DNA of 64,000 nt from contig CM060732.1 of assembly GCA_030704615.1 (NCBI GenBank), forward strand, positions 57,598,001 through 57,662,000, in the 5' to 3' direction. Both the position numbers and the translations under genes were made by a program. Shown in pieces: positions 1-64,000 of this stretch (the first letter of the stretch is position 1; each line of letters begins with the position of its first letter). This DNA is from Takakia lepidozioides (lineage: Eukaryota > Plantae > Bryophyta). The notes under the pieces are model-generated. The model did no database searches, had not been told where the DNA came from, and saw nothing but the letters and a program-made list of their open reading frames with translations.

Positions 1-3000
1 AGTGCAAGCTTGCTAAATACAGCATACTGGGGCTACAGCCCACTGTGTGGGTCTGTGACGTGCAAAGCAAGACCTCAACTTACAGCAGCCAAGTTGCTAA
101 ATTGGAATATTAGGTACGAGCCCGGCGACTGCTATTACTGATCATGCCTCCTCTACCTGCAGTGGAGTGCTTTGTTGTGACAAACTTACACAGGAGTGCA
201 TCGATCCGAGAGCCACCCTCGCTGTTGTGGATCGCCCACATGCAGCTCGTTGAATGCATAGGTTTGGAAAACACATCTTCATCTTGATTACTGGAGATGT
301 GTTTCATTCAAGGCCGATATAACTAATTAAGTGTATTATTCAAGTTACTAATCATCAAGAGGCTGTCGAGAAGACCAAGCTTGGATTTTATGATCTCATA
401 ACAACTTAAATAACATGCCTAAACTAGCTGAGTTTTACTAGCCCTTCCCAAATTTAGAAGTCACAGACGTCCAGCGAAGATTAAACGGATGTCCTGTTCG
501 CTTATACCACCCCACGCTCAGACATTCTGGAATAGAGTTCAAGATTACTTCGTTCAATTGGTCAACATTTCTCTTCACGAAAAGACTATCTGCATACGGA
601 AAATAGGGTATGTAGCATACAACTTGTTACCACCCACTCTGTAATCACAGCTATATTGCAGTGCCATGTTCCTTCACAGTAGGTTTGAGGGGGCCACCAC
701 ATGCCCTCTACAACTCTTCCATCGAAGCACAATATTAGTCGTGTACAATTGGCTTGGGACACTGGACTTCGTCAACATAATTAGCGCCAGGGAGAGAGGG
801 AAGGAGTAGATTAAAGAAGAAAGTATTGACATGCTCCGTGAGCCATGATAGGAAAATTCTGCAATGAAATGAACGTGAAAAATGCCGCCACTACACTCTC
901 CTGTACACAAAAATGGAAGGAAACGAAGATCGGTTGCATGTGGTTTCATGCAAAATAGCGTGCAAGCAACACTTACAGCACACCGTATGCTCTGTTCCCC
1001 GCCGAGCAATCCAACACGTTAGCTGTCGTTAGAGCGAGTGTGCGAGCTCGTGCGTTGCATTATCCCACAATGTTTGCCCGTGCATTTCACAGCCCTGCCT
1101 CCCCTTGATGGAGCGACGAAGATGCAACGGACCTGGGACGGACTGAAATGGGATTTCTGTCCTCCTTAACTGTCTTGGATAGATCGAATCTGACGGATTG
1201 ATGGAATTGACGGCTAGAAATCTCCGGTTCTGAGGGAGTGTTCTAAGTAACATTATTTCTTGACCATGGTCAGGTGTGGGTGATCAAGGGGGTCGGTTAT
1301 ACAACAATCATGTAATTCATGCCTCAATAGAAAATGGGTTGTCTCAGCCTGGGGAGAATTTCGACATTCATCATTTCCAATCCATCCGGAGCAGCAGAAG
1401 ACCTAGAGGACCAGAGAGCATTAGTAACATGCAGGAAATGTGTCTTGGCATGGCTTTGTCCTCAAGTCCTTCCATTCATTCCATCAGAAATATCCTAAGA
1501 GGGTTTTAAACGAGGAGTGAAATTCCGGAATGAATGAGGGACTGTATAATATTACACCTTGGATAGGGCAGGATTCGACCACGCAGAAACAATCAAGCAG
1601 CCTTCAAAGCACTATGTACACTCCAAACTTTGCCGCTGTAGATTGAGGAATGGAAAATGCAATGAGTTTCATCACAGCCTCTTCACCGCGAATGAAGTAT
1701 GGTTAAGCTTATGGTTGGACGGGAAATTGTAACCATTTCTAGTCATTTTTCCTCTCTCAAACACTCTCTTCAAGAGGCGTGACATTTCGCGGATCTGTGT
1801 TCCTTTGAGCAGACAAGTGACTTCAATTCTTCTTAGCCGTGAATCAGATGACAAAGATCTCACTATGTATGCACTAAAATTCAGAAAGCAACAAAACGTG
1901 AGATGTACATACTCTGCATCTGCAAATCAGAAGGGCACGAAGTGTTTGCTATTTGACGAATGGGACAAATGGTTCTCGTTTAGGCCTGAGCCCTCATTCA
2001 CGTCCCTGACCAAAAGTTTTAAGAGAATCAGGTCGCGTTTTGTCGGTTTGGTTTCAAAGCAAACCTTCCTCTTTATACTTGTAGTTCGTTCTTAACGGAC
2101 TAGGCATAAGAACTTATCCACTCTAGCCAAATCTGTCTTAAGAAGGAAGATACTGAAAGTTGGGCAAAACCTTTTAAGGAAATCTGCGCCAGGGCAAGAG
2201 GGTAAACTTAGTGGGTACCTAATCATCCCGCTAAAGTATAGTGACATCATATGGATGGTTGACAAATGATTGAAGCATTAAATGTGCCAGGTGTCACGAA
2301 TCTCAGCCGAAAAAACCTCCAAATTTGTGGTAAGTTCGGAAAATATCATCATAAATGCACTTACTTGCAGTCACACATTAGCTTTGCGGGGATCCTGTCG
2401 GTGCGTGATCGCTGTCTAGGAGAAAATTTTGCATAAATGCACTCAGTTTTCTCGACTAAGATACACTAACTTCAAGGCTCCAAATCCGTTCCACCCATCT
2501 GCAACCCAAATTTTCGGCAAGACTGCAATTGAACCCACCGAACCTCGAATGTCACAAACTCCAAAATTAAGTCTGCACCACTCGATCACACCCTCCTTTG
2601 TCTGATATCACCGAAATGCAGGGTAGCTACTTATTGGGCGGCGCCTTTCATTGTAGAGAGAGAGATCCTCGCTCAGGTTTTCCGCCAACCCTGGACCTGG
2701 CGAGAGATCTTGGAGGGATTGGTGGCGGTAGATCCAAATCTAGCGCCTCCTTCTCCTTGGCCATTGTTAGATGGCTGGCAATTCAGACCAACGTTTGTGG
2801 AAGTGGGGCCAATACATAGTCCAGGGAAGAAGGTCTGCTCAGACGTGTTGTCGGAATGTTGAAAAAGAATCCTGTATGTAACGCTCCTGCTACTACCTAG
2901 TATATTTACCTAGTATATTTATGTATGTTTGGTAATTAAGTACGATGGATTATTCTGTTTTTGTTATAGAATTGTTTTTGTTTTAGCCCCAGCTTTTATA

Positions 3001-4593
3001 CAGGGCCCACAATTTGTGCAAGTCCCCGGCCATGCATGGCACAAGAGCATGCCTGGGACGAGAAGTCCCTCTTCATCCGTACTTTGATAAAAGAAAGACT
3101 TCCCTCCAGTAATCATTAATAAAACTTCTAAGGGCTTCCATCCAAAAAAAAACAAAAGACTTAAAAAAAGAAGTAGGTACGGCAAAATTCTGGTCTCGAA
3201 AATACAAGACGGCAGGAAATAGCAGATAGATAAGCATAATATTAAGTGATGAAGATGTACCCGATAAGAGGTCATAAATAGCCAGATTGCCGGTAGTTAG
3301 CGTGTAGAGGAGTGGCAACAGTGAGGAGCGAGGGGTGGGCCACTGAAAGGATTCCTGTACGCGGCTTCGTTCCAGCTCACCGGAATCCTTCAAAAATCAT
3401 GGTTAGGGATCTGTATATTATTAGAACCGCTCCAATTCTCGTATGCTAATTTTCTCCACGAGGAGGGAACAAGGCCGCGTTTTTAAGGCTTTCCATTCAA
3501 AGCATGCATGGCACGCTTGTGAAATTGCAATGACGATCAGAGTACGATCAGAGTTGACAAAGGGAGCTGAGCTCTTGTATAGGGGCCCACGGGCCACAAG
3601 AGGGAGCAAGCTGCGCCCACCAGACAGTGGGTATAGTACCCCAGTGAAGCTAACAGGTTGAAGAGATTCCACGACAACGCAGCTATCGATCCCACGCTCA
3701 ACTTCCATGGTACAGGGCAGGCCTTCATACGGTAGATTTGCTGGAGTTGATGCTGCTGCATTTTTGCAGGCTGTGTTGTCACCAGTGAAGTGCAAGTTGG
3801 TTGTGGCAAGACTCTATTGCTATCCCATGTTTGACTCTGAAAGGACGCACAATATTGATCAGAGCAGTCTGAAGGCTCACAAATGAGACAAGCGCAAGCA
3901 ACAGGAAATCCATGTCTAATATGCCTTGCAAAACGTGATGAGTTCGCTTCGTGTATGCAGTTGACCCCGAAACTACGGTTTTAGTGAGTTTTAGTGCAAT
4001 GTAAATCTTTGAATCTCAGGGATGTGCAATGATATTAAAAGGAGTCAACTGACGATCATAAGTTCTAATAAGGACCACTTTACCTTGTAGAGGCCTACTA
4101 GGATATCCTACAGGTCAATAATTGTGATAGATCTGGCTTTACACTTACAGGACCAAAACCTTGCCAGGACTAGATTAGCACCCACATCCAGCGCCTGGAG
4201 GTGGGTACTGTACAAGTCTCGGCCCCAGCCCAGCCAATGACATCCTATCATCGTTACTTTGATACACATCATGGAATTCATAGCTCTTCGTGTTACCTCT
4301 CGACCAAGATTCTCAAGTAGAAACCAAAGTGGAGCCCAGGCCTCGAAGATACAAACTCCATGGAGGCACCAGTGATGTAAGCATGTTTGACCGATCCTCA
4401 CACATCATTTCCCACGGCCCTGGAGTCAATCTCTTGGCCGCCCACTCCCACACTGAATGTGAGCAATGTGACCCTTCGACGCCGCCCGACGTGCCGCACC
4501 CTTCATCCAACTCCTCATTCATGCACATCTGTCCGGGGACATGTATTCATTCATCCACGTAAGTTAGAACTACGCCGATTACTGTTTTTTGAC

Positions 4594-4680
4594 GGGTAGC
4601 CCTACCTTTTTAATGACATGTTAATTTTTATTTTGACGTAGCCCTACCTTTTTTGTGACATGTTAATTTTTATTTTGACT
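4594..4680. repeat. Tandem duplication of a ~42-bp unit (GTAGCCCTACCTTTTT..TGACATGTTAATTTTTATTTTGAC)
   Basis: Two adjacent near-identical copies read directly. Related TGACAGGC/TTTCACTGTGACA motifs recur at 5620-5760. Confidence 0.7.
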
Positions 4681-5233
4681 TTCACTGTGACAGACAACTT
4701 TGAGAAAATGCCTTTCACATGGCAGGTTGACAGATTTTTTACCTTTCACACAATTTTGTCATATGAATACGAAAAATGAAAAGAAGTGTGAACTTCTTAC
4801 AACTACAATTAGTGAAGCTCCAGTCCATGAATACATATGGTATTGTCTTTACTATTTTCATGGGTTCCAACCCAAACATGTAGCATTCGTACTTATTCTC
4901 TAACTAGAAGACTTTAGCATTTTTAACCTCGTCATATCCCGAAGCCTCTCTTATTTGAGAGAGATTTTCTTGGCTTATCAATGAGCTAGGAAATACGATA
5001 TGCAAGTTGATTGTAAGTTTGTAAGTAAAGATTTTGAGTCATGTAGGATGGTCGTGCCGAATTAGGTGCGGTTGTTTGAATATGGCACCTCCTCCACAAC
5101 AAATGCTTTTGAAACAGGATGGGGAGAGGGATTCTAAGAATTTTTCTGGTACTGCTGTGGCTGGGTACACTGTGTAATGGAGAACAAGTCAAACAGACAC
5201 TGCACGTTTTGAACCAGCAATTCATTTTGGCCG

Positions 5234-5368
5234 CCAAACTCCAGTACTTAATTGTGCATTTTACAAGGGTGTAACAAGAGTAAAGACCTAGAAACAGGAA
5301 AGCAAGTGCATGCCCACATTATCCAAAATGGATCCGAGCCAAATATCTGTCTACTCAATGCCCTTGTC
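5234..5368 (+). pseudogene. Isolated PLS-class pentatricopeptide-repeat (PPR) gene fragment
   Basis: Manual translation PNSST*LCILQGCNKSKDLETGKQVHAHIIQNGSEPNICLLNALV matches the plant PPR L/S motif pattern. It has an in-frame stop and is followed by (AAAT)n. Confidence 0.75.
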
Positions 5369-6721
5369 GAAAATAAATAAATAAATAACCTAAGAATGGA
5401 GGCTGGAGCACGCAGAGGAAACAAAGAGGGAGAGCCTACAGGTTTAAGGCTTAAAACACAAAGAAGGGCAACTGGCCTCGGTGAGGCTCCCCTAGGTGGA
5501 CTTACTAATAAAATTGCTAATAACTATGAGTAATCACTGGCAGATTTGTACCTTTCAGGCTTTGTGAGCCTCTCCCAGGTGGACTTAGTAATAAAATTAT
5601 CCCTAATTATCAGAAATTTCTGCCTTTCTTTTGACAGGCTATTTTTTTTCTTACTTTCACTGTGACATGCATTTTTTCCTCAATGCCTTTCTTTTGACAG
5701 GCAGATTTTTTTTTCCCTTTTTTGGCCTGTCAAATGCCTTGTGACAGGTGCAAATATCAGCCTTGCCTATACATATATCCCCTAGACTCAGACAAAGATT
5801 CATTCATATCCTTGCATGTCTCGGTATATACCGGCGTTGTTTCAAATCCCGGCCGGGTAAGGACAAAACACGGCGCCCGACAACCCGACATTCCCCCACG
5901 GCGCCGCCGCAACTATGTTTCGCCATCGCCGTAAGACTCCAAAATTTGGCTATACATCTTTTGTTCATCCGTCTGTCCGTGTATGCATCCTTCTTATGCT
6001 GATGTTATGGATTACTTTCATCCATATTCGCCGCCTGTGATGACGGCCTCAGGCTAAGCCGTTAGCTCGGGATCGATTAGTTAATTAGTTAGTTTGTCCA
6101 TCAGTTAGTGGAAAATAGTTTCAGATGATTGGGCCTTATTGGTGTTAGTGAGTCAGGATGCCAGTCCTAACCTACTGACGCATGGCTTTACTACTAAGCT
6201 GTGCTATATCCGTCACTTACCCCTCTCCAATTACTAAGTAAGTTTATCATATCCGTTTCTTACTATCGTAGTCCTGCCCGAAAAATATATAGTAACTTTT
6301 TATTTTATTTTATTTTATTTAAATTAAGCGTTGTCTCGGAATACCAATACAGAAGACCATAAGAGGAATATGTGGGGAAGAGCAATCTCTGAAGCAGGTG
6401 GGTGGCCATAACACCCAATTTCTCAAAGTTGGCAATTGGGTCCCTCCTTGAAGGAATCGAGTTAGTGAGAAGGGGCCCATTTGACCTAATTCTTTATGAA
6501 CAAAAGGACCTCCCAGTTCTTTATTTCTGTTTTCCTTGTTAGGAATGCATTACATAACCTTCACTATGGATGAGCTCGACTTCTCATCTGTGAGGAGCAG
6601 CATCTGTTCATATCCAGTCACTTTTCATCCTTCTGCACCCCAATAACCATCCATCTCCCCACATACCTACTCCAACTTGGCATTTGAAAATACTGTTCGC
6701 GTGTGTACGTTGGGGTGCATG

Positions 6722-6795
6722 CAGGTGTGCGCGTATGAAAATTTGTGTGCGCGTGTGAAAATTTGTGTGCGCGTGTGAAAATTTGTGGGTGCGTG
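6722..6795. repeat. Short tandem repeat, ~20-bp unit GTGTGCGCGTGTGAAAATTT x3-4
   Basis: Read directly from sequence. Confidence 0.8.
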
Positions 6796-7159
6796 TGTTT
6801 TGCGCACACCGAATTGAAAATACTCACAAACAGGGTTCATCCAAGTATAGCCCACTACTTAAGCAAGTGCCATTAAGTTAGTGCTACGGATTCAACAACA
6901 AAATAAAGAAGTGCGAGGGGTGGGCGAGCAGTATGGCGTAGAGGAAGGGCTGAATATAGCCGGCGTCCTGACACTTTGAAGGCTCAGTGGCCAATATATG
7001 ATTATTGTGCCTGAATTTAGGCGTGGGTGCGAAGGCTGACCTCATGGGGGCAGATACTGTGACATCAGCTACTGATGAATACTGATGCTCTCCTGCCACT
7101 TTACCACTGCACTTTTCATATCGTCATTATCCTGCCTACTCACCTAGTTTCCAACCATC

Positions 7160-7230
7160 GGTCTGTAGCTCAGTCGGTTAGAGCATTCAGTGACACTCAG
7201 GTGATTTTATCGGTTCAAATCCTGCTACCT
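7160..7230 (+). mobile_element. tRNA-derived SINE head / tRNA pseudogene
   Basis: Pol III A-box TAGCTCAGTCGG and B-box GGTTCAAATCC at tRNA-like spacing. Acceptor and anticodon stems do not pair properly. Confidence 0.6.
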
Positions 7231-7552
7231 TGTTGGGTGTGGTATAATCTTCTTTTCTTCCCCCTTCCTTTGCGCGATGTCCCTTGAGCCATATGATGGC
7301 GAGGTTACCATATGTTCATTTGTGAGCAGTCGCTCCCAGTACTTTTCCCTTTGTTTTGTTTTATTCTTAATCCTTTAGAAAGACTTATAGAATGCTAAAG
7401 CATTTGGGACCGTCTGGGCTATCTGGAGTTCAAATTCGGGGCACCACACCCATCTGGCCAAGGCTATTGGCCTTATGAGTTGGCTTACTAAGATGAGTTC
7501 CATAAGACACGATTGTTTTACATGCTCGTGTCTGATAACTAAACCCAGATAC

Positions 7553-7939
7553 TGTCAACAGTGGATAGACTTAGACATGTACTTAGACAAGCACAAATGC
7601 ACTCACAGATGTGCATAATACACAATCAGCAAGCAAACAGCTGAAAATCTACGAATCTGAACATTTATAGGATTCAATGGTCATTGAATTAATTGTCACC
7701 AGACTAGACTAGGCTGTCCATCGTCACCTCATTGCACACCTACGTAGCAGCATATCGAGAGCAACCTCTTCTCAAAGCAAAACGATCAAAACAAAAGCCG
7801 TAAACCAACAGTCCAAGAGTGGCCACATGTAACATAAAGAAAACTAACTAGCAACTAATTATCTGAAGATAAAGTAACATGTAACATATTAATAAGTAGT
7901 GCTCATTGCTCACTGACTAATTGATGATATCATTCAACA
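7553..7939 (-). repeat. Putative 3' LTR of the copia element
   Basis: Starts TGTTG immediately after the PPT on minus. The partner LTR is not in the window, so the left boundary is a guess. Confidence 0.5.
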
Positions 7940-8353
7940 CTCCCACTCAGTGAACCAGTGAGCATTGTAGCAAATGATCCTCCTGCAATCTGGACGGCAG
8001 CAGTGCTATTTAGGTGTTTGTAACACCTAGAAGTTTCCCCAATTGCAGGAACTTATCAAGAGCCAACCCCTTTGTCAGAACGTATGCAATTTGGTTCGTT
8101 GTCCCTAGGTACCCGATGCTGATATCTCCCGCTTTATATTTCTCACGGATGAAGTGATACTTCACATCCACATGCTTAGTACGCTGGTGGAACTCCGGGT
8201 TCTTGACTAGGCGAATGCACACCTGGTTGTCCGAGTAAAGTGGGGTGGGTGTCTCTGCAGCACATCCTACATCTCCCAAGAGCCTCCTCTTTGGTCGCCG
8301 CCTCAGTTGTGCTTGTTGTTGTGCATGTCTATTTAGGGCTCACCTAGCTGACC

Positions 8354-9034
8354 CTGGGGGAAGTCACTCCCTATATAGTTTAGGGAATCATGTGCAATAA
8401 AGAGGTATTTTCTAGGGGGGTATTACTTTTTTTTCCCTTTTTACATCCACCCTATAATTATTTAATTTTATAATATGTATAATTATCTGACAGGTTTTTT
8501 TAAACTGTAATCATCAAATATTTGACATCCTATAGTAACGTAAAAATAAAACAAATTTTTCTTAGAGTGTAAAATATTTTATTGTTCAATGCTCTAATGC
8601 ATCCATCAGACAAATAAGGAAAACTGTTGCATATTTTGAGTGCAGTGAAAAATATTCCTCATGTGAGAGAGCGAGGTGCAGTAAGTGAATAAACCGGAGT
8701 TTTCAGCAACACAATGAGGTCAGCAACTAGCGTAGTAGAACTCTTGCGTCGGAGAAGAAGACAAAATGAGAAGAAAATAAAGCAACCCTAAACCAAAACG
8801 TATCCTCCTAAACCAAGTCCTCCCATCCAAGCCGTGTCCAAGTCTCGTCATCTATATTAATTCTAAAAAAATTTATAATTGGAGCAGACATTCATAACCC
8901 TATTTTTATTTAAATACAATATCCACAAATAAGGACACCCAATTTTATTTCTAAAAATATTATAAATTTTATCTTCAAAGAATACATGTTACCCTATATT
9001 TGTTTGCACGTCATTTGGAAAAAAATGGAAGTGA
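8354..9034. mobile_element. ~0.68-kb AT-rich non-coding insertion (MITE-like) splitting the copia RNase H
   Basis: RNase H reads NGGLVS | (W)VSPK*TCTTTSTTEA across the gap. CTGACC is repeated at both junctions. Imperfect inverted AGTCACTCCC/GGAAGTGACT near the ends. Confidence 0.6.
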
Positions 9035-11529
9035 CTGACCAGTCCACCGTTTAGGAACATTACAACACTAGTGCGAGACTTCATGTCATCCACATCCCCT
9101 ACATCATGTCTGAATCACAATAGGCCTTGAGTCCATGTGGCTGCTCTTGCCCCCTATAGGTAATTCTTAAATTGAGTACTCATTTCAAATACCTTAGGAT
9201 CCGTTTTACCATCGAGCGGTGCGACCTTTTGGGATTTGAGCAATATTTTGCGGCAGTGCTGTCTGCATAGGTAATATTTGGCTATGTTCCCAAGCTGGCA
9301 AATTGTAGACTGCCAATGATCTCCATGTAAAGGAATTATGGCTTTTCCTCCTCATCCTATGTAAATAGCACATCTAGACGAACGTGTGGATCGATGGGAG
9401 TGGTTACAGCATGTGCGTTTTCATACCCAAACTTCTTGAGCACCTTTTGAATGTATTTGCTTTGGTCAATTCTCATGGTCCTTGCTTCCCTATTCCGAGT
9501 AACATGCAGCCTGACATAGTTCTCTGGCAGACCGTTGATGATGGTGAAAGCCTCTCCCATATAGGACAGGATCTCGTTCACTCTTCCAATCTTCCTACTA
9601 AAGGCCAACCCGTCGTGGACAAATATAGTGACAAACAACTTGGGATTCATCTGCCCAAAATAAACCCATGAATCGGCCGAGCTTGCCACCAGATCGTATG
9701 TTGTCAGAAAGGCATTGAAAGGCTTGTTCCAAACTCTGCTTGCCTGTTTTAGGCCATATAGTGCCTTCTTAAGGCGACAAACCTTTCCCTTGTTTGCTGC
9801 TCCATGAATATAATCTCAGATAGTTCCCCGTAGAGAAATGCGGTGAGCGAATTGCACTATATCAATGTCCACTGTAGCAGCAATCGACAGGATAGTTCGA
9901 ATAGATCGAATGTCACCACGGGTGAGAAAGTCTCTTGGAAATCTATTCTTGCTCTTTGGGTAAACCCCTTTGCAATGAGACGTGCAGCGCCCCACTCCTC
10001 CTTCAACATTGGTCTTTATCTTGAAGACCCACTTACATCTGATGACATGTCGTCCCTTTGGCAGATCCTCAAGTACCCATGTCTTTGTATTAGTGAGTTG
10101 TACTCGTCCTGCATGGCCTTGAGCCATTCGTCCTTTTGTTCTGACTTCATGGCCTCTTCAAATGTATTTGGTTCGTCGGGGATCTGTTCGATACTGGCCG
10201 TACAGGCATATGTGTTGCAATCTATGGGGTAAATCCAGTCTTCCCAATCTGGTAGGTGGGTTTTGAATCTTGGGAATTTCTTATGCTATCACGTTTCTAT
10301 TTCCCCCTGCTCCTCAATGCCGTCATGTGGTCTGTTTTCAGTTTGTGCTCTTTCTTCATTCACCACGTTTTCCGCTGCTAGTACAATCTCCCCCACTGCT
10401 TCTGTATTGTCCTCGCTATTGCTAATTACAACAAGCTCACAGTCTTGGTCTGAGTCTGGTCCGATGTCTTGTGCCACTACTGACACTTGCCACTGGCTAT
10501 GGCCCTGCCTCAGGCAACTCGCATATCACTGTTGGGGTTGTGTCGCTCTTACTCCCACTGTTTGGCTGCTTCTTATCCTCAAACCAACTCCAGTCTCATC
10601 AAATATCACATCCTGGCTTTCCACAATCTTTCGGGAATCTGTCATCCATACTCGGTAGGCTTTGCTTGTCTGGCTATAACCCACAAATACTTCCTTCTTG
10701 CTTTTGGGCTCAATTTTTGTTTTGAGTTCCTTCAGCACATGCATGTAGGCATCACACCCGAAGATCCTCATCTTGTTACTGAGGGTTTTCCTCTTGACCA
10801 TGCCTCATATGGTGTGATTCCTACCAATGTTCTGGATGCTATCCGATTGAGTATGTAGACAGCCGTGAGAACTGCTTCTCCCTAGAATCGTGGGTGCACA
10901 TTGCTTGAATAAATCATGTTGCGCACCATGTCCATCACTGTGCGATTTTCACGCTCTGAGGCCCCATTTTGCTCAGGCGAATGTGGTGCCGCGAACTCAT
11001 GCTTGGCTCCCAGCTCTCTCATAAACTCAAAGAATTTAGTCCCAGTGTATTCACCCCCCTCGATCACTCCTCAGGACCTTGACCTTCTCGCCTGTCATTC
11101 TGAACAGTAGTTTCATGAAATCTTGGAAGCACCTCAGTGTCTCAGATTTAGCAGCAATGCAGTATACCACTTTGTACGCATTTGCATCGTCCTTGAACAA
11201 AACAAAATAACTACTGCCTCCCACTTACTGGACAGTGATGGGACCGCACACATCACTGTGCACCAGATCTCCAGGCTTTGCAGCTCTGGTGCGACTTTCT
11301 TCCATGGAAAAGTAGTTCGGGTACTCTTACCAAGAACGCATCCCTCGCAGAATTCGACGTCTCTCCCTTTCTTGGTGAGGATAAGTCCTTCAACCATATT
11401 CTTCATCTCCATAGTCTGAATCACCCCGTGATGTACATGGCCAAGTCGCATGTGCCAAATGTTCAGATCACGACTCATCTCAGCTTGTGATATGATGCCA
11501 AAAGTACTAGCGGGGGACGCCGTTTCTCT

Positions 11530-11786
11530 CACTACTGCAAAAAGGGGGGTTTACGACGCCCACAGCCCGGCGCGCGCGGCACCATGCGACCCCACTTATT
11601 AGCGACACCAAGAGGGTCGCTATTCAGGGGTCGATATTATACCGACCTCTGAGGGGTCGCTATACTGAAATCCCAGCAAAATGAGATCCCAAAATGACTA
11701 AGTCATTGGGACAGACCCCCCTGGCGTCGCTAATACCGCGGGGTTGATTTCCTGTCGATTTTTCCTACGACGCCCCTGCCGACGAT
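11530..11786. mobile_element. CACTA (EnSpm) left terminus with GCGACC/GGTCGC subterminal repeats
   Basis: CACTACTGCAAAAAGGGG starts exactly where the copia ORF breaks off. Dense GCGAC/GTCGC motifs follow. The expected 3-bp TSD would be TCT. Confidence 0.85.
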
Positions 11787-12039
11787 GGGGGTTGCTATTC
11801 CATGAGCTCATGAGCAAGCATGGCTCACCCATGAGCTGCCAAGTAACACACTTCGAATTTCGGCAGATTTTTTTCGGGCCCAAAACGATAAAATAATCGA
11901 AAGTAGTTTAAGAAGAGAAGGTTTTCGAAGATTTCCGCGCTCATGCTGGAAGCACTCCGCTCATAAGTACTAGTATCCGCTCATGACTTGGAGCCCAAGC
12001 TCATGGACCGCTAGGCCAGGTCATAGAAAAACTGAATTC

Positions 12040-12515
12040 TGGCCAATAACGGCACCAAAATTACCCCAGAGGAAGGGACGCGAGCGGAATTAGGATCTGG
12101 GTTTGCAGACTCCGAAAACGCAATGGCGACCTATAACCGTGGATAGTACTGTTGCAGAAGTGCAGGATGGTTGGGTATAACGGCACCGTAATTGGGCACA
12201 GGAAAAGAAATAGCCGGCTGAAGGCTCGGGAGTGAAGGCCAATAATGGTGCCGAAATTAGGCTCCGCCAACCAAATACCCTGCTGAACGGAGTGCAGCCA
12301 ATAACGGCGCCGAAATTGGGGTCCGGAAACCAAATATTCGGCTGAAGCCACCGGAGTGCAGCCAATAACGGCACCGAAATTGGGGTCTGGAAACCAAATA
12401 CCCAGCTAAAGGCTCGGGAGTGCAACCAATAACGGCGTCGAAATTGGGCTCTGGAAACAAAATTCTCGGCTGAAGCTTCCGCAGTCCATCTAATAACGGC
12501 GCCAAAATTGGGCTC
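12040..12515. repeat. Subterminal array, ~7 copies of CCAATAACGGCGCCGAAATTGGG, mostly at ~60-65 bp period
   Basis: Copies near 12043, 12176, 12239, 12298, 12362, 12427, 12492. The same motif recurs at 23886 and 46487. Confidence 0.85.
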
Positions 12516-12742
12516 TGGAGAGCAAATACCCGCCTTACAGTGAGGGAGTTTTGCAAACTATCCTGAAACTGGTGCGGATTTGTCTAATAAAAGCACACAT
12601 GTCGGAGGAAATAGAAGTTATGCCGCATACGACATTGGCAGTGCAGCAATGATATATCCCTCTTCCGCCGGCCTTTGCTCTTCACTCTTCTCTTCTGTGC
12701 CCATCTCCTCCCTGCTCTGTGTTCTTGCTGTGTCGTGAGGCC

Positions 12743-13294
12743 ATGTCGTGCCCGAATCACATCTATCGACGCCAGACGGGAGTCATTGTCCTGAAAGCAG
12801 ACGACATCATTGTCTTCCTAGATGTTTACAGGGACGATCCTCGACTTGTCCAGCTGAGAGCAATGGAGTTTCTTCCAGGATTACACAATTCTCCTGGACC
12901 CCGGCTGGGGAGCAGGTGGTTCCTACACATGAAGGACCTGGACTTTCCGCTTGAGTGGGAGCCGAACAGATCACGCACGGCGTTGCTGTATCGCTGGAAC
13001 CGTTGCGAGTGGACGTATGATGAGTGCATAAGTGAAAACTTCACGCGTGGACGGACTGGCTCGGAAAGTGGGGACATTCTCTTCAGTTATGAGGATGAGG
13101 AGGAGGGGAACACAGGGCCCACTGTGAAAATGTCCTTCTACAAAGGGGGCGCTATCGATAAACACGACATCCTCGTTAGTTTCAACCGGGCGACAGAAAC
13201 CGCTGACATTTTGTTCAAATATCGGCACCCGGTCACTCAGGAGGTCCTTGAGAGGCCAGTTCGAGTTCCTTCTTCTTGGGCGAGGGGACCATAG
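12743..13294 (+). CDS. Intronless 183-aa hypothetical protein (Mutator cargo ORF-A), paralog of 35457-36083
   Basis: Uninterrupted ATG-TAG frame. Collinear similarity blocks with the ORF at 35457 (see findings). Confidence 0.65.
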   Translation: MSCPNHIYRRQTGVIVLKADDIIVFLDVYRDDPRLVQLRAMEFLPGLHNSPGPRLGSRWFLHMKDLDFPLEWEPNRSRTALLYRWNRCEWTYDECISENFTRGRTGSESGDILFSYEDEEEGNTGPTVKMSFYKGGAIDKHDILVSFNRATETADILFKYRHPVTQEVLERPVRVPSSWARGP

Positions 13295-13399
13295 GTCTTG
13301 CATGTTAGAGTAGACATGTTTTGACTCGCCGACACTCATGGCACATACATTTTGCTTCAGAATTCAAGTAGCTTCCCTATGCCATATGGGGAATATACA

Positions 13400-13483
13400 T
13401 GTCGTGCACCTAAGCATCGTGCCACACATACATCCCTATCCACCACACAATCTAAGCACACAATCCTAGAAAGCTATACCCAA
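13400..13483 (-). repeat. LTR segment A, outer copy (84 bp)
   Basis: Direct repeat of 13907-13991 with ~5 differences. Confidence 0.9.
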
Positions 13484-13991
13484 TGATAAGAGATGAGAAA
13501 TGAGAGAAATAGAAGACAATGAAAGCTCTCAAAGCATGAAGCAATCACATGAAGAACAAGCCCTAGTCCTTCCAAGTGAAATCCGCTCTATCACATAAAC
13601 TAAGTCAAGCCAAGGGCACCTTTGCTAAAGGAATCCACCCTACAAAGCCCTCAACACACTCCCTCTCAATACCTAGAGCTATGGAGGTGAGAGAAGCTCA
13701 TGGAGGGTCAACTACAAGAAGATGAGCCTCCTCAACACTCACAAGGGGAAAACCTATCTCCATGTCTCAAGTGAGGCTCGACACCTCACTTGGCATGTGA
13801 GACCAAATGAAGTCCCAACACACAAAATATAAATATAAATATTTAAAATGTCCTAGTTAACTAGAAGTAGGTAATTCTAGATAACCATGACTAAAACCAT
13901 GAGAGCTGTCGTGCACCTAAGCATCGTGCCACAACATACATCGTTGTCCACCACACAATCTAAGCACACAATCCTAGAAAGCTATACCACA
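13484..13991 (-). repeat. Complete 3' LTR (segment A 13907-13991 + GC + segment B 13484-13904)
   Basis: On minus: PPT GGGGGGCG-AT-TGTGG ... TTATCA. Confidence 0.85.
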
Positions 13992-14257
13992 ATCGCCCCC
14001 CTAGCTGGTGGTTAGGTCCTTCTAACTCTAGATAGCTACAAGATGTAATAGCCACAGCCGTACTAAGTCCTCTATCGCTGTCTCTATTGTACTCAAACTC
14101 TATAGACCAAGAGGCCGGGTACAAGAGCAACCCCATCGTTAGTTGCCGTCTTGCAATCTGTGAACTTGAGTCAGGATCTCGTGTGTTGGTCTCCTAGTAG
14201 CTTGGCCTTGCATTTCTTGTTAGCCTTCCATGGTTGTATCCACTCCCACTATCCAAT

Positions 14258-14392
14258 GCAATGCGGACATAACCAATCCCCATCAAGAACCATCTCAAGA
14301 GGTGGAGTCAAGCATCCCATATGCCAACCTCTAGAGCATTGATCACACACCAGCATGGTGGCTGTCCCTCTAGCAGACCCACACAACATGCA
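14258..14392 (-). CDS. PHD finger at the integrase C-terminus
   Basis: CMLC-x11-CDQC-x4-H-x2-C-x14-CPHC, a C4HC3 pattern with the conserved W before the last pair. Confidence 0.9.
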
Positions 14393-14399
14393 CCTCAAA

Positions 14400-15541
14400 C
14401 TTGCAGGTACCACTGCCAGGTTTGGGTCAACCCTTCCATCAACATTTGGAAGGTGACATGGCGCGCAATTACGCACATGGTCCTTCCAAATCATGCCATT
14501 CCAACCCTCCAAGATCAGGACTCCTGAGGGCAACACCTCTCGAACCCTCAAAATAGTACGTCATGCAGTCACATCCAAGGTCGTAGGAGCAGTCTGCTGC
14601 AGATAAACATAGTCACCAAGGTTGAATCTTCGAACCCCAGGACGATAGCCCCCACCACGTATGGTAGCATACCTCAACGTATCACGATGTTGTGCAATGG
14701 CAAGGTTCTCGAAAGCCATGGGCATGACTTTCTTGAACAACTCTGCACGCTGCTCACATGCACGTGCCCACACGTCCGGATCGTCAAGGTTAAGAACTGT
14801 AGCAGCTTCTCTGCGAATGGATGTAGGCAAATCCGGCTCTCAGCCAAAGAGAAGAAAGTATGTTGAGAAGGAGGCAAGTGATGCTTGCTTGCTGAACCTG
14901 TAGCCCATAGCTAACCAGGGTAACTGAAGGTCCCAATCTCCTAGGTGTCCCTTCTACAAGCCATACTTGCGCAAACCCCTCTTTACTGTCTGAACAACTC
15001 TCTCTGCCAAGCCATCGGCCTCAGGATGATCCCAAGAAGTGGTGCGGTGGTCTATCAAGGCCTTGTCACACAAAGCCTGAAACTCCCCCAAGAACTCTCT
15101 CCCTTGGTCCGTGAGTACCTCAGCTGGAGCACCGAATCGGCTAAGCACACAATCCAAGAATGCATACGCAGTTCCCTCACTAGCCTTATCAGGCAATGGA
15201 ACCAATTCAATCCACTTGGAGAAGTGCTCCACCATCACCAACACGTACTTGTTGTGGCGCATGGTCAGTGGCAACGGCCCTGCGAAGTCAAGACTCCACC
15301 TGTACCCCAATCCCATGATCGAAAGAGGGTGCAATTGTGGAGTAGGGGCGTTGAATGAAGCACGCACCCTGTCACACACCATGCACCTAGCCACAAATTG
15401 TTGCACCTCTGTGTGCATACCACGCCACCAATACTGCCCCTGCAGTAGACTATGAGTGCGTCGCACCCCAAAATGCCCCAACTCCTCATGGGCATGCCGC
15501 ACTAACCGCGCCCGCTGTGTTGGGTGAGGCACAATCCTCAC
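14400..15541 (-). pseudogene. Gypsy integrase (H2C2 + DDE core + SH3-like tail), with in-frame stops
   Basis: HEELGH..CMVC, SLDFAGP, LTDQGREF, GLAERVVQ. Stops at ~14954, ~14840 and ~14561. Confidence 0.9.
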
Positions 15542-15580
15542 TCGACTATCCTCCTACACTCGGAGCAGGTGTGTCCCCTC

Positions 15581-17257
15581 CTACTTGAACCTCTTGGCTC
15601 GTTGTAGGATCCGATCCCTCTCCTTGGCAGTCACAGTGGCTGCAGTGTCTCCAGTGCGGAGGTAGTCCAACACAACTGAATCCTCATGTATATCTTTGGC
15701 GCCACCTTGCTCATTGCTGGCCTCAGGGTCCTCAGACACTTGATCTACAGTCATCCCTGTTGCAGGTCCAACCTGGCCTTCCGCTGCCAAGATACACAGA
15801 AATGCAGATGCATACCATCCGGGCACCATCTCCTCGTCCGTCTCACCATGCCACCGAGCTCCAGTGTCATCCTGCTGGCCCGTGCATGGATTGCGACTCA
15901 ACCCATCTGCATTGCGATTGACCAAACCCGGTCGATGCACCACCTGAAAGTCATACTCTTGAAGGATGAGTGCCCACCGTGCAAGCTTCCCCGTAAGCTT
16001 GTCTGACTCCATCAACCACTTGAGTGGTTGGTGATCCGTAACAAGGGTGAAGAGATTGCCGTATAGATAGCACCTGAAGTGTGCCACGGCCCACACTGCA
16101 GCTAAGCATTCTCCCTCATATGAGCTATACTTAGACTCTGCAACGTTGTTCGAGCGGCTAGCATAAGCCACTACGAACTTTCTTCCCTCATCGTCCACCT
16201 GTGTGAGCACCGCTCCAAGCCCCAGCATGCTCCAATCTGTATGCAGCTGAAAAGGACGCCCCCTGATAGGTCGTCTCAAGATGGGCGCCGAGGTCAACCT
16301 CGCCTTGAGCTCTTGAAAAGCTTGTTCTTGCTCATCTTCCCACTGCCACTCCTGGTCCACCTTGGTCAGCTTGGTTAGAGCCTTTGCAATGGCACTAAAT
16401 CCCTTAACAAACCGTCTATAATAGTTTGCTAACCCCATGAAAGCTCGAACTCGGCTCACATCCGTGGGGCGTGGAACCTGTGCAATGGACTCTACCTTAG
16501 TCTATTGTACCCCCAATCCTCCAGGATATATCATGTGACCCAGATACTCAATCTGGTTGTGGAAAAACTTGCACTTTCCCGGATGTAACTTCAATCCGTG
16601 CGCCCTCAAGCGCTCAAATACCCCCTGAAGGTGTCTCTCATGCTCTTCCACCGTAGCACTAAAGATGATGATGTCATCTATGTAGCACCGAGCAAACTTC
16701 ACCCCTGCTAGAATCCTGTCCATGACTCTCTGAAACTCTGCCGGAGCGTTCTTAAGCCCAAATGGTAAGAACCGCCACTGGTATAGGCAATCATTCCCGT
16801 GCTCATTGATCCCCCAGAATGCCGTCTTTTGCTTATCTGCCTCCTTGATCGGCAACTGGTGATATCCGGATCGTAAATCCAACGTGCTAAAGACCTTCGC
16901 ATGCCCAATGGCATCAAAGATCTCCTTTGGTGTTGGCATGGCATACCTATCGGACTTGGTCTGACGATTTACAGGCCGGTAATCACCGCACATACGTCTC
17001 TCCGTCCAATTGCCAAAGACATCCTTCTTGGCTGGCATCACTGTGGCTGAAGCATACTCTCCCCCAGATAGCTCCACCAAACCAGCCTCCCAAAGGTCCT
17101 GAGTTCTCATCTGAATCAAGGACCTCTCCATGTCACTGTATCTATAGGGTCTCCGAAAGATTGGCGTGTCAGTAGCCAATTCAATGCGAATCTCTTGACC
17201 CTTCAGTGCTCCTAAGTCCTTCAAATTGAAGGCAAAGCAGTTCCTGTAAGCCCTCAA
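15581..17257 (-). pseudogene. Gypsy reverse transcriptase and RNase H
   Basis: RMCGDYRPVN, LDLRSGYHQ, LPFGLKNAP, YIDD, LHTDWS, EGECLA, TDHQPL, NADGLSR. One stop at 16502. Confidence 0.95.
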
Positions 17258-17699
17258 GAACCGCCGTATACGTCGTCTCTCTCCTCCGGTGACTATAGGT
17301 CCAACATCAGGCTCTCAGTTGTCCTCCGTGACTGCAACCTTGAGTCCAGCAGGCTTAGAGGTAGAAGACGCATCTCGTGGTTGCTATGCTGCAACCTCTT
17401 GAGTAGTGACCACTGCCTCCTCTGTCAGTGACAATGTCTCATCCTGCCCCATCATCCCATCCTTGAGGACCTCCTCAATCCGAGAAAAATCCCCAACCTG
17501 ATCCATCACCGCCGCCTTGGCTGCCAACTCCTTCTGAACCTCGAGCACCTCCCACGTGTGTCATGGATGCGGCCTGCACCTCGTGGTCCTCACCTGCTCG
17601 CCCCCACTCGCTGCATGTACCGTCTCGGTAGGCAGGGAGACCATGAAGGGAAGTGTACTCCGTACTCTGCGCTGCTCAGCCATAGCCAAGCTGATAATC

Positions 17700-18615
17700 C
17701 AGGTCAAACAATTGAGATCCATTGCTTGCCCCAACACCTGACGACGTGATGCCTCAGAAAGAGATGGCACCATCGTGGTACCTGTGGTAAAACCCATCGC
17801 CCGCTCGCGCTCGTCAGCATTGGGCTCCACTAATTGTTGCAACTGGCTATCCCGCAAGAGGCCAGGTCCACCATCCCGAAAAGCATGGGATCCTGGGAAG
17901 CTGAGCAGTGTAGGTAATGCTGCTCGTGGTTGACCCACCCTGTTGACCACTGCTAAAGGCGAACGGTCATCGTGTCTCACACGTTGAGACTGCCTCCCTG
18001 TGTCCAAAATGCTATCCACTGTGAGGTGTGCTGGCCGTTGCACCCCATCAAATGCACGCTTGAGCAGTGCGGGTGGCATCAAGTTAGTCCACCATAGCCG
18101 TGGACGATGAGCCCATGACCCTACTGCAGCTACATCCAGCAACACTGCTGACCCAAGCCACGACCGGACTTGATGCACACTGGCCATCACCCTGGCCCGA
18201 GAATCACCCATCAGTTGCACATTCTCCAAGATGTATGCTGGAGATACAGCTTGATGAAGCTGCAAGTGGCGCAAAATCCGCACCATCTCCCAAAACAGAC
18301 CCGTCCTCGAGTCTCGCAATCCATTGTCATGCCCGGCTGATGAATGCCCTTGGCAGGGCCAACTTGCCACTACCAGATCAATAGCGCCCCCAGCAACGGA
18401 ATGTCTGCTGGCAAGGCTTGTTGGTATCCACGAACTGCAGACACTGGCAATAAATCAGGGTACTGTTGTACCAACTGAGCAACATGGCGCAGTGAGACGC
18501 GTCGTGCAGTCTCATCCCTCTCCACATACAGGTAACGTCAAACTCGTACACCCGCCTGCAGTACTGCAGCCAATCCAGTGCTGATCCCGCCAAACAAGTC
18601 CAGAAGACATATGCC
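17700..18615 (-). pseudogene. DNMT3-like C5 cytosine DNA methyltransferase domain inside pol
   Basis: Manual translation gives motif I LDLFGGIS (18586-18600), II YVERD, IV DLVVASWPCQG, V DSRTGLF, VI YILENV, VIII AHRPRLWWTN, IX ERERAMGF and X LGQAMD. One stop at ~18538 and one frameshift near 18385. Confidence 0.92.
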
Positions 18616-18663
18616 TTCATCCGGGCACTGCCACACAAGAGGTGTGGTGTCCAATGGCGACAA

Positions 18664-20631
18664 CTAAGGTGGTCCTAGTGCAATCACCGCACTCTCCTCT
18701 TCTCCTGACGGTACGAAGGCCTCTACCCAAGCTTGTTGTACCCGTCCATCAGCAGCCTGCTGCAAATCCTTGCTCGTACCCCATAATGGAGTGTGAGCAA
18801 CCATGGCAGGCAACTCCGCCGTACCATGTATGTCATCCTGCTCTGCTGGAGGTGGCACATCCTCTGCATGGGCATTGCCTTCCAGCAACTCTCCAGGCCA
18901 ACTAACTGCAGCTGTAAAGGCGGCTAGTGTTGGCATCTTGCCCCGCTGGGCAGCCGCAATACCCCCAATGAATGTCACAGGGAGCTGTGCACAACGACCA
19001 TCCCCTGACTGCCATCCAGGCCTGTAGGATGCTGACTCCTCCCAAAAGTCCAGGATGAAGCCCATGGGATATAACACTGCCCCACCAACAATGACATCGT
19101 AAGAGACCGCGTCTGTCACAATGGCCTTGGCTCGCATCACTGAGCCATCTACAGGATGATCTGGTTGTAGTCCAATGGCCAACTCACGCCGTGTCATGCC
19201 CCGGTTGGCCATGTCTTGGTCAACACCCTGACCTCCGCGTCTTTGGCCATGTTGAGCTTGCCCTTGGCCTGCACCTCGTGCCCGACCACCTCGTCCTCTC
19301 TGGGCTGGTCCACCTCGCCTCCGGCCACCATTGTTCCCTTGGAACTGGCCTGGGCGCAACTCAGGGTGCAAGTCATAACACTGGGCATCTCCATGCCCAT
19401 ACTTGCCACAATGCCCACACTGCAACTGTGCAGGCTGTGCTTGTGCCGGCCTTCTGCCATTCTCTGGGGAATCTCTCTTGACATGGGGTCCTCCACATGT
19501 CCAACATATCACCCTTGGTTGTTGTTGGCCTGCAAAAGATGCCACGGACCTCTGCACTTGAGAACCCCTGTAAGCTCCATGGAACTTGGGTTGGGCAACC
19601 TTGCCCCCCTGACCACGCTGTTGGGCACTCCCTTGTACCTGTTGGCTGGCAGCTGCACCTCGTGCAGGCATGTCCTTGCCAAATCCAATGGTAACAACTC
19701 GCTCCTCCACCATGTTGAGCTCAATCCGCTCAGCCAGCAGAAACACATCCGCTAATGTGGGTTGGGCTGCTTGTAACAGGGTTGCATCCCGCACCCTTCT
19801 CTTGAGCTCCTTGTCCAAAATTCCATACCAGAACTGGACTGCCTGAGCTTCAGTAACCCCTTGGGTCACACTTATCAAGCGCCTCATACGAGTGTAGGCC
19901 TCTCGCAAGCTCTCACTGGATTTGCGCTGGAAGTCTTGCAAACTTCGCAGCTTCTATGTCCGTACACCTTGGTAGTTCCTCCGCAACTCCTGGAAGAACT
20001 CCACCACCGGGTTGAATCTAGGCACATGTGTTGTAATTGTGGCAGGAGGAGTAGTAGCACCTTTTGAACTGGTACCACCTGCAGAAGTGCCGGCACTACT
20101 TGTTCCACTACTAGCGCTTGTAGTTTGAGATGTTTGTGTAGCTGCTGGTGTCACCGCTGCCCTTGTGCCTCTAGTGATTGAGACATAGTTAGGTGACCAA
20201 TACTCTCGCCACTCCTCAATCTCCACCGCATATCCCCGCCTAAATTCATGGTAATCATCCATGGGCGGCCCCTCAAGGTGCTGGAATAGCCCCTTCCACG
20301 CCATAAAGGGCGTAAACAGTTGTGGATTGCACATTTGCTGCAAATCACACCAACTGTCAAACTCTTGTATAAAGTCATCAAGCTCGATGGTGCCCACAGC
20401 TCCAGAGTACCTACGTGGCCCCTTGGTAGCTCCATACATCTCCTCCATCGTGTCCCACAACAATGGCACGGAAATGACTTGCACCTTTGGCGAGAATCCT
20501 CCTGACTCCGAGTCTGAACCTTCCTTAGAAGACACTGAAGGTGAAAGTGGCCTAAACCGCACACCTTGTCTTGTGTACCCACTAGTATCGCTGGTGCTTG
20601 TACCGGCACTCCCCTCAGCAGCTGGTGGCAC
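18664..20631 (-). pseudogene. Gypsy gag (two Zn knuckles) and partial aspartic protease
   Basis: QDFQRKSSESLREAY (gag homology), CWTCGGPH and CGHCGKYGHGDAQC. Protease C-half YDVIVG is present, but no D[ST]G motif is visible. Stop at 19954. Confidence 0.85.
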
Positions 20632-21448
20632 CTCTGTGATGAAAACTCACAACCCAACCGGTTGTCAACCTGTCTCTAATCCCCACTTTCTACAAGGTAA
20701 CCGGGTAAAGAACCTGTTGCGGCTACTGGTTCAAGCAGGAATAATAGGTTTCTAACGTAGACATGTACCTGCACCTGCATCCACCGCAAGCACTCATATG
20801 ATCTGCCGGTCATCAACCCAGCCTCACCATAGAAGAAACACTGGTGGTCTTGCTGGTCATCACTCCAGCCTCACCACCGACAGCATACTCTAGGATTGGC
20901 CGGTGATCAAATCTGGACCAACCTCCTATGAAAACAAGCGCCCACACAAAGCTAACATGGCGCACAGTCGAGCATGCAGGTGTGGAGGGGATCCAAACAC
21001 AAGAAAATCAAGACAGCAACTCCCCCACACCAAAAACACTCCACAGTGTCGCTCCTGCAAGGATACCCCAGCCCAAACCCGGACTGACTCTTGCCTCCAC
21101 CTACGGAAAGGTTTTGGCCTACAGAGAGGGTGAAAGACTATGGAGAAGAGAAACTAAAGCAATTCCTAACCCCAGAATGCTCTCATCCCACCACTCTCCC
21201 TTCTGTCTCTATCCATTCGCTTGTATGGCCGTGGCAAATATCCTTCAATATCCCTCAATCAATCCTTCAAGAGCTCTTCAACATTGTCCACCAAAGCTCC
21301 TCAAAGGGTCCTCCAAGGACCCCAAAGATCCTCCAAACACTCCTCCAAGGACCCCAAAGATCCTCCAAATACTCCTCCAAGGGCCCTCAAATATCTTCCA
21401 AACAATCCTCCAAAGGCCCTTAAATTTCACTAAGTCCTTTCACTGTTG

Positions 21449-21845
21449 ATACCTTAACAGAGGTATAGTCTGAGGTTGCTAGGGTCCCTTATGTTGATGA
21501 TACCTTTACAGAGGTATAGTCTGAAAATGAGGGTTCTGTTTGGTATACTAACAGAGGTATAGTCTGAGCTGATTAGGGTCCACATATGGTGATACCTCAA
21601 CAGAGGTATAGTAAAAGGGACAAGCTTCTGTTTGGTATACTAACAGAGGTATAGTCTGAGCTGATTAGGGTTCACATATGGTGATACCTCAATAGATGTA
21701 TAGTAAAATGGACAAGCTCATATTTGGTATACTAACAGAGGTATAGTCTCACATTAGGGTTCACATATGGTGATACCTCAACAGAGGTATAGTCAAAGGG
21801 ACAAGCTCCTGTTTGGTATACTAACAGAGGTATAGTCTGAGCATA
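21449..21845. repeat. Tandem array of 9 ACAGAGGTATAGT-core units (~45 bp, dimeric ~90-bp period) in the gypsy leader
   Basis: Cores near 21458, 21508, 21551, 21600, 21643, 21690, 21735, 21781 and 21824. Confidence 0.9.
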
Positions 21846-23138
21846 CACTACTAGGGTTTGTAATGAAGAGCTAGAATGCAAGTCCTTGACTTCTATGCTT
21901 CTACTCAAGCAAAAATATGGTCTCTAGGTGGTCATAAGAGGCATCTTCTTGCTCTCTTCCACCCCAATGGTTAACCAAGAGTGGTCCAACTCAACTTGCA
22001 AGTCATTGTCCACCAAATCAATCCCCCTTCTAGTCCTTGGGATTTGATTGCAAACTACCATATCTCCATTGCCGAGCAATCATGCATTTGTCTCCTCATC
22101 ACTTGACAATTGCTCCAAATCAACACAAATTATCTCAATGTGTAGGAGCAATGCTTGTCACTTACAATAATGCTCCCAAGCAATCCGCCGTGGATCCCAC
22201 TCTCACGCCATATGCCTCATTTGGGGTCTTGCACCAATCCATCATCCATGTGCTCCCCGTGGTCATTTGAATGCATGTTTCATGACCTCTTGGCCTATGT
22301 GTTGCTCTCCTTCATCATAACATGAATCAACACCTCTCCACTTCATACACAAATGGATCTCAAAGGCCTTCACCTCTTGCTAGTTCAAGAGCTCCCCTTC
22401 TCAAACTTGAACTTACAAACTCAAGCGAGCATGCTCCACACATGCACCACTTGCTTGGTCAACTATCCACCACAAAGCTCGCACTACCAAGAGCATGAAT
22501 AGCCAAGTATTGCCTCCCCCTCTTGTCACATTACATAGTTAGGGTGAAGCTATGCATACATTGAATGATGATTTCCCTTCAAGGATTTCCCACCACATGT
22601 TCTCCAAGCCCTTCCAATGGCACCCTAAGCTTGGCTCCACACCACCATGTTTGGAAGATTTCTTCGCATGCTCCCTTTCAAAACCTCTTGAGCTTCTTAG
22701 TGCTCTCCAAGTGCTTGCCCTTGTTGTCTTCAAGCCCAAGCATATATAGCTCCTTGGCTTCTCTTCCACACCATCCACACTTTGAACTTGCTTAACCCTA
22801 GCTTGATAGTGAAATGAGCACTAACAAGCCTTTAGTCACTCTCCACAAGCCATGGCGCACACCATCGACTCCATAATGCATACAAAGGATTCTCAAACCC
22901 TAGAATCCATGCTTCCACACACACAAGACTTCCTCCTTACAATCCTTGCAAAATCTTGTGACTCAAGAGCTTTCTTCTCAAGCTCTCCAACTCCTTGGTG
23001 CATGCAATACTCGAGCACCTTTCCTTGCAACCCCTTGCAAGCCTTCTGATACAAGAGCTAAATTCTCCTAGCTCTCAACCTCTTTAAAATACAAGTGCAA
23101 AACTAATCCTTACACTCCGCACTCACAAGCATAAGGTG

Positions 23139-23150
23139 ATCTTCTTGTAG
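23139..23150 (-). promoter_or_regulatory. Putative self-priming PBS (CTACAAGAAGAT)
   Basis: Abuts the 5' LTR end and lacks TGG. Perfect 12-nt complement of LTR positions 23379-23390. Confidence 0.7.
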
Positions 23151-23571
23151 TGATAAGAGATGAGAAATGAGAGAAGTAGAAGACAATGAAAGCTCTCAAA
23201 GCATGAAGCAATCACATGAATAACAAGCCCTAGTCCTTCCAAGTGAAATCCACTCTATCACATAAACTAAGTCAAGCCAAGGGCACCTTTGCTAAAGGAA
23301 TCCACCCTACAAAGCCCTCAACACACTCCCTCTCAATACCTAGAGCTATGGAGGTGAGCGAAGATCATGGAGGCTCAACTACAAGAAGATGAGCCTCCTC
23401 AACACTCACAAGGGGAAAACCTATCTCCATGTCTCAAGTGAGGCTCGACACCTCACTTGGCATGTGAGACCAAATGAAGTCCCAACACACAAAATATAAA
23501 TATAAATATCTAAAATGTCCTAGTTAACTAGAAGTAGGTAATTCTAGATAACCATGACTAAAACCATGACA
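23151..23571 (-). repeat. 5' LTR, segment B only (421 bp)
   Basis: ~98% identical to 13484-13904. Starts TGTCATGG on minus. Confidence 0.95.
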
Positions 23572-24157
23572 TACATGCTTGGATAATCTTCTGTTACGGT
23601 TTTTTGCAATTCACTGCCAGTATGCTGGGACGTGTCCTTTGCCGTATGGATTGTTGTGTGCACAAGGTGCAGTATGCAAATGCTGGAATGTGCAGTAGGA
23701 CCCTTCCCTCTTGGATACAGAACTTGCAATCTTGTAAAGGCATGACATTTGCAGAACACTGACAATGTATTGGTAGCAAATCGGAGTCTTCTCATAAAGG
23801 TGGACGAAAACGCCAGGATGGGCTGCGAAATCACCACAAATTGAATGAAGAGTAGTAACAAGGAAACACTATGCAGTATACAGACCAATAACGGCGCTGA
23901 AATAGGCCACAATGCCCGTGTATCTCCACACAATGTATGCTTTCCTCGGATCCATTAATAGACATAACCAAAATAAAAAAAAAACATGCCCATGCCATTC
24001 ACGGCCAAAAACCACATTCTCATGTATTGCGGCACCGAAATGCACCTGGAGCCATGGCGGTGCGGCACCACCAAGTGTATAATTCCTCACAAAAAAATAT
24101 GGTGCAAGAAGATTAATGTAATATAATTGTCACTTTCTCCTTCCCCAATGTGGAATG

Positions 24158-27100
24158 TCAAGCAGTCCGACCTATATCATGCCGTAGGGCCTTGTGTAGC
24201 TCGTTGAAGCTCAGTGTTGGAGCATGGATGAAGACGTCCACTGCGGATATGCAACTCATGCGCTTCAGAAAAATATAATGAAGGTGTTTGCAGGGGACGT
24301 ATGCTGCATTCTTCGATTCCATAACAAGGAAGTCTTCACAGTTGCAAGCTGGGTACTGAGAAACCGTGATTGCATACACGACATTGCGCGCAGCAAACCC
24401 GGCTGTTGACAACTGAAATATGCGCCCAATCCCGGGGTGAGGAACATCCCTGCAACCTTGCACTATGTAGGGCATTGCAAGAGCGTTGGCCATCCTGGTG
24501 TTGTTCGCCTTTGTTGGTGGCCGCCGTCTTTTCAGTTTCCCCCACCGATGGGTGGGCCAAGCTGCGGGGTCGTCCACCGGTATGCGGGGTGAAGAGCTTC
24601 TCGTGGGAGGAGGATGACGACTAGAATTGGATTTCGTGGAACGTCTGTCCTCTCCACCAGTCGAAACCCTGCACTTCCTAGAGCGTCTGCCTCCTCCAGG
24701 GTAAGATCTGTACCAGTTGCCACAGGCCAGACTGCTGGTGGTTCAGGCATGCCTTGTACACCATACGTGGGCTTGCCGAACACACACGACATGATGTCGT
24801 GCCTGCAGAACCAAAACTCCTTCAGTGTGGCCTCCACAAACTTTGCGCACACATATCTCTCTGTGAAGCAAGGGGCAGGCACACCGCCCTGCGGGCTCCT
24901 CCGAATCATCTCATTGCATCTCTGCTTGGTGTCGACACGAACAGCACAACATTTTCCACGAAATGACGGACGGGTCCGTGCAATTCTCCACTGCGAGGCC
25001 GACACATCTCGCTCCACGATTGGAATGTTGTATTGGGTAACGATAATAGGAGCGACATGCTCATCCTCGGCATGTTGTCCCGAGTCTGGCAGCGATTCCA
25101 TGGATGCTGCAGGAGAGGGGGTACGAGTCCTGCTGGGAGGAGGCGTGGGACGCAACATCGTTGCGCCCCGAGGTCGAGTGCGGATGTTCATATCTGATCT
25201 CCATGAATCGCCGTCGCCTCCGGGCATGTCCTCAATTCTTCTCTTCACCGGCCGGCTGCGGACATCGCCCTCCAGGCAGTTCCCCCGACTGTGTAACGGC
25301 CTTGACCTTATTGTTTCCCGCAATGCAGCAGTCCATTTTTTGGGATCGGTCGAACGATGCGCCGCCCTCATCAGCATCTTCTGCCTGTCTGGTCTGATAC
25401 CCCATTGCTTTCCTCCCAGAAACTGGTAGTAACGAGATTGTTGCATGATGGCCCTCACAATATCTTCTGTTGTTGCTGTCAACATGTCAACGAGATGTGC
25501 CGCAGAGGAAGCACGCCAGGAAGAGTGCACCGATTCGGCCATGTTCGTCGTCGGCATATCTGTGTCATCCTCCAAGCTCATGTCCTGTTGCAGGAAAATT
25601 AGAAATGTCACTCATTGTGGAGAATGTCCAAGCACAAAACAGAATAATTGTCAAGTACAGAAATGTGTTACCTGTCTCATGTAGTCTCCAAACTGCCGGA
25701 ATCTATAGTGCCACCACGCAAGCCACGTTTGCAGTTCTGGCTGATCTTTCACATCCACTGCCCCTGAAGACACCCACCAGGCGCATATGGTTGCAAACTC
25801 GGTCTCCGCCTCGTCGATGGAATTCGCATTTTTCCACGCAAGGCACATACTGATATAATCCTGCCGGTGGCGTGACGCCACGAACCTTTTTGTGTTTTGC
25901 GTCAAACTCTGCATGAAGTGAAACCCGCAAGATCTCTCATTACCTTCCATTGGAGTCTTTGGGTCGTCCCCATATACCCTCCTCACTGCAGCCCAGTTCG
26001 CCTGGGCATTGTCAGCCATGAAGCCCCTAAAATCAGGAGGGGGCAACTTTGTTCTCGCCATTTGCTCATTAATTCCGCGCCACATATGCAACTCCGAATC
26101 TGTGTCTTCTCCTTTCATTTCGCAGATAGCAATGGTCATCAACTTTATGCAATGTGGGTCGTATACATGTGCCCCCATTGTCACCCAATCGTGGTTGGTA
26201 ATTCACCTGATGTGGTCGAACATGACCCAGCAATTTGAGAGGTCTCCACTGGTCATCCACTTCACCAAATCGACACCGCTCCCCGGTCCGCACGTTGACA
26301 ACTTAAATATGAAGCACTTGTTCGTCTCTGAGCCTTGACCAGGAAAGAAGCTGCCCTGGATGAAGTCGTAGCCGCGTGTGCACTTCAGTTCCAAGATGAA
26401 GTGCATGTATGATCCTCTTCCGATTCGTTTCTTACAGCCGACAATGTGGTTCCTGACATTGGGGCTGCACACATGGGAGATAGCTTCCAGCAGCTCCTTC
26501 ACCCCTCGTCCAACTTCTCTCTTGTGCTTCCGTCCTCCGACATTATTCTGCCAATTGCAATTCTATGTGCGGATGCGAGCTGTATTTGCTTTGGTTTTGC
26601 TCCCGGCCTCAACCTCACCTCCTCCTTGATAATATCGTGGGCTTGTTGAAAAACGACTCTGCAATTGCCTCTGGCGACGGGGTGGTCATGCTTTCCGATG
26701 TGAATGCATGCTCTGGTGCACGCTGGGCCGACGGTCCCGACGTAGTACTGCTTGGCGTTGCACACTGCCATGCACGTAGGGGCTGCGTTGCAATGGGCGC
26801 ACTTGAACGTCCCTGCAGGAACTCTACCTTGAGGCCAAAATGGGGTCGACGAATTGCCAATCCAGTCTGTCTCATTCCGGGGGCCTTTGCTCGTGTAGTG
26901 GTAACATGTGCTCAAGAAACATTTAAGATGCCCAGCACACAATACATATCTCACTCGAACTCCATCACCCAGGTTGGACGATGAAGTTTTGGTGACACAC
27001 CAAGGGTGGCCGTCATGTTTCCTGTTCATTCCTGCCAGCATGTCGTCTGGGCCTACGCCTGCCGGCACTGGAGGGAACTCGTAGATAGCATTCCCATCCA

Positions 27101-27782
27101 CAACTTCAGACAAAGTTTCCACAGAATGGATTGGAGTTTTGTCGTAATCAAGCCTAAGAAGGTCACTGGAGCGAGAACCCGCTGTCTTCATCCTCCGCAA
27201 TATGTCGATTATTGAGCGGACGGAAGTTGAGTCGGAGGGTGTATGCTCATTGTCTGTCGACATCTGAACACTCCTAGTGCCGGACGATTTCGAAACATAC
27301 GATGGAAGGACCATACAGTCTTCATCGTCACTGGATAAGTTGTGGACGACTGTTTCCCTGTTTTCATCTATTTCCCTTTTCACATGTTTGGGCTTCTCTG
27401 CTTGTGAAGATGTGCCCACATCCCTCATGGCAGACTTCACATCGTGCACGCTAGACCCTTTTGTGGAAGGAGGATCAACCAAGTTCCAGCGTGGGAACTC
27501 TTTAGGCACGATTTCACCAATTGCACTGTACCGGATGGATTCAGAAGCTGGGAGCCGCCACTCTTTGCCCTTTCCAAAATCTACATGCAGAATGACGGCA
27601 CTTTCCAGAAAATTTCCATAAGCATCCTTCGTCTCCTCTTCCAAAAACACCGTTCCAAGACGAAGCCCGAACTTCACACACAAGTACTGCTCAGTGACAA
27701 TCGCAAATCCTTGGTCGCAGGGTATTTTAGCTTTCAGAGAATCAGGATGGAAGTACACGTTTACCCAAACACGGGAGTCCAT
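24158..27782 (-). pseudogene. Mutator-type transposase: GCM/WRKY-like Zn domain, DDE core, SWIM finger
   Basis: CAGHLKC..CAHC..C..GKHDHP, WVMFDH, FMADNA..CGFH (CxxH), TTNMAESVH and SWIM CNCEDF..CKH. Intron 25585-25671. Frameshifts at ~26502 and ~24575, stop at ~26203. Confidence 0.85.
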
Positions 27783-28029
27783 GTTGAAGACCGCAACTCT
27801 CAGTAGGCTCCGCAGCGAAGTCCTGCAATGAGAACAGTGTGTCATACATAATACCACAATCATTTTCTGGAGGATTCTGTATCCAACAGGATCGGTGATC
27901 AGTGCACGTATGGATGAAGGTGTGTAACGTACGTTACAAATACGAACGACCACAACAAATTCACATCGGAAATTGGGTACCTGAATTGTGATGTACCACC
28001 AGTTGAGCTACAATAAATCAGGCTTTCTT

Positions 28030-29630
28030 ATGAATTTCGGCACCGAAATCCGGATGAACATCTCTGTCATATAACAGATTTGGAAGCCACGGGATGAATT
28101 CCGGCGACAGAATTCGAAATTAGTTCACCTCATGAAACTGAGCAAGCACCCGACGGATGGATTTCGGTGTCGAAATTCGGATGAACATGTTCTTCATGAA
28201 ATTGTTTCTGCACATAAATGATGAATTTCGACGCCGAAATACGGATGAATGTGTTCGTGATTAGAGTCATGATTCACCACGTGTAAGGATTTCGGTGCCG
28301 AAATCCGGATGAGAGTAATCCTGAATCGACAGTAGGGATGAATTTCGCCGACGAAATTCATCGTTCGCATGGGAAAAATATTATTGGAGGGAGGACGTTG
28401 GATGAATTTCAGCGCCAAAATTCATTCTTCTTCTGTTTTTTCGAATGTCTTATGCTGTCCTGCGGATGAATTTCGGCGCCGAAATTCATCCGAAGTTCTC
28501 CCTTCATTTTATTTTTCTTTGCGACCGATGAATTTCGGCGCCAAAATTCATCCAAAGTCCTCCCTTCAAATAATTCTTTTTCTTTGCGAGCAATGAATTT
28601 CGGCGCCGAAATTCATCCGAAGTCATCTCTCCAATTTTTTTTCAGGGTTCGAGCGCTGGATTTCGGCGCCAAAATTCATCCAAAGTCCTCCAATATTTAT
28701 TTTTCTTTGAGATCGATGAATTTTGGCGCTGAAATTCATCCTTACTGTCGGCAAATGGTAACTCCAATATTACATTTTCCATGCGACGGATGAATTTTGG
28801 CGCTGAAATTCATCCAAACCCGACACTTACTTCTTGCTTCTAGATGATGTAAGGTTCCGAAATTCATTTCAAATAACCCATTCAGACAAAGAAAACACGA
28901 ATATTGTGCATTAAATGGAGAAATCGATACATTTAACCACTTTTGTCTTTCAGACGAAAGGGGATATTTTCTCAGGTTGGGGGAAAATGAATTGCATTTT
29001 AGCCGTTGTTTTCATTTGAAACTGACCGAATCCATTAAGTGGTCATTTCTCGTACAGGAGGTTGTCGCAAATAAAGTATAATTTCGGCGCCGAAATTATA
29101 CATAACAGTCCAGACATGGCACGTCCAACAGGCATGGACAGCAACTGCGAGGGGCACTGATGGCCGCAAAGCGTGACATAGTGCCGGTTTACTGTTCGGG
29201 TTGGATGTATTTCGGCGCCGAAATATGGATGATTTCAGCTCGTTTGCTCGCGGACGGAGATATTGTTAATGAATATCGGCGCCGAAATATGGATGAAATG
29301 TGCCCCAGTGCAGCATTCTGCAAAGATCCGGAATTAATTCCGGATCCGATATCCGACTGACAGGTGTGCTCCTGACGGATAAGGACTGGGGAAGCGATGA
29401 ATTTCGGCGCCGAAATTCATATGTTTGTGTATGAAAGCACTTGCATAGGATGAATTTCGGCGACGAAATTCATCTGTCCGCTGATGAAACGTGCCGACCT
29501 GACTTTTGAATGTCGGTAGGCAGGGAAATTTCATGGCGGTTGGGTTTCATGATGTGCGGATAGTGCATTCAATGCGGGCTGCTCCGGGGACAGCATCCGG
29601 TGAACGGAACGGTATTTCGGCGCCGCAATT
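28030..29630. repeat. Array of ~20 palindromes (GATGA)ATTTCGGCGCCGAAAT(TCATC) in the divergent promoter region
   Basis: Copies every ~60-65 bp from 28160 to 28860, with more to 29630. Perfect 26-bp palindromes occur, e.g. near 28466. Confidence 0.9.
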
Positions 29631-30142
29631 CGGATAAAGCGTCTTCTACTGCTGGCTTGAACAGGCACACGTCGCATTCCAGTCGACTTCATCCGTGCGA
29701 ACATGTCAGGGGTTGCAATCTCTTCATCACCCATACGGCGGAAAGTGGTGGACGGTGGCAACGCTTGGGGAGACGTGGCTGCTTGCGCATCTGCTCGTGC
29801 ACAGTGGTTGCATGTTCCACCGCTTCACTCTCTCACTCCTTGCCCTTCTGCGGTGACATTCTCCTGCGTTTCCTCTCCTTATGCAGCATAGTGATAGCAT
29901 AGAGTTTGTGGAAGGTCAGGCAACTCCGACGCAGAGAAGAAAGACGCGGGATTTTGGGAAGCCGCCGACGACACGACTTAAGCTTCGTCTCATGCAGGAA
30001 ATGCAGACCTCGTTATCCGGACACTCGGATCGCCCACCAGTGAGAGATTCGTGCTTCGCGGATGTGAAGCACTCCATACGCACTATTCCTTTTACACCTT
30101 TTTTTTTGCGTGCAGTGTGCCATGTTTTCCTGTTTGTTTGAC

Positions 30143-33100
30143 ATGGGAGCTGGGGAGGGATCGCAAGGGGGCGAGCCAACACAGTCAACTTTGGATACTC
30201 CTACCCGGGTGCTGCGATCGCAAGGTGGAAGTGCATCGAGGCAGGCGACTCCTCACAAAACACCTCAGAAATCTCCTCAGAAAAGTCCACCTAGAGTCTG
30301 GAAGACGAAGAAGCAAAAAGAGCCCATGGCTTTGCCTGTAAAACCACTTGGGAGACTGGAAGCCGAGATATTGGGTTTGCAGGCAGTTTTAGGAAACACG
30401 GATGCGGTGGAGGCCGCTGGAGATGTCGGACTCGGATCTGCAGAAGGGCGGCCCATTGAGCTGACAGAAGTAGAGGACGACAACGTGGTGCAACTTGACG
30501 ACTTCCCAGGATATCAGAACCTGGTGAAGCTTGCGGAGGAGCAAAACCTCCAAGACGGCAGACAAGCTGGTGAGACAGGTGAGAGAAATGAGAGAGGTGA
30601 TAGAAGTCAAAAACTGGTGGCGAGTATGCTCATGAGCGCACGAGACATGAACATAGCAGCAAACAGGTTGCTGGCAGAGACTCATAGTAACATAGGCCGC
30701 GTTTTGGGCTCCATGGTGTATCCGGAGAACCTCAAAGTTCCTTTGTGTCACATGGTTAGCCTTCTAGTTGTAAGGCAAGCACTGTCAGGGGACATCGATC
30801 GACTGAAGCACAACTTCAAAGAGGGGTACAGACGGGGGTCGGCAGCATTCTACGTTTCCATTGAGAAAGACGATGGTGTCACAAGGGGCCCCACTGCAAA
30901 GGAGCTTCAGAATTGGAGCCCCCACTGGCACACTGGAAATGTCGAGTTTGAAGCCTCTCTGAAGACTATTCCCACATTCGCACACATGGCAGGGAAGATG
31001 TTCTTCGTTTGGGACGGGAACCACATGATGCTTGCCTAGACAAAATACATTGCTGAAATGCATCCGCAAGATATCAATTGGCATTACATGGTGGACTGCA
31101 TTGTCGTGAAGGTGGACGTCAGGGACAGAGGACTGCTGAAGGGTGCCATGGCGGATATAAATCTGTAAGTATACTACTACATCCTTGTGTAGTGCCTATT
31201 GCGGTGCCAAAATAGGCAATGTTCTTGACTGTCATCCACTCTATGAACTGGAAATTGGATTGTTGTGCCGAAATCTGGTTATTTTTGTATCACAGAGTGC
31301 AAGAAGTGGGCACAGCACCGCTGACGGACTTCCAAAAATCCCTCGATCTCGAGCTGTACAGGAAGTCCCTTGCGAAAGCGGATCGCACTTGGTACCGACC
31401 AACACTGGACACCATGGTGGAGATCCTCTATTTGGTGAGGTTCATCTCAAATTTCCCGATTTAATGTTATTTGTTGCAGGGATCAGTGGCCTGACTGTAT
31501 CCGCTGGGTATGGGAATGCAGACGAACATCAGGGATGACTTGGCCTATGCCAAAAGGTAGTTCTTTGAGAGTGATGCCCCCAACAAGGCGGACGCGTCGA
31601 TAGAGAGTCACATTGTGCAGGCACGGAGGCAATCACGGACCAAGTACAGGTCCAAACTTGTGAAGCAAGTTGCAATCGCTGACCCTGGTCTTGGTGCCGA
31701 GTTCCTGGCGGAGATAGGACTGCATTACTCCAGACCCATGAAACCGGAAATGTCCATGGAGAAACTTCATCACATCGCAGTGTCCTGTGTTAAGCCGGCG
31801 GAGAAGGTTAGCATGTGTTTGTTCTTGTTTTGTGTCTTCTCGTGATTCTCATGATGAGGTTTTTTTGTCTGACCGATGTTAGGCCATGCAGACGAGGTGG
31901 CTGCGAATCTGGAACGGCCATACAAACACGAAGCTGTTGTACCACTTTCCAATCGAGCCAACAGACGACAAAATGAACGACTGGCTCAATGTGATGACTT
32001 GGTGGCATCAGGTATAATTTCCTCCTCTTCTGTGTGTTGGACATCATCGCAATTTCAAATTTATGAATGTTTTGGAGACCTGCACTGCTGCAGGTACTGA
32101 CCCACGCCCAGGAGCAATTGAAATGCAACACCACCACTTTCAAGTTACAGATCGACTGGACGAAACCGGAGACAATGGAGAACTACGTGCAGTCCTGGCG
32201 AGGGCGCTTCGCAAACCTCTTTTTCAGAGAAATTGCAAAGGCAAGACGCAGCGTATACATCGAAGAGCAGGAGGGTGCCGACAAAGCAGCAATGTGAGTC
32301 ATGTTCAGGTAATCTGCTGCCAATGCATCCCCCTATTTGTAGTTTTGAGGATTTAGCTAAGCAGCGGTAGGTATTGCGGCGCCGAAATATACCTCTGCAA
32401 GATGTGAATGTTGGGTAATTGGGGCACGGTCCACTGCGTATTTCGGTGCCGAAATACCTTTTGCATTCAGAACTTTCTCTTGCATGATGCATCAGTAGCA
32501 TGATTTTTGTTGAACTGGCTCGTGATTGCAGGTACATAAATTTTGCTCTCATTCCGTCCGGAGCCATTCAAAGGGTTCCACCATTCTTCCTGCACGTAGA
32601 GGACACCTGGAGGTCGTGGTACGATGTACACAGAAGTAATGGCGAAGGAGTGGCATGCCGAGCATTTGGTAGACTGTCCCTGGTATGTGGATCTCCCAAG
32701 TGGGACCGTTGACCTCTCGGAGGTTAACTTGAAGAAGGAAGCGAATGCCCGGGCTATGAAGGCGCATTTGGATCCCCAACCAGAGGACGCGGAAAATTGA
32801 AAGCAGAGGAGGCAGCAAAGCAGAAAGCACTGAGAAAGTCAGCCAAGGCGGCAGCGTTGGCAAAGGAGCAGATGGAGAAGCAGACAGCTGAGCAGCCCAA
32901 GGACAGGAAGAAAAGAACGCGCAAATAGCGGCAAGAGACGAAGAGCCCCACACCCAAGAAGAAGAAGCAGCAACATAGTCAACCAGATGACGAGGATTCC
33001 GACGACGATTTCCAGCAGGATAACACCCAGGGAGCCACACCTTGTCCGAAAATTCACAAGGGCCAGCGCTCCGGGAGTTCGGCTACGAAGAGATCACTAT

Positions 33101-34503
33101 ATGAAGATGCACCTGGTAGACCATACCGTGCGGTGCACATTGCGGGCAGGGAAGTCCTCAAAACACCCACAATTGTGGAGTGTTAATGAAAGTTTCCTAA
33201 CTGCTCTGACCAGAAGGCTGGAGAAAACGAGATTGAGAAAGGCGATCAAGGCCCACCAGGGGAAGGGGAAGAGGAAGGCCACTGGCAATGATATGGAGGA
33301 CACCCCGGCTACACAAAGATGATGCAATATTTTGTGGCGATGAGCCTCTGTTCTGCCAATTTCTGCGTCGAAATTGCCCATGTACGTGTAGGCCACCTCT
33401 CACGTTCTCCTTTCCTTCTTTGCAGACTCTTATCTTTCAGGCATTCTGCTTCGTGAAGGAACATTCGAAATTCAAATTACGTCAAGCAGACAGACTTGTT
33501 GATTCCACAGTTGATCCACTGGAGTATAACGTCCTGTTCAACCATGTGGGAGAGAAGGACATGCTTTGTGATTTGTCGGGCAAGCCTTGGAGGTATGGCA
33601 GGACCAGGAGTCATGCATTCATCCAGACTTTCATGGAAACGTGTACGGATGTTGAAGGCAGGGTCCTCGACGTCACTGCTAATACAGGTGAGAGCGTTCA
33701 GTGATTGCGGCGCCGAAATTGACACCGTTTCCGATTGTCTTTGTTTGCTTGCGCGAGGAAGCGAGCCATTCTTGACTTTGGCTTTGGTTGTGTCGTATGA
33801 ATTTGCAGGTGCCTGTATGTGGGCGGGAAGGATGTCCAACCGATTTGTGTTCTTATTTGAGGGGGATACGGCCTTGTATAATTTCAATTTGGCGGGCATA
33901 CAGCGTCTGCCTCCGACTGAGGATCCCAACAACGCAGAAGAGGACGTGGAAGGGGAGGAGGAAGAGGACGAGGAGGAAGTCCAGGAAATTCGTCTAATGC
34001 AGGGGCGCCCGAAGCCGCTTCTTGCAATGCCGGTCTTCGAGTGAGTTGCATAGTAAGTGTATTGGTTTCGGTTGTAGGGACCATGCAACTTGCCGATGAT
34101 TCCCTGTTTGGATGTTCTAATGTGCTTCATTCTGTGTTTGTGCGTACACTCAGCCTTGCAGAGTTGTCCGACGAGGAAATGCTGGGAGACTTGCCCGAAT
34201 CGGATCCTGTTGCAAAGGAGGAGACATAATCGGATCGGCCATTCTTTGCCAGAAAATCGTTTCTTGCGAGTCCCCAAAAGCCCTTTTCTTCTACCAGCCT
34301 ATGCAGACACGGCTGCCAGAGAAGCCATCAGGAGGGAGGATAGGCCTACTCGGTTTGAGCAATTGATATTCGGGAAGGAGCAGAGAATTATAATGAGGCG
34401 TCAGGCCAAACATGGAATTATGAAAGGCAGAGTAGGCAAGTTCGTCATAGAATCTGCGTCTGAGAGCGAGGGGGATGATGAGGACAGTTCCGCACCCAGT
34501 TAG
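30143..34503 (+). pseudogene. Multi-exon gene: N-terminal ParB/Srx-like domain and C-terminal N4/N6 amino-methyltransferase-like SAM-binding region
   Basis: VPLCHM..VRQAL..DIDRLK..FFVWDGNHM resembles ParB DGxHR. Spliced FIQTFMETCTDVEGRVLDVTANTG/ACMWAGRMSNRFVFLFEGD resembles VLDPFxGSG..GRxxxGxE. GT-AG introns, e.g. from 31165 and 33688. Stop at 31037. The 3' end is approximate. Confidence 0.6.
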
Positions 34504-35456
34504 ACAGTTCCAGCTGGTGAGGATGGTATTTTTGAGGGGAGGGCTTCTCAGAGTAACAGCGGTAGTGGCAGTGCAGGTTCGGAGGCAGGTGGAAGGCAGC
34601 CATCCTTGCATGAGGCCGGGGATGCATCGGACAGTGATCGCAAGTCTCATTTGGATCCTTCTGTTGTACAGTTCTGAAACACTTAATGAAATTATTGACG
34701 ATTTTTGAAATCATTGTGTTCAGACTACCTGTCCGATTCCCAACATTTCTTCCGCAAACCAGAATGTAATAATAAAAGCAGAAGAGACGCAAAGTAAAGG
34801 AAAGAACCCTACAAGTAATTTATGCACACCAGCGAACCGCGAACTAGAAGCCATGAAAACACTGTCGTTTCTAATATTCCTATTGGGAATTTCGGCGCCG
34901 AAATAGCCCAGTGTGCGCCTTCATAATATGGGCCTTATAAAATTCCACGTAGGAATTACTGCACCAAAATATCACGATGGAAGCCTTCAGCACAAGGCAC
35001 TTCAGCACATTCCACTTGGGTATTTCGGTGCCGAAATACCCCGGTGGAAGTCTTCAAAACGCCACTTTAGCACACTGCTCTTGGGAATTTCGGCGCCGAA
35101 ATACCAAGGTCGGTGGTTTTAGGACGCCGGTGGTTTTAGCACAATTTCTTCTCGTAATGTCGTGGCACCTTCTCTGTCAATCCCCTTCTAGCACCAGTCA
35201 TTTTCGATCGCCTGTGTGGATAGCCGTTGCCGGCCAATGGGGGCACGTATTGCCGTTGCCCTAGAGAAGATCACGACCTGGAAAGGGCAAAGAGGGTCAT
35301 GTTGACATCATTAAAGCTGGAATTGTACCAGGTTGCATTCCGCACGATACCCTGAGAGGGTATTCCACATTGGGTTTTCAATGTTTACATCTCCGTGTTG
35401 AAACACAACAGTGATTACTTGTCTCTCTTCATTCCCGGTGGGCACACACTTCCTCA

Positions 35457-36083
35457 ATGCCGCCCTGTGTAAATGCCTTTTGCATTCGACGAAGCGGGAT
35501 TCGAGGATCGCAATTGCGTGAGCCGGTGATGGGAAACATTATGGTGGAGTTGGACTTCAGTGAAGGTACACGCAGGGTGACGAGTTTCCGAGCACTTCTG
35601 TGGGATTCTCTTTGGGTGAGGCCTGCCAGTGGACAACAATGGATACTTGTTGTGCGAGATAGACCTGGAAGACGGAGTGTTCGTCTCTTCATCATGAGAT
35701 GTTGCTGCGGCGAGTTCTGGAGGTCTTACTACCATAACTATACTGCACCTCCACAGTATTTGCTCCCTGATAGGGCTCTTGAGTTGCTCACTCACTCTTC
35801 TGGGCCAGGGAATATATTGTTGACACTAAGGGAGAATCGGAACAGGTTTGTCCTGGATGTTTGCGAATTTCACGACGCTGTGGAGGAGGTCCTAATAAGA
35901 GGCCTCCAATATCTACATGTTTTCACGAACGTGACCTCTATAGATATTTTGTATCTTTATGTTCGCCATCTTAATCCAGAAAATGGCAATGCGCAGTGGA
36001 CGACTACCGCACCACTCCTTATTCTGGACCTGTGGTTCGACGACTCGGTGGTTCGTGTTGTGGATGTCAACGCAGCAGCATAG
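35457..36083 (+). CDS. Intronless 208-aa hypothetical protein (Mutator cargo ORF-B), paralog of 12743-13294
   Basis: Uninterrupted ATG-TAG frame. Preceded by four palindrome copies at 34888-35101. Confidence 0.65.
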   Translation: MPPCVNAFCIRRSGIRGSQLREPVMGNIMVELDFSEGTRRVTSFRALLWDSLWVRPASGQQWILVVRDRPGRRSVRLFIMRCCCGEFWRSYYHNYTAPPQYLLPDRALELLTHSSGPGNILLTLRENRNRFVLDVCEFHDAVEEVLIRGLQYLHVFTNVTSIDILYLYVRHLNPENGNAQWTTTAPLLILDLWFDDSVVRVVDVNAAA

Positions 36084-36621
36084 AGCGGTAAGGATCATTG
36101 TGGAGGGTGATTGGAGGGCACAGGCTCCGGGATATGGTAGTTCCACAGGTTTCTTATGCCGCAGTGGTATTTATGATGATGGAAGCTCGGAGTTGTCGTT
36201 GTACAAAATAAAAACTTGTGGTGTCCTGATGTTTTTATTTCGAGCGTGTACTCCGCAATCTCAATGCCTCGCTCCCGCAACACCCCAGCTGTTTATTGCT
36301 CCTTCCAGTCTCGGATATGTCTGCAATGGGGTTGGACTCATATATCACTAAATCCAACTATTAGATCTATCTTTTTATCCTTAGATGCAGGATGTGTGTG
36401 TGGAGACTCGGTATGAGGAAGCATACATGCTAAAAATTGTTTTACGAGATCAGATGTAAGACATCCATAAGGAGCTTTTGGGACGTTTTCTTCAAGAAAT
36501 GTTAACTACATTCCAAGTGAAAAGCACACAAATTAACATGTTAGAGGAAACAATGCCACAGTAGATTTTTTTTTTCACATTTCCTCGTTCGTGATAAGAG
36601 AAAATGTCGTATTTCCAGACA

Positions 36622-36890
36622 AATTATAGAGGTTGAGGAATTGTATTTTCTACTTTGCCTCAGGTGAAATGTTGTTTGTTCCCACATACATAGAGGCTAA
36701 AGTATTGTGCTTTCTACTTTGATTCGAGATGAAATGCAGCTTGTTCCCACATACAGTAGAGGCTAAAATATTGTGCTTTCTACTTTGCCTCGAGATGAAA
36801 TGCTGCTTGTTCCCACATACATAGAGGCTAAAGTATTGTACTTTCTACTTTGCTTCGAGGTGAAATGCTGTTTGTTCCCACATACAGCAA
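36622..36890. repeat. Four tandem ~67-bp units (GAGGCTAAAGTATTGT..TGTTCCCACATACA)
   Basis: Read directly. Confidence 0.85.
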
Positions 36891-38673
36891 ATGAGCAGAA
36901 AAACATATATAATATTGGGGTGCAACAGATCATGAGTCACATACCTGTATTGTAGGAACCTCAGCAAATGATAATGATACTATTTTGTCATGTACAAATG
37001 GAACATTTAGCAGTGTTTTTCTACAGATCCATTACAAATTTACACCTTCCAGAGATCCATGAAATTGAGGAATCATGCCACACTAAGAAAACATATCCAC
37101 ATGGCTGATTCTACTTCTTCCTAATGAACCCTCATGCTGTACAATCTTTCCAGTATATCGTATTGTCAAGGGTGTTTAAGAGTAATACATGTTCTCTCTC
37201 AAATACACATGCCTACTCAAAGGCCTACATCTATGTCCATACACAAATTGGCTACAGTCTTCCCTCATCTCTCTAAGATAAACTTTGCATTTGTGGCAAC
37301 ACTTCCTGTGGTCATACACAGTTGGAGAACTTGAATGTTGTCTCGAGACAACTCGATCAAATCACCATTCAATTTCGGGACATCTACCAATCTTACTCTC
37401 TCCTCCAAACCCAATTGTACGACTACATCTAGATAAGTGTTTCCTCATCCGACAAAACATTGAACTCTGTCTAGTTCCTTTCTCCTTTGGAATTCCCAAT
37501 GCTTTTGCCTCAACAAAATCAATGATGTCAGGCAGAACGTCAACTATTTTGTCAATGCCCATGACATGCATAGCTATGGTTTTTTTTGGCTAAAAATGAA
37601 AGGTGTTGAAAACCTATCACTCAAACAACCAGCACATATGAGATGACTGCATGGACCACCATATCCTTCTCCTGGGCTGCTGACCAAGCACTTGTTTTAA
37701 AAAAAGATTTGAAAACAACAATACATGTCTAAGATCCACAAAGATACAAAAATACAGAACTACCTCTTCAGTGTGAGGTGACATCTCTGGAGCGACTGTC
37801 CGAACCAGGCTTCACCTTCTTCACAGGTACATTATAATCCTCCTCGTCCCCGAACTTTTTTTCCTTGGAACCCGTGAACTTTTCTGTGTAGTGGATTCCA
37901 ATACAAAGCCAATCTGCTGCTTTAGCTGTTTTTTTCTTATTTCCAACGACTGCTCATTTTCCAGTATCGTTGATTCGAGGCCCAAGTGATGGAGAGCTTG
38001 AAATGTCAGTTAATGTGTCTTTATTTCCGAGGTCCTTTCTCACCAGGCTCTTCTTACCAATTGCTCCTTTTTTGTTCTCGTTGTGTTTATACCTCTTGAA
38101 TCTCTCGTACAACTCATGAACACCCCATCGCATGTTGATAGTGGTGCTACCATGAACAAAAGAAAACGCCATCAACTCTGATTCCCGCTCCTGAAGATAT
38201 TTCTTCACTCAATCGACTGCAGATTTCTAGTGTCGCATATGATTGGTGAAAAAACCTTTCACCATCACATCGTCCTTGTCCTCCTACCAAGAGCAAAAAC
38301 ACTGCAAATGAATGTTGTATACGCACCACTGGCGCGGATATATTTCCTTAGATATGCTCTGCCATATAGGTCATCATCTGCACTTTTGGGGGCTTCTTAA
38401 AAATCTGGTCGTAGCTAGGTGCTAGGAAAGGAGCCTGCCAGTGATTTAAGTCAAACTTCACTCACTAGAAATTTGATACAACATGATCAAAGAAAAGATC
38501 AAAGAAAGTACCTTATTAGGAGGAGCAGCCTTAGAGAGAGCCTTGCTTTTGGGAACCACTTCCTCTGGTAAAATGCGGCGGTCGTAGCTAGGTGCTAGGA
38601 AAGGAGCAGGCTTCGCAAATTTGTCAGTCAGTCATTTGGAACGTTCCAAATTGACACACTCAAGGCTTTTCAC

Positions 38674-38866
38674 TCAGGAGAGAATAACCTTCCGGTGCTG
38701 AAATATATTCATGCCAAGCATCAACAGATCCTCCAAGGTGAGCTCCATGAGGTCAGCGCCGTTCAAGTCCTCTTGTAGGATCTTTTCATAGTACTCGTTG
38801 CTACCTAGTAGCGAGCATAGATGCTCAGCTACCTTCCTCGCGTCCCAACTAGCAACCTGCATGTCA
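38674..38866 (-). pseudogene. SAM (sterile alpha motif) domain exon of a degraded multi-exon gene (~37.1-39.6 kb)
   Basis: WDARKVAEHLCSLLGSNEYYEKILQEDLNGADLMELTLEDLLMLGMNIFQHRKVIL fits the SAM consensus W..V..L...Y....I.G..LL.LT.EDL..LG...HR..IL. Confidence 0.75.
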
Positions 38867-39804
38867 ATTGACAATTGAGTCAGGTGGTGAGACAATCTTT
38901 CATATTCAAGCATCCATTCACTTCAGTCATACATGTGTTCCAATCAATCAGAAACATTGCCACAGATCTTTGGCAAAAAATATGAATTCATGCTGTGAAA
39001 TGTACCATGTTTTTGTCGAGCGGGCCCACACTAGCAAGAAAGTTCCTCATACGTGTGATATCCAGCAGGGCTGCTGGTTCTTCATTTTTAGCATAAATTT
39101 ATTTATATTTTTTATGATTTTAGTGAATGAAACATATGATGTAATAGACATAGTATCATAGTAACATAGTATCATTTTCATTTCATAATTTCTAATGTAC
39201 ATGTAAAATAATTAGATCTTCATTTCAAACATACTTATTTAAAATTTAATTCATAATATTAGATATGCACTGTCATGTGAGATTATATTGTATTATAATT
39301 TAAATTTAAATTATCAATAAACTATGATAATTTATTGATTCTGCAATATTATCGATATTTCAACATAAGGAACAACTTCAATTCGTTCAAGAAAGTGGTG
39401 GAGTTTGCATGAAAGGAAAAGTTTATCTTAGAGATTCTAATGGAGATTCCACGGATAATTTGTGACACAACAATTTCTGAATTAACTTATTGCAAAAAGG
39501 TAAACGAAAGAGAAGGGATCTCTAGCTCACCTCCGGAAGATGCACGGCCGAGGGCGAGCAGCTCAAAGTCGGAGCTTGGGAGATAAACAGCCGCGGCAAA
39601 AAGCAAGTGGCGCACGAAGCGCGCCTTCCTCCGAGCTCCCCCACGACGAGGTGACCTCCGCAGTTCAAATTCTACCTTGCAAGCTGAGTGAAGAGGAGAG
39701 GGAGAGGGAGCTGGAGAAGGAGGTCGCTTGACGATTTTGATTTTTTTAATTAATGACAGTAATCAAACAATTGAAATTAATAAAAGGTTAATCCCGTTGT
39801 TGTG

Positions 39805-40262
39805 TAGTTGCGACCCCCTGGGGGTCGGTTTTAGTGTAGCTGCATGCACCCATTTCTTGTCGCTTTCTATTAGCGACCCCCTGGAGGTCGCTTTTGGGGA
39901 CTTGGAAGTTTTAGAGCCGGATATTGCTAGCTGGTAGTGTGGGCACCCATTTCCCATCGCTTTCTAGAAGCGACCCCCTGGAGGTCGCTTCTGGGGACTT
40001 GGTAGTCTTAGAGCCCAGATCGGGCCTAATGTGGCACCCATTTCCCGTCCTTTTCTATATGCGACCCCCTGGAGGTCGCTTCTGGGGACTTAGTAGTTTT
40101 AGAGCCGGATGCTAGCTAGTGTGGGCACCCATTTCCCGTCCCTTTCTATATGTGACCCCCTGGAGGTCGCTTTCTGGGACTTGGTGGTTTTAGTACTGCC
40201 GGATGTTGTGGGCACCCATTTCCCGTCGCATGGTACCTGCGACCCCCAGGTGGTCGCTTCCT
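39805..40262. repeat. CACTA-type repeats GCGACCCCCTGGAGGTCGC, 6 copies at ~60-100 bp spacing, upstream of the CACTA transposase
   Basis: Read directly. Same core as 11530-11786 and 46662-47380. Confidence 0.85.
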
Positions 40263-40368
40263 GGGGGTTGGAGCTTTTTTGAAAGCATGATGTCTTGTTT
40301 CATAGAATTCATATATCAGTTGGATGTGCAATTTCAATAGTGAGGTTTTTGGATTTTTTTTATAGGTG

Positions 40369-43300
40369 ATGGTACGCTCACGGGTTCGGCCAATCACGGA
40401 GGATGATTATCGAAATGTAGTTCCACCCGACAAAGAACACCTCCAACAATGATGTCCGCATGTTTGATGTAATTCCATCTCTTTCAAGACGTCGTCGACG
40501 TAGGGATGAGCGGTTGGCGGACGTACCTGGAGAGCCTCACGTGATTCATGCACAAGGCCTCGAGCATCCCGTTCCACGTCCCAGCTTGCCACCTCGAGGT
40601 CCTAGGCCTCTTAGTCTAGAGCCACGAGGCCCTGATCGAGCCACTTTGGACAAACCCCCTCGGGTGGAGTGTTGGTGCGTGCGATGTTGGGCACGAGTGG
40701 CACCTGGAGGTGTTCCCGTGATGCGGCAGGATCATATTGTGGATGAACACTATCAGACATTGGGGATTGCCGATGCGGCAAGGGTGAGCCTTCTATAACC
40801 CATTGTTGTAACATTTTTTGTGCTGGTGTATAAGGACGTACGTTTGTTGTAAGTACTCGGATGTTTAAAAATGACTTGTAATTGATACTATAAAGTTACT
40901 GTGGTTAAATATATGAGTAAACAACAAACTAATTGTATGAATTTTATATTACGTGCAACCACGGAGAGCATGTGCGTGCTACCACGTGTCCCAAGTGCAA
41001 AAAATCTAGATACCGAGATGATGTTCAAGGAAAGAAGATCCCACGAAAGGTACATTTCTCTTATATTTTCTTTCCTGCCATTTATATTTATATACATATA
41101 TACATGTGTCCACCAACTAATATATCATTTTAGGGTGTAGGGTTTAAGAGGTTGTTCATTCCGATATTATTAGGGTATGCATATAGGTTATATGAATCCT
41201 TCAACTAATGTAGACTTTACAAAATATCTACATACAAACCTTTGCAAATATATACCCCTCTCTTACGTACAATATGTGGATCCAAATGACAGAAAGTAAA
41301 TATTGATATATTTGTTGTGTTTGTTGGGAAGGTTAGAAAATGCATTATTTTCCAGTCATCCCGCACTTGAAAGCACAATTTCGGAGTCCATCATTTGCCC
41401 AACTCATGAAGTGGCATGCGGAGCATCGGAGCCCTCCCGGAAAGATGTGCGGCCCTCACGATTCGCCGGCATGGAAATACACCGAGGAACAATGGCCTTT
41501 TTAGAAGGACGATCCAAGACATGTTTGGCTCGGCTTCTCCGCGGATGGTGTAAATCCACATTCAGTCTAGGCAAGTAGTCATTCCACATGGTCCGTGACT
41601 TCGGTTAACTACAACATCCCTACTTATCTTGCTATCAAGAAGGGTCATATCATGTTGGCTGCCATTTGCCAGGTGAAGAACACAACTCTGTTTTGTTGCT
41701 TTAGGATGTACGTGGTAGTACAATGTCGGATATATATGGAACTAAGAATATTATTTGTTCTGTTTGAATTTGAAACGATCTTATATATATTACAAATAAT
41801 TTGTGTTGTAGGGAAAAAACAACTTGCGAATATGGATGTGTATCTGCGTCCATTGGTTGACGAACTCAATATATTATGGAATGGAGTTCCAGCTTTTGAT
41901 GCATCGGCACCCACTGGCCAACGTTCTTTTCTCTTGCGAGGGCTTTTGCTATGGACAATGCATGACTATCCATGTACATTTTAATTTGATATTACCTATA
42001 ATATATATATTCTACTGTATATCATGTGTTTGTATGTGCTTTTCATGATTTTTCTTTACCAATTCATGTTTTTGTTCGGTTCACTGAAATTATACGAGGC
42101 GACGAATGTTAAATCCCAACTAAATTCATGGTTTTGTGTAGGGCTTTCAGTTTGTTCGGGACTAAGCACAAAGGGGTACGCAGCATGTTCATGTTGTGGG
42201 GCGGATAACCTTGATGCAAAGCATTCGAAGAACGTCGCGAAAATGATTTATCCCAACTACAGGAAATTTCTTCCTCTCAACCATCCATGGAGAACAAGAG
42301 GCAAGAAATTATTTGATGGGACTGTGGAGAGGAGACCTCCACCCGTGCGTCCTCTTGGGTCATTTTGGAAAGCCCGGTGGCAAGAGGTGCTGGATAAAAA
42401 ACGCCGGCTCAAGAGGTGTGGCATGTCCCGGCTCTCAATCTTCTACGAGTTGCCTTATTGGGAGGTACAAGTCCGAAATGCATTGGACCATACATATTTC
42501 ATTGAATGTCATGACATATTCATATGAAATTGCACCGAGTTCAGGTTTTATGACAAATTATATGGAAATTTCATGATGCGCAGGGTCTGAAATTCCGGCA
42601 CCTCCTTGATCTCATGCATATTGAGAAGAATGTGTGCTCATCACTTATTCGTGTACTGACAAACTTAACCGGGGGGGGGAGAAACGCGGCGGTGATTCCC
42701 TTGGTGTGAGGCGAGAGCTCCAAGCCCAAAACTGTATGCCACGACTATGGCTTGAAGCTGATGGTGTGGACGTGAACAATGCTCCCAAGTGTAAGTATAG
42801 GGCGCCAACTTGGACTTGGACAAAGGAGGAATACAAGCAAGTGCGGACCACAATACGAGCTATCCGGACCCCGACCGGGTATGGCGCATCTCTACGCAAC
42901 AAATTTGAGGATGACACCACTATCCATGGTTTGAAGTCTGATGACTACCACAACATTTTGCAAGACATCCCCATTGCAATACGAGGGACACTCCATGAAG
43001 GCATTCGAAAAGCCGTCTATCGACTTGCTGATTTATTCCATTGGCTTTGCACAAAAGAGATGGACAAGGCGGATTTTCCACGAATGAAGGAGGAGGCGGC
43101 CATGGTCTTGTGTATGTTGGAGATGCATCTTCCCCCTAATTGCTTTGACATCCAAGTGCATTTGGTAGTGCACTTGGTGGAAGAGGCGGAGATTGCCGGA
43201 CCGGTCCATGCTCGGTGGATGTACTTTCTAGAGTGTTACATGAAGGAGGTCAAGGCACACGTGCGGCAAAAGGCACATCCCGAGGGTAGCATGGCGGAGG

Positions 43301-44688
43301 GGTACACATTGCAAGAGGCTATGGTGTTATGTACGGAGTACATGAGAAGGGTGGACAAAGAGGCCCCTCCAATGTGGAAGGAAGAGGATAATGTGCGGAA
43401 CAAGGACATGGTTTTGCCCAAAAAAACAAGGAGGGTGAAACTATCGAACACCGAGGTGGAGCAAGCACATGACTTTGTATTGAAGAACACCCCTTGCATA
43501 GTGGAGTGGGAGGCAAGACATGTGGATGAGAATGCACGGCGGTTGGAAGCAAGTACAATTTGGAGACAAACACGTGCGAGGGAATTGCGAGCCTCACGAG
43601 GACGGCGCGGATCCAGGAGCTCGGCCCCATTGGGGATGCGTGATTTGCCCACGGAGATGCAGCCATTGAAATCACTTCGCCATTGGCTCCGGAGTGGAGT
43701 TGAGGCTGCGATGGCCGCGGGCGAGGTGGTGCCGCCTTTAGTGCAAGAGCTTGCGAGAGCGCCATCTCAATATGCCATTTCATTCTCCTCTAATTGGATT
43801 CATGGTCGTCATTTCCACATCCGTTCTTTTGACATGCGTCGGAAGACCACATTTGACTCCGGTTTGTGTGCAACATATTGGCAAGACTCCGTGTCAAGCA
43901 CAAGGGACATTCGACCTGAGAGAAGCAAGCTTGAATATATTGGGGAGCTTGATGTCATTTTGCAACTCGAGTATGATCGCTATCGCCCTATTTTTTTCAA
44001 GGGGAGGTGGTTCCAACCCCACATTGCAGGCCCAAATGCAACCCTCTTGCCTGACGAGTGTGGCTTCATGCGGGTCAACACTTCCAGGATCACGCCCTCC
44101 ACACGCATCTCCAATGAACCATTTGCATGGCCGAAGGACATGGAACAAGTCTTTTTTTCCAAAGACAAGACTAGATCGAGCAATTGGAAGGTGGTTGTGT
44201 ATGCTAGGCCAAGAGGGAGATGCATTTACCATGGCGAGGGATCAAACCGTTGGGGTGGTGATGAGGCCGAAGTGGCCGAAGCGACCGAGGTGGACGAGGT
44301 AGCCGATGCGGATGCGGATGCGGGAGATGATGCTTCGTGGATAGAGGCAATTGAAGACACTGCCTTGAACAATGTTGGAGGAGATGAAGTGGTTGATGCG
44401 AATATTGCACCGGAGGAGGAGGAGGACAAAGACGAGGATGACGATGAGGATAATGACCAGGATGACGATGACGATGACGATGACAATGAGGATGTACAAG
44501 GAAAGGAAGATCCTATTGTGCCGCCTCCTATTGACCCTCCGGTCGTGCAAGAGCCATATGAATATATGGATGATGATTCGGCTTCTGATCATGACTCTCT
44601 TAAGAAGGTCAATATAGTGACTTCGATGAGGACAATAGACAGGAGTTGGAGCTTGATGAGGAAGATGATGTCCCTCCTGATGGCATGA
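40369..44688 (+). pseudogene. CACTA/EnSpm transposase (Transposase_21 + DUF4218 + DUF4216-like, acidic tail), spliced, with stops
   Basis: CPKCKKSRY..KIPRK, DSPAWK..DPRHVWLGFSADGVNP, MDVYLRPLVDEL, WTMHDYP, DLMHIEKNV, GLKSDDYH, GPVHARWMY..E, HPEGSMAEGY, DECGF and NEPF..QVFF. Start position approximate. Confidence 0.92.
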
Positions 44689-45164
44689 TGTAATACCCAC
44701 GCGGCACATTGTTACAAGGCGAACAGGGCAACTACTTCGGAACCAAATTGACCAACCAAGATGATGTCTCCCACCATGATGTACAACAATTTGCCAATAT
44801 GACAAGAACAATTGCAAATTGTTGTATATCATAGTGATAGACATCTTTTTGATTAGTCAATATGGTTTTGAAGTACTTGCACTCCAATTTCACCGGCCTC
44901 CATTTATCCCCATACTGTGAGGGGATGCACATGTTTATGATGACATGTGCTAGTACGACTATTAGGGCTGGCACCGAGCTATTTGCATCCTGTAAGTTCT
45001 CGTGAGATGCTTGGGACCTCCAGATACAGCATGAGGAGGATGTGTGTGACAGAACTTGGGTCGCTTTGAGACCGGGATCGCGTAGAATGGCATTGTAGAT
45101 ATTCTCCTGATGCACTTTGGATACATTAAGATGGAGTGGCTCTTAGTTACTCCGGCTTAGGCCG

Positions 45165-45169
<5 letters not shown>

Positions 45170-45196
<27 letters not shown>
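45170..45196. repeat. (CT)n microsatellite
   Basis: Read directly. Confidence 0.9.
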
Positions 45197-46661
45197 CAGC
45201 ATGAAATACAAGTGAAGTATACGGCAGAGATCTCCCAAAGCGTAGCAGACATGTAGGGCTGTAGCAAAAGATGTAAGTGGAGTCTTCCAGGGTCCAATTT
45301 TGTTCCTTCGCAGCCTGGGAAAGTCTTAGTGAAGTAGCAATGAGTAACAGTAAATATGCTGTCTTTCAAGCAACATATAAAATGCATAACCTCTGTCAGC
45401 ATTTCTCCAAATGATGAGGGAGATTGTGGATCAAAACTGTAGGAGGCTGCACTGGATTCATTCCACCCACCCAGCACCACTGACTGCCATGTTGCGCGTT
45501 GCTGGACTAAGTGGAGAGAGATGAGGGGTGGGAGGAGCAATGATGTTGTACTCAGAGGTATCTATTTTCTCGAGGAAGAAACACAACCTCTATGCAGGTT
45601 CTTGCAATTCCAACCTCTGAACTCTGCATGGATTCCCAACTTCCATTAGTGCTGGAATTTGATGACTGATATGGTCTATTTTTACTTCTTTTTTTTCTTT
45701 TTTTTTGGTCTATTTTGAATTTCTAAAAAAACAATGTGTACCTCCATTCTAATTGGTAATCCAAATTTCCGTAAAAGAGAAGTAGCTGGTGGCAAGCCAA
45801 TAACAATAACACATTGCACCACCAACAATTCTGCATGCTTGTATATCCATTGTAAAATGTGCACTATCAGGCATTAAGTAACGCATTTGCGGTTTGAAAG
45901 AACAAAGACATCCACGCCTGTAGGATTTCACCATCTTCAGTCTTTGTCGGTCTTACTCTTTTCCGGTGGGTCTCGGCAGCTCGAGTCTCATGATGAACTA
46001 CGTTCTCGTCAGGATCCTTCACGGGTAATGTGTCATTCCGCTTGTTTTGTGGGCCATAACAACAATGGAACCTAGACAAAACTTTTCGATTGATACTTTG
46101 TACATACTTGTGATAACTTAACAATATAGTATGATAGACATCTATATGAACTATGATAGACAATGCAAACACAATGAATAACAAAGACGTCGAAACGTCG
46201 TAGTTGGAAAGGGCAATGAGTTCAGGTATAAACTGGGATAAATAGGTTGAACCCCAAGCAAGTGCGAGCTGATTCGATGATACTATGCTCGTACCTCAAA
46301 CCCTTGTTGATAATTTCGGCAATTTTCTGTCATGTCAATGTGGGCTTGATGTTGAGTTGAATGGGGTTTGCAAGTTGAACTGTCGTCTGACCCTAAATAT
46401 ATTACCTTGTCAGCACAATGGCTTGTGAGGGCTACAATTTTGTGTCTCTTTCCTGTCCTGCACAATGTTTTACAGTCGTGACGTGGAATAACGGCGCCGA
46501 AATACCTCATTCCGCATCCTGGACCAGGAGAAACAGACCCTATTATCGAGGTATGAGGACATAACACCGTCAATAAAGGCACAAAAATTCAAATTCCGCG
46601 GATGTCCGCTCATGAGCTCATAGGCTCATGGGCTCATGAAATAGTAAACCTCACTGACGAT

Positions 46662-47380
46662 CCCCGTCCGACCCCTATGGGGTCGGATTAGGGTTTTTTC
46701 CCCCCAAACGACCTCCGGGCCAACCAAATATATTTTTAACACTGTCTACCGTCGTCCTGGGCATTGCTTTAACGGGGAAACTTGATTATTAAAGTTCTGA
46801 TTTTGATTTTTAATTATTTAATTTCAATTTAAAGTCTGATTTTTTAGCAGGAAACCGTGAATGGACGGTATCCTACCGACTTCTCTACAGTCGTTATTAA
46901 CAAAAAACTAAATAGTTGACTACGACCCCTAAGCAGTCGCTATGCGCACCCCAATATATATTTGGGAGCAACCGACACCCAGGGAGTCGCTGGTAGCACC
47001 CCACACAAACACGAATAATTTTTATTTTTATTTTTAAACACACAGCAACAGTCTCCCTAGGGGGTGCTGTTAAACAGTGTCGGGTAATTAGCATAGGGAC
47101 ATGTACCGACCCCCAGGGAGGCGCTCATAGCACCCCAAAAATATTTTGCAAAAATACTCACACCGACCTCCCGTGGGTCGCTGCTAAGCAGCGTCGGGTT
47201 ATTGTTATGAAGTTGAAGCGACCCCCAAGCAGGCGCTGATAGCACCCCCAAAAATATGGACAAAAAAGTCTAATAGTGACGGCCTAGGGGTCGCTGTCAA
47301 CAGCGTCGGGTTATTGTTTAGGGACTTGAAGCGAGGGAAGGCGCTGATAGTAGTAGCGACCCCAGGGAGTCACTAATAGA
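46662..47380. mobile_element. Continuation of the CACTA subterminal repeat region after the Mutator insertion
   Basis: Repeated CGACCCC..GGGGTCGC motifs as at 11530-11786. No closing TAGTG TIR was found. Confidence 0.7.
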
Positions 47381-49377
47381 ACCATTTCTGATTAAATACA
47401 ATTTTAATGAATTTTAAATAAATAGTATGATTTAGAATATCTAGGATTGCGAATTTGAGGGGCGTAATGATTTTATTTTTTGCTCTATTTTATTCTTTGA
47501 TTTCAGACTTTGGACTACTACATCCATGCAAAAGACTATACCAAAAAAAATATAAAAAAAAAATAAGAAAATAAAAAAAACTTGGGTCATTATTGTAGAA
47601 CTCTCTATGAAGAGTGCATGAAGTTGAAGAGAACTTAATCTTGGAGTGCAAATGAGGGAAGAAAATATGGTTTTGGGTCCAAATGATTTGTTTTTGTTGC
47701 AAAATTTTGCACGCACATTGCACACGCTGTCATTAAGCATATGGCTGGAACATGGAACAAAAAAAAATCATGTGCAGGTGAAACACAGTTTTCCGTCTGT
47801 ACGATACGTAGTTACGTTCATCACTTGAATGACCCATTAAATGAACTTGGTTCAAGCTCATCTTTGGTCCACATGTGCTTAAGTATGTTCAGATCACCAA
47901 TGCAAAGTCGCAAAAGATGAGCATCAAGAAGAAATATTCACATCAATCGGAATTGCACTCTATGAACTTTGCATAGTGGATTCCCAACTTCCACTAATGC
48001 TAGAATTTGATGATCAATATGGTCTATTTTTTTCTCTTTCTGTCTATTTTGAATTTCATTAGAAACAATGTGTACCTCTATTGTAATTGGTAATCCAAAT
48101 TTCCAAAGAGAAGTAGCTGGTGGCAAGCCAATAAGAATAACACATTTCACCACCAACGGTTCTGCATGCTCGTATGTCCTCTTCAAATCTTGGTACTTTG
48201 TCGTAATATTTAGAAAATCTTCCATACATACAATTTGTAGGTCTTCTACTAACAATAGACCTAATAGGGATTTACAATGGTCAGTTGCAGTAGAATACAT
48301 AATGACACATGAATATATCTTGGACATATATGTGACCCTATGCTTATGATACATGGCTAACACAATCTGTGACAATTGACCCTCCATAAGTATACATATG
48401 CCATATTTTCTGGTTGATGACACTACAAGGTTATTGCATTCCATGACCACTGACAAAGATATTGGCGATCGAACCCAACGTGTTCTTCTATGAAATTCTC
48501 TTCCTAAATGATTGACTTCAAGAAGTCCGAATTGATCCCTTAGCTTTGGTAGGCTTATCCCAACTCTTTGTGAAACTTCTCTTGGAGCTTCCTGCAACTA
48601 GTTGGTTCAGGCTTGGATTGGACACTCGATGTTCTGCATCCGAGCTTGATCTCCTTCTTCGAGTTGGTCCAGGTAAGTAGAAGGTGGCATTAGGACGACC
48701 ATGCCATTCATGTAGTTTCTCTGTAGAATAATGCACTTCGGAAGCTCTAATTGGCCCTATTCGGTACTTACTGCTACCTTCTCTCTCGCGTACAAGACTA
48801 CTACAAACAATGTTTTATCAATATGCTTTCTCATGATAAAATTTACTATCCACCTCATTCTTGCCAACTACAAGCACACCTTCCATAGCTTTTGGCAACA
48901 ACCCATAAAAACAGTCACCACTAGTCTGGGCAACTAGACTGCAATAGCTGGGCAGGGCATCCATCTCAAATAAAGTTAGATTGTCAACCAACATTAAGGA
49001 CTCCAACTGTTGTGCAGTAAGATGCACATTTAAAGATATCCTTGGAAGTTTTAGAAAAAAATTTGGAGCCTTGAATATGATAATTATAATCACTTTTGTG
49101 CGTCGTCTATTATAAGTTTTTTTTTTCCCCTGAAAGAACAGGGGACGAAGGCCTCGGAGAACTTTATCAATGGAGAAAAAACGAAATATGACAAGCAGAG
49201 GAAAAAATAACCTTTGGAGGGCCATAAGGCGAAACACATGGGGAGCCTTTTCGATAGTAACTATAATCTTCTTAAAGAAATAGACCATGTAAAATTATAC
49301 ACAAAAGCTATGAAGTTTATGCAAATATATACAACCATTATTTCTAATATAAGTAATAGGTACCAATAGAAATTACT

Positions 49378-50962
49378 CTATCAATATATAAAGCGAGACG
49401 TTTGTTTTGTTTTGTAGCGTCGTTGAGATCTCCCAACCCCGCGGGGCTCCAACGCAAGTGCTTGGTGCCATTGGCAAGCCCTCGATGAGGAGGGGTGCAC
49501 CGGCTTGGTCTCATGATTTTTGGACAAGCAGTGAGGGAGATGTGGAATTCCAAGTGCTTTTGGTCACTGGAAATTCACAAAAAATAGCAAAAATGGCAAA
49601 GTGGGCATTCCTGGACAATGGTTGGAGCCTCGAGGGGAGAGATATCAAGGGAAAGGTCTCTGGTTCAAATCTGGTCGTAGGCTCTGTGGGAAAAAAACTT
49701 ACTTAGATGACATTGGGCCGTTGGAAATTCGAGAAAAATAGCAAAGTGGGCATTCCTGGGAGAATGGTTGGAGCCTTGACGGGAGAGACAACAAGGGAGA
49801 GGTCTCCGGTTCAAATCTGGTCATAGGCTATGTGGAAAAAAAAATGATTAGATATGGCTAAATCATGAGACTTAGATGACAGTGGACACTTGGGCCAACG
49901 GCAAAGGCTACCCTAGAGGTCGCATTTGGGCCTCACTTAGGAGACGCACTAGAATACATATGAGATCTTGCACTTGGGCTTAGATGACACCGGGCGTTTG
50001 GGCCAACTGCACAAGCTACCCTAGAGGTCGCATTTGAGCCTCGACATAGGAGACACACTGCTTCAAGAGTTTCCAACGACCCAAAGCACTTGAAATTTCA
50101 GATCTCCCACACCGCTGGTCCAAAAATCATGAGACCAAGCCGGTGCACCCATCCTCACCGAGGGCTTTCCAACGACACCAAGCACCCAAGCTAAGCACCC
50201 AAGTTGGGGCCCACGATTTGGGAGATCCATGACGCTACAAAACAAAACAAACAAAACAAACGTCTCTCTTCATATATTGATAGGGTAGCCTCTGCCATTG
50301 GCGTGTCCAATGTCATCTAAGTCCAAGTGCATCAATATATGAAGCAAGTCATATCCAATCTTTTTTTTTCCACAGAGCCTACGACCAGATTTGAACCGGA
50401 GACCTTTCCCTTGATATCTCCAAGTGCTATCCCCTATATATTCAAGTGTGTCTACTATGTTGAGGCTCAAATGCGACCTCTAAGGTAGCTTGTGCCATTG
50501 GCCCAAATGCCTAGTGTCATCTAGGCCCAAGTGCAAGATCTCATATGTATCCTAGTGCGTCTCCTAAGTGAGGCCCAAATGTGACCTCTAGGGTAGCCTG
50601 TGCCGTTCGCCCAAGTATCCACTCTCATCTAAGTCTAATGATTTAGCCATATCTAATCATTTTTTTTTTCCACGTAGCCTATGACCAGATTTGAACCGGA
50701 GACCTTTCCCTTGTTGTCTCTCCCGTCAAGGCACCAACCATTCTCCCAGGAATGCCCACTTTGCTATTTTTCACGAATTTCCAACGGCCCAATGTCATCT
50801 AAGTAAGATTTTTTTCCACAGAGCCTACAACCAGATTTGAACTGGAGACCTTTCCCTTGATATCTCTCCCCTCAAGGCTCCAACCAGTGTCCCAGGAATG
50901 CCCACTTTGCTATTTTTTGTGAATTTCCAGCAACCAAAAGTACTTGGAATTCCACATCTCCT
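49378..50962. repeat. Compound inverted-repeat (foldback) element with tRNA-like subunits
   Basis: 49378-49570 is inverted at 50070-50283, and 49535-50058 is inverted at 50445-50962. Confidence 0.85.
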
Positions 50963-50964
50963 TG

Positions 50965-51125
50965 CGAGTTTTTCAGCAAATATTTCAGTATTTCAGCGAG
51001 TATTTCAGCAAGTATTTTAGTATTTCAGCCAGTTTTTCAGCAAATATATTATATTTCAGCCAGTTCTTCAACAATTATTTTAATATTTCAGTGGGTATTT
51101 CAACAAGCATTTCAATATTTTAATA
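50965..51125. repeat. Low-complexity TTTCAG(C/T) repeat tract
   Basis: Read directly. Confidence 0.7.
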
Positions 51126-51730
51126 ACTAGTAAATTCGAAGATCAGTTTTGTAATATCATACATCAATATTCAATTCACACATCAATAAAGTTCTGCTAG
51201 TGCTTCTGTCCCCGACTTTATAAATAAATAAATAAATAAATTTTCCTCTTATGCAGAACATGTTTGTCATATAGTTGGGCCAAAAAAAAAAAACGAATAT
51301 GTGATATGTATATGATATTTTATTTTAATATAATATTCTTAAGAAATTTTCAACTTAAGAGTTTTAGGGTGGAGCTACTAGCCGCTTGTTTTTAACCCAC
51401 TTCATGCCTCTGCTGGGGTACATCATATGAACGTAGCCGTATAGGGTTGGTCTCGGTCTCCAAACTGTCAACATCATTTTCTGGATGCAAAGTTACTAGA
51501 GCTACATTGCAGATATGTGCAAGGATCCTACACAATATCAAGAATTCATGTGAAGGCCCAAATGCAATTTTGGCAGGGGCGCTTCAGCTATGGCATTGTT
51601 GCTTGCAACTTCCCGACATCTTCGTTTGCAACTTCCTGAGAGAGTTCCACTGAACGTACAGCGACTTTGCATGCCGTGGGGAGGAAGTAAAACATATCCC
51701 CTGGTCACCGGGATTTGGCTCCCAATTAGT

Positions 51731-51741
51731 GTATATAAAAA
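51731..51741 (+). promoter_or_regulatory. Candidate TATA box of the aldo-keto reductase gene
   Basis: TATATAAAAA about 260 bp upstream of the ATG. Confidence 0.4.
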
Positions 51742-51986
51742 GTTTCTCTGTTCCCAGACGAGGCCATAAATTCAGTTTCTGCAGTCGCAGTCAGTCTCAT
51801 CTCTCCCACGATCGTTAGCCTAAAACAACTTTGCATTGGCACGTAGAGGAGCGACTGTCTGTCCGTGGGCACATTGGGCACAGTTTTCAGCTCAAGGATT
51901 GTGAGTGTGATCTCTGTCTAGGCAGCTCAACTCTGTGAGTCATCCATTTGGGCACCACTGGTTGGAAGATCAAGCTCGGAGGTTGA

Positions 51987-55217
<3,231 letters not shown>

Positions 55218-56339
55218 GACATATACAAAGTCGCAACTCAATACAAGTGCAACCACAGCTTGCAGTGTGGTGGTCCCGTGGAATCCAATGTTACCCTTTC
55301 GAAGCACGGTTGCTGGAAAGCTGTACTTTCTTGTGGGAGATCTCAGCTCACAGCCTCACAGTCAAATGACTAAATAATGATTGCCTATTTTCAGTGCAGT
55401 TCCATAGCTGCGAACCTAGGTACTAGAGATAGAATCGAAAATGGGGGAAGGTATACAATCATGCAGAGGTACTTCAAACCCAGCAGATAGTATTCAATCA
55501 GGAATCCATGATGAGAGCTTTGTCAATAGTACCTACGGGGAAGCTCTAGTAACCAGTGGCTGAAGAGCTTCCTCGTAATCAGGCCAGCACATATATAACA
55601 TGGCAACGCCATTGAACAAATTTGAAGAAAAATTCGTAGCACCACAACTAATATTTGGTCAAAATCTATCAACTCTAAGGTAACGAACAGTTTGGACTGC
55701 GAGGTAGTAGATACCAGTGTTGGTTTGGTATTTTTAATTGGAAATACCAGAAAGGTCCTGGTATGCACTGCCACTTTTTTTTTTTAAGGCTGGTAGGTTT
55801 TCCAATAATGCAGCCCCTAGATTTCAAGTATCAATCTGGTATGCATGGGTGGTTTAAAAAAAAATTCAATCCGGATATGAGCAATGGTATTTGACTGCCA
55901 ATAACCTGGAATTATGAACTTGGGTATTTGTATTCAAATTCGAAATCAGATGTAAACATTTGGGCACTAGAATGGCAGTTTTGCTAGCACGGCAACAAAC
56001 GCATGAACACAACATGACTTAAGTAAATTGAGACCAAACAAATGCCCATGCCATCAATTTCTCTCACACTATAGAGAGATCAACTATTGTCCATGCAAGG
56101 GCATGTCTCAATGCAGAAAGCAACAGAACCCATGGTGGCAAGTCAGCCTTTTTCTGGCGTTGCTCTGTTATATCTGTTGTGAAGTAGAACTAGTGGCTTC
56201 ACTATCTCCACTCATCTTGTCTGACTGGTCCCTAGACCGTTTCGGAAGAGGACTGTCTACTGTAGGGTATGAAAACCGCTAGCTTGGACACAAAGCCTAA
56301 TTGACCCTGCAAACAATCAAAACTTGTTCTAGGCTCCCT

Positions 56340-59087
56340 TCAAACTTTGATCCCTTTTGTTCTTACTCTATGCTATGGACTGTGCTGGGCAAGAAACATG
56401 GGAAATGTCGGATAAACTGGTTGGAGATGTCAATGGTTATAAATGGGCAGGTAAGATGTGTACTCTCAAGGCAGCCTTTGCCAAACGTGGTCAAAAAGGG
56501 GTTGGATTCTTTGTCCGTGATTTCTTATTTGACAATTGTGAAATTATCAACAAGGGTTTGAGGTACGAGCATAGTATCTGGCTAAAACTGAATCTGAAGG
56601 GCGGCATGAGTACAAAGGACCTCTTTGTGGGTTGTGTTTACATGCCCACAGAGGGGACCCTTAGTGCTGACTCAGACAAAGCCTTCGAAGATGTAAAGCT
56701 GGACTGTGCTTCGTTCCTTGCCAAAGGTCAGGTGGTACTATTGGGGGACTTCAATGCCCGGGTGGGCAAAGGGATCCATCAGGACGATATCATTGGACCT
56801 TTTGGTGAGGACGAGCTGAATTCTAATGGCAGACGGTTAATTAACTGTCTAGAAGAGCTTCAGCTTTTGACCTTGAATAACAGGACAAGAGGTGACCAAG
56901 TGCAGTGGACTCGTGAGAAATCCCAAACTGGGGAACGTTCCATTGTGCACTATATCATAATGGACAAAATTTTGTTCCCCCAGTGTGCCAATGTGTTGAT
57001 CGACAGAACTGATATTGGTACCTCTGACCACTTCCTGGTTTGGACTGAGATCAAAAGGTGTTTTCCCACCACCAAGAGATCTGTGAAACGTTCGATTCGG
57101 AAGTGGCGCATAGAAAAATTCCACAATGAGGAGGTCAAGGCTGAGTACGTCCAGGCCTTGCAAGAGGCTCTCCCTCATTTTGTCCAATCGCTCCAAGAAC
57201 TTCAGTCACGCTCTGTTAACGCAAGAAATGAAGTCGAAAGAGCAGTGGACTCTTGGGAGAGTTTCGTTTCCTCCGTGGCTGACAAGATCATTGGGAGGAA
57301 ACTAATTGTCTGCGGTAGAGCAGTTAATTGGTGGACCAATGAGATTAAACTCAAGATAGCTGAGAGACGAGCCCTCTATAAAGAGTGCTGCAATTTGGAA
57401 ACCAACACAGAATTGTGGGCGAGGTACTACCAGCTCCGTAAAGATATCAATCAGCTTGTTAGGTCTCAGAAGAAATTATACTGGGACAAGTTATACAGTG
57501 AAATAAACTCAAACCACCATGGTGGTAATGACAAGAAATTCTGGTTGGCCCTTCAACGTTTGTACAAGCCAAAAAACGGTCAGCAAGTACAAGCGCTGAA
57601 GACTACTAAAGGTGCAGTGGTGACTTCATCGGTTGACATTGTCAAAACCTTTGAAACTCACTACAGTATCCTTGGCAGAACTTCTAGGTCTAATAGTGAG
57701 GGGTCTTCTGCTGAATGGAGGGACAAAGTTGGAAAAACTGTTCCTATGATTCAAAACAGCCCTGATGAACTGAAGTATATTTCAATGGCTATAATGCTCC
57801 CATTAGTTCTTCTCAGATTGTGGAAGCAATTGAACATTTAAATGGATATAAAGCTGGTGGACCTGATGGTATTGTCAACGAGCTTATCAAGCACGGTGGC
57901 GATCCCATGATAGAGGCCCTAGTTCTCCTTTTTAACCTTATCTGGAAGACTGAAATGATCCCCTTTCGCTGGCGACAGGGGGTCATTGTCAATCTATACA
58001 AGAAGGGTGACAGAGAAGAACCGGGGAACTACTGTGGCATCACGCTCCTCAATGCTGTTGGCAAGACATTCTGCAGAGTTATAAGTACTCGTCTCGAGGT
58101 TGATCTGGAGTCTAGAGGTTGTTTCCACGAAGGCCAAGCTGGCTTTCAGCGAAACAGGGGCTGTGTGGATCATATCTTCACTCTAAGCCAGATTATCCAG
58201 GGAAGGAAAAAAAAAAGGAAACCCACTTATGTTTTTTTCCTGGATGTCAAAAAGACTTATGACACAGTGTGGAGAGATGGCCTATGGTTCCCCCTTTGGT
58301 CTTGTGGGATCAAGGGAAAGATGTGGAGAGTTGTCCACAACTTGTATACTCACACCAAAAGTTGTGTCACTGTTAACGGACAGAAGTCCAACTTCTTTGA
58401 CATAGACCAAGGTGTACCTCAAGGATGTACTCTCTCCCCTCTGCTCTTCAATGTTTTCATCAATCAACTCCTCGAGGATGTGGAAAGTGAGGGATTTGGG
58501 TTAAGGGTGGGTGATACCACCATACCAGCCCTTATGTTTGCGGATGACTTCGCAGGCATAGGGGAGACTCCAACCAATCTCCAGGAGTTGATTGATTGCG
58601 CGAAGAGATACTTTGATCTTTGGGGGCTAGAGGCTAATGTCAGCAAATGTGCATTGGTAGCATTCAACGACAGAGGAGAGGGAGGAAGTGATCTTAAGTG
58701 GCAGTGGGGTAGCCAAGAGATCCCGGTCCTCCCTTCCTACACTTACATGGGCGTTGAGTTTTCCTCCAATTGTAATTGGGATGCACATATCCGGAAAGTT
58801 GTTCAAACTGGCAAGGGCAAAGCTCTTGGGCTCACTAAATTTTTCCACTGCAGAGGGGTCAACACTGAGGTTAAGAAAACCATGCTTTGTCGCGTTATTA
58901 GACCTGCCTTGGAGTACGGATCTGCTATATGGGTTGATAACTCCAACCAGGCTAAGTCTCTAGAATCCATTCAAGTGGGGGTGCTTAAGGAGTGTATGTC
59001 AGCATGCTCCAAAACAGCCAATGTGACTGTTCAGGGTGAGTTTGGCATTCCGTCCTTAAGCTCCCGACGAGATGAATTCAAGGTCAG
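56340..59087 (+). mobile_element. LINE ORF2 (APE endonuclease + RT), 5'- and 3'-truncated, one frameshift near 57780
   Basis: GQETW, LGDFNARVG, TSDH, KAGGPDG, QAGF, FLDVKKTYD, GVPQGCTLSP, FADD and YTYMG. Confidence 0.93.
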
Positions 59088-62000
59088 ATGGTTGCCCAAA
59101 ATAAAGTTTTCTTGCAATGTGGAGCAATTTTTAATAATTGTCCAATGGTAATTTGAGTCTTGGTCTGGCAGATTACTTTGGCCAATTCTGTTTCTGTGGT
59201 TGTATTCGTGGTCTTCACCGTTGGTCTGATTTGCTTATCTGGAGTTGGTTCTCCAGAAGGTATATGGGTTCCCTCTTGCATTTGAGCTATGGCTCTACTT
59301 ACCTCCTGGTGTAAGTTATTTTCCTCCTGTCATGCCGCACTTTCTGGATATTGTTTCCGTTCTTCTTCAATATCCTTATCTGGAGGTTTTTGTTTCTTGG
59401 CCTGGGTTCGGATTACCGCAAGGGTATCCACTACATGGGTTACCACACTTACGGCTACACTTGGTCCGGCTTCCATATTTCCCACTTCTGCCTCATGCTT
59501 GATTCGCAACTGGCATTCATGTTTCCAATGCCCCCCTTTCTTGCGATAGTGGCATCTCGTGCTTTCTTTGTTTTTGGGTTGATGTTCCCTATCCCGTGGT
59601 GGATATTCATCACGTGGCCTCTGATAACGATTACCCATATTGTATCGTCTTGGTTCGTCCGATCCTCCCCGTCGGATTTGGACTTGGTGTACCCCCACCT
59701 CTCGTGTGTACCCACTCTTCTTGGCCCGTTGGTTGTAAATACAATGGCTGGTATTATGATTGTTCATATGACAAATATCACAGTATTTGTCCTTCATATG
59801 GCATTCCGTTGTCAGGTGTCCTGCAGTCCCGCATTCGTGACACCATGTTGCCTTTCGTGGCCCTTCATCTTAAAATTCTTGATAGCCACTGCTATCTTTT
59901 GATCCAAAGTGGTTTTGTCAATCACTTCTTTCTTCTTTTGCTTGGGCTAGTATGCCGTCACCCTGGCCGCGCGCGACCAGGGCTCGTCACTAGGTAGCAT
60001 GTGTCGTTCTTTTCTTCATCGTCAGAGTCTTCTTCTTCCAAGGGATCCTTGGAATCTTTGCTTCTGCTCTGATGGAATCCCAATTCCAACTTCTTTGCAG
60101 TCCCTATTGCTTCAGCCAAAGTGTTGTTAGGCATGACTGTAACCATGGTTACGTATTCAGGACGAAGTCCATTGATGAACCATGATTTTTGCAAATTATC
60201 CCCTGGTGCTTGAGGTAGCTTCCTGATCAGAGTCTTCATTCTCTCCAGGTAGTCGACTACCAATTCTTTCTTTTTTTGTCTCAGGTTCTGTAATCTTGTG
60301 AAGATTTCAGACGTGGATTTGTTGGATCTATCTCTTTCTTGAAACGTGGCTCTCATATCCGCCCAATTTGCAAAGTGATTGGCTGGGAAGGTTGCCAACC
60401 ATTCAATGCCTTTCCGGGCCATTGAACAAGGAAATAATCGGATCTTTTCCTGGTCTGTTGCTTCATTGTAAATGGTGCACATGTTCTCAAATTGAATAAG
60501 ATGGATATCTGGATCAGATTTCCCATCATATAAAAAAAATGGTGGTCTGGTTTTGCTTGCTGCTAAAGCCATTGGTGCTGTTGGTGCAACTGTTTGCCCA
60601 AACTGGGATGGTCCCGCTGCTGCTGGCTGTGGTGGTGTTGGTGTTTGTCTTCCAAACAGTGATTCAAAGCTAGGAGGCCCTTGTCCCAATGATAGCCGTC
60701 TTCCAGCTGCTGTCCCTACTAAGCTTAATGAATCTTTAAAAGCTTTGAGTGCGGTTTTGGTTATCCTTTCTGGAGAATTGGTTTCACTTCTTTCACCTTC
60801 TTCACTCAAAATGGTATCAAATCTTTCTTCTAATATTTCAGCAAAGCCTCGATTTGGACTTGTTACTGTAGAAGGTCCTTCAGATCTTTCTTGTGGTAAC
60901 CATTCACCAAGTGCATTACTGGCAACTTCTTCTGGTGAAGTGTTCCCACTTCCCACCGATCCAATTTCCTGATCTTCTGGTTTATCACTGTCAATTTGTC
61001 TTGATGTCTAACCTTGAATAATATTCAAGTTCTGTAATTCTGGGAACTCTTCTCTTAACCGAGCCTCCTTTTCTGCAGCATATTTCTCTATTCGTTCAGC
61101 TCTGTCTTGTTTAGCTTTTTCTTTAATTTCCTCATTCATTCCCACATCATATGCAGAATTCCTTTTCAACGCCCTTTAAACAGTCTTGGTATGTCAGTAA
61201 AGAAAATTTATAGTGGTCTCTACCCTTTCTCCAAGATTTACCTTATCTTGCCAGAATCCGTATTACGACTTAATTTTCTTTTTATTGATTGATCACCAAT
61301 CTTTTAATGGGCACAATAATACCATCTGTCTTTTTCAGTGTATCTGACTTGCAACAAGTCTTTGGGTATCCAGTACTCCACTGCTTCTATGATCGTGTGA
61401 CAATATTCATAATTTGAACATCCTTCTCTGAAAATATAACTAGTGTAGCAAACTTTTCTGATTGGGATTAGAGTAATCAATAAAGCTAGACGAGACAACC
61501 ATTCTTCACTTCTAATTCTACATTCCCAAGGTGCTCGTGTAATACTGATCACTCCTCCCTTCAATCCCCATTTGTCATCTTCTTTCGCAACTGAAAGAAA
61601 GATCTTCTGTTGTATTGCTATTGGTAAGCCATGAAATTTCTCTAGGAATGTTTTTCATTCCTTTGCTTCCGTTGACTCGTTCTGTCGTGATTTCAAGAAA
61701 TCACTGAGTAACCATCCTTCTTTGAGTACTCTTGAAATCAACATACCGTTAGTCCCCAGTATGGTCGCCAAATGTTAACCGCTGGTTTTCATACAACAAT
61801 TGATAGTCAAGGCAAAACAAGAACTATCCTGAGATAATACACATTCTCACTATCTCACATTCCCTCATAATGCACATTCTCTCCATCTCACATTCACAGA
61901 TACTTCGAATAGAATGGCTTTACTTCAGAGTTCGTCACATCGTCACGGAAGTACACACTCAATACGCACTGATCACGGATACTCATACTCATATTGCTCT

Positions 62001-62100
62001 TCCTCTAAGTCGCGTGCAGCCTTTTTATACTATGCTCGAAAGAGCCGTTACAGTCTGCGGTCGTTAATGACCATTTGCCTAACTGCCTATGCAACCTAAA
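59088..62100 (-). mobile_element. Truncated non-chromovirus (Tat-like) Ty3/gypsy: 5' LTR, PBS, upstream ORF remnant, gag
   Basis: PBS TGGCGACCATACTGGGGAC (61752-61770) lies just after the LTR end ..TTAACA. Gag YDGKSDP..LRQKKKE..FINGL and knuckles CDICHMNNH and CHY..GHWKHEC. Outer LTR boundary uncertain. Confidence 0.8.
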
Positions 62101-62811
62101 AGGTTTGCTAAAAAGTGGCTCATTGCAGTGGTCGTGTAGTGTGAAAAGAAGGGGGCATAAATCCCCTTCTAGTTAACTCCTAAATTGTTCCTTACCCAAA
62201 TATACACTTACTGCCCTATGACTCACACCACAAGAATTACTTCTACTCTATTCATGACCAAAGATTGGGTACCCTCATCCACGCCGCAGCGGAAGAGAAG
62301 ACATGGACAGGGGTTGAGAAGTTTCTCTAATTTATAACTTGGCTCATTTATAAACAGGGTATTGCATATGCCAGGGTTCTGTTTCCTAAATGTTTCAACA
62401 CATACATTATCACAAAATCAGGTTAGCCAGCACCCATGAAGAGCAATCACTTGATAATACTGGCAGACGAGTTCCATGAAGTACACATCAAGTTTTGTGG
62501 TCATTGGTTCAACTACAACCAGCTCCGGGTTTTCCACACACATAACCTCACTTTGATGATCCACCATTCCTCTTTCAAGATCTCTTTTCCCCATCCCTTT
62601 GCATCAAGGATGTATGAAAGTTACACACACTCGCCTGCTACTCAATGCAAATTCCCAATTGTACCCCATATTGAGCTATGCACAGGCACATGAGGAAGCA
62701 ACTCAGCCAGCTTGTATGCCAATTGCTTGTCCTCATCAGGTGGTGGCCTATCATCTTCTTATGGTGATAATGAAAGTGAACACAATGGAAACACTCCACT
62801 CATGAATTCAC

Positions 62812-63130
62812 TCAATCACATAAACTAAGTGAAGCCAATGGCACCTTTGCTAAAGGAATCCACCCTACAAAGCCCTCACCACACTCCCTCTCAATACCTA
62901 GAGCTATGGAGGTGGGAGAGGCTCATGGAGGCTCAACTATAAGAAGATGAGCCTACCTCAACCCTCACGAGGGGAAAACCCATCCCCATGTCCCAAATGA
63001 GGCTTGACACCTCATTTGGCATGCGAGACCAAATGAAGTCCCAACACACAAAATACAAATGTAAATATCCAAAATGTCCTTATTAACTAGAAGTAGGTAA
63101 TTCTAGTTAACCATGACTAAAACCATGACA
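62812..63130 (-). repeat. Diverged copy of LTR segment B (same family as 23151-23571), ending at the same CATGACA terminus
   Basis: Collinear with ~23255-23571, roughly 90% identical by eye. Abuts an unrelated protease ORF. Confidence 0.9.
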
Positions 63131-64000
63131 CATAGTTTGCACGCCTTGCATGACCAGCGGCACATTTGAGATGTGTTTGTGCGTAGAATCCACGCCACCA
63201 TCTGGTAATAGGATTTGGCAGGGTTGCATGTCTTCTTGAACTAGTCCCAATCTGTCAGCAAAACCCTTTGACAACATGTTATGAGTGTTGCCTGTATCAA
63301 TCAGCACATGAGTGGAAATTCCAGCTACTCTCCCCTGAACCCGTATCACACTGGGGTCATGCGCTATCTGGTCTCCAATGATAGCTGCAGAAACCCGTAC
63401 AATATGACCTTTTCCTTTTTCCTGCCCTGACTTTTCTCCAACTTCAACAACTGTACATGGTTCCGTAGGTTCTTCAACTGTCAAGGCGGCTGTCTATCGA
63501 GACTGACGGTAATTTGGGTACTTCGTACACTCAGCAGCTCTGTGTCCGGGTTCATGGCACAAGAAACACAAACCCTTACGCCTGTGTTCTTTCTGCTCTT
63601 TGAAACTGAGCCTTGGAGGAGCTCTCATGGGCGGTCTCCGTGTGGCTTGATCCCCCACCTTCTTAAACTGTTTAAACCTCTTCCAATTCCCTCTCTTCGC
63701 TGGTGACTACCAAAGACCAGATGATCTAGGCTTGAATTCTGCCGTTCCACGAGCAAAATTCGCCGAATGTTGTGCCCTCATTTCACTCTCAAAATTACAT
63801 GCCAACCGATATGCTTATGTCTCGGTATGAGGATTATGGGCCTTGGCCTTAAATTTGAGAGAATCACTGAGGCCATCAACAAAAAAATCAACTCTGTCCT
63901 CTTCACTCAGTGAGCCTGGGAAATAACTGGCATGGGTTTCAAACCTTGTCTTAAACTCTCCCACGCTCATAGTCTCCTATTTCAGCCTGAACAATTCAAC
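63131..64000 (-). mobile_element. Another Ty3/gypsy remnant (gag C-terminus, Zn knuckle, aspartic protease) running off the window
   Basis: FFVDGL, CFLCHEPGHRAAEC and VLIDTGNTHN. Confidence 0.85.

Follow-up and report, generated by a model that had tools for sequence, protein, structure and literature searches.

Organization of the locus

Within the window, a 64,000-nucleotide stretch of the Takakia lepidozioides genome, we identified a self-contained, multi-gene DNA transposon, very probably of the Mutator superfamily, inserted in the left end of a host CACTA element, as a preliminary description had proposed. Two divergent pseudogenes, a transposase and a ParB-like accessory gene, are accompanied by two intact ORFs and by arrays of a 16-bp palindrome (Table 1). 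The span here is 35 kb, including two later insertions totalling 20 kb. The family core measures 14,620 bp and not about 25 kb, as estimated earlier by discounting the nested gypsy retrotransposon, since sister copies skip a further block of 10,067 bp.

Table 1. Features of the element and its surroundings (positions in the window)
Feature	Position	Strand	Details
Host CACTA left end and subterminal repeats, outside the transposon	11530..11777	+	CACTAC terminus at 11530; GCGACCCC repeats
Left target site duplication copy (9 bp)	11778..11786	n/a	GCCGACGAT
Left terminal inverted repeat (29 bp) and three CATGAGC sub-repeats	11787..11836	+	CATGAGC at 11801, 11809, 11830
Tandem repeats of ~64 bp, each with an asymmetric palindrome form	12042..12550		Families D10, D19, D20; palindrome matches at 12301-12493
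ORF1, intact	12743..13294	+	183 aa; no homolog found
Nested gypsy retrotransposon (later insertion) encoding a C5 DNA methylase and a PHD finger	13400..23578	-	PF00145, PF00628, RVT_1, rve
Transposase pseudogene	24158..27782	-	GCM-like zinc domain, DDE, SWIM; one intron, 25597-25670
Array of 18 palindromes between the divergent transposase and ParB-like genes	28030..29630		Likely two-way promoter, from its position
ParB-like accessory pseudogene, divergent from the transposase	30143..34677	+	Exons collinear with relatives
Tandem repeats downstream of the ParB-like gene	34869..35110		Family D18; 3 palindromes
ORF2, intact	35457..36083	+	208 aa; no homolog found
Copy-specific CACTA-derived block (10,067 bp), foreign to the core	36251..46317	n/a	PF00536, PF02992, PF13960
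SAM-domain gene in the block	exon 38677-38922	-	Pfam
GCGACCCC repeats in the block	39790-40290		
CACTA TnpD transposase in the block	41300-44688		Pfam
LINE-derived piece (39 bp), right junction of the block	46279-46317		
Right arm	46318..46652	+	One palindrome (46488); right terminal inverted repeat 46624-46652
Right target site duplication copy (9 bp)	46653..46661	n/a	ACTGACGAT

One copy of the 4-bp gypsy duplication, TACA, is counted in the gypsy interval, whose contig depth is about ten times that of the element. Inside the 10,067-bp block, contigs stand at single-copy level with 0 differences. Its assignment to an intact nested CACTA was rejected because its borders lack CACTA ends and carry a LINE-derived piece at one junction; neither CACTA...TAGTG ends nor a 3-bp duplication were found near 36251 or 46317.

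Ends and unity of the element

The ends lie at 11787 and 46652. Imperfect terminal inverted repeats of about 30 bp and a 9-bp target site duplication, already described, were confirmed: the repeats match at 24 of 29 positions and the duplication (GCCGACGAT versus ACTGACGAT) at 7 of 9, in the sole register returned by a scan of 11700-11900 against 46500-46800. The chance of at least 7/9 identity for a given pair of nine-mers is 0.0013, and none of 941 nine-mers of the flanking CACTA repeats reached this level.

Contigs of two separate studies, X1 and X5, display depth steps at both ends. Between 11761 and 11908 the depth rises from 524 to 8,339 in X1 and from 3.1 to 49.4 in X5; between 46520 and 46894 it falls from 164,057 to 448 in X1 and from 42.7 to 0 in X5, and one X1 contig departs at exactly 46652 into a different flank. 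The left end of the host CACTA has low depth (790-815 in X1), and its GCGACCCC repeats resume past the element (46669-47360). In X5, the left arm (49-56), transposase (42-60), ParB-like gene (43-66) and right arm (43-56) share one level, against 0-3 outside; these four parts have been amplified jointly.

The two ends could alternatively stem from independent insertions, the CACTA genes between them being the body of the host CACTA. The TnpD gene and the same GCGACCCC repeat inside the span, together with the imperfect duplication, would fit this scenario, which is nevertheless highly improbable given that contigs of both studies connect 36245 to 46329 over the 10,067-bp block, that both arms have equal depth in X5 and that the duplication register is unique. 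The interval 11787-46652 is almost certainly one real element, a decayed copy of an abundant, multi-copy family of 14.6 kb.

ORF1 follows the depth of the transposase in X5, and ORF2 falls below the rest of the element (11.6-17.4 vs 43-64). Their description as paralogs did not hold: the best BLASTP E-value between them is 0.18, and 138 and 160 of 1000 shuffles attain their local and global scores, respectively. Among 133 ORFs scanned, none of those in the core gave a Pfam match.

The transposase

The gene is broken here by two frameshifts and one stop, and its catalytic positions can still be assigned (D26217, D26013, CxxH 25929-25918 and E25536). The D, D and H are invariant across 17 homologs, and the E is found in the window copy and in P0014/P0015. 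The best match of a full-length homolog model (pLDDT only 50.8 overall) is ISCth4 (Foldseek E 6.8e-5; Z 8.4), with lower scores against Hermes (Z 5.0-5.7) and RAG1 (Z 5.9). The model also matches GCM 1odh (Z 5.3, rmsd 4.8, 130/157 residues), and SWIM profile PF04434 matches homolog P0014 (E 6.8e-5). Both the GCM and SWIM tests were run on a homolog that aligns along the window gene. The relative is thus predicted to combine a GCM domain with an IS256/Mutator-type DDE core, in agreement with the GCM-like/DDE/SWIM architecture first read from the sequence.

Features common to this family and to Mutator/IS256 elements (ISCth4, Muta1 and the MULE review; PMC5225508, PMC6446971, PMC1702500) include a DDE core with CxxH and a helical insertion, a WRKY-GCM1-type N-terminal domain, SWIM and a 9-bp duplication. 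The latter falls within the 8-11 bp reported for MULEs (PMC6446971), as judged on one insertion only, and the 24/29 ends fit the MULE terminal repeat range (14-500 bp, or none); no intact ends were found in distant metagenome relatives. The family differs by its full GCM-type double-zinc domain, its transposase of about 1,050-1,200 aa, its 14.6-kb size and the absence of matches to Pfam MULE/Mutator transposase profiles (0/13 proteins at E up to 1).

The ParB-like gene

The accessory gene encodes, in order, a ParB/Srx-fold domain, a helical region, a low-complexity linker and an exon with methyltransferase motif I (33426-33689). It has about 8 introns and is disrupted here by several stops and at least three frameshifts. 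The fold is predicted from an AF2 model of homolog P0018 (pLDDT 88.6): all eight VIA matches with Z of at least 5 are ParB/Srx proteins (KorB: Z 7.8, rmsd 2.5, 90 residues), and the top Foldseek matches are Noc, ParB, PadC and Srx, at E-values of only 0.017 and up. In the GxHR motif, found in 104 of 150 homologs, R follows G-N/H-H in 85; the window copy has M. No Pfam ParB match was obtained in 59 family members, and for a helix-turn-helix, Atlas structure matches with HTH_ParB were only weak (TM < 0.5 for the query). The ParB/Srx fold is also used by enzymes, namely sulfiredoxin, SbnI and a serine kinase.

By language-model features, the protein resembles DUF3723 of fungal Starships: in an Atlas feature search with two homologs, the nearest clusters were DUF3723 (0.95 and 0.97; 189 and 198 of 256 shared). 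The PF12520 (DUF3723) HMM matched none of the proteins scanned. DUF3723 is described as a conserved passenger of these giant elements with unknown function (bioRxiv 10.1101/2021.12.13.472469, 10.1101/2025.02.28.640899); Starships differ in moving by a tyrosine recombinase.

A palindrome confined to the core

The palindrome has 33 matches in the window, against 0.16 expected (shuffle mean). All 33 lie in the 14,620-bp core and none in the remaining 49,380 bases. The preliminary description had reported one motif shared from end to end; a shared motif is confirmed, but it does not extend across the entire span, with 0 copies in the gypsy element and 0 in the 10,067-bp block. Although 8,375 of the 14,620 bp are coding, all 33 palindromes are non-coding under our gene model, that at 33359 being counted as intronic in an intron whose 5' border is not fixed. 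Five occupy four introns of the ParB-like gene.

This distribution bears on what a palindrome-binding ParB-like protein would do. It might serve transposition as a MURB-like helper, by loading, spreading or bridging along the 15-kb element and helping to pair its short ends or to hold the excised copy. The ParB fold, palindromes spread across the whole core including both arms, very short and imperfect ends, and the look-alike DUF3723 riding giant Starships, where a translocase-like role has been suggested, would all suit such a helper. However, 18 of the 33 sites crowd between the two gene starts, the right arm holds just one, the arm copies run direct rather than inverted, and relatives without ParB exist, and we consider this role rather unlikely.

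Distant relatives

A related transposase was present at 58 distinct loci in metagenomes, and at least 4 kb of upstream sequence was available for 11 of them. Four of these 11 contain a ParB-family gene, divergent as in the window in three; their transposase core is only 40-42% identical to that of the window family. A first search pattern, derived from the window core alone and allowing C-to-T decay, gave 10, 3, 2 and 0 copies in the four ParB loci and 0 in the seven others (1 if L073 is taken for L074). A relaxed pattern, written after inspecting the ParB loci, gave 10, 8, 8 and 4 copies against 0-1. The palindrome thus tracks the ParB-like gene and not the transposase. In locus L044, 7 kb separate the transposase from the array, which adjoins the ParB gene. 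Since the four ParB loci form one clade, three being about 80% identical in DNA, the association counts two lineages rather than five. The same clade includes relatives without ParB (L018, L059 and L067), which show that the gene is dispensable or has been lost. Of the accessory toolkit described as conserved, only the ParB-like gene and its palindrome were recovered in distant relatives; no homolog was found for ORF1 or ORF2.

The densest array sits just upstream of the transposase, which counts against a site of the ParB-like protein. The palindrome could instead be bound by the GCM-like domain of the transposase, for self-activation or subterminal binding, with the ParB-like gene as a passenger, and, according to a 2026 preprint, a Mutator transposase can by itself activate cognate copies. 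Against this, all seven long ParB-less loci hold 0-1 copies, three of them within the ParB carriers' clade, the ends carry their own inverted CATGAGC repeats and the array follows the ParB gene in L044; we regard this option as improbable. Binding of the palindrome by the ParB-like protein is the probable reading.

The methyltransferase tail

Riccia homologs match the N4C/N6A methyltransferase profile PF01555 (E 5.2e-5 to 9.4e-6, just below the curated cut-off) over profile positions 165-218 (motif I, SAM binding). The window motif-I exon, without a match when searched alone, aligns collinearly to the Riccia motif I (z 4.6; 0/300 shuffles attain the score). The Riccia catalytic-motif region (940-1050), sought in all frames of 29900-34700, gave no match (best z 1.1), and the window copy leaves no room for it. 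On sequence comparison, the tail looks truncated in the window copy and complete in the liverwort homolog. The gene had been called ParB/MTase-like and divergent: its orientation stands, as does ParB by predicted fold, whereas the methyltransferase is only partly present here.

The protein could mainly serve to label the palindromes as self by depositing 4mC or 6mA, an idea also put forward for Ectocarpus Sola1-1. The PF01555 match and the collinear exon speak for it. Catalytic motif IV (D/N/S-P-P-Y/F/W) is nevertheless absent in homologs, which read DLPT (as in Riccia) or DFPI, and the four ParB-carrying relatives retain their arrays with no motif-I exon detected, which leaves this function with a low probability.

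Comparison with known giant transposons

Giant transposons with ParB genes are already on record from red and brown algae; what the present family adds is a Mutator lineage from a land plant and the link of its ParB gene to a specific site. Sola1-1_Ec32 of Ectocarpus (21.5 kb) encodes, on the strand opposite its transposase, a 1104-aa protein with ParB-like and N4C/N6A methyltransferase parts; self-binding was proposed, and nested insertions and dead transposases are common (PMC12477816). It shares with the window element its giant size and the ParB-like gene opposite the transposase, as well as a setting of nested insertions and dead transposases. The likeness is one of description; Sola is not Mutator, and the host is a brown alga rather than a land plant. 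The word "palindrom" is absent from the main text of that article.

In Bostrychia, a red alga, Plavaka elements of 17-19 kb with PAG2/PAG3 carry a ParB-domain gene, PAG3, adjoined by inverted-repeat arrays, and an N6-adenine methylase; the cassette is described as moving among transposon superfamilies, Mutator included, and giant Mutators of Chondrus crispus are cited (bioRxiv 10.1101/2025.02.11.637652). These inverted-repeat arrays offer a precedent for palindrome arrays tied to a ParB-like gene. In contrast to our family, the Bostrychia transposase is EnSpm, and ParB and methylase are separate genes, fused to a 2OG oxygenase and a SET domain, respectively.

Comparison with Arabidopsis VANDAL, suggested previously, is apt for a multi-gene Mutator in which a family-specific short motif is piled in non-coding tandem repeats and introns (PMC5735166). 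VANC motifs are however 8-9 bp, non-palindromic and fast-changing between families (PMC5735166), whereas ours is a 14-16 bp palindrome retained across 40% protein identity. In the Pfam scan of 133 ORFs, no core ORF matched a VANC-like domain, and the accessory protein is predicted to have a ParB fold instead. Giant transposons of algae, with their ParB(-methyltransferase) genes, provide the closer precedents.

Proposed function

Given binding, anti-silencing or activation is the somewhat favored purpose. Taken as a whole, a decayed 14.6-kb Mutator-type cut-and-paste transposon whose predicted ParB-fold protein binds its own palindrome and keeps the element active against host silencing is a plausible but evenly balanced explanation. 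From what is known of the superfamily, the transposase would bind the short ends, likely at the CATGAGC sub-repeats, excise the element and create 9-bp duplications. The ParB-like protein would bind the palindrome as a dimer, most densely at the two-way promoter and in its own introns, and might thereby mark all family copies in trans, by analogy with the role of VANC in VANDAL. The methyltransferase tail would be an optional extra, perhaps acting to modify the DNA that the protein has bound. Among palindrome core mismatches, 19 of 27 are CpG transitions (methylation decay), so that protection, if any, failed or lapsed in these copies; CpG observed/expected is 0.25-0.29 in the relatives.

The family supplies a concrete protein, a 16-bp site that has stayed conserved across a long distance and natural comparisons of presence against absence; the plant group also offers tractable models. 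The proposal can thereby be tested directly. Tentatively, and with more doubt than conviction, a ParB-derived protein and its palindrome may constitute a portable parS-like module. Giant eukaryotic transposons without relation to one another (Mutator in this case; Sola, Plavaka and Starship in others) would each have acquired it as a means of covering their DNA and evading silencing; DUF3723 of fungi would belong to the same protein family, to which no specific site would have been linked before this palindrome. Were the DUF3723 link true, it would also suggest what a so far unexplained core gene of Starships may do. Such elements escape pipelines requiring a Pfam transposase match and a length < 12 kb (PMC12973397, methods), and in databases their genes are listed as hypothetical proteins or as "trimethylguanosine synthase".

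Element ends and the repeated family

The boundaries of the element (table) rest on several observations. Reverse-complementing the last 29 bases gives 24 matches to the first 29, three inverted CATGAGC units are present at either end, and the flanking 9-bp duplication matches at 7/9 positions. A scan of both end regions gave this duplication at these ends as the sole register, and none of 941 nine-mers from the flanking CACTA repeats matched as well. Summed contig depth, used here only for its steps and equal levels since it differs from copy number, was compared between public contig sets from two studies, X1 and X5. Depth rises at the left end (X1, 524 at 11761 to 8,339 at 11908; X5, 3.1 to 49.4) and falls at the right end (X1, 164,057 at 46520 to 448 at 46894; X5, 42.7 to 0), and one X1 contig departs exactly at 46652 into a different flank. 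These steps show a repeated family having the same ends, and the ends, ~30-bp inverted repeats and 9-bp duplication proposed in the preliminary description, made from the sequence alone, are confirmed.

The left arm, transposase, ParB-like gene and right arm lie at a single depth level in X5 (about 42-66). The window may itself derive from X1, to which it shows 0 differences in single-copy parts. Two runs presumed to be RNA gave short contig pieces, partly unspliced. Scanning 12 related loci for inverted repeats plus a duplication yielded nothing but AT-rich chance pairs, and a closer look at the metagenome locus L021 revealed no element ends. The CACTA hosting the element itself lies inside a copia element; neither its right end nor the 5' part of the copia was found within the window.

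Coordinates of features in and around the element
Feature	Coordinates	Strand	Remarks
copia element	9360-11550
host CACTA	11530; 46662-47370
Mutator-type element	11787-46652		span 34,866 bp
nested gypsy	13400-23578		TACA duplication
C5 DNA methylase of gypsy	17564-18454
transposase gene	27782-24158	minus	two frameshifts and one stop
ParB-like accessory gene	30143-34677	plus	also broken
second foreign block	36251-46317		CACTA TnpD (PF02992, PF13960) and SAM-domain gene
foldback element	49374-50961		long inverted arms
aldo-keto reductase host gene	51987-55214
broken LINE	56351-59151
gypsy gag, LTR and protease pieces	59961-63493

Nested insertions and size of the core

Foreign DNA makes up 20 kb of the span, leaving a core of 14,620 bp, which is large for a Mutator even so; the ~25-kb core originally suggested had overlooked the second foreign block. 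The gypsy was counted as an insertion and removed from the core because of its TACA duplication, the depth, and one X6 contig that halts at 13394, leaving 275 letters unplaced; among the X-contig joints listed, none connects 13399 to 23579. This gypsy carries a PHD finger besides its methylase, a kind reportedly known from Klebsormidium, and its ends carry permuted repeats (87-bp, 419-bp and 87-bp units on the left, the 419-bp unit only on the right).

For the second block, two X1 and two X5 contigs run directly from 36245 into 46329; in X1, much of the block shows single-copy depth and 0 differences. Its borders showed no CACTA ends, and its right junction (46279-46317) consists of 39 bases identical to the LINE endonuclease region at 56540-56578, likely filler from break repair; we therefore infer that the block was probably copied in during such repair, in a manner comparable to Pack-MULE capture. 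Within it, the SAM-domain gene and TnpD diverge around a near-palindromic GCGACCCC...GGTCGC array, a layout paralleling that of the Mutator element, and the same motif occurs in the end of the host CACTA. A repeat pair, 82% identical, links 45606-45848 in the block with 47951-48179 outside.

A Mutator-type transposase

The window transposase gave no Pfam match, and sequence searches of the PDB returned nothing useful. Sister contigs have an extra base at one of its frameshifts. Searching with its core retrieved 17 unnamed homologs at 37-45% identity, all of which preserve two aspartates, the CxxH histidine and a GCM-like Cys/His set. The full-length homolog P0014 (1,058 aa) aligns along the entire window gene and has a SWIM match. 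Its predicted model, mediocre overall (pLDDT 50.8), best matches ISCth4 of the IS256/Mutator family (E 6.8e-5; Z 8.4, rmsd 6.2, 190 residues), which scores above Hermes and RAG1, while its N-terminal part matches a GCM domain (Z 5.3, 130 residues). The GCM-like/DDE/SWIM transposase read from the sequence thus finds support in this homolog, and these partly modelled features, with the 9-bp duplication, agree with those set out for Mutators in PMC6446971, PMC5225508 and PMC1702500. Acting on the short ends, the transposase would likely mobilize the element in cut-and-paste fashion; the window copy would depend on an intact partner for movement.

The ParB-like accessory gene

The first exon of the divergent gene has 336 relatives at 50% clustering, including proteins from Adiantum, a fern, and Riccia, a liverwort, which makes a seed-free plant the likely host. 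A model of one relative, P0018, is confident (pLDDT 88.6), and its eight matches at Z of at least 5 are all ParB/Srx proteins; a second structure search also points to ParB, with a best E of only 0.017. On this modelled fold, the name ParB-like is well supported. By feature comparison, the clusters closest to two longer relatives (0.95, 0.97) are those of fungal DUF3723; the DUF3723 profile PF12520 matched none of the ParB-like relatives scanned, and searches of the openly accessible literature yielded no ParB-DUF3723 link.

The methyltransferase half, to which the rival idea of a 4mC/6mA self mark relates, is less complete. A Riccia protein of 1,207 aa has an N4/N6 methyltransferase match (E 5.2e-5) and its motif-I region aligns with window exon 33426-33689 (score reached by 0/300 shuffles); its catalytic-motif region found no match in the window copy. 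Hence, of the ParB/methyltransferase-like gene first described, the ParB part stands, and the 'methyltransferase' label fits the family, and the window copy in part only. One X9 contig departs from the window sequence at 33346 and has 429 letters beyond that point, hinting weakly that the missing half is present in other copies. The Riccia sorocarpa proteins P0178, P0180 and P0181 are labelled 'Trimethylguanosine synthase' in UniRef; Pfam indicates an N4/N6 DNA methylase instead.

Several lesions of the window gene are absent from sister contigs. In X1, window T against sister C or window A against sister G occurs 224 times, versus 77 in reverse (about three to one), as expected of a methylated, decaying copy.

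A palindrome confined to the core

The 16-bp palindrome ATTTCGGCGCCGAAAT occurs 33 times in the window with up to three mismatches, against 0.16 expected. All 33 sites are in the core, with none in the flanks or either insertion, so that the single shared motif noted earlier holds for the core and does not extend through the gypsy or the 10-kb block. Under the proposed gene model, in which one intron border is uncertain, all 33 are non-coding; 18 lie between the divergent genes and five within the ParB-like gene, spread over four of its introns. At the palindrome centre, CpG transitions account for 19 of 27 mismatches. CpG richness of the core (0.75, motifs masked) exceeds that of the retroelements (0.40-0.55); we rejected it as evidence of protection because the CACTA gene is equally rich (0.77).

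By analogy with bacterial ParB, for which bioRxiv 10.1101/2025.02.11.637652 describes binding to palindromic sites, a dimer of the ParB-like protein likely binds the palindrome. Since the sites crowd into introns and the putative bidirectional promoter, it would probably maintain transcription of the family against host methylation, as VANC is described to do for VANDAL elements in PMC5735166. A competing proposal for the same sites makes the protein a helper in pairing the element ends.

Related loci

A metagenome scan for related transposases kept 80 of 154 confirmed loci, 58 of them distinct; 11 had at least 4 kb upstream of the transposase match. Four of these 11 contain a ParB-family gene, divergent as in the window in three, with exons collinear with the window's; no motif-I exon was found in the four. 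The repeats in these loci represent the palindrome core in decayed form, which explains why a perfect-palindrome finder found nothing on the metagenome loci. The window-only pattern gave 10, 3, 2 and 0 copies in the ParB loci and 0-1 in the rest, and a relaxed pattern, drawn up after inspecting these four loci, gave 10, 8, 8 and 4 versus 0-1 in the seven loci lacking the gene. The four ParB loci share 40-42% identity with the window in the transposase core (the 150-residue minimum for aligned rows removed 0/32). As the four share one clade, window and ParB loci represent only two lineages. That clade also has ParB-less members, which bears on the rival possibility that the transposase binds the palindrome: within this second lineage, the palindrome follows the ParB gene, not the transposase. 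Among 63 pattern matches in viral contigs there was no relative. At L044:2099-4165, a ParB-family gene and array lie on the transposase's strand 6-7 kb away, possibly a separate or inverted copy.

ParB-bearing giant transposons as a kind are already published, from algae. Ectocarpus Sola1-1 has a ParB-methyltransferase gene opposite the transposase (PMC12477816), red-algal Plavaka has a ParB gene adjoining inverted-repeat arrays, and homologs of the latter gene are reported in giant Mutators of Chondrus (both bioRxiv 10.1101/2025.02.11.637652). Searches of the openly accessible literature found no such element described from land plants, the relevant reports being algal only.

Orphan reading frames

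The preliminary description is upheld in its ends, transposase and ParB gene, and fails on size and on its two orphan paralogs: ORF1 (183 aa) and ORF2 (208 aa) are both open reading frames, and their likeness is not significant, so paralogy was rejected. Neither gave a match in the searches made, which for ORF1 included a database-wide one covering proteins of 100-321 aa, and neither matches the four ParB-carrying metagenome loci. ORF2 reaches about one third of the element's depth in X5 and is thus probably either restricted to a subfamily or further diverged in other copies. Contigs of X1, X8 and X9 join it to the right arm in opposite orientation (35552 / 46449; X8 depth 101.5), a rearranged derivative of the family. 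Nearby, 35282-35330 is a 50-bp fragment belonging to a different repeat of very high abundance; in each of the four runs, numerous loose ends flank it on either side.

Follow-up and report, generated by a model that had tools for sequence, protein, structure and literature searches.

A dead Ty3/gypsy element with a DNMT3-type methyltransferase, a PHD finger and split repeats in Takakia lepidozioides

The element and its coding domains

The 64-kb stretch of Takakia lepidozioides DNA analysed here (the window) contains a Ty3/gypsy element on its minus strand, with the following internal features.

13400-23571, minus: Ty3/gypsy element of 10.2 kb with gag, protease remnant, DNMT3-like domain, reverse transcriptase (RT), RNase H, integrase and PHD finger
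20449..23138, minus: long 5' internal region with a 92-bp tandem array (21495-21842)
19378..20448, minus: Gag, capsid-like region and two zinc knuckles (19506-19483, degenerate; 19419-19378, CCHC); 60% identity to residues 1-354 of Marchantia P0003
18960..19230, minus: C-terminal half of the aspartic protease (YDVIVGG, 19101-19081), without the N-terminal half that would carry D[ST]G
17690..18610, minus: DNMT3-like C5 cytosine methyltransferase domain, motifs I-X in order; stop at 18540, frameshift at about 18384
18603-18586, minus: DNMT motif I, LDLFGG
18528-18514, minus: DNMT motif II, YVERD
18361-18347, minus: DNMT motif IV, WPCQG
18232-18218, minus: DNMT motif VI, ILENV
18112-18089, minus: DNMT motif VIII, AHRPRLWW
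17812-17789, minus: DNMT motif IX, ERERAMGF
17731-17714, minus: DNMT motif X, GQAMDL
17378..17386, minus: TAG-CAA-CCA, a conserved stop in frame that separates DNMT from RT and likely serves read-through
16529..17170, minus: RT (YIDD, 16684-16673), Pfam RVT_1, E 2e-33
15953..16258, minus: RNase H, Pfam PF17917 (RT_RNaseH), E 3e-36
14600..15496, minus: integrase with HHCC zinc finger, DDE core and GPY/F-like stretch (Pfam and motifs), interrupted by stops
D15286 area, minus: integrase DDE core motifs LDFAG, TDQG and GLAER
14258..14392, minus: C4HC3 PHD finger at the integrase C-terminus, Pfam PF00628, E 7e-11 (ORF 14252-14560)

The Ty3/gypsy domain order protease-RT-RNase H-integrase, with a DDE integrase, is present, as are the polypurine tract, the TG...CA termini and, at 4 bp, a target duplication within the 4-5 bp expected for this group. 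Pfam searches of the minus-strand ORFs matched the integrase to Integrase_H2C2 (E 5e-17) and rve (E 9e-15), gave no match for the Gag region, and found a PHD finger and no chromodomain match. The minus-strand ORFs carry 11 premature stops across the whole element, in addition to the one conserved stop at 17386, as well as one frameshift (about 18384), and the copy lacks approximately 300 residues that Marchantia P0003 has, among them the D[ST]G motif of the protease. The Takakia copy is a dead member of an abundant Ty3/gypsy element with a DNMT3-type methyltransferase and a PHD finger. The original prediction had read the ~98% identity of the long terminal repeats (LTRs) as fairly recent activity; with its premature stops, its frameshift and half of its protease lost, the copy has been dead for long. 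An ORF at 12653-13294 flanks the element.

Methyltransferase, conserved stop and PHD finger

The claim that C5-methyltransferase motifs lie in order between protease and RT was confirmed, the motif order being canonical and unpermuted and the DNA_methylase match having an E of 5.4e-12 (ORF 17564-18454, minus); the one stop and one frameshift predicted were both found inside the domain. The assignment as DNMT3-like also held. A profile of 26 domains matched DNMT3A (1e-26) and DNMT3B (1e-22) ahead of DRM (8e-12 to 3e-8) and bacterial enzymes (1e-8 or weaker), and when the domain of locus L004, which is intact in nature, was modelled (pLDDT 93.7), only DNMT3A/B/C appeared among the structural matches listed. 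A DRM-type enzyme, the plant DNMT3 paralogue with permuted motifs (VI-X then I-V), was ruled out, as the motifs run I-X.

Across algae and land plants the catalytic Cys is kept in 98 of 106 domains and the Glu in 101, and the SAM-binding motifs I, II and X are retained. Domains lying before the RT keep Cys in 41/44, Glu in 44/44 and the two Arg in 41/44 and 42/44; for those behind RNase H the figures are 57/62, 57/62, 58/62 and 57/62. De novo cytosine methylation by the Takakia-type domain is predicted from motifs and fold. The retention of Cys, Glu and SAM motifs makes it quite improbable that the domain is kept for DNA or RNA binding, for particle structure or as a decoy for host methylation, with catalysis secondary, even though several points favour such a role: in yeast, no de novo methylation was obtained with the related KnitGypsy-Dnmt3 domain, a result its authors call inconclusive in the accessible text (PMC5890265); the motif IV Pro is replaced by Glu in 39/62 post-RNase H domains; degenerate domains that have lost the catalytic residues persist in Chlamydomonas P0137 and Pleodorina P0089; and expression at the Gag level would suggest a stoichiometric part. 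CpG/CHG depletion proved uninformative as a trace of self-methylation, CpG observed/expected being 0.47-0.75 in DNMT-bearing versus 0.44 and 0.71 in DNMT-less loci.

The DNMT had been predicted to be part of pol. It does lie in frame between protease and RT, but a conserved stop separates it from the latter: the first ORF, gag-protease-DNMT, ends at the conserved TAG, and RT-RNase H-integrase-PHD follows in the same frame. A stop at this place was found in 22 of the 23 loci examined, with TAG-CAR in 16/23; the full CAR-YYA read-through context occurs in only 5/23, and most moss-type loci have CAA-CCC. The RT-integrase-PHD product is likely made by read-through of this stop. Very probably the TAG-CAR context acts as a leaky stop, so that the DNMT would be produced at the level of Gag and would outnumber RT and integrase. 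Because of the conserved stop, the DNMT ends the Gag-protease product while the PHD finger rides on the integrase, which places writer and reader on different products in this element type.

The prediction that a C4HC3 PHD finger ends the integrase was upheld, the finger being found in 112 of the best 120 pol relatives. Its matches in the PDB were CHD4, KDM5A/B PHD1, PHF21A, BAZ2, UHRF1 and AIRE. The PHD fingers of CHD4, KDM5 (PHD1), PHF21A, BAZ2, UHRF1 and AIRE read unmethylated H3K4, whereas H3K4me3-reading fingers of the ING/BPTF type carry the Trp of their aromatic cage two positions ahead of the zinc-binding His. In the 86 fingers that could be parsed out of 115, this position is occupied by Gly (81), Ala (4) or Pro (1) and never by Trp, which sets them apart from the H3K4me3-reading type; an acidic residue before the first Cys is present in 36/86 fingers and absent in the Takakia copy. 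From its sequence, the finger is predicted to bind nucleosomes with unmethylated H3K4.

Alternatively, the DNMT might be brought in to write methylation de novo, with the PHD finger as its guide, on host DNA at or near the insertion or on other elements, the mobile writer-plus-reader module of the original prediction. The DNMT3A ADD domain reads the same histone state as this PHD class, and in 61 of the best 120 pol relatives one polyprotein carries the PHD finger together with the DNMT, which is placed between RNase H and integrase. In the Takakia element and those of mosses and liverworts, however, the stop and the RT-RNase H region cut the DNMT off from integrase-PHD, the position of the DNMT moves freely between lineages, and the methylome of K. 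nitens is ordinary for plants despite the element; we regard this reading as unlikely.

Split repeats, ends and priming

The termini of the element, and a related repeat elsewhere in the window, are as follows.

13396..13399 (left) and 23572..23575 (right), unstranded: 4-bp target-site duplication TACA
23151..23571, minus: repeat A1, which forms the actual 5' terminus of the insertion and starts TGTCATG
23378..23390, minus: self-primer inside A1, putative transcript 5' end; second copy at 13711-13723
23139..23151, minus: primer-binding site, not tRNA-type; 13/13 bases complementary to a stretch inside A
13994..14006, minus: polypurine tract AGCTAGGGGGGCG; the same tract occurs in moss-type loci
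13907..13993, minus: repeat B1, 87 bp, starts at the polypurine tract; 94% identical to B2
13901..13910, minus: B1-A2 junction, CA-GC-TG palindrome, putative integrase attachment site; one base changed here
13484..13904, minus: repeat A2, 421 bp; 412/419 aligned bases identical to A1
13400..13483, minus: repeat B2, which forms the actual 3' terminus of the insertion and ends CACGACA
62765..63130, minus: third A-type repeat, sister subfamily, own self-priming site (12/13 pairs, one compensatory change)

Two identical terminal LTRs are not the structure here; the order is A-coding-B-A-B. Of the original claim of LTRs ~98% identical, the repeat itself is real (412/419) but represents only part A of the split repeats. 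We read A-coding-B-A-B as a permutation of an LTR consisting of B+A, and do not claim a canonical LTR structure. At the start of A, 20 X1 contigs exit into mixed flanks (agreement 0.44), and 40 X1 and 24 X3 contigs do so at the end of B (agreement 0.38-0.39). Duplications of 4 bp accompany 4/4 complete A-X-B-A-B copies and 2/3 A-X-B copies. A nested second element as the source of A was rejected in view of the target duplication and the related loci, and the resemblance of the A1 end to a CACTA terminus was put down to coincidence with the primer-binding site. Behind the third A-type repeat, neither DNMT nor pol was found within the 64-kb window.

Priming was judged by sequence complementarity, by which the primer-binding site is self-priming as in Tf1-sushi. 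The 13/13 match was reached by 0/300 shuffles. In 7/9 moss-type loci the self-primer lies 171 bases from the A end, with a sequence that differs from that of the Takakia copy; taken alone, the self-primer test was not significant in 5/9 of these loci (L009, L020, L021, L023, L033). A tRNA-type site was ruled out by the occurrence of a TGG start in 0/10 left repeats, and a stretch at about 23045 that resembles a primer-binding site was set aside, since the sequence of other contigs is different at that place.

GACA-NN-TGTY was found within 1.5 kb after the PHD finger in 15/44 loci against 1.5 expected; the exact palindrome is absent from this interval in 29/44, many of which end at B1 or are decayed. 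The B1-A2 spacer is always 2 bases, while the A2-B2 joint is imprecise in L013 and L057/L064. The split repeats are best explained by an integrase inserting circularised cDNA. Foamy-virus integrase cuts palindromic circle junctions, according to the accessible part of the report (PMC1180852). Symmetric cutting of a 2-LTR circle should also yield A-B-A-X-B, a form seen in 0/9 distinct loci with a left A, against five with A-X-B-A, and this counts against the circle model. The missing form would be accounted for if no closed circle were made and a programmed template jump copied B to the right end and trimmed the left, the integrase acting on linear DNA and A-X-B copies arising by later B1 x B2 recombination; the A2-B2 joint is also nearly precise in most copies. 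Yet the joints with filler or loss (L013, L057/L064) resemble end-joining, 7/14 distinct moss-type 3' ends stop at B1, which is high for recombination between 113-bp repeats, and the shared 2-base CA/TG spacer is what one staggered cut would need. We regard the template jump as fairly unlikely. The DNMT-less relatives L045 and L051 share the palindrome and the repeats, so the DNMT is dispensable for the odd ends.

Lineage, selection and proposed cycle

Gypsy-DNMT3 is an old green-plant Ty3/gypsy lineage of liverworts, mosses and green algae. Homologues were found in Marchantia, Calypogeia and Sphagnum, and in chlorophytes with the DNMT moved behind RNase H; contrary to the expectation that such methyltransferases are not standard in land-plant LTR clades, the lineage is present in liverworts and Sphagnum and is not rare. 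Klebsormidium P0118 is 45% identical to the Takakia copy in DNMT, 43% in RT and 59% in RNase H and integrase, and has DNMT and RT in one gene model, unlike the Takakia copy with its stop. As had been suggested, RT and DNMT trees were built with Klebsormidium: the RT tree groups the Takakia copy, Marchantia and Klebsormidium (0.996) and the DNMT tree is congruent (0.938). Trees (FastTree, midpoint-rooted, without an outgroup from other gypsy lineages or host DNMT3) comprised 119 RT and 106 DNMT sequences, short RT, DNMT under 230 aa and P0104 being excluded.

That an ordinary LTR element captured a host DNMT3 fragment once and let it drift is extremely improbable, broken as the DNMT is in the Takakia copy. 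There are 44 homologues with the same neighbours; the DNMT precedes the RT in 20/29 related loci (7/29 have none), and other host contigs cover it as they do the RT (contig depth, not copy number). The same insertion was seen twice in L010/L011, L020/L022, L014/L028, L017/L019, L032/L033, L057/L064 and L051/L052. Locus L021 is of the type with the DNMT before the RT. The presence of the DNMT family-wide under purifying selection, as predicted, is borne out by the 20/29 loci and by a dN/dS of about 0.1: it is 0.11 between the stop-free loci L004 and L005, and 0.07-0.09 between the Takakia copy and three moss-type loci, for which synonymous sites are near saturation. Closely related decayed copies give 0.5-1.0 for DNMT and 0.33-0.70 for RT.

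The first report of the lineage is KnitGypsy-Dnmt3 of Klebsormidium nitens (de Mendoza et al. 2018; PMC5890265), whose accessible text describes, as in Takakia, Gypsy domains, an intronless unpermuted DNMT3 between protease and RT, purifying selection and a DIRS-like order A-coding-B-A-B (legends of Fig. 4c and 1e). The same text contains no occurrence of PHD, no land-plant or chlorophyte members, and no read-through stop, self-priming or repeat mechanism. Two later papers mention 'streptophytes' without detail in their accessible parts, so the wider distribution may sit in supplements. Outside subscription journals, Repbase and bioRxiv supplements, no paper was found that describes members of the lineage in land plants, its combination of PHD and DNMT, its read-through stop or its integration from a circle.

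Among other systems, Gypsy-7a_cRei of Chlamydomonas reinhardtii is a Gypsy polyprotein with a PHD finger and an intergenic insertion bias, with near-ordinary LTRs (the left 8 bp short) and no DNMT in the accessible description (bioRxiv 2022.06.16.496473); in C. reinhardtii P0137, which is among our pol relatives, RNase H and integrase are separated by an insert that is DNMT-like but degenerate. Tf1/sushi and plant Tcn1 chromoviruses share self-primed reverse transcription and a chromatin reader at the integrase end with the Takakia element, but have a chromodomain, ordinary LTRs and no DNMT; PHD and methyltransferase do not occur in the accessible text of the survey (PMC6317226). EpiLTRs of Cymbomonas and Euglena likewise join DNA methyltransferases to a chromatin reader, but with DAM, a DNMT4-related enzyme and a chromodomain, and are called distinct from streptophyte Gypsy-DNMT3 in the accessible text (bioRxiv 10.64898/2026.05.21.726589). 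Split direct repeats in the order A-coding-B-A-B are shared with Ngaro/PAT and with SymbioDIRS-Dnmt3 of Symbiodinium, which has a DNMT3 in pol. The latter was shown to methylate CG in yeast, according to the accessible text (PMC5890265). The Takakia element, with its rve DDE integrase, polypurine tract and 4-bp target duplications, is not a DIRS member, as those have a tyrosine recombinase, no DDE integrase and usually no target duplication. DIRS-order elements use a circular intermediate.

For active members we propose, with a probability of about 0.6, that a Gag-level DNMT3 is packaged and methylates the element's own cDNA, that the PHD finger docks on unmethylated H3K4 and that circularised cDNA is integrated. 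It is highly probable that the RNA would prime its own reverse transcription with its first ~12 bases, in the manner of Tf1, and, jointly with this, that plus-strand synthesis from the polypurine tract would give a linear cDNA with LTR = B+A. The cDNA ends would probably then be joined, A2-B2 being the circle joint, and the integrase would cut the CA-GC-TG palindrome inside the LTR, which would yield two CA-3' ends and the 4-bp duplication; a 2-LTR circle would give A-coding-B-A-B and a 1-LTR circle A-coding-B. On balance, methylation of cDNA CG sites by the DNMT before insertion is slightly favoured, and a new copy would thereby carry a host-like mark. The PHD finger is predicted, with reasonable likelihood, to tether the integrase to H3 tails lacking K4 methylation, away from active promoters.

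More tentatively, the lineage may have abandoned end-based integration altogether, self-priming, circularising and cutting its LTR palindrome, with a Gag-level DNMT3, carried in every particle, pre-methylating the circle and the H3K4me0 PHD finger aiming it. If true, this would be the first DDE-integrase retroelement with a circle as its normal route, and standard LTR finders would miss the lineage in bryophyte and algal genomes for want of paired LTRs. The permuted ends bear on the old retrovirology question of whether LTR circles are productive integration substrates. Plant transposons are held in check mainly by DNA methylation, yet a de novo-type methyltransferase of its own has been retained in this lineage across green algae, mosses and liverworts. 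Members in Marchantia polymorpha bring the 2018 question of the role of retrotransposon DNMT3 within reach of a genetic model; they are also a warning that transposon ORFs stand behind some bryophyte genes annotated as 'DNA methyltransferase'.

A dead member of the Gypsy-DNMT3 lineage

The window contains a Ty3/gypsy polyprotein encoded on the minus strand at 14249-20646. Pfam matches were found, in 5' to 3' order, to DNA_methylase (E = 5.4e-12), RVT_1, RNase H, the integrase zinc finger and core, and PHD (E = 7e-11). The first and last of these agree with the original prediction, which had read both domains from the sequence. The motifs of the methyltransferase (DNMT) also lie in the normal order as claimed (I, II, IV, VI, VIII, IX and X were located at 18603 to 17714), and the stop and the frameshift described within this domain are both present. 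At the frameshift site, other host contigs carry extra bases (loose ends at 18382-18384). Across the whole coding region there are 11 premature stops plus one conserved stop, and about 300 residues of the Marchantia protein P0003, including the protease catalytic motif, are missing. The element is a dead copy of a family that is abundant in its host: 79,693 contigs of sequencing run X1 match the 12-kb stretch, a figure that is not a copy number.

The element is a member of the known Gypsy-DNMT3 lineage, which later papers mention only in terms of 'streptophytes' (including bioRxiv 10.64898/2026.05.21.726589). The literature searched gave no account of its spread in land plants and chlorophytes, its pairing with a PHD finger, its probable read-through stop or the proposed circle route. 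The present analysis adds this stop, the existence of two DNMT positions and the class of the PHD finger.

Identity, position and expression of the methyltransferase

Searched on its own, the C-terminal DNMT piece gave DNMT3A as first match (E = 4e-4). A 26-domain profile matched DNMT3A at 1e-26 and DNMT3B at 1e-22; DRM followed at 8e-12 to 3e-8, and bacterial and DNMT2 enzymes had E-values of 1e-8 upwards. The related metagenome locus L004 has a naturally intact domain, whose structure model (pLDDT 93.7) returned DNMT3A, B and C in every match shown. A one-off capture is ruled out by 44 longer proteins with the same domain; they include sequences of Calypogeia fissa (68% identity) and Sphagnum and many models of Marchantia polymorpha.

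Among the best 120 of 1543 pol relatives, the DNMT lies between RNase H and integrase in 61 (including Haematococcus, Pleodorina and Chlamydomonas), lies before RT in 11 (including Klebsormidium KFL_009030040; one match is weak) and is missing on that ORF in 48. Metagenome loci with enough sequence (n = 29) carry it before RT in 20 cases, after RNase H in two and not at all in seven. In midpoint-rooted trees of RT and DNMT, built without an outside reference, the window, Marchantia and Klebsormidium formed a pre-RT group (supports 0.996 and 0.938, respectively) apart from the post-RNase H type, with the window element next to liverwort and moss sequences. Chlamydomonas reinhardtii P0137 (residues 1223-1532) and Pleodorina P0089 (residues 696-1009) retain a DNMT-like insert whose catalytic residues are lost; Pfam does not detect it. 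Loci L020/L022 and L060 are deletion derivatives without gag-protease-DNMT, retaining RT-integrase-PHD and the split repeats.

The catalytic Cys is conserved in 98 of 106 domains and the motif VI Glu in 101 of 106. The DNMT domain is naturally stop-free in L004, L005 and the Calypogeia protein P0002. For L004 against L005, dN/dS was 0.11 for DNMT, 0.04 for RT and 0.12 for gag; the window DNMT against three moss-type loci gave 0.07-0.09, with synonymous sites close to saturation. Values of 0.5-1.0 among decayed sister copies are expected after insertion.

DNMT and RT share one frame, but 22 of 23 loci have a stop in between, 62-69 codons upstream of the RT reference point. Its context is TAG-CAR in 16 loci, the remaining six being C-to-T or G-to-A derivatives; the complete TAG-CAR-YYA, which we take to be a leaky stop of the tobacco mosaic type, occurs in five (window, L001, L004, L005 and L048). 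The stop accounts for database proteins that end past the DNMT or start at RT. Because of it, the DNMT terminates the Gag-protease product and is not linked to the PHD finger in the prevalent product. RT and integrase would be far scarcer in the particle than the DNMT.

Split repeats, priming and a proposed circle route

The pair of terminal LTRs of about 98% identity in the original prediction was a misreading, the repeats being split into A and B. They lie as follows.

23151-23571, minus strand: repeat A, 419 bp, first copy (A1)
13484-13904, minus strand: repeat A, second copy (A2)
Either side of the second A, minus strand: repeat B, 87 bp (B1 and B2)

The coding-strand order is A1, primer-binding site (PBS), coding part, polypurine tract (PPT), B1, GC, A2, B2, with TACA at each flank. 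Host contigs run into mixed flanks at two places, the A start (20 contigs of run X1) and the B end (40 of run X1 and 24 of run X3), which are thus the family termini. The layout and 4-bp duplications are shared by all three complete moss-type loci (L011, L021 and L029), which are unrelated in sequence. Seven of 14 distinct moss-type 3' ends terminate at B1, and the target duplication matches in two of three testable cases. The same repeat order, which is DIRS-like, was recorded but left unexplained for the Klebsormidium nitens element KnitGypsy-Dnmt3 (de Mendoza et al. 2018, PMC5890265).

The B1/A2 junction is a palindrome, GACA-NN-TGTY, present within 1.5 kb past the PHD finger in 15 of 44 loci, where 1.5 would be expected. 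The spacer is GC in 11 of the 15, and the palindrome also occurs in distant relatives without a DNMT. In L005, L045, L046, L050, L053 and L068, CG alternates with TG/CA at the same position in both arms, a pattern that would fit a methyl group (5mC or T) being accepted or recognised there.

No tRNA-type PBS was found in the element. At the end of A1, 13 bases are fully complementary to a stretch within A, and none of 300 shuffles was as good. The best self-primer partner lies at the same position in seven of nine moss-type loci, with a sequence unlike that of the window (four of the nine are significant individually), and a sister-subfamily A repeat at 62765-63130 (minus strand) has a compensatory change in the pair. 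This repeat is inserted in what, read by eye, appears to be the protease gene of another gypsy element, with no pol of the Gypsy-DNMT3 family behind it. Self-priming has been described for Tf1/sushi and plant Tcn1 (PMC6317226); for the window element it is predicted from sequence complementarity.

Self-priming would place the right terminus of the cDNA where A ends, and the PPT would place the left one where B starts; from these positions, reverse transcription is expected to yield [B-A]-X-[B-A], where X is the coding part. The genomic A-X-B-A-B would be this product circularised and then opened at the palindrome within the left LTR, a single staggered cut at CA-GC-TG leaving two processed CA-3' ends. 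Such opening would make A2/B2 the circle joint. This joint is imprecise in L013 and L057/L064, while every B1/A2 spacer has two bases. The integrase of foamy virus has been reported to cleave circle junctions that are palindromic (PMC1180852). The mirror form A-B-A-X-B was seen in none of nine loci, so either the circle is cut selectively or a template jump takes its place, and the missing mirror product speaks for the jump. A-X-B copies are compatible with 1-LTR circles or subsequent recombination. Two contigs with identical ends (L039:1-123/9049-9171 and L065:1-99/11374-11472), assembled as circular, contain whole elements and are either collapsed repeats or true circles.

Probable roles of the two domains and other features of the window

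Loci L045 and L051, relatives that have no DNMT but share the palindrome and the repeats, indicate that the DNMT is unnecessary for such ends. Its likeliest job would be methylation of the element cDNA ahead of insertion, as suggested by its probable packaging and by the CG methylation activity of dinoflagellate retro-DNMT3s (PMC5890265). The Klebsormidium domain was inactive in yeast in an inconclusive assay of the same paper. CpG depletion in the element loci gave no signal of methylation.

A PHD finger was found in 112 of the best 120 of 1543 pol relatives. Its closest solved structures are CHD4, KDM5A/B PHD1, PHF12, ATXR5, PHF21A, DPF, BAZ2, UHRF1 and AIRE; the 60 matches listed of 68 include no ING, BPTF or TAF3 finger. 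Of 115 fingers, 86 were parsed; all of these lack the H3K4me3 cage Trp, and 81 have Gly at that position. By structure-function rules for PHD fingers, the sequence predicts a preference for H3 tails without K4 methylation. An acidic residue often used for such binding is present in only 36 of the 86 fingers and absent from the window copy. A Chlamydomonas gypsy element with a PHD finger and an intergenic insertion bias has already been published (bioRxiv 2022.06.16.496473).

The remaining features of the window are as follows.

9816-11550, minus strand: decayed Ty1/copia remnant (Pfam gag_pre-integrs, 4e-12; weak RVT_2)
12164-12543: 64-bp tandem array, adjoining the ORF at 12653-13294
24158-26202, minus strand: overlapping ORFs with a CxC...CKH motif, no Pfam match
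41985-44688, plus strand: CACTA/En-Spm transposase region (Transposase_21, DUF4218, DUF4216)
56351-59151, plus strand: LINE endonuclease-RT
59958-61007, minus strand: separate gypsy gag

The CxC...CKH motif is presumably SWIM-like, and the ORFs carrying it are probably a MULE-type transposase remnant. Just beyond the 3' end of the element, a stop-free frame of 213 codons (12653-13294, plus strand), without a Pfam match and covered by many host contigs, is a repeated ORF.
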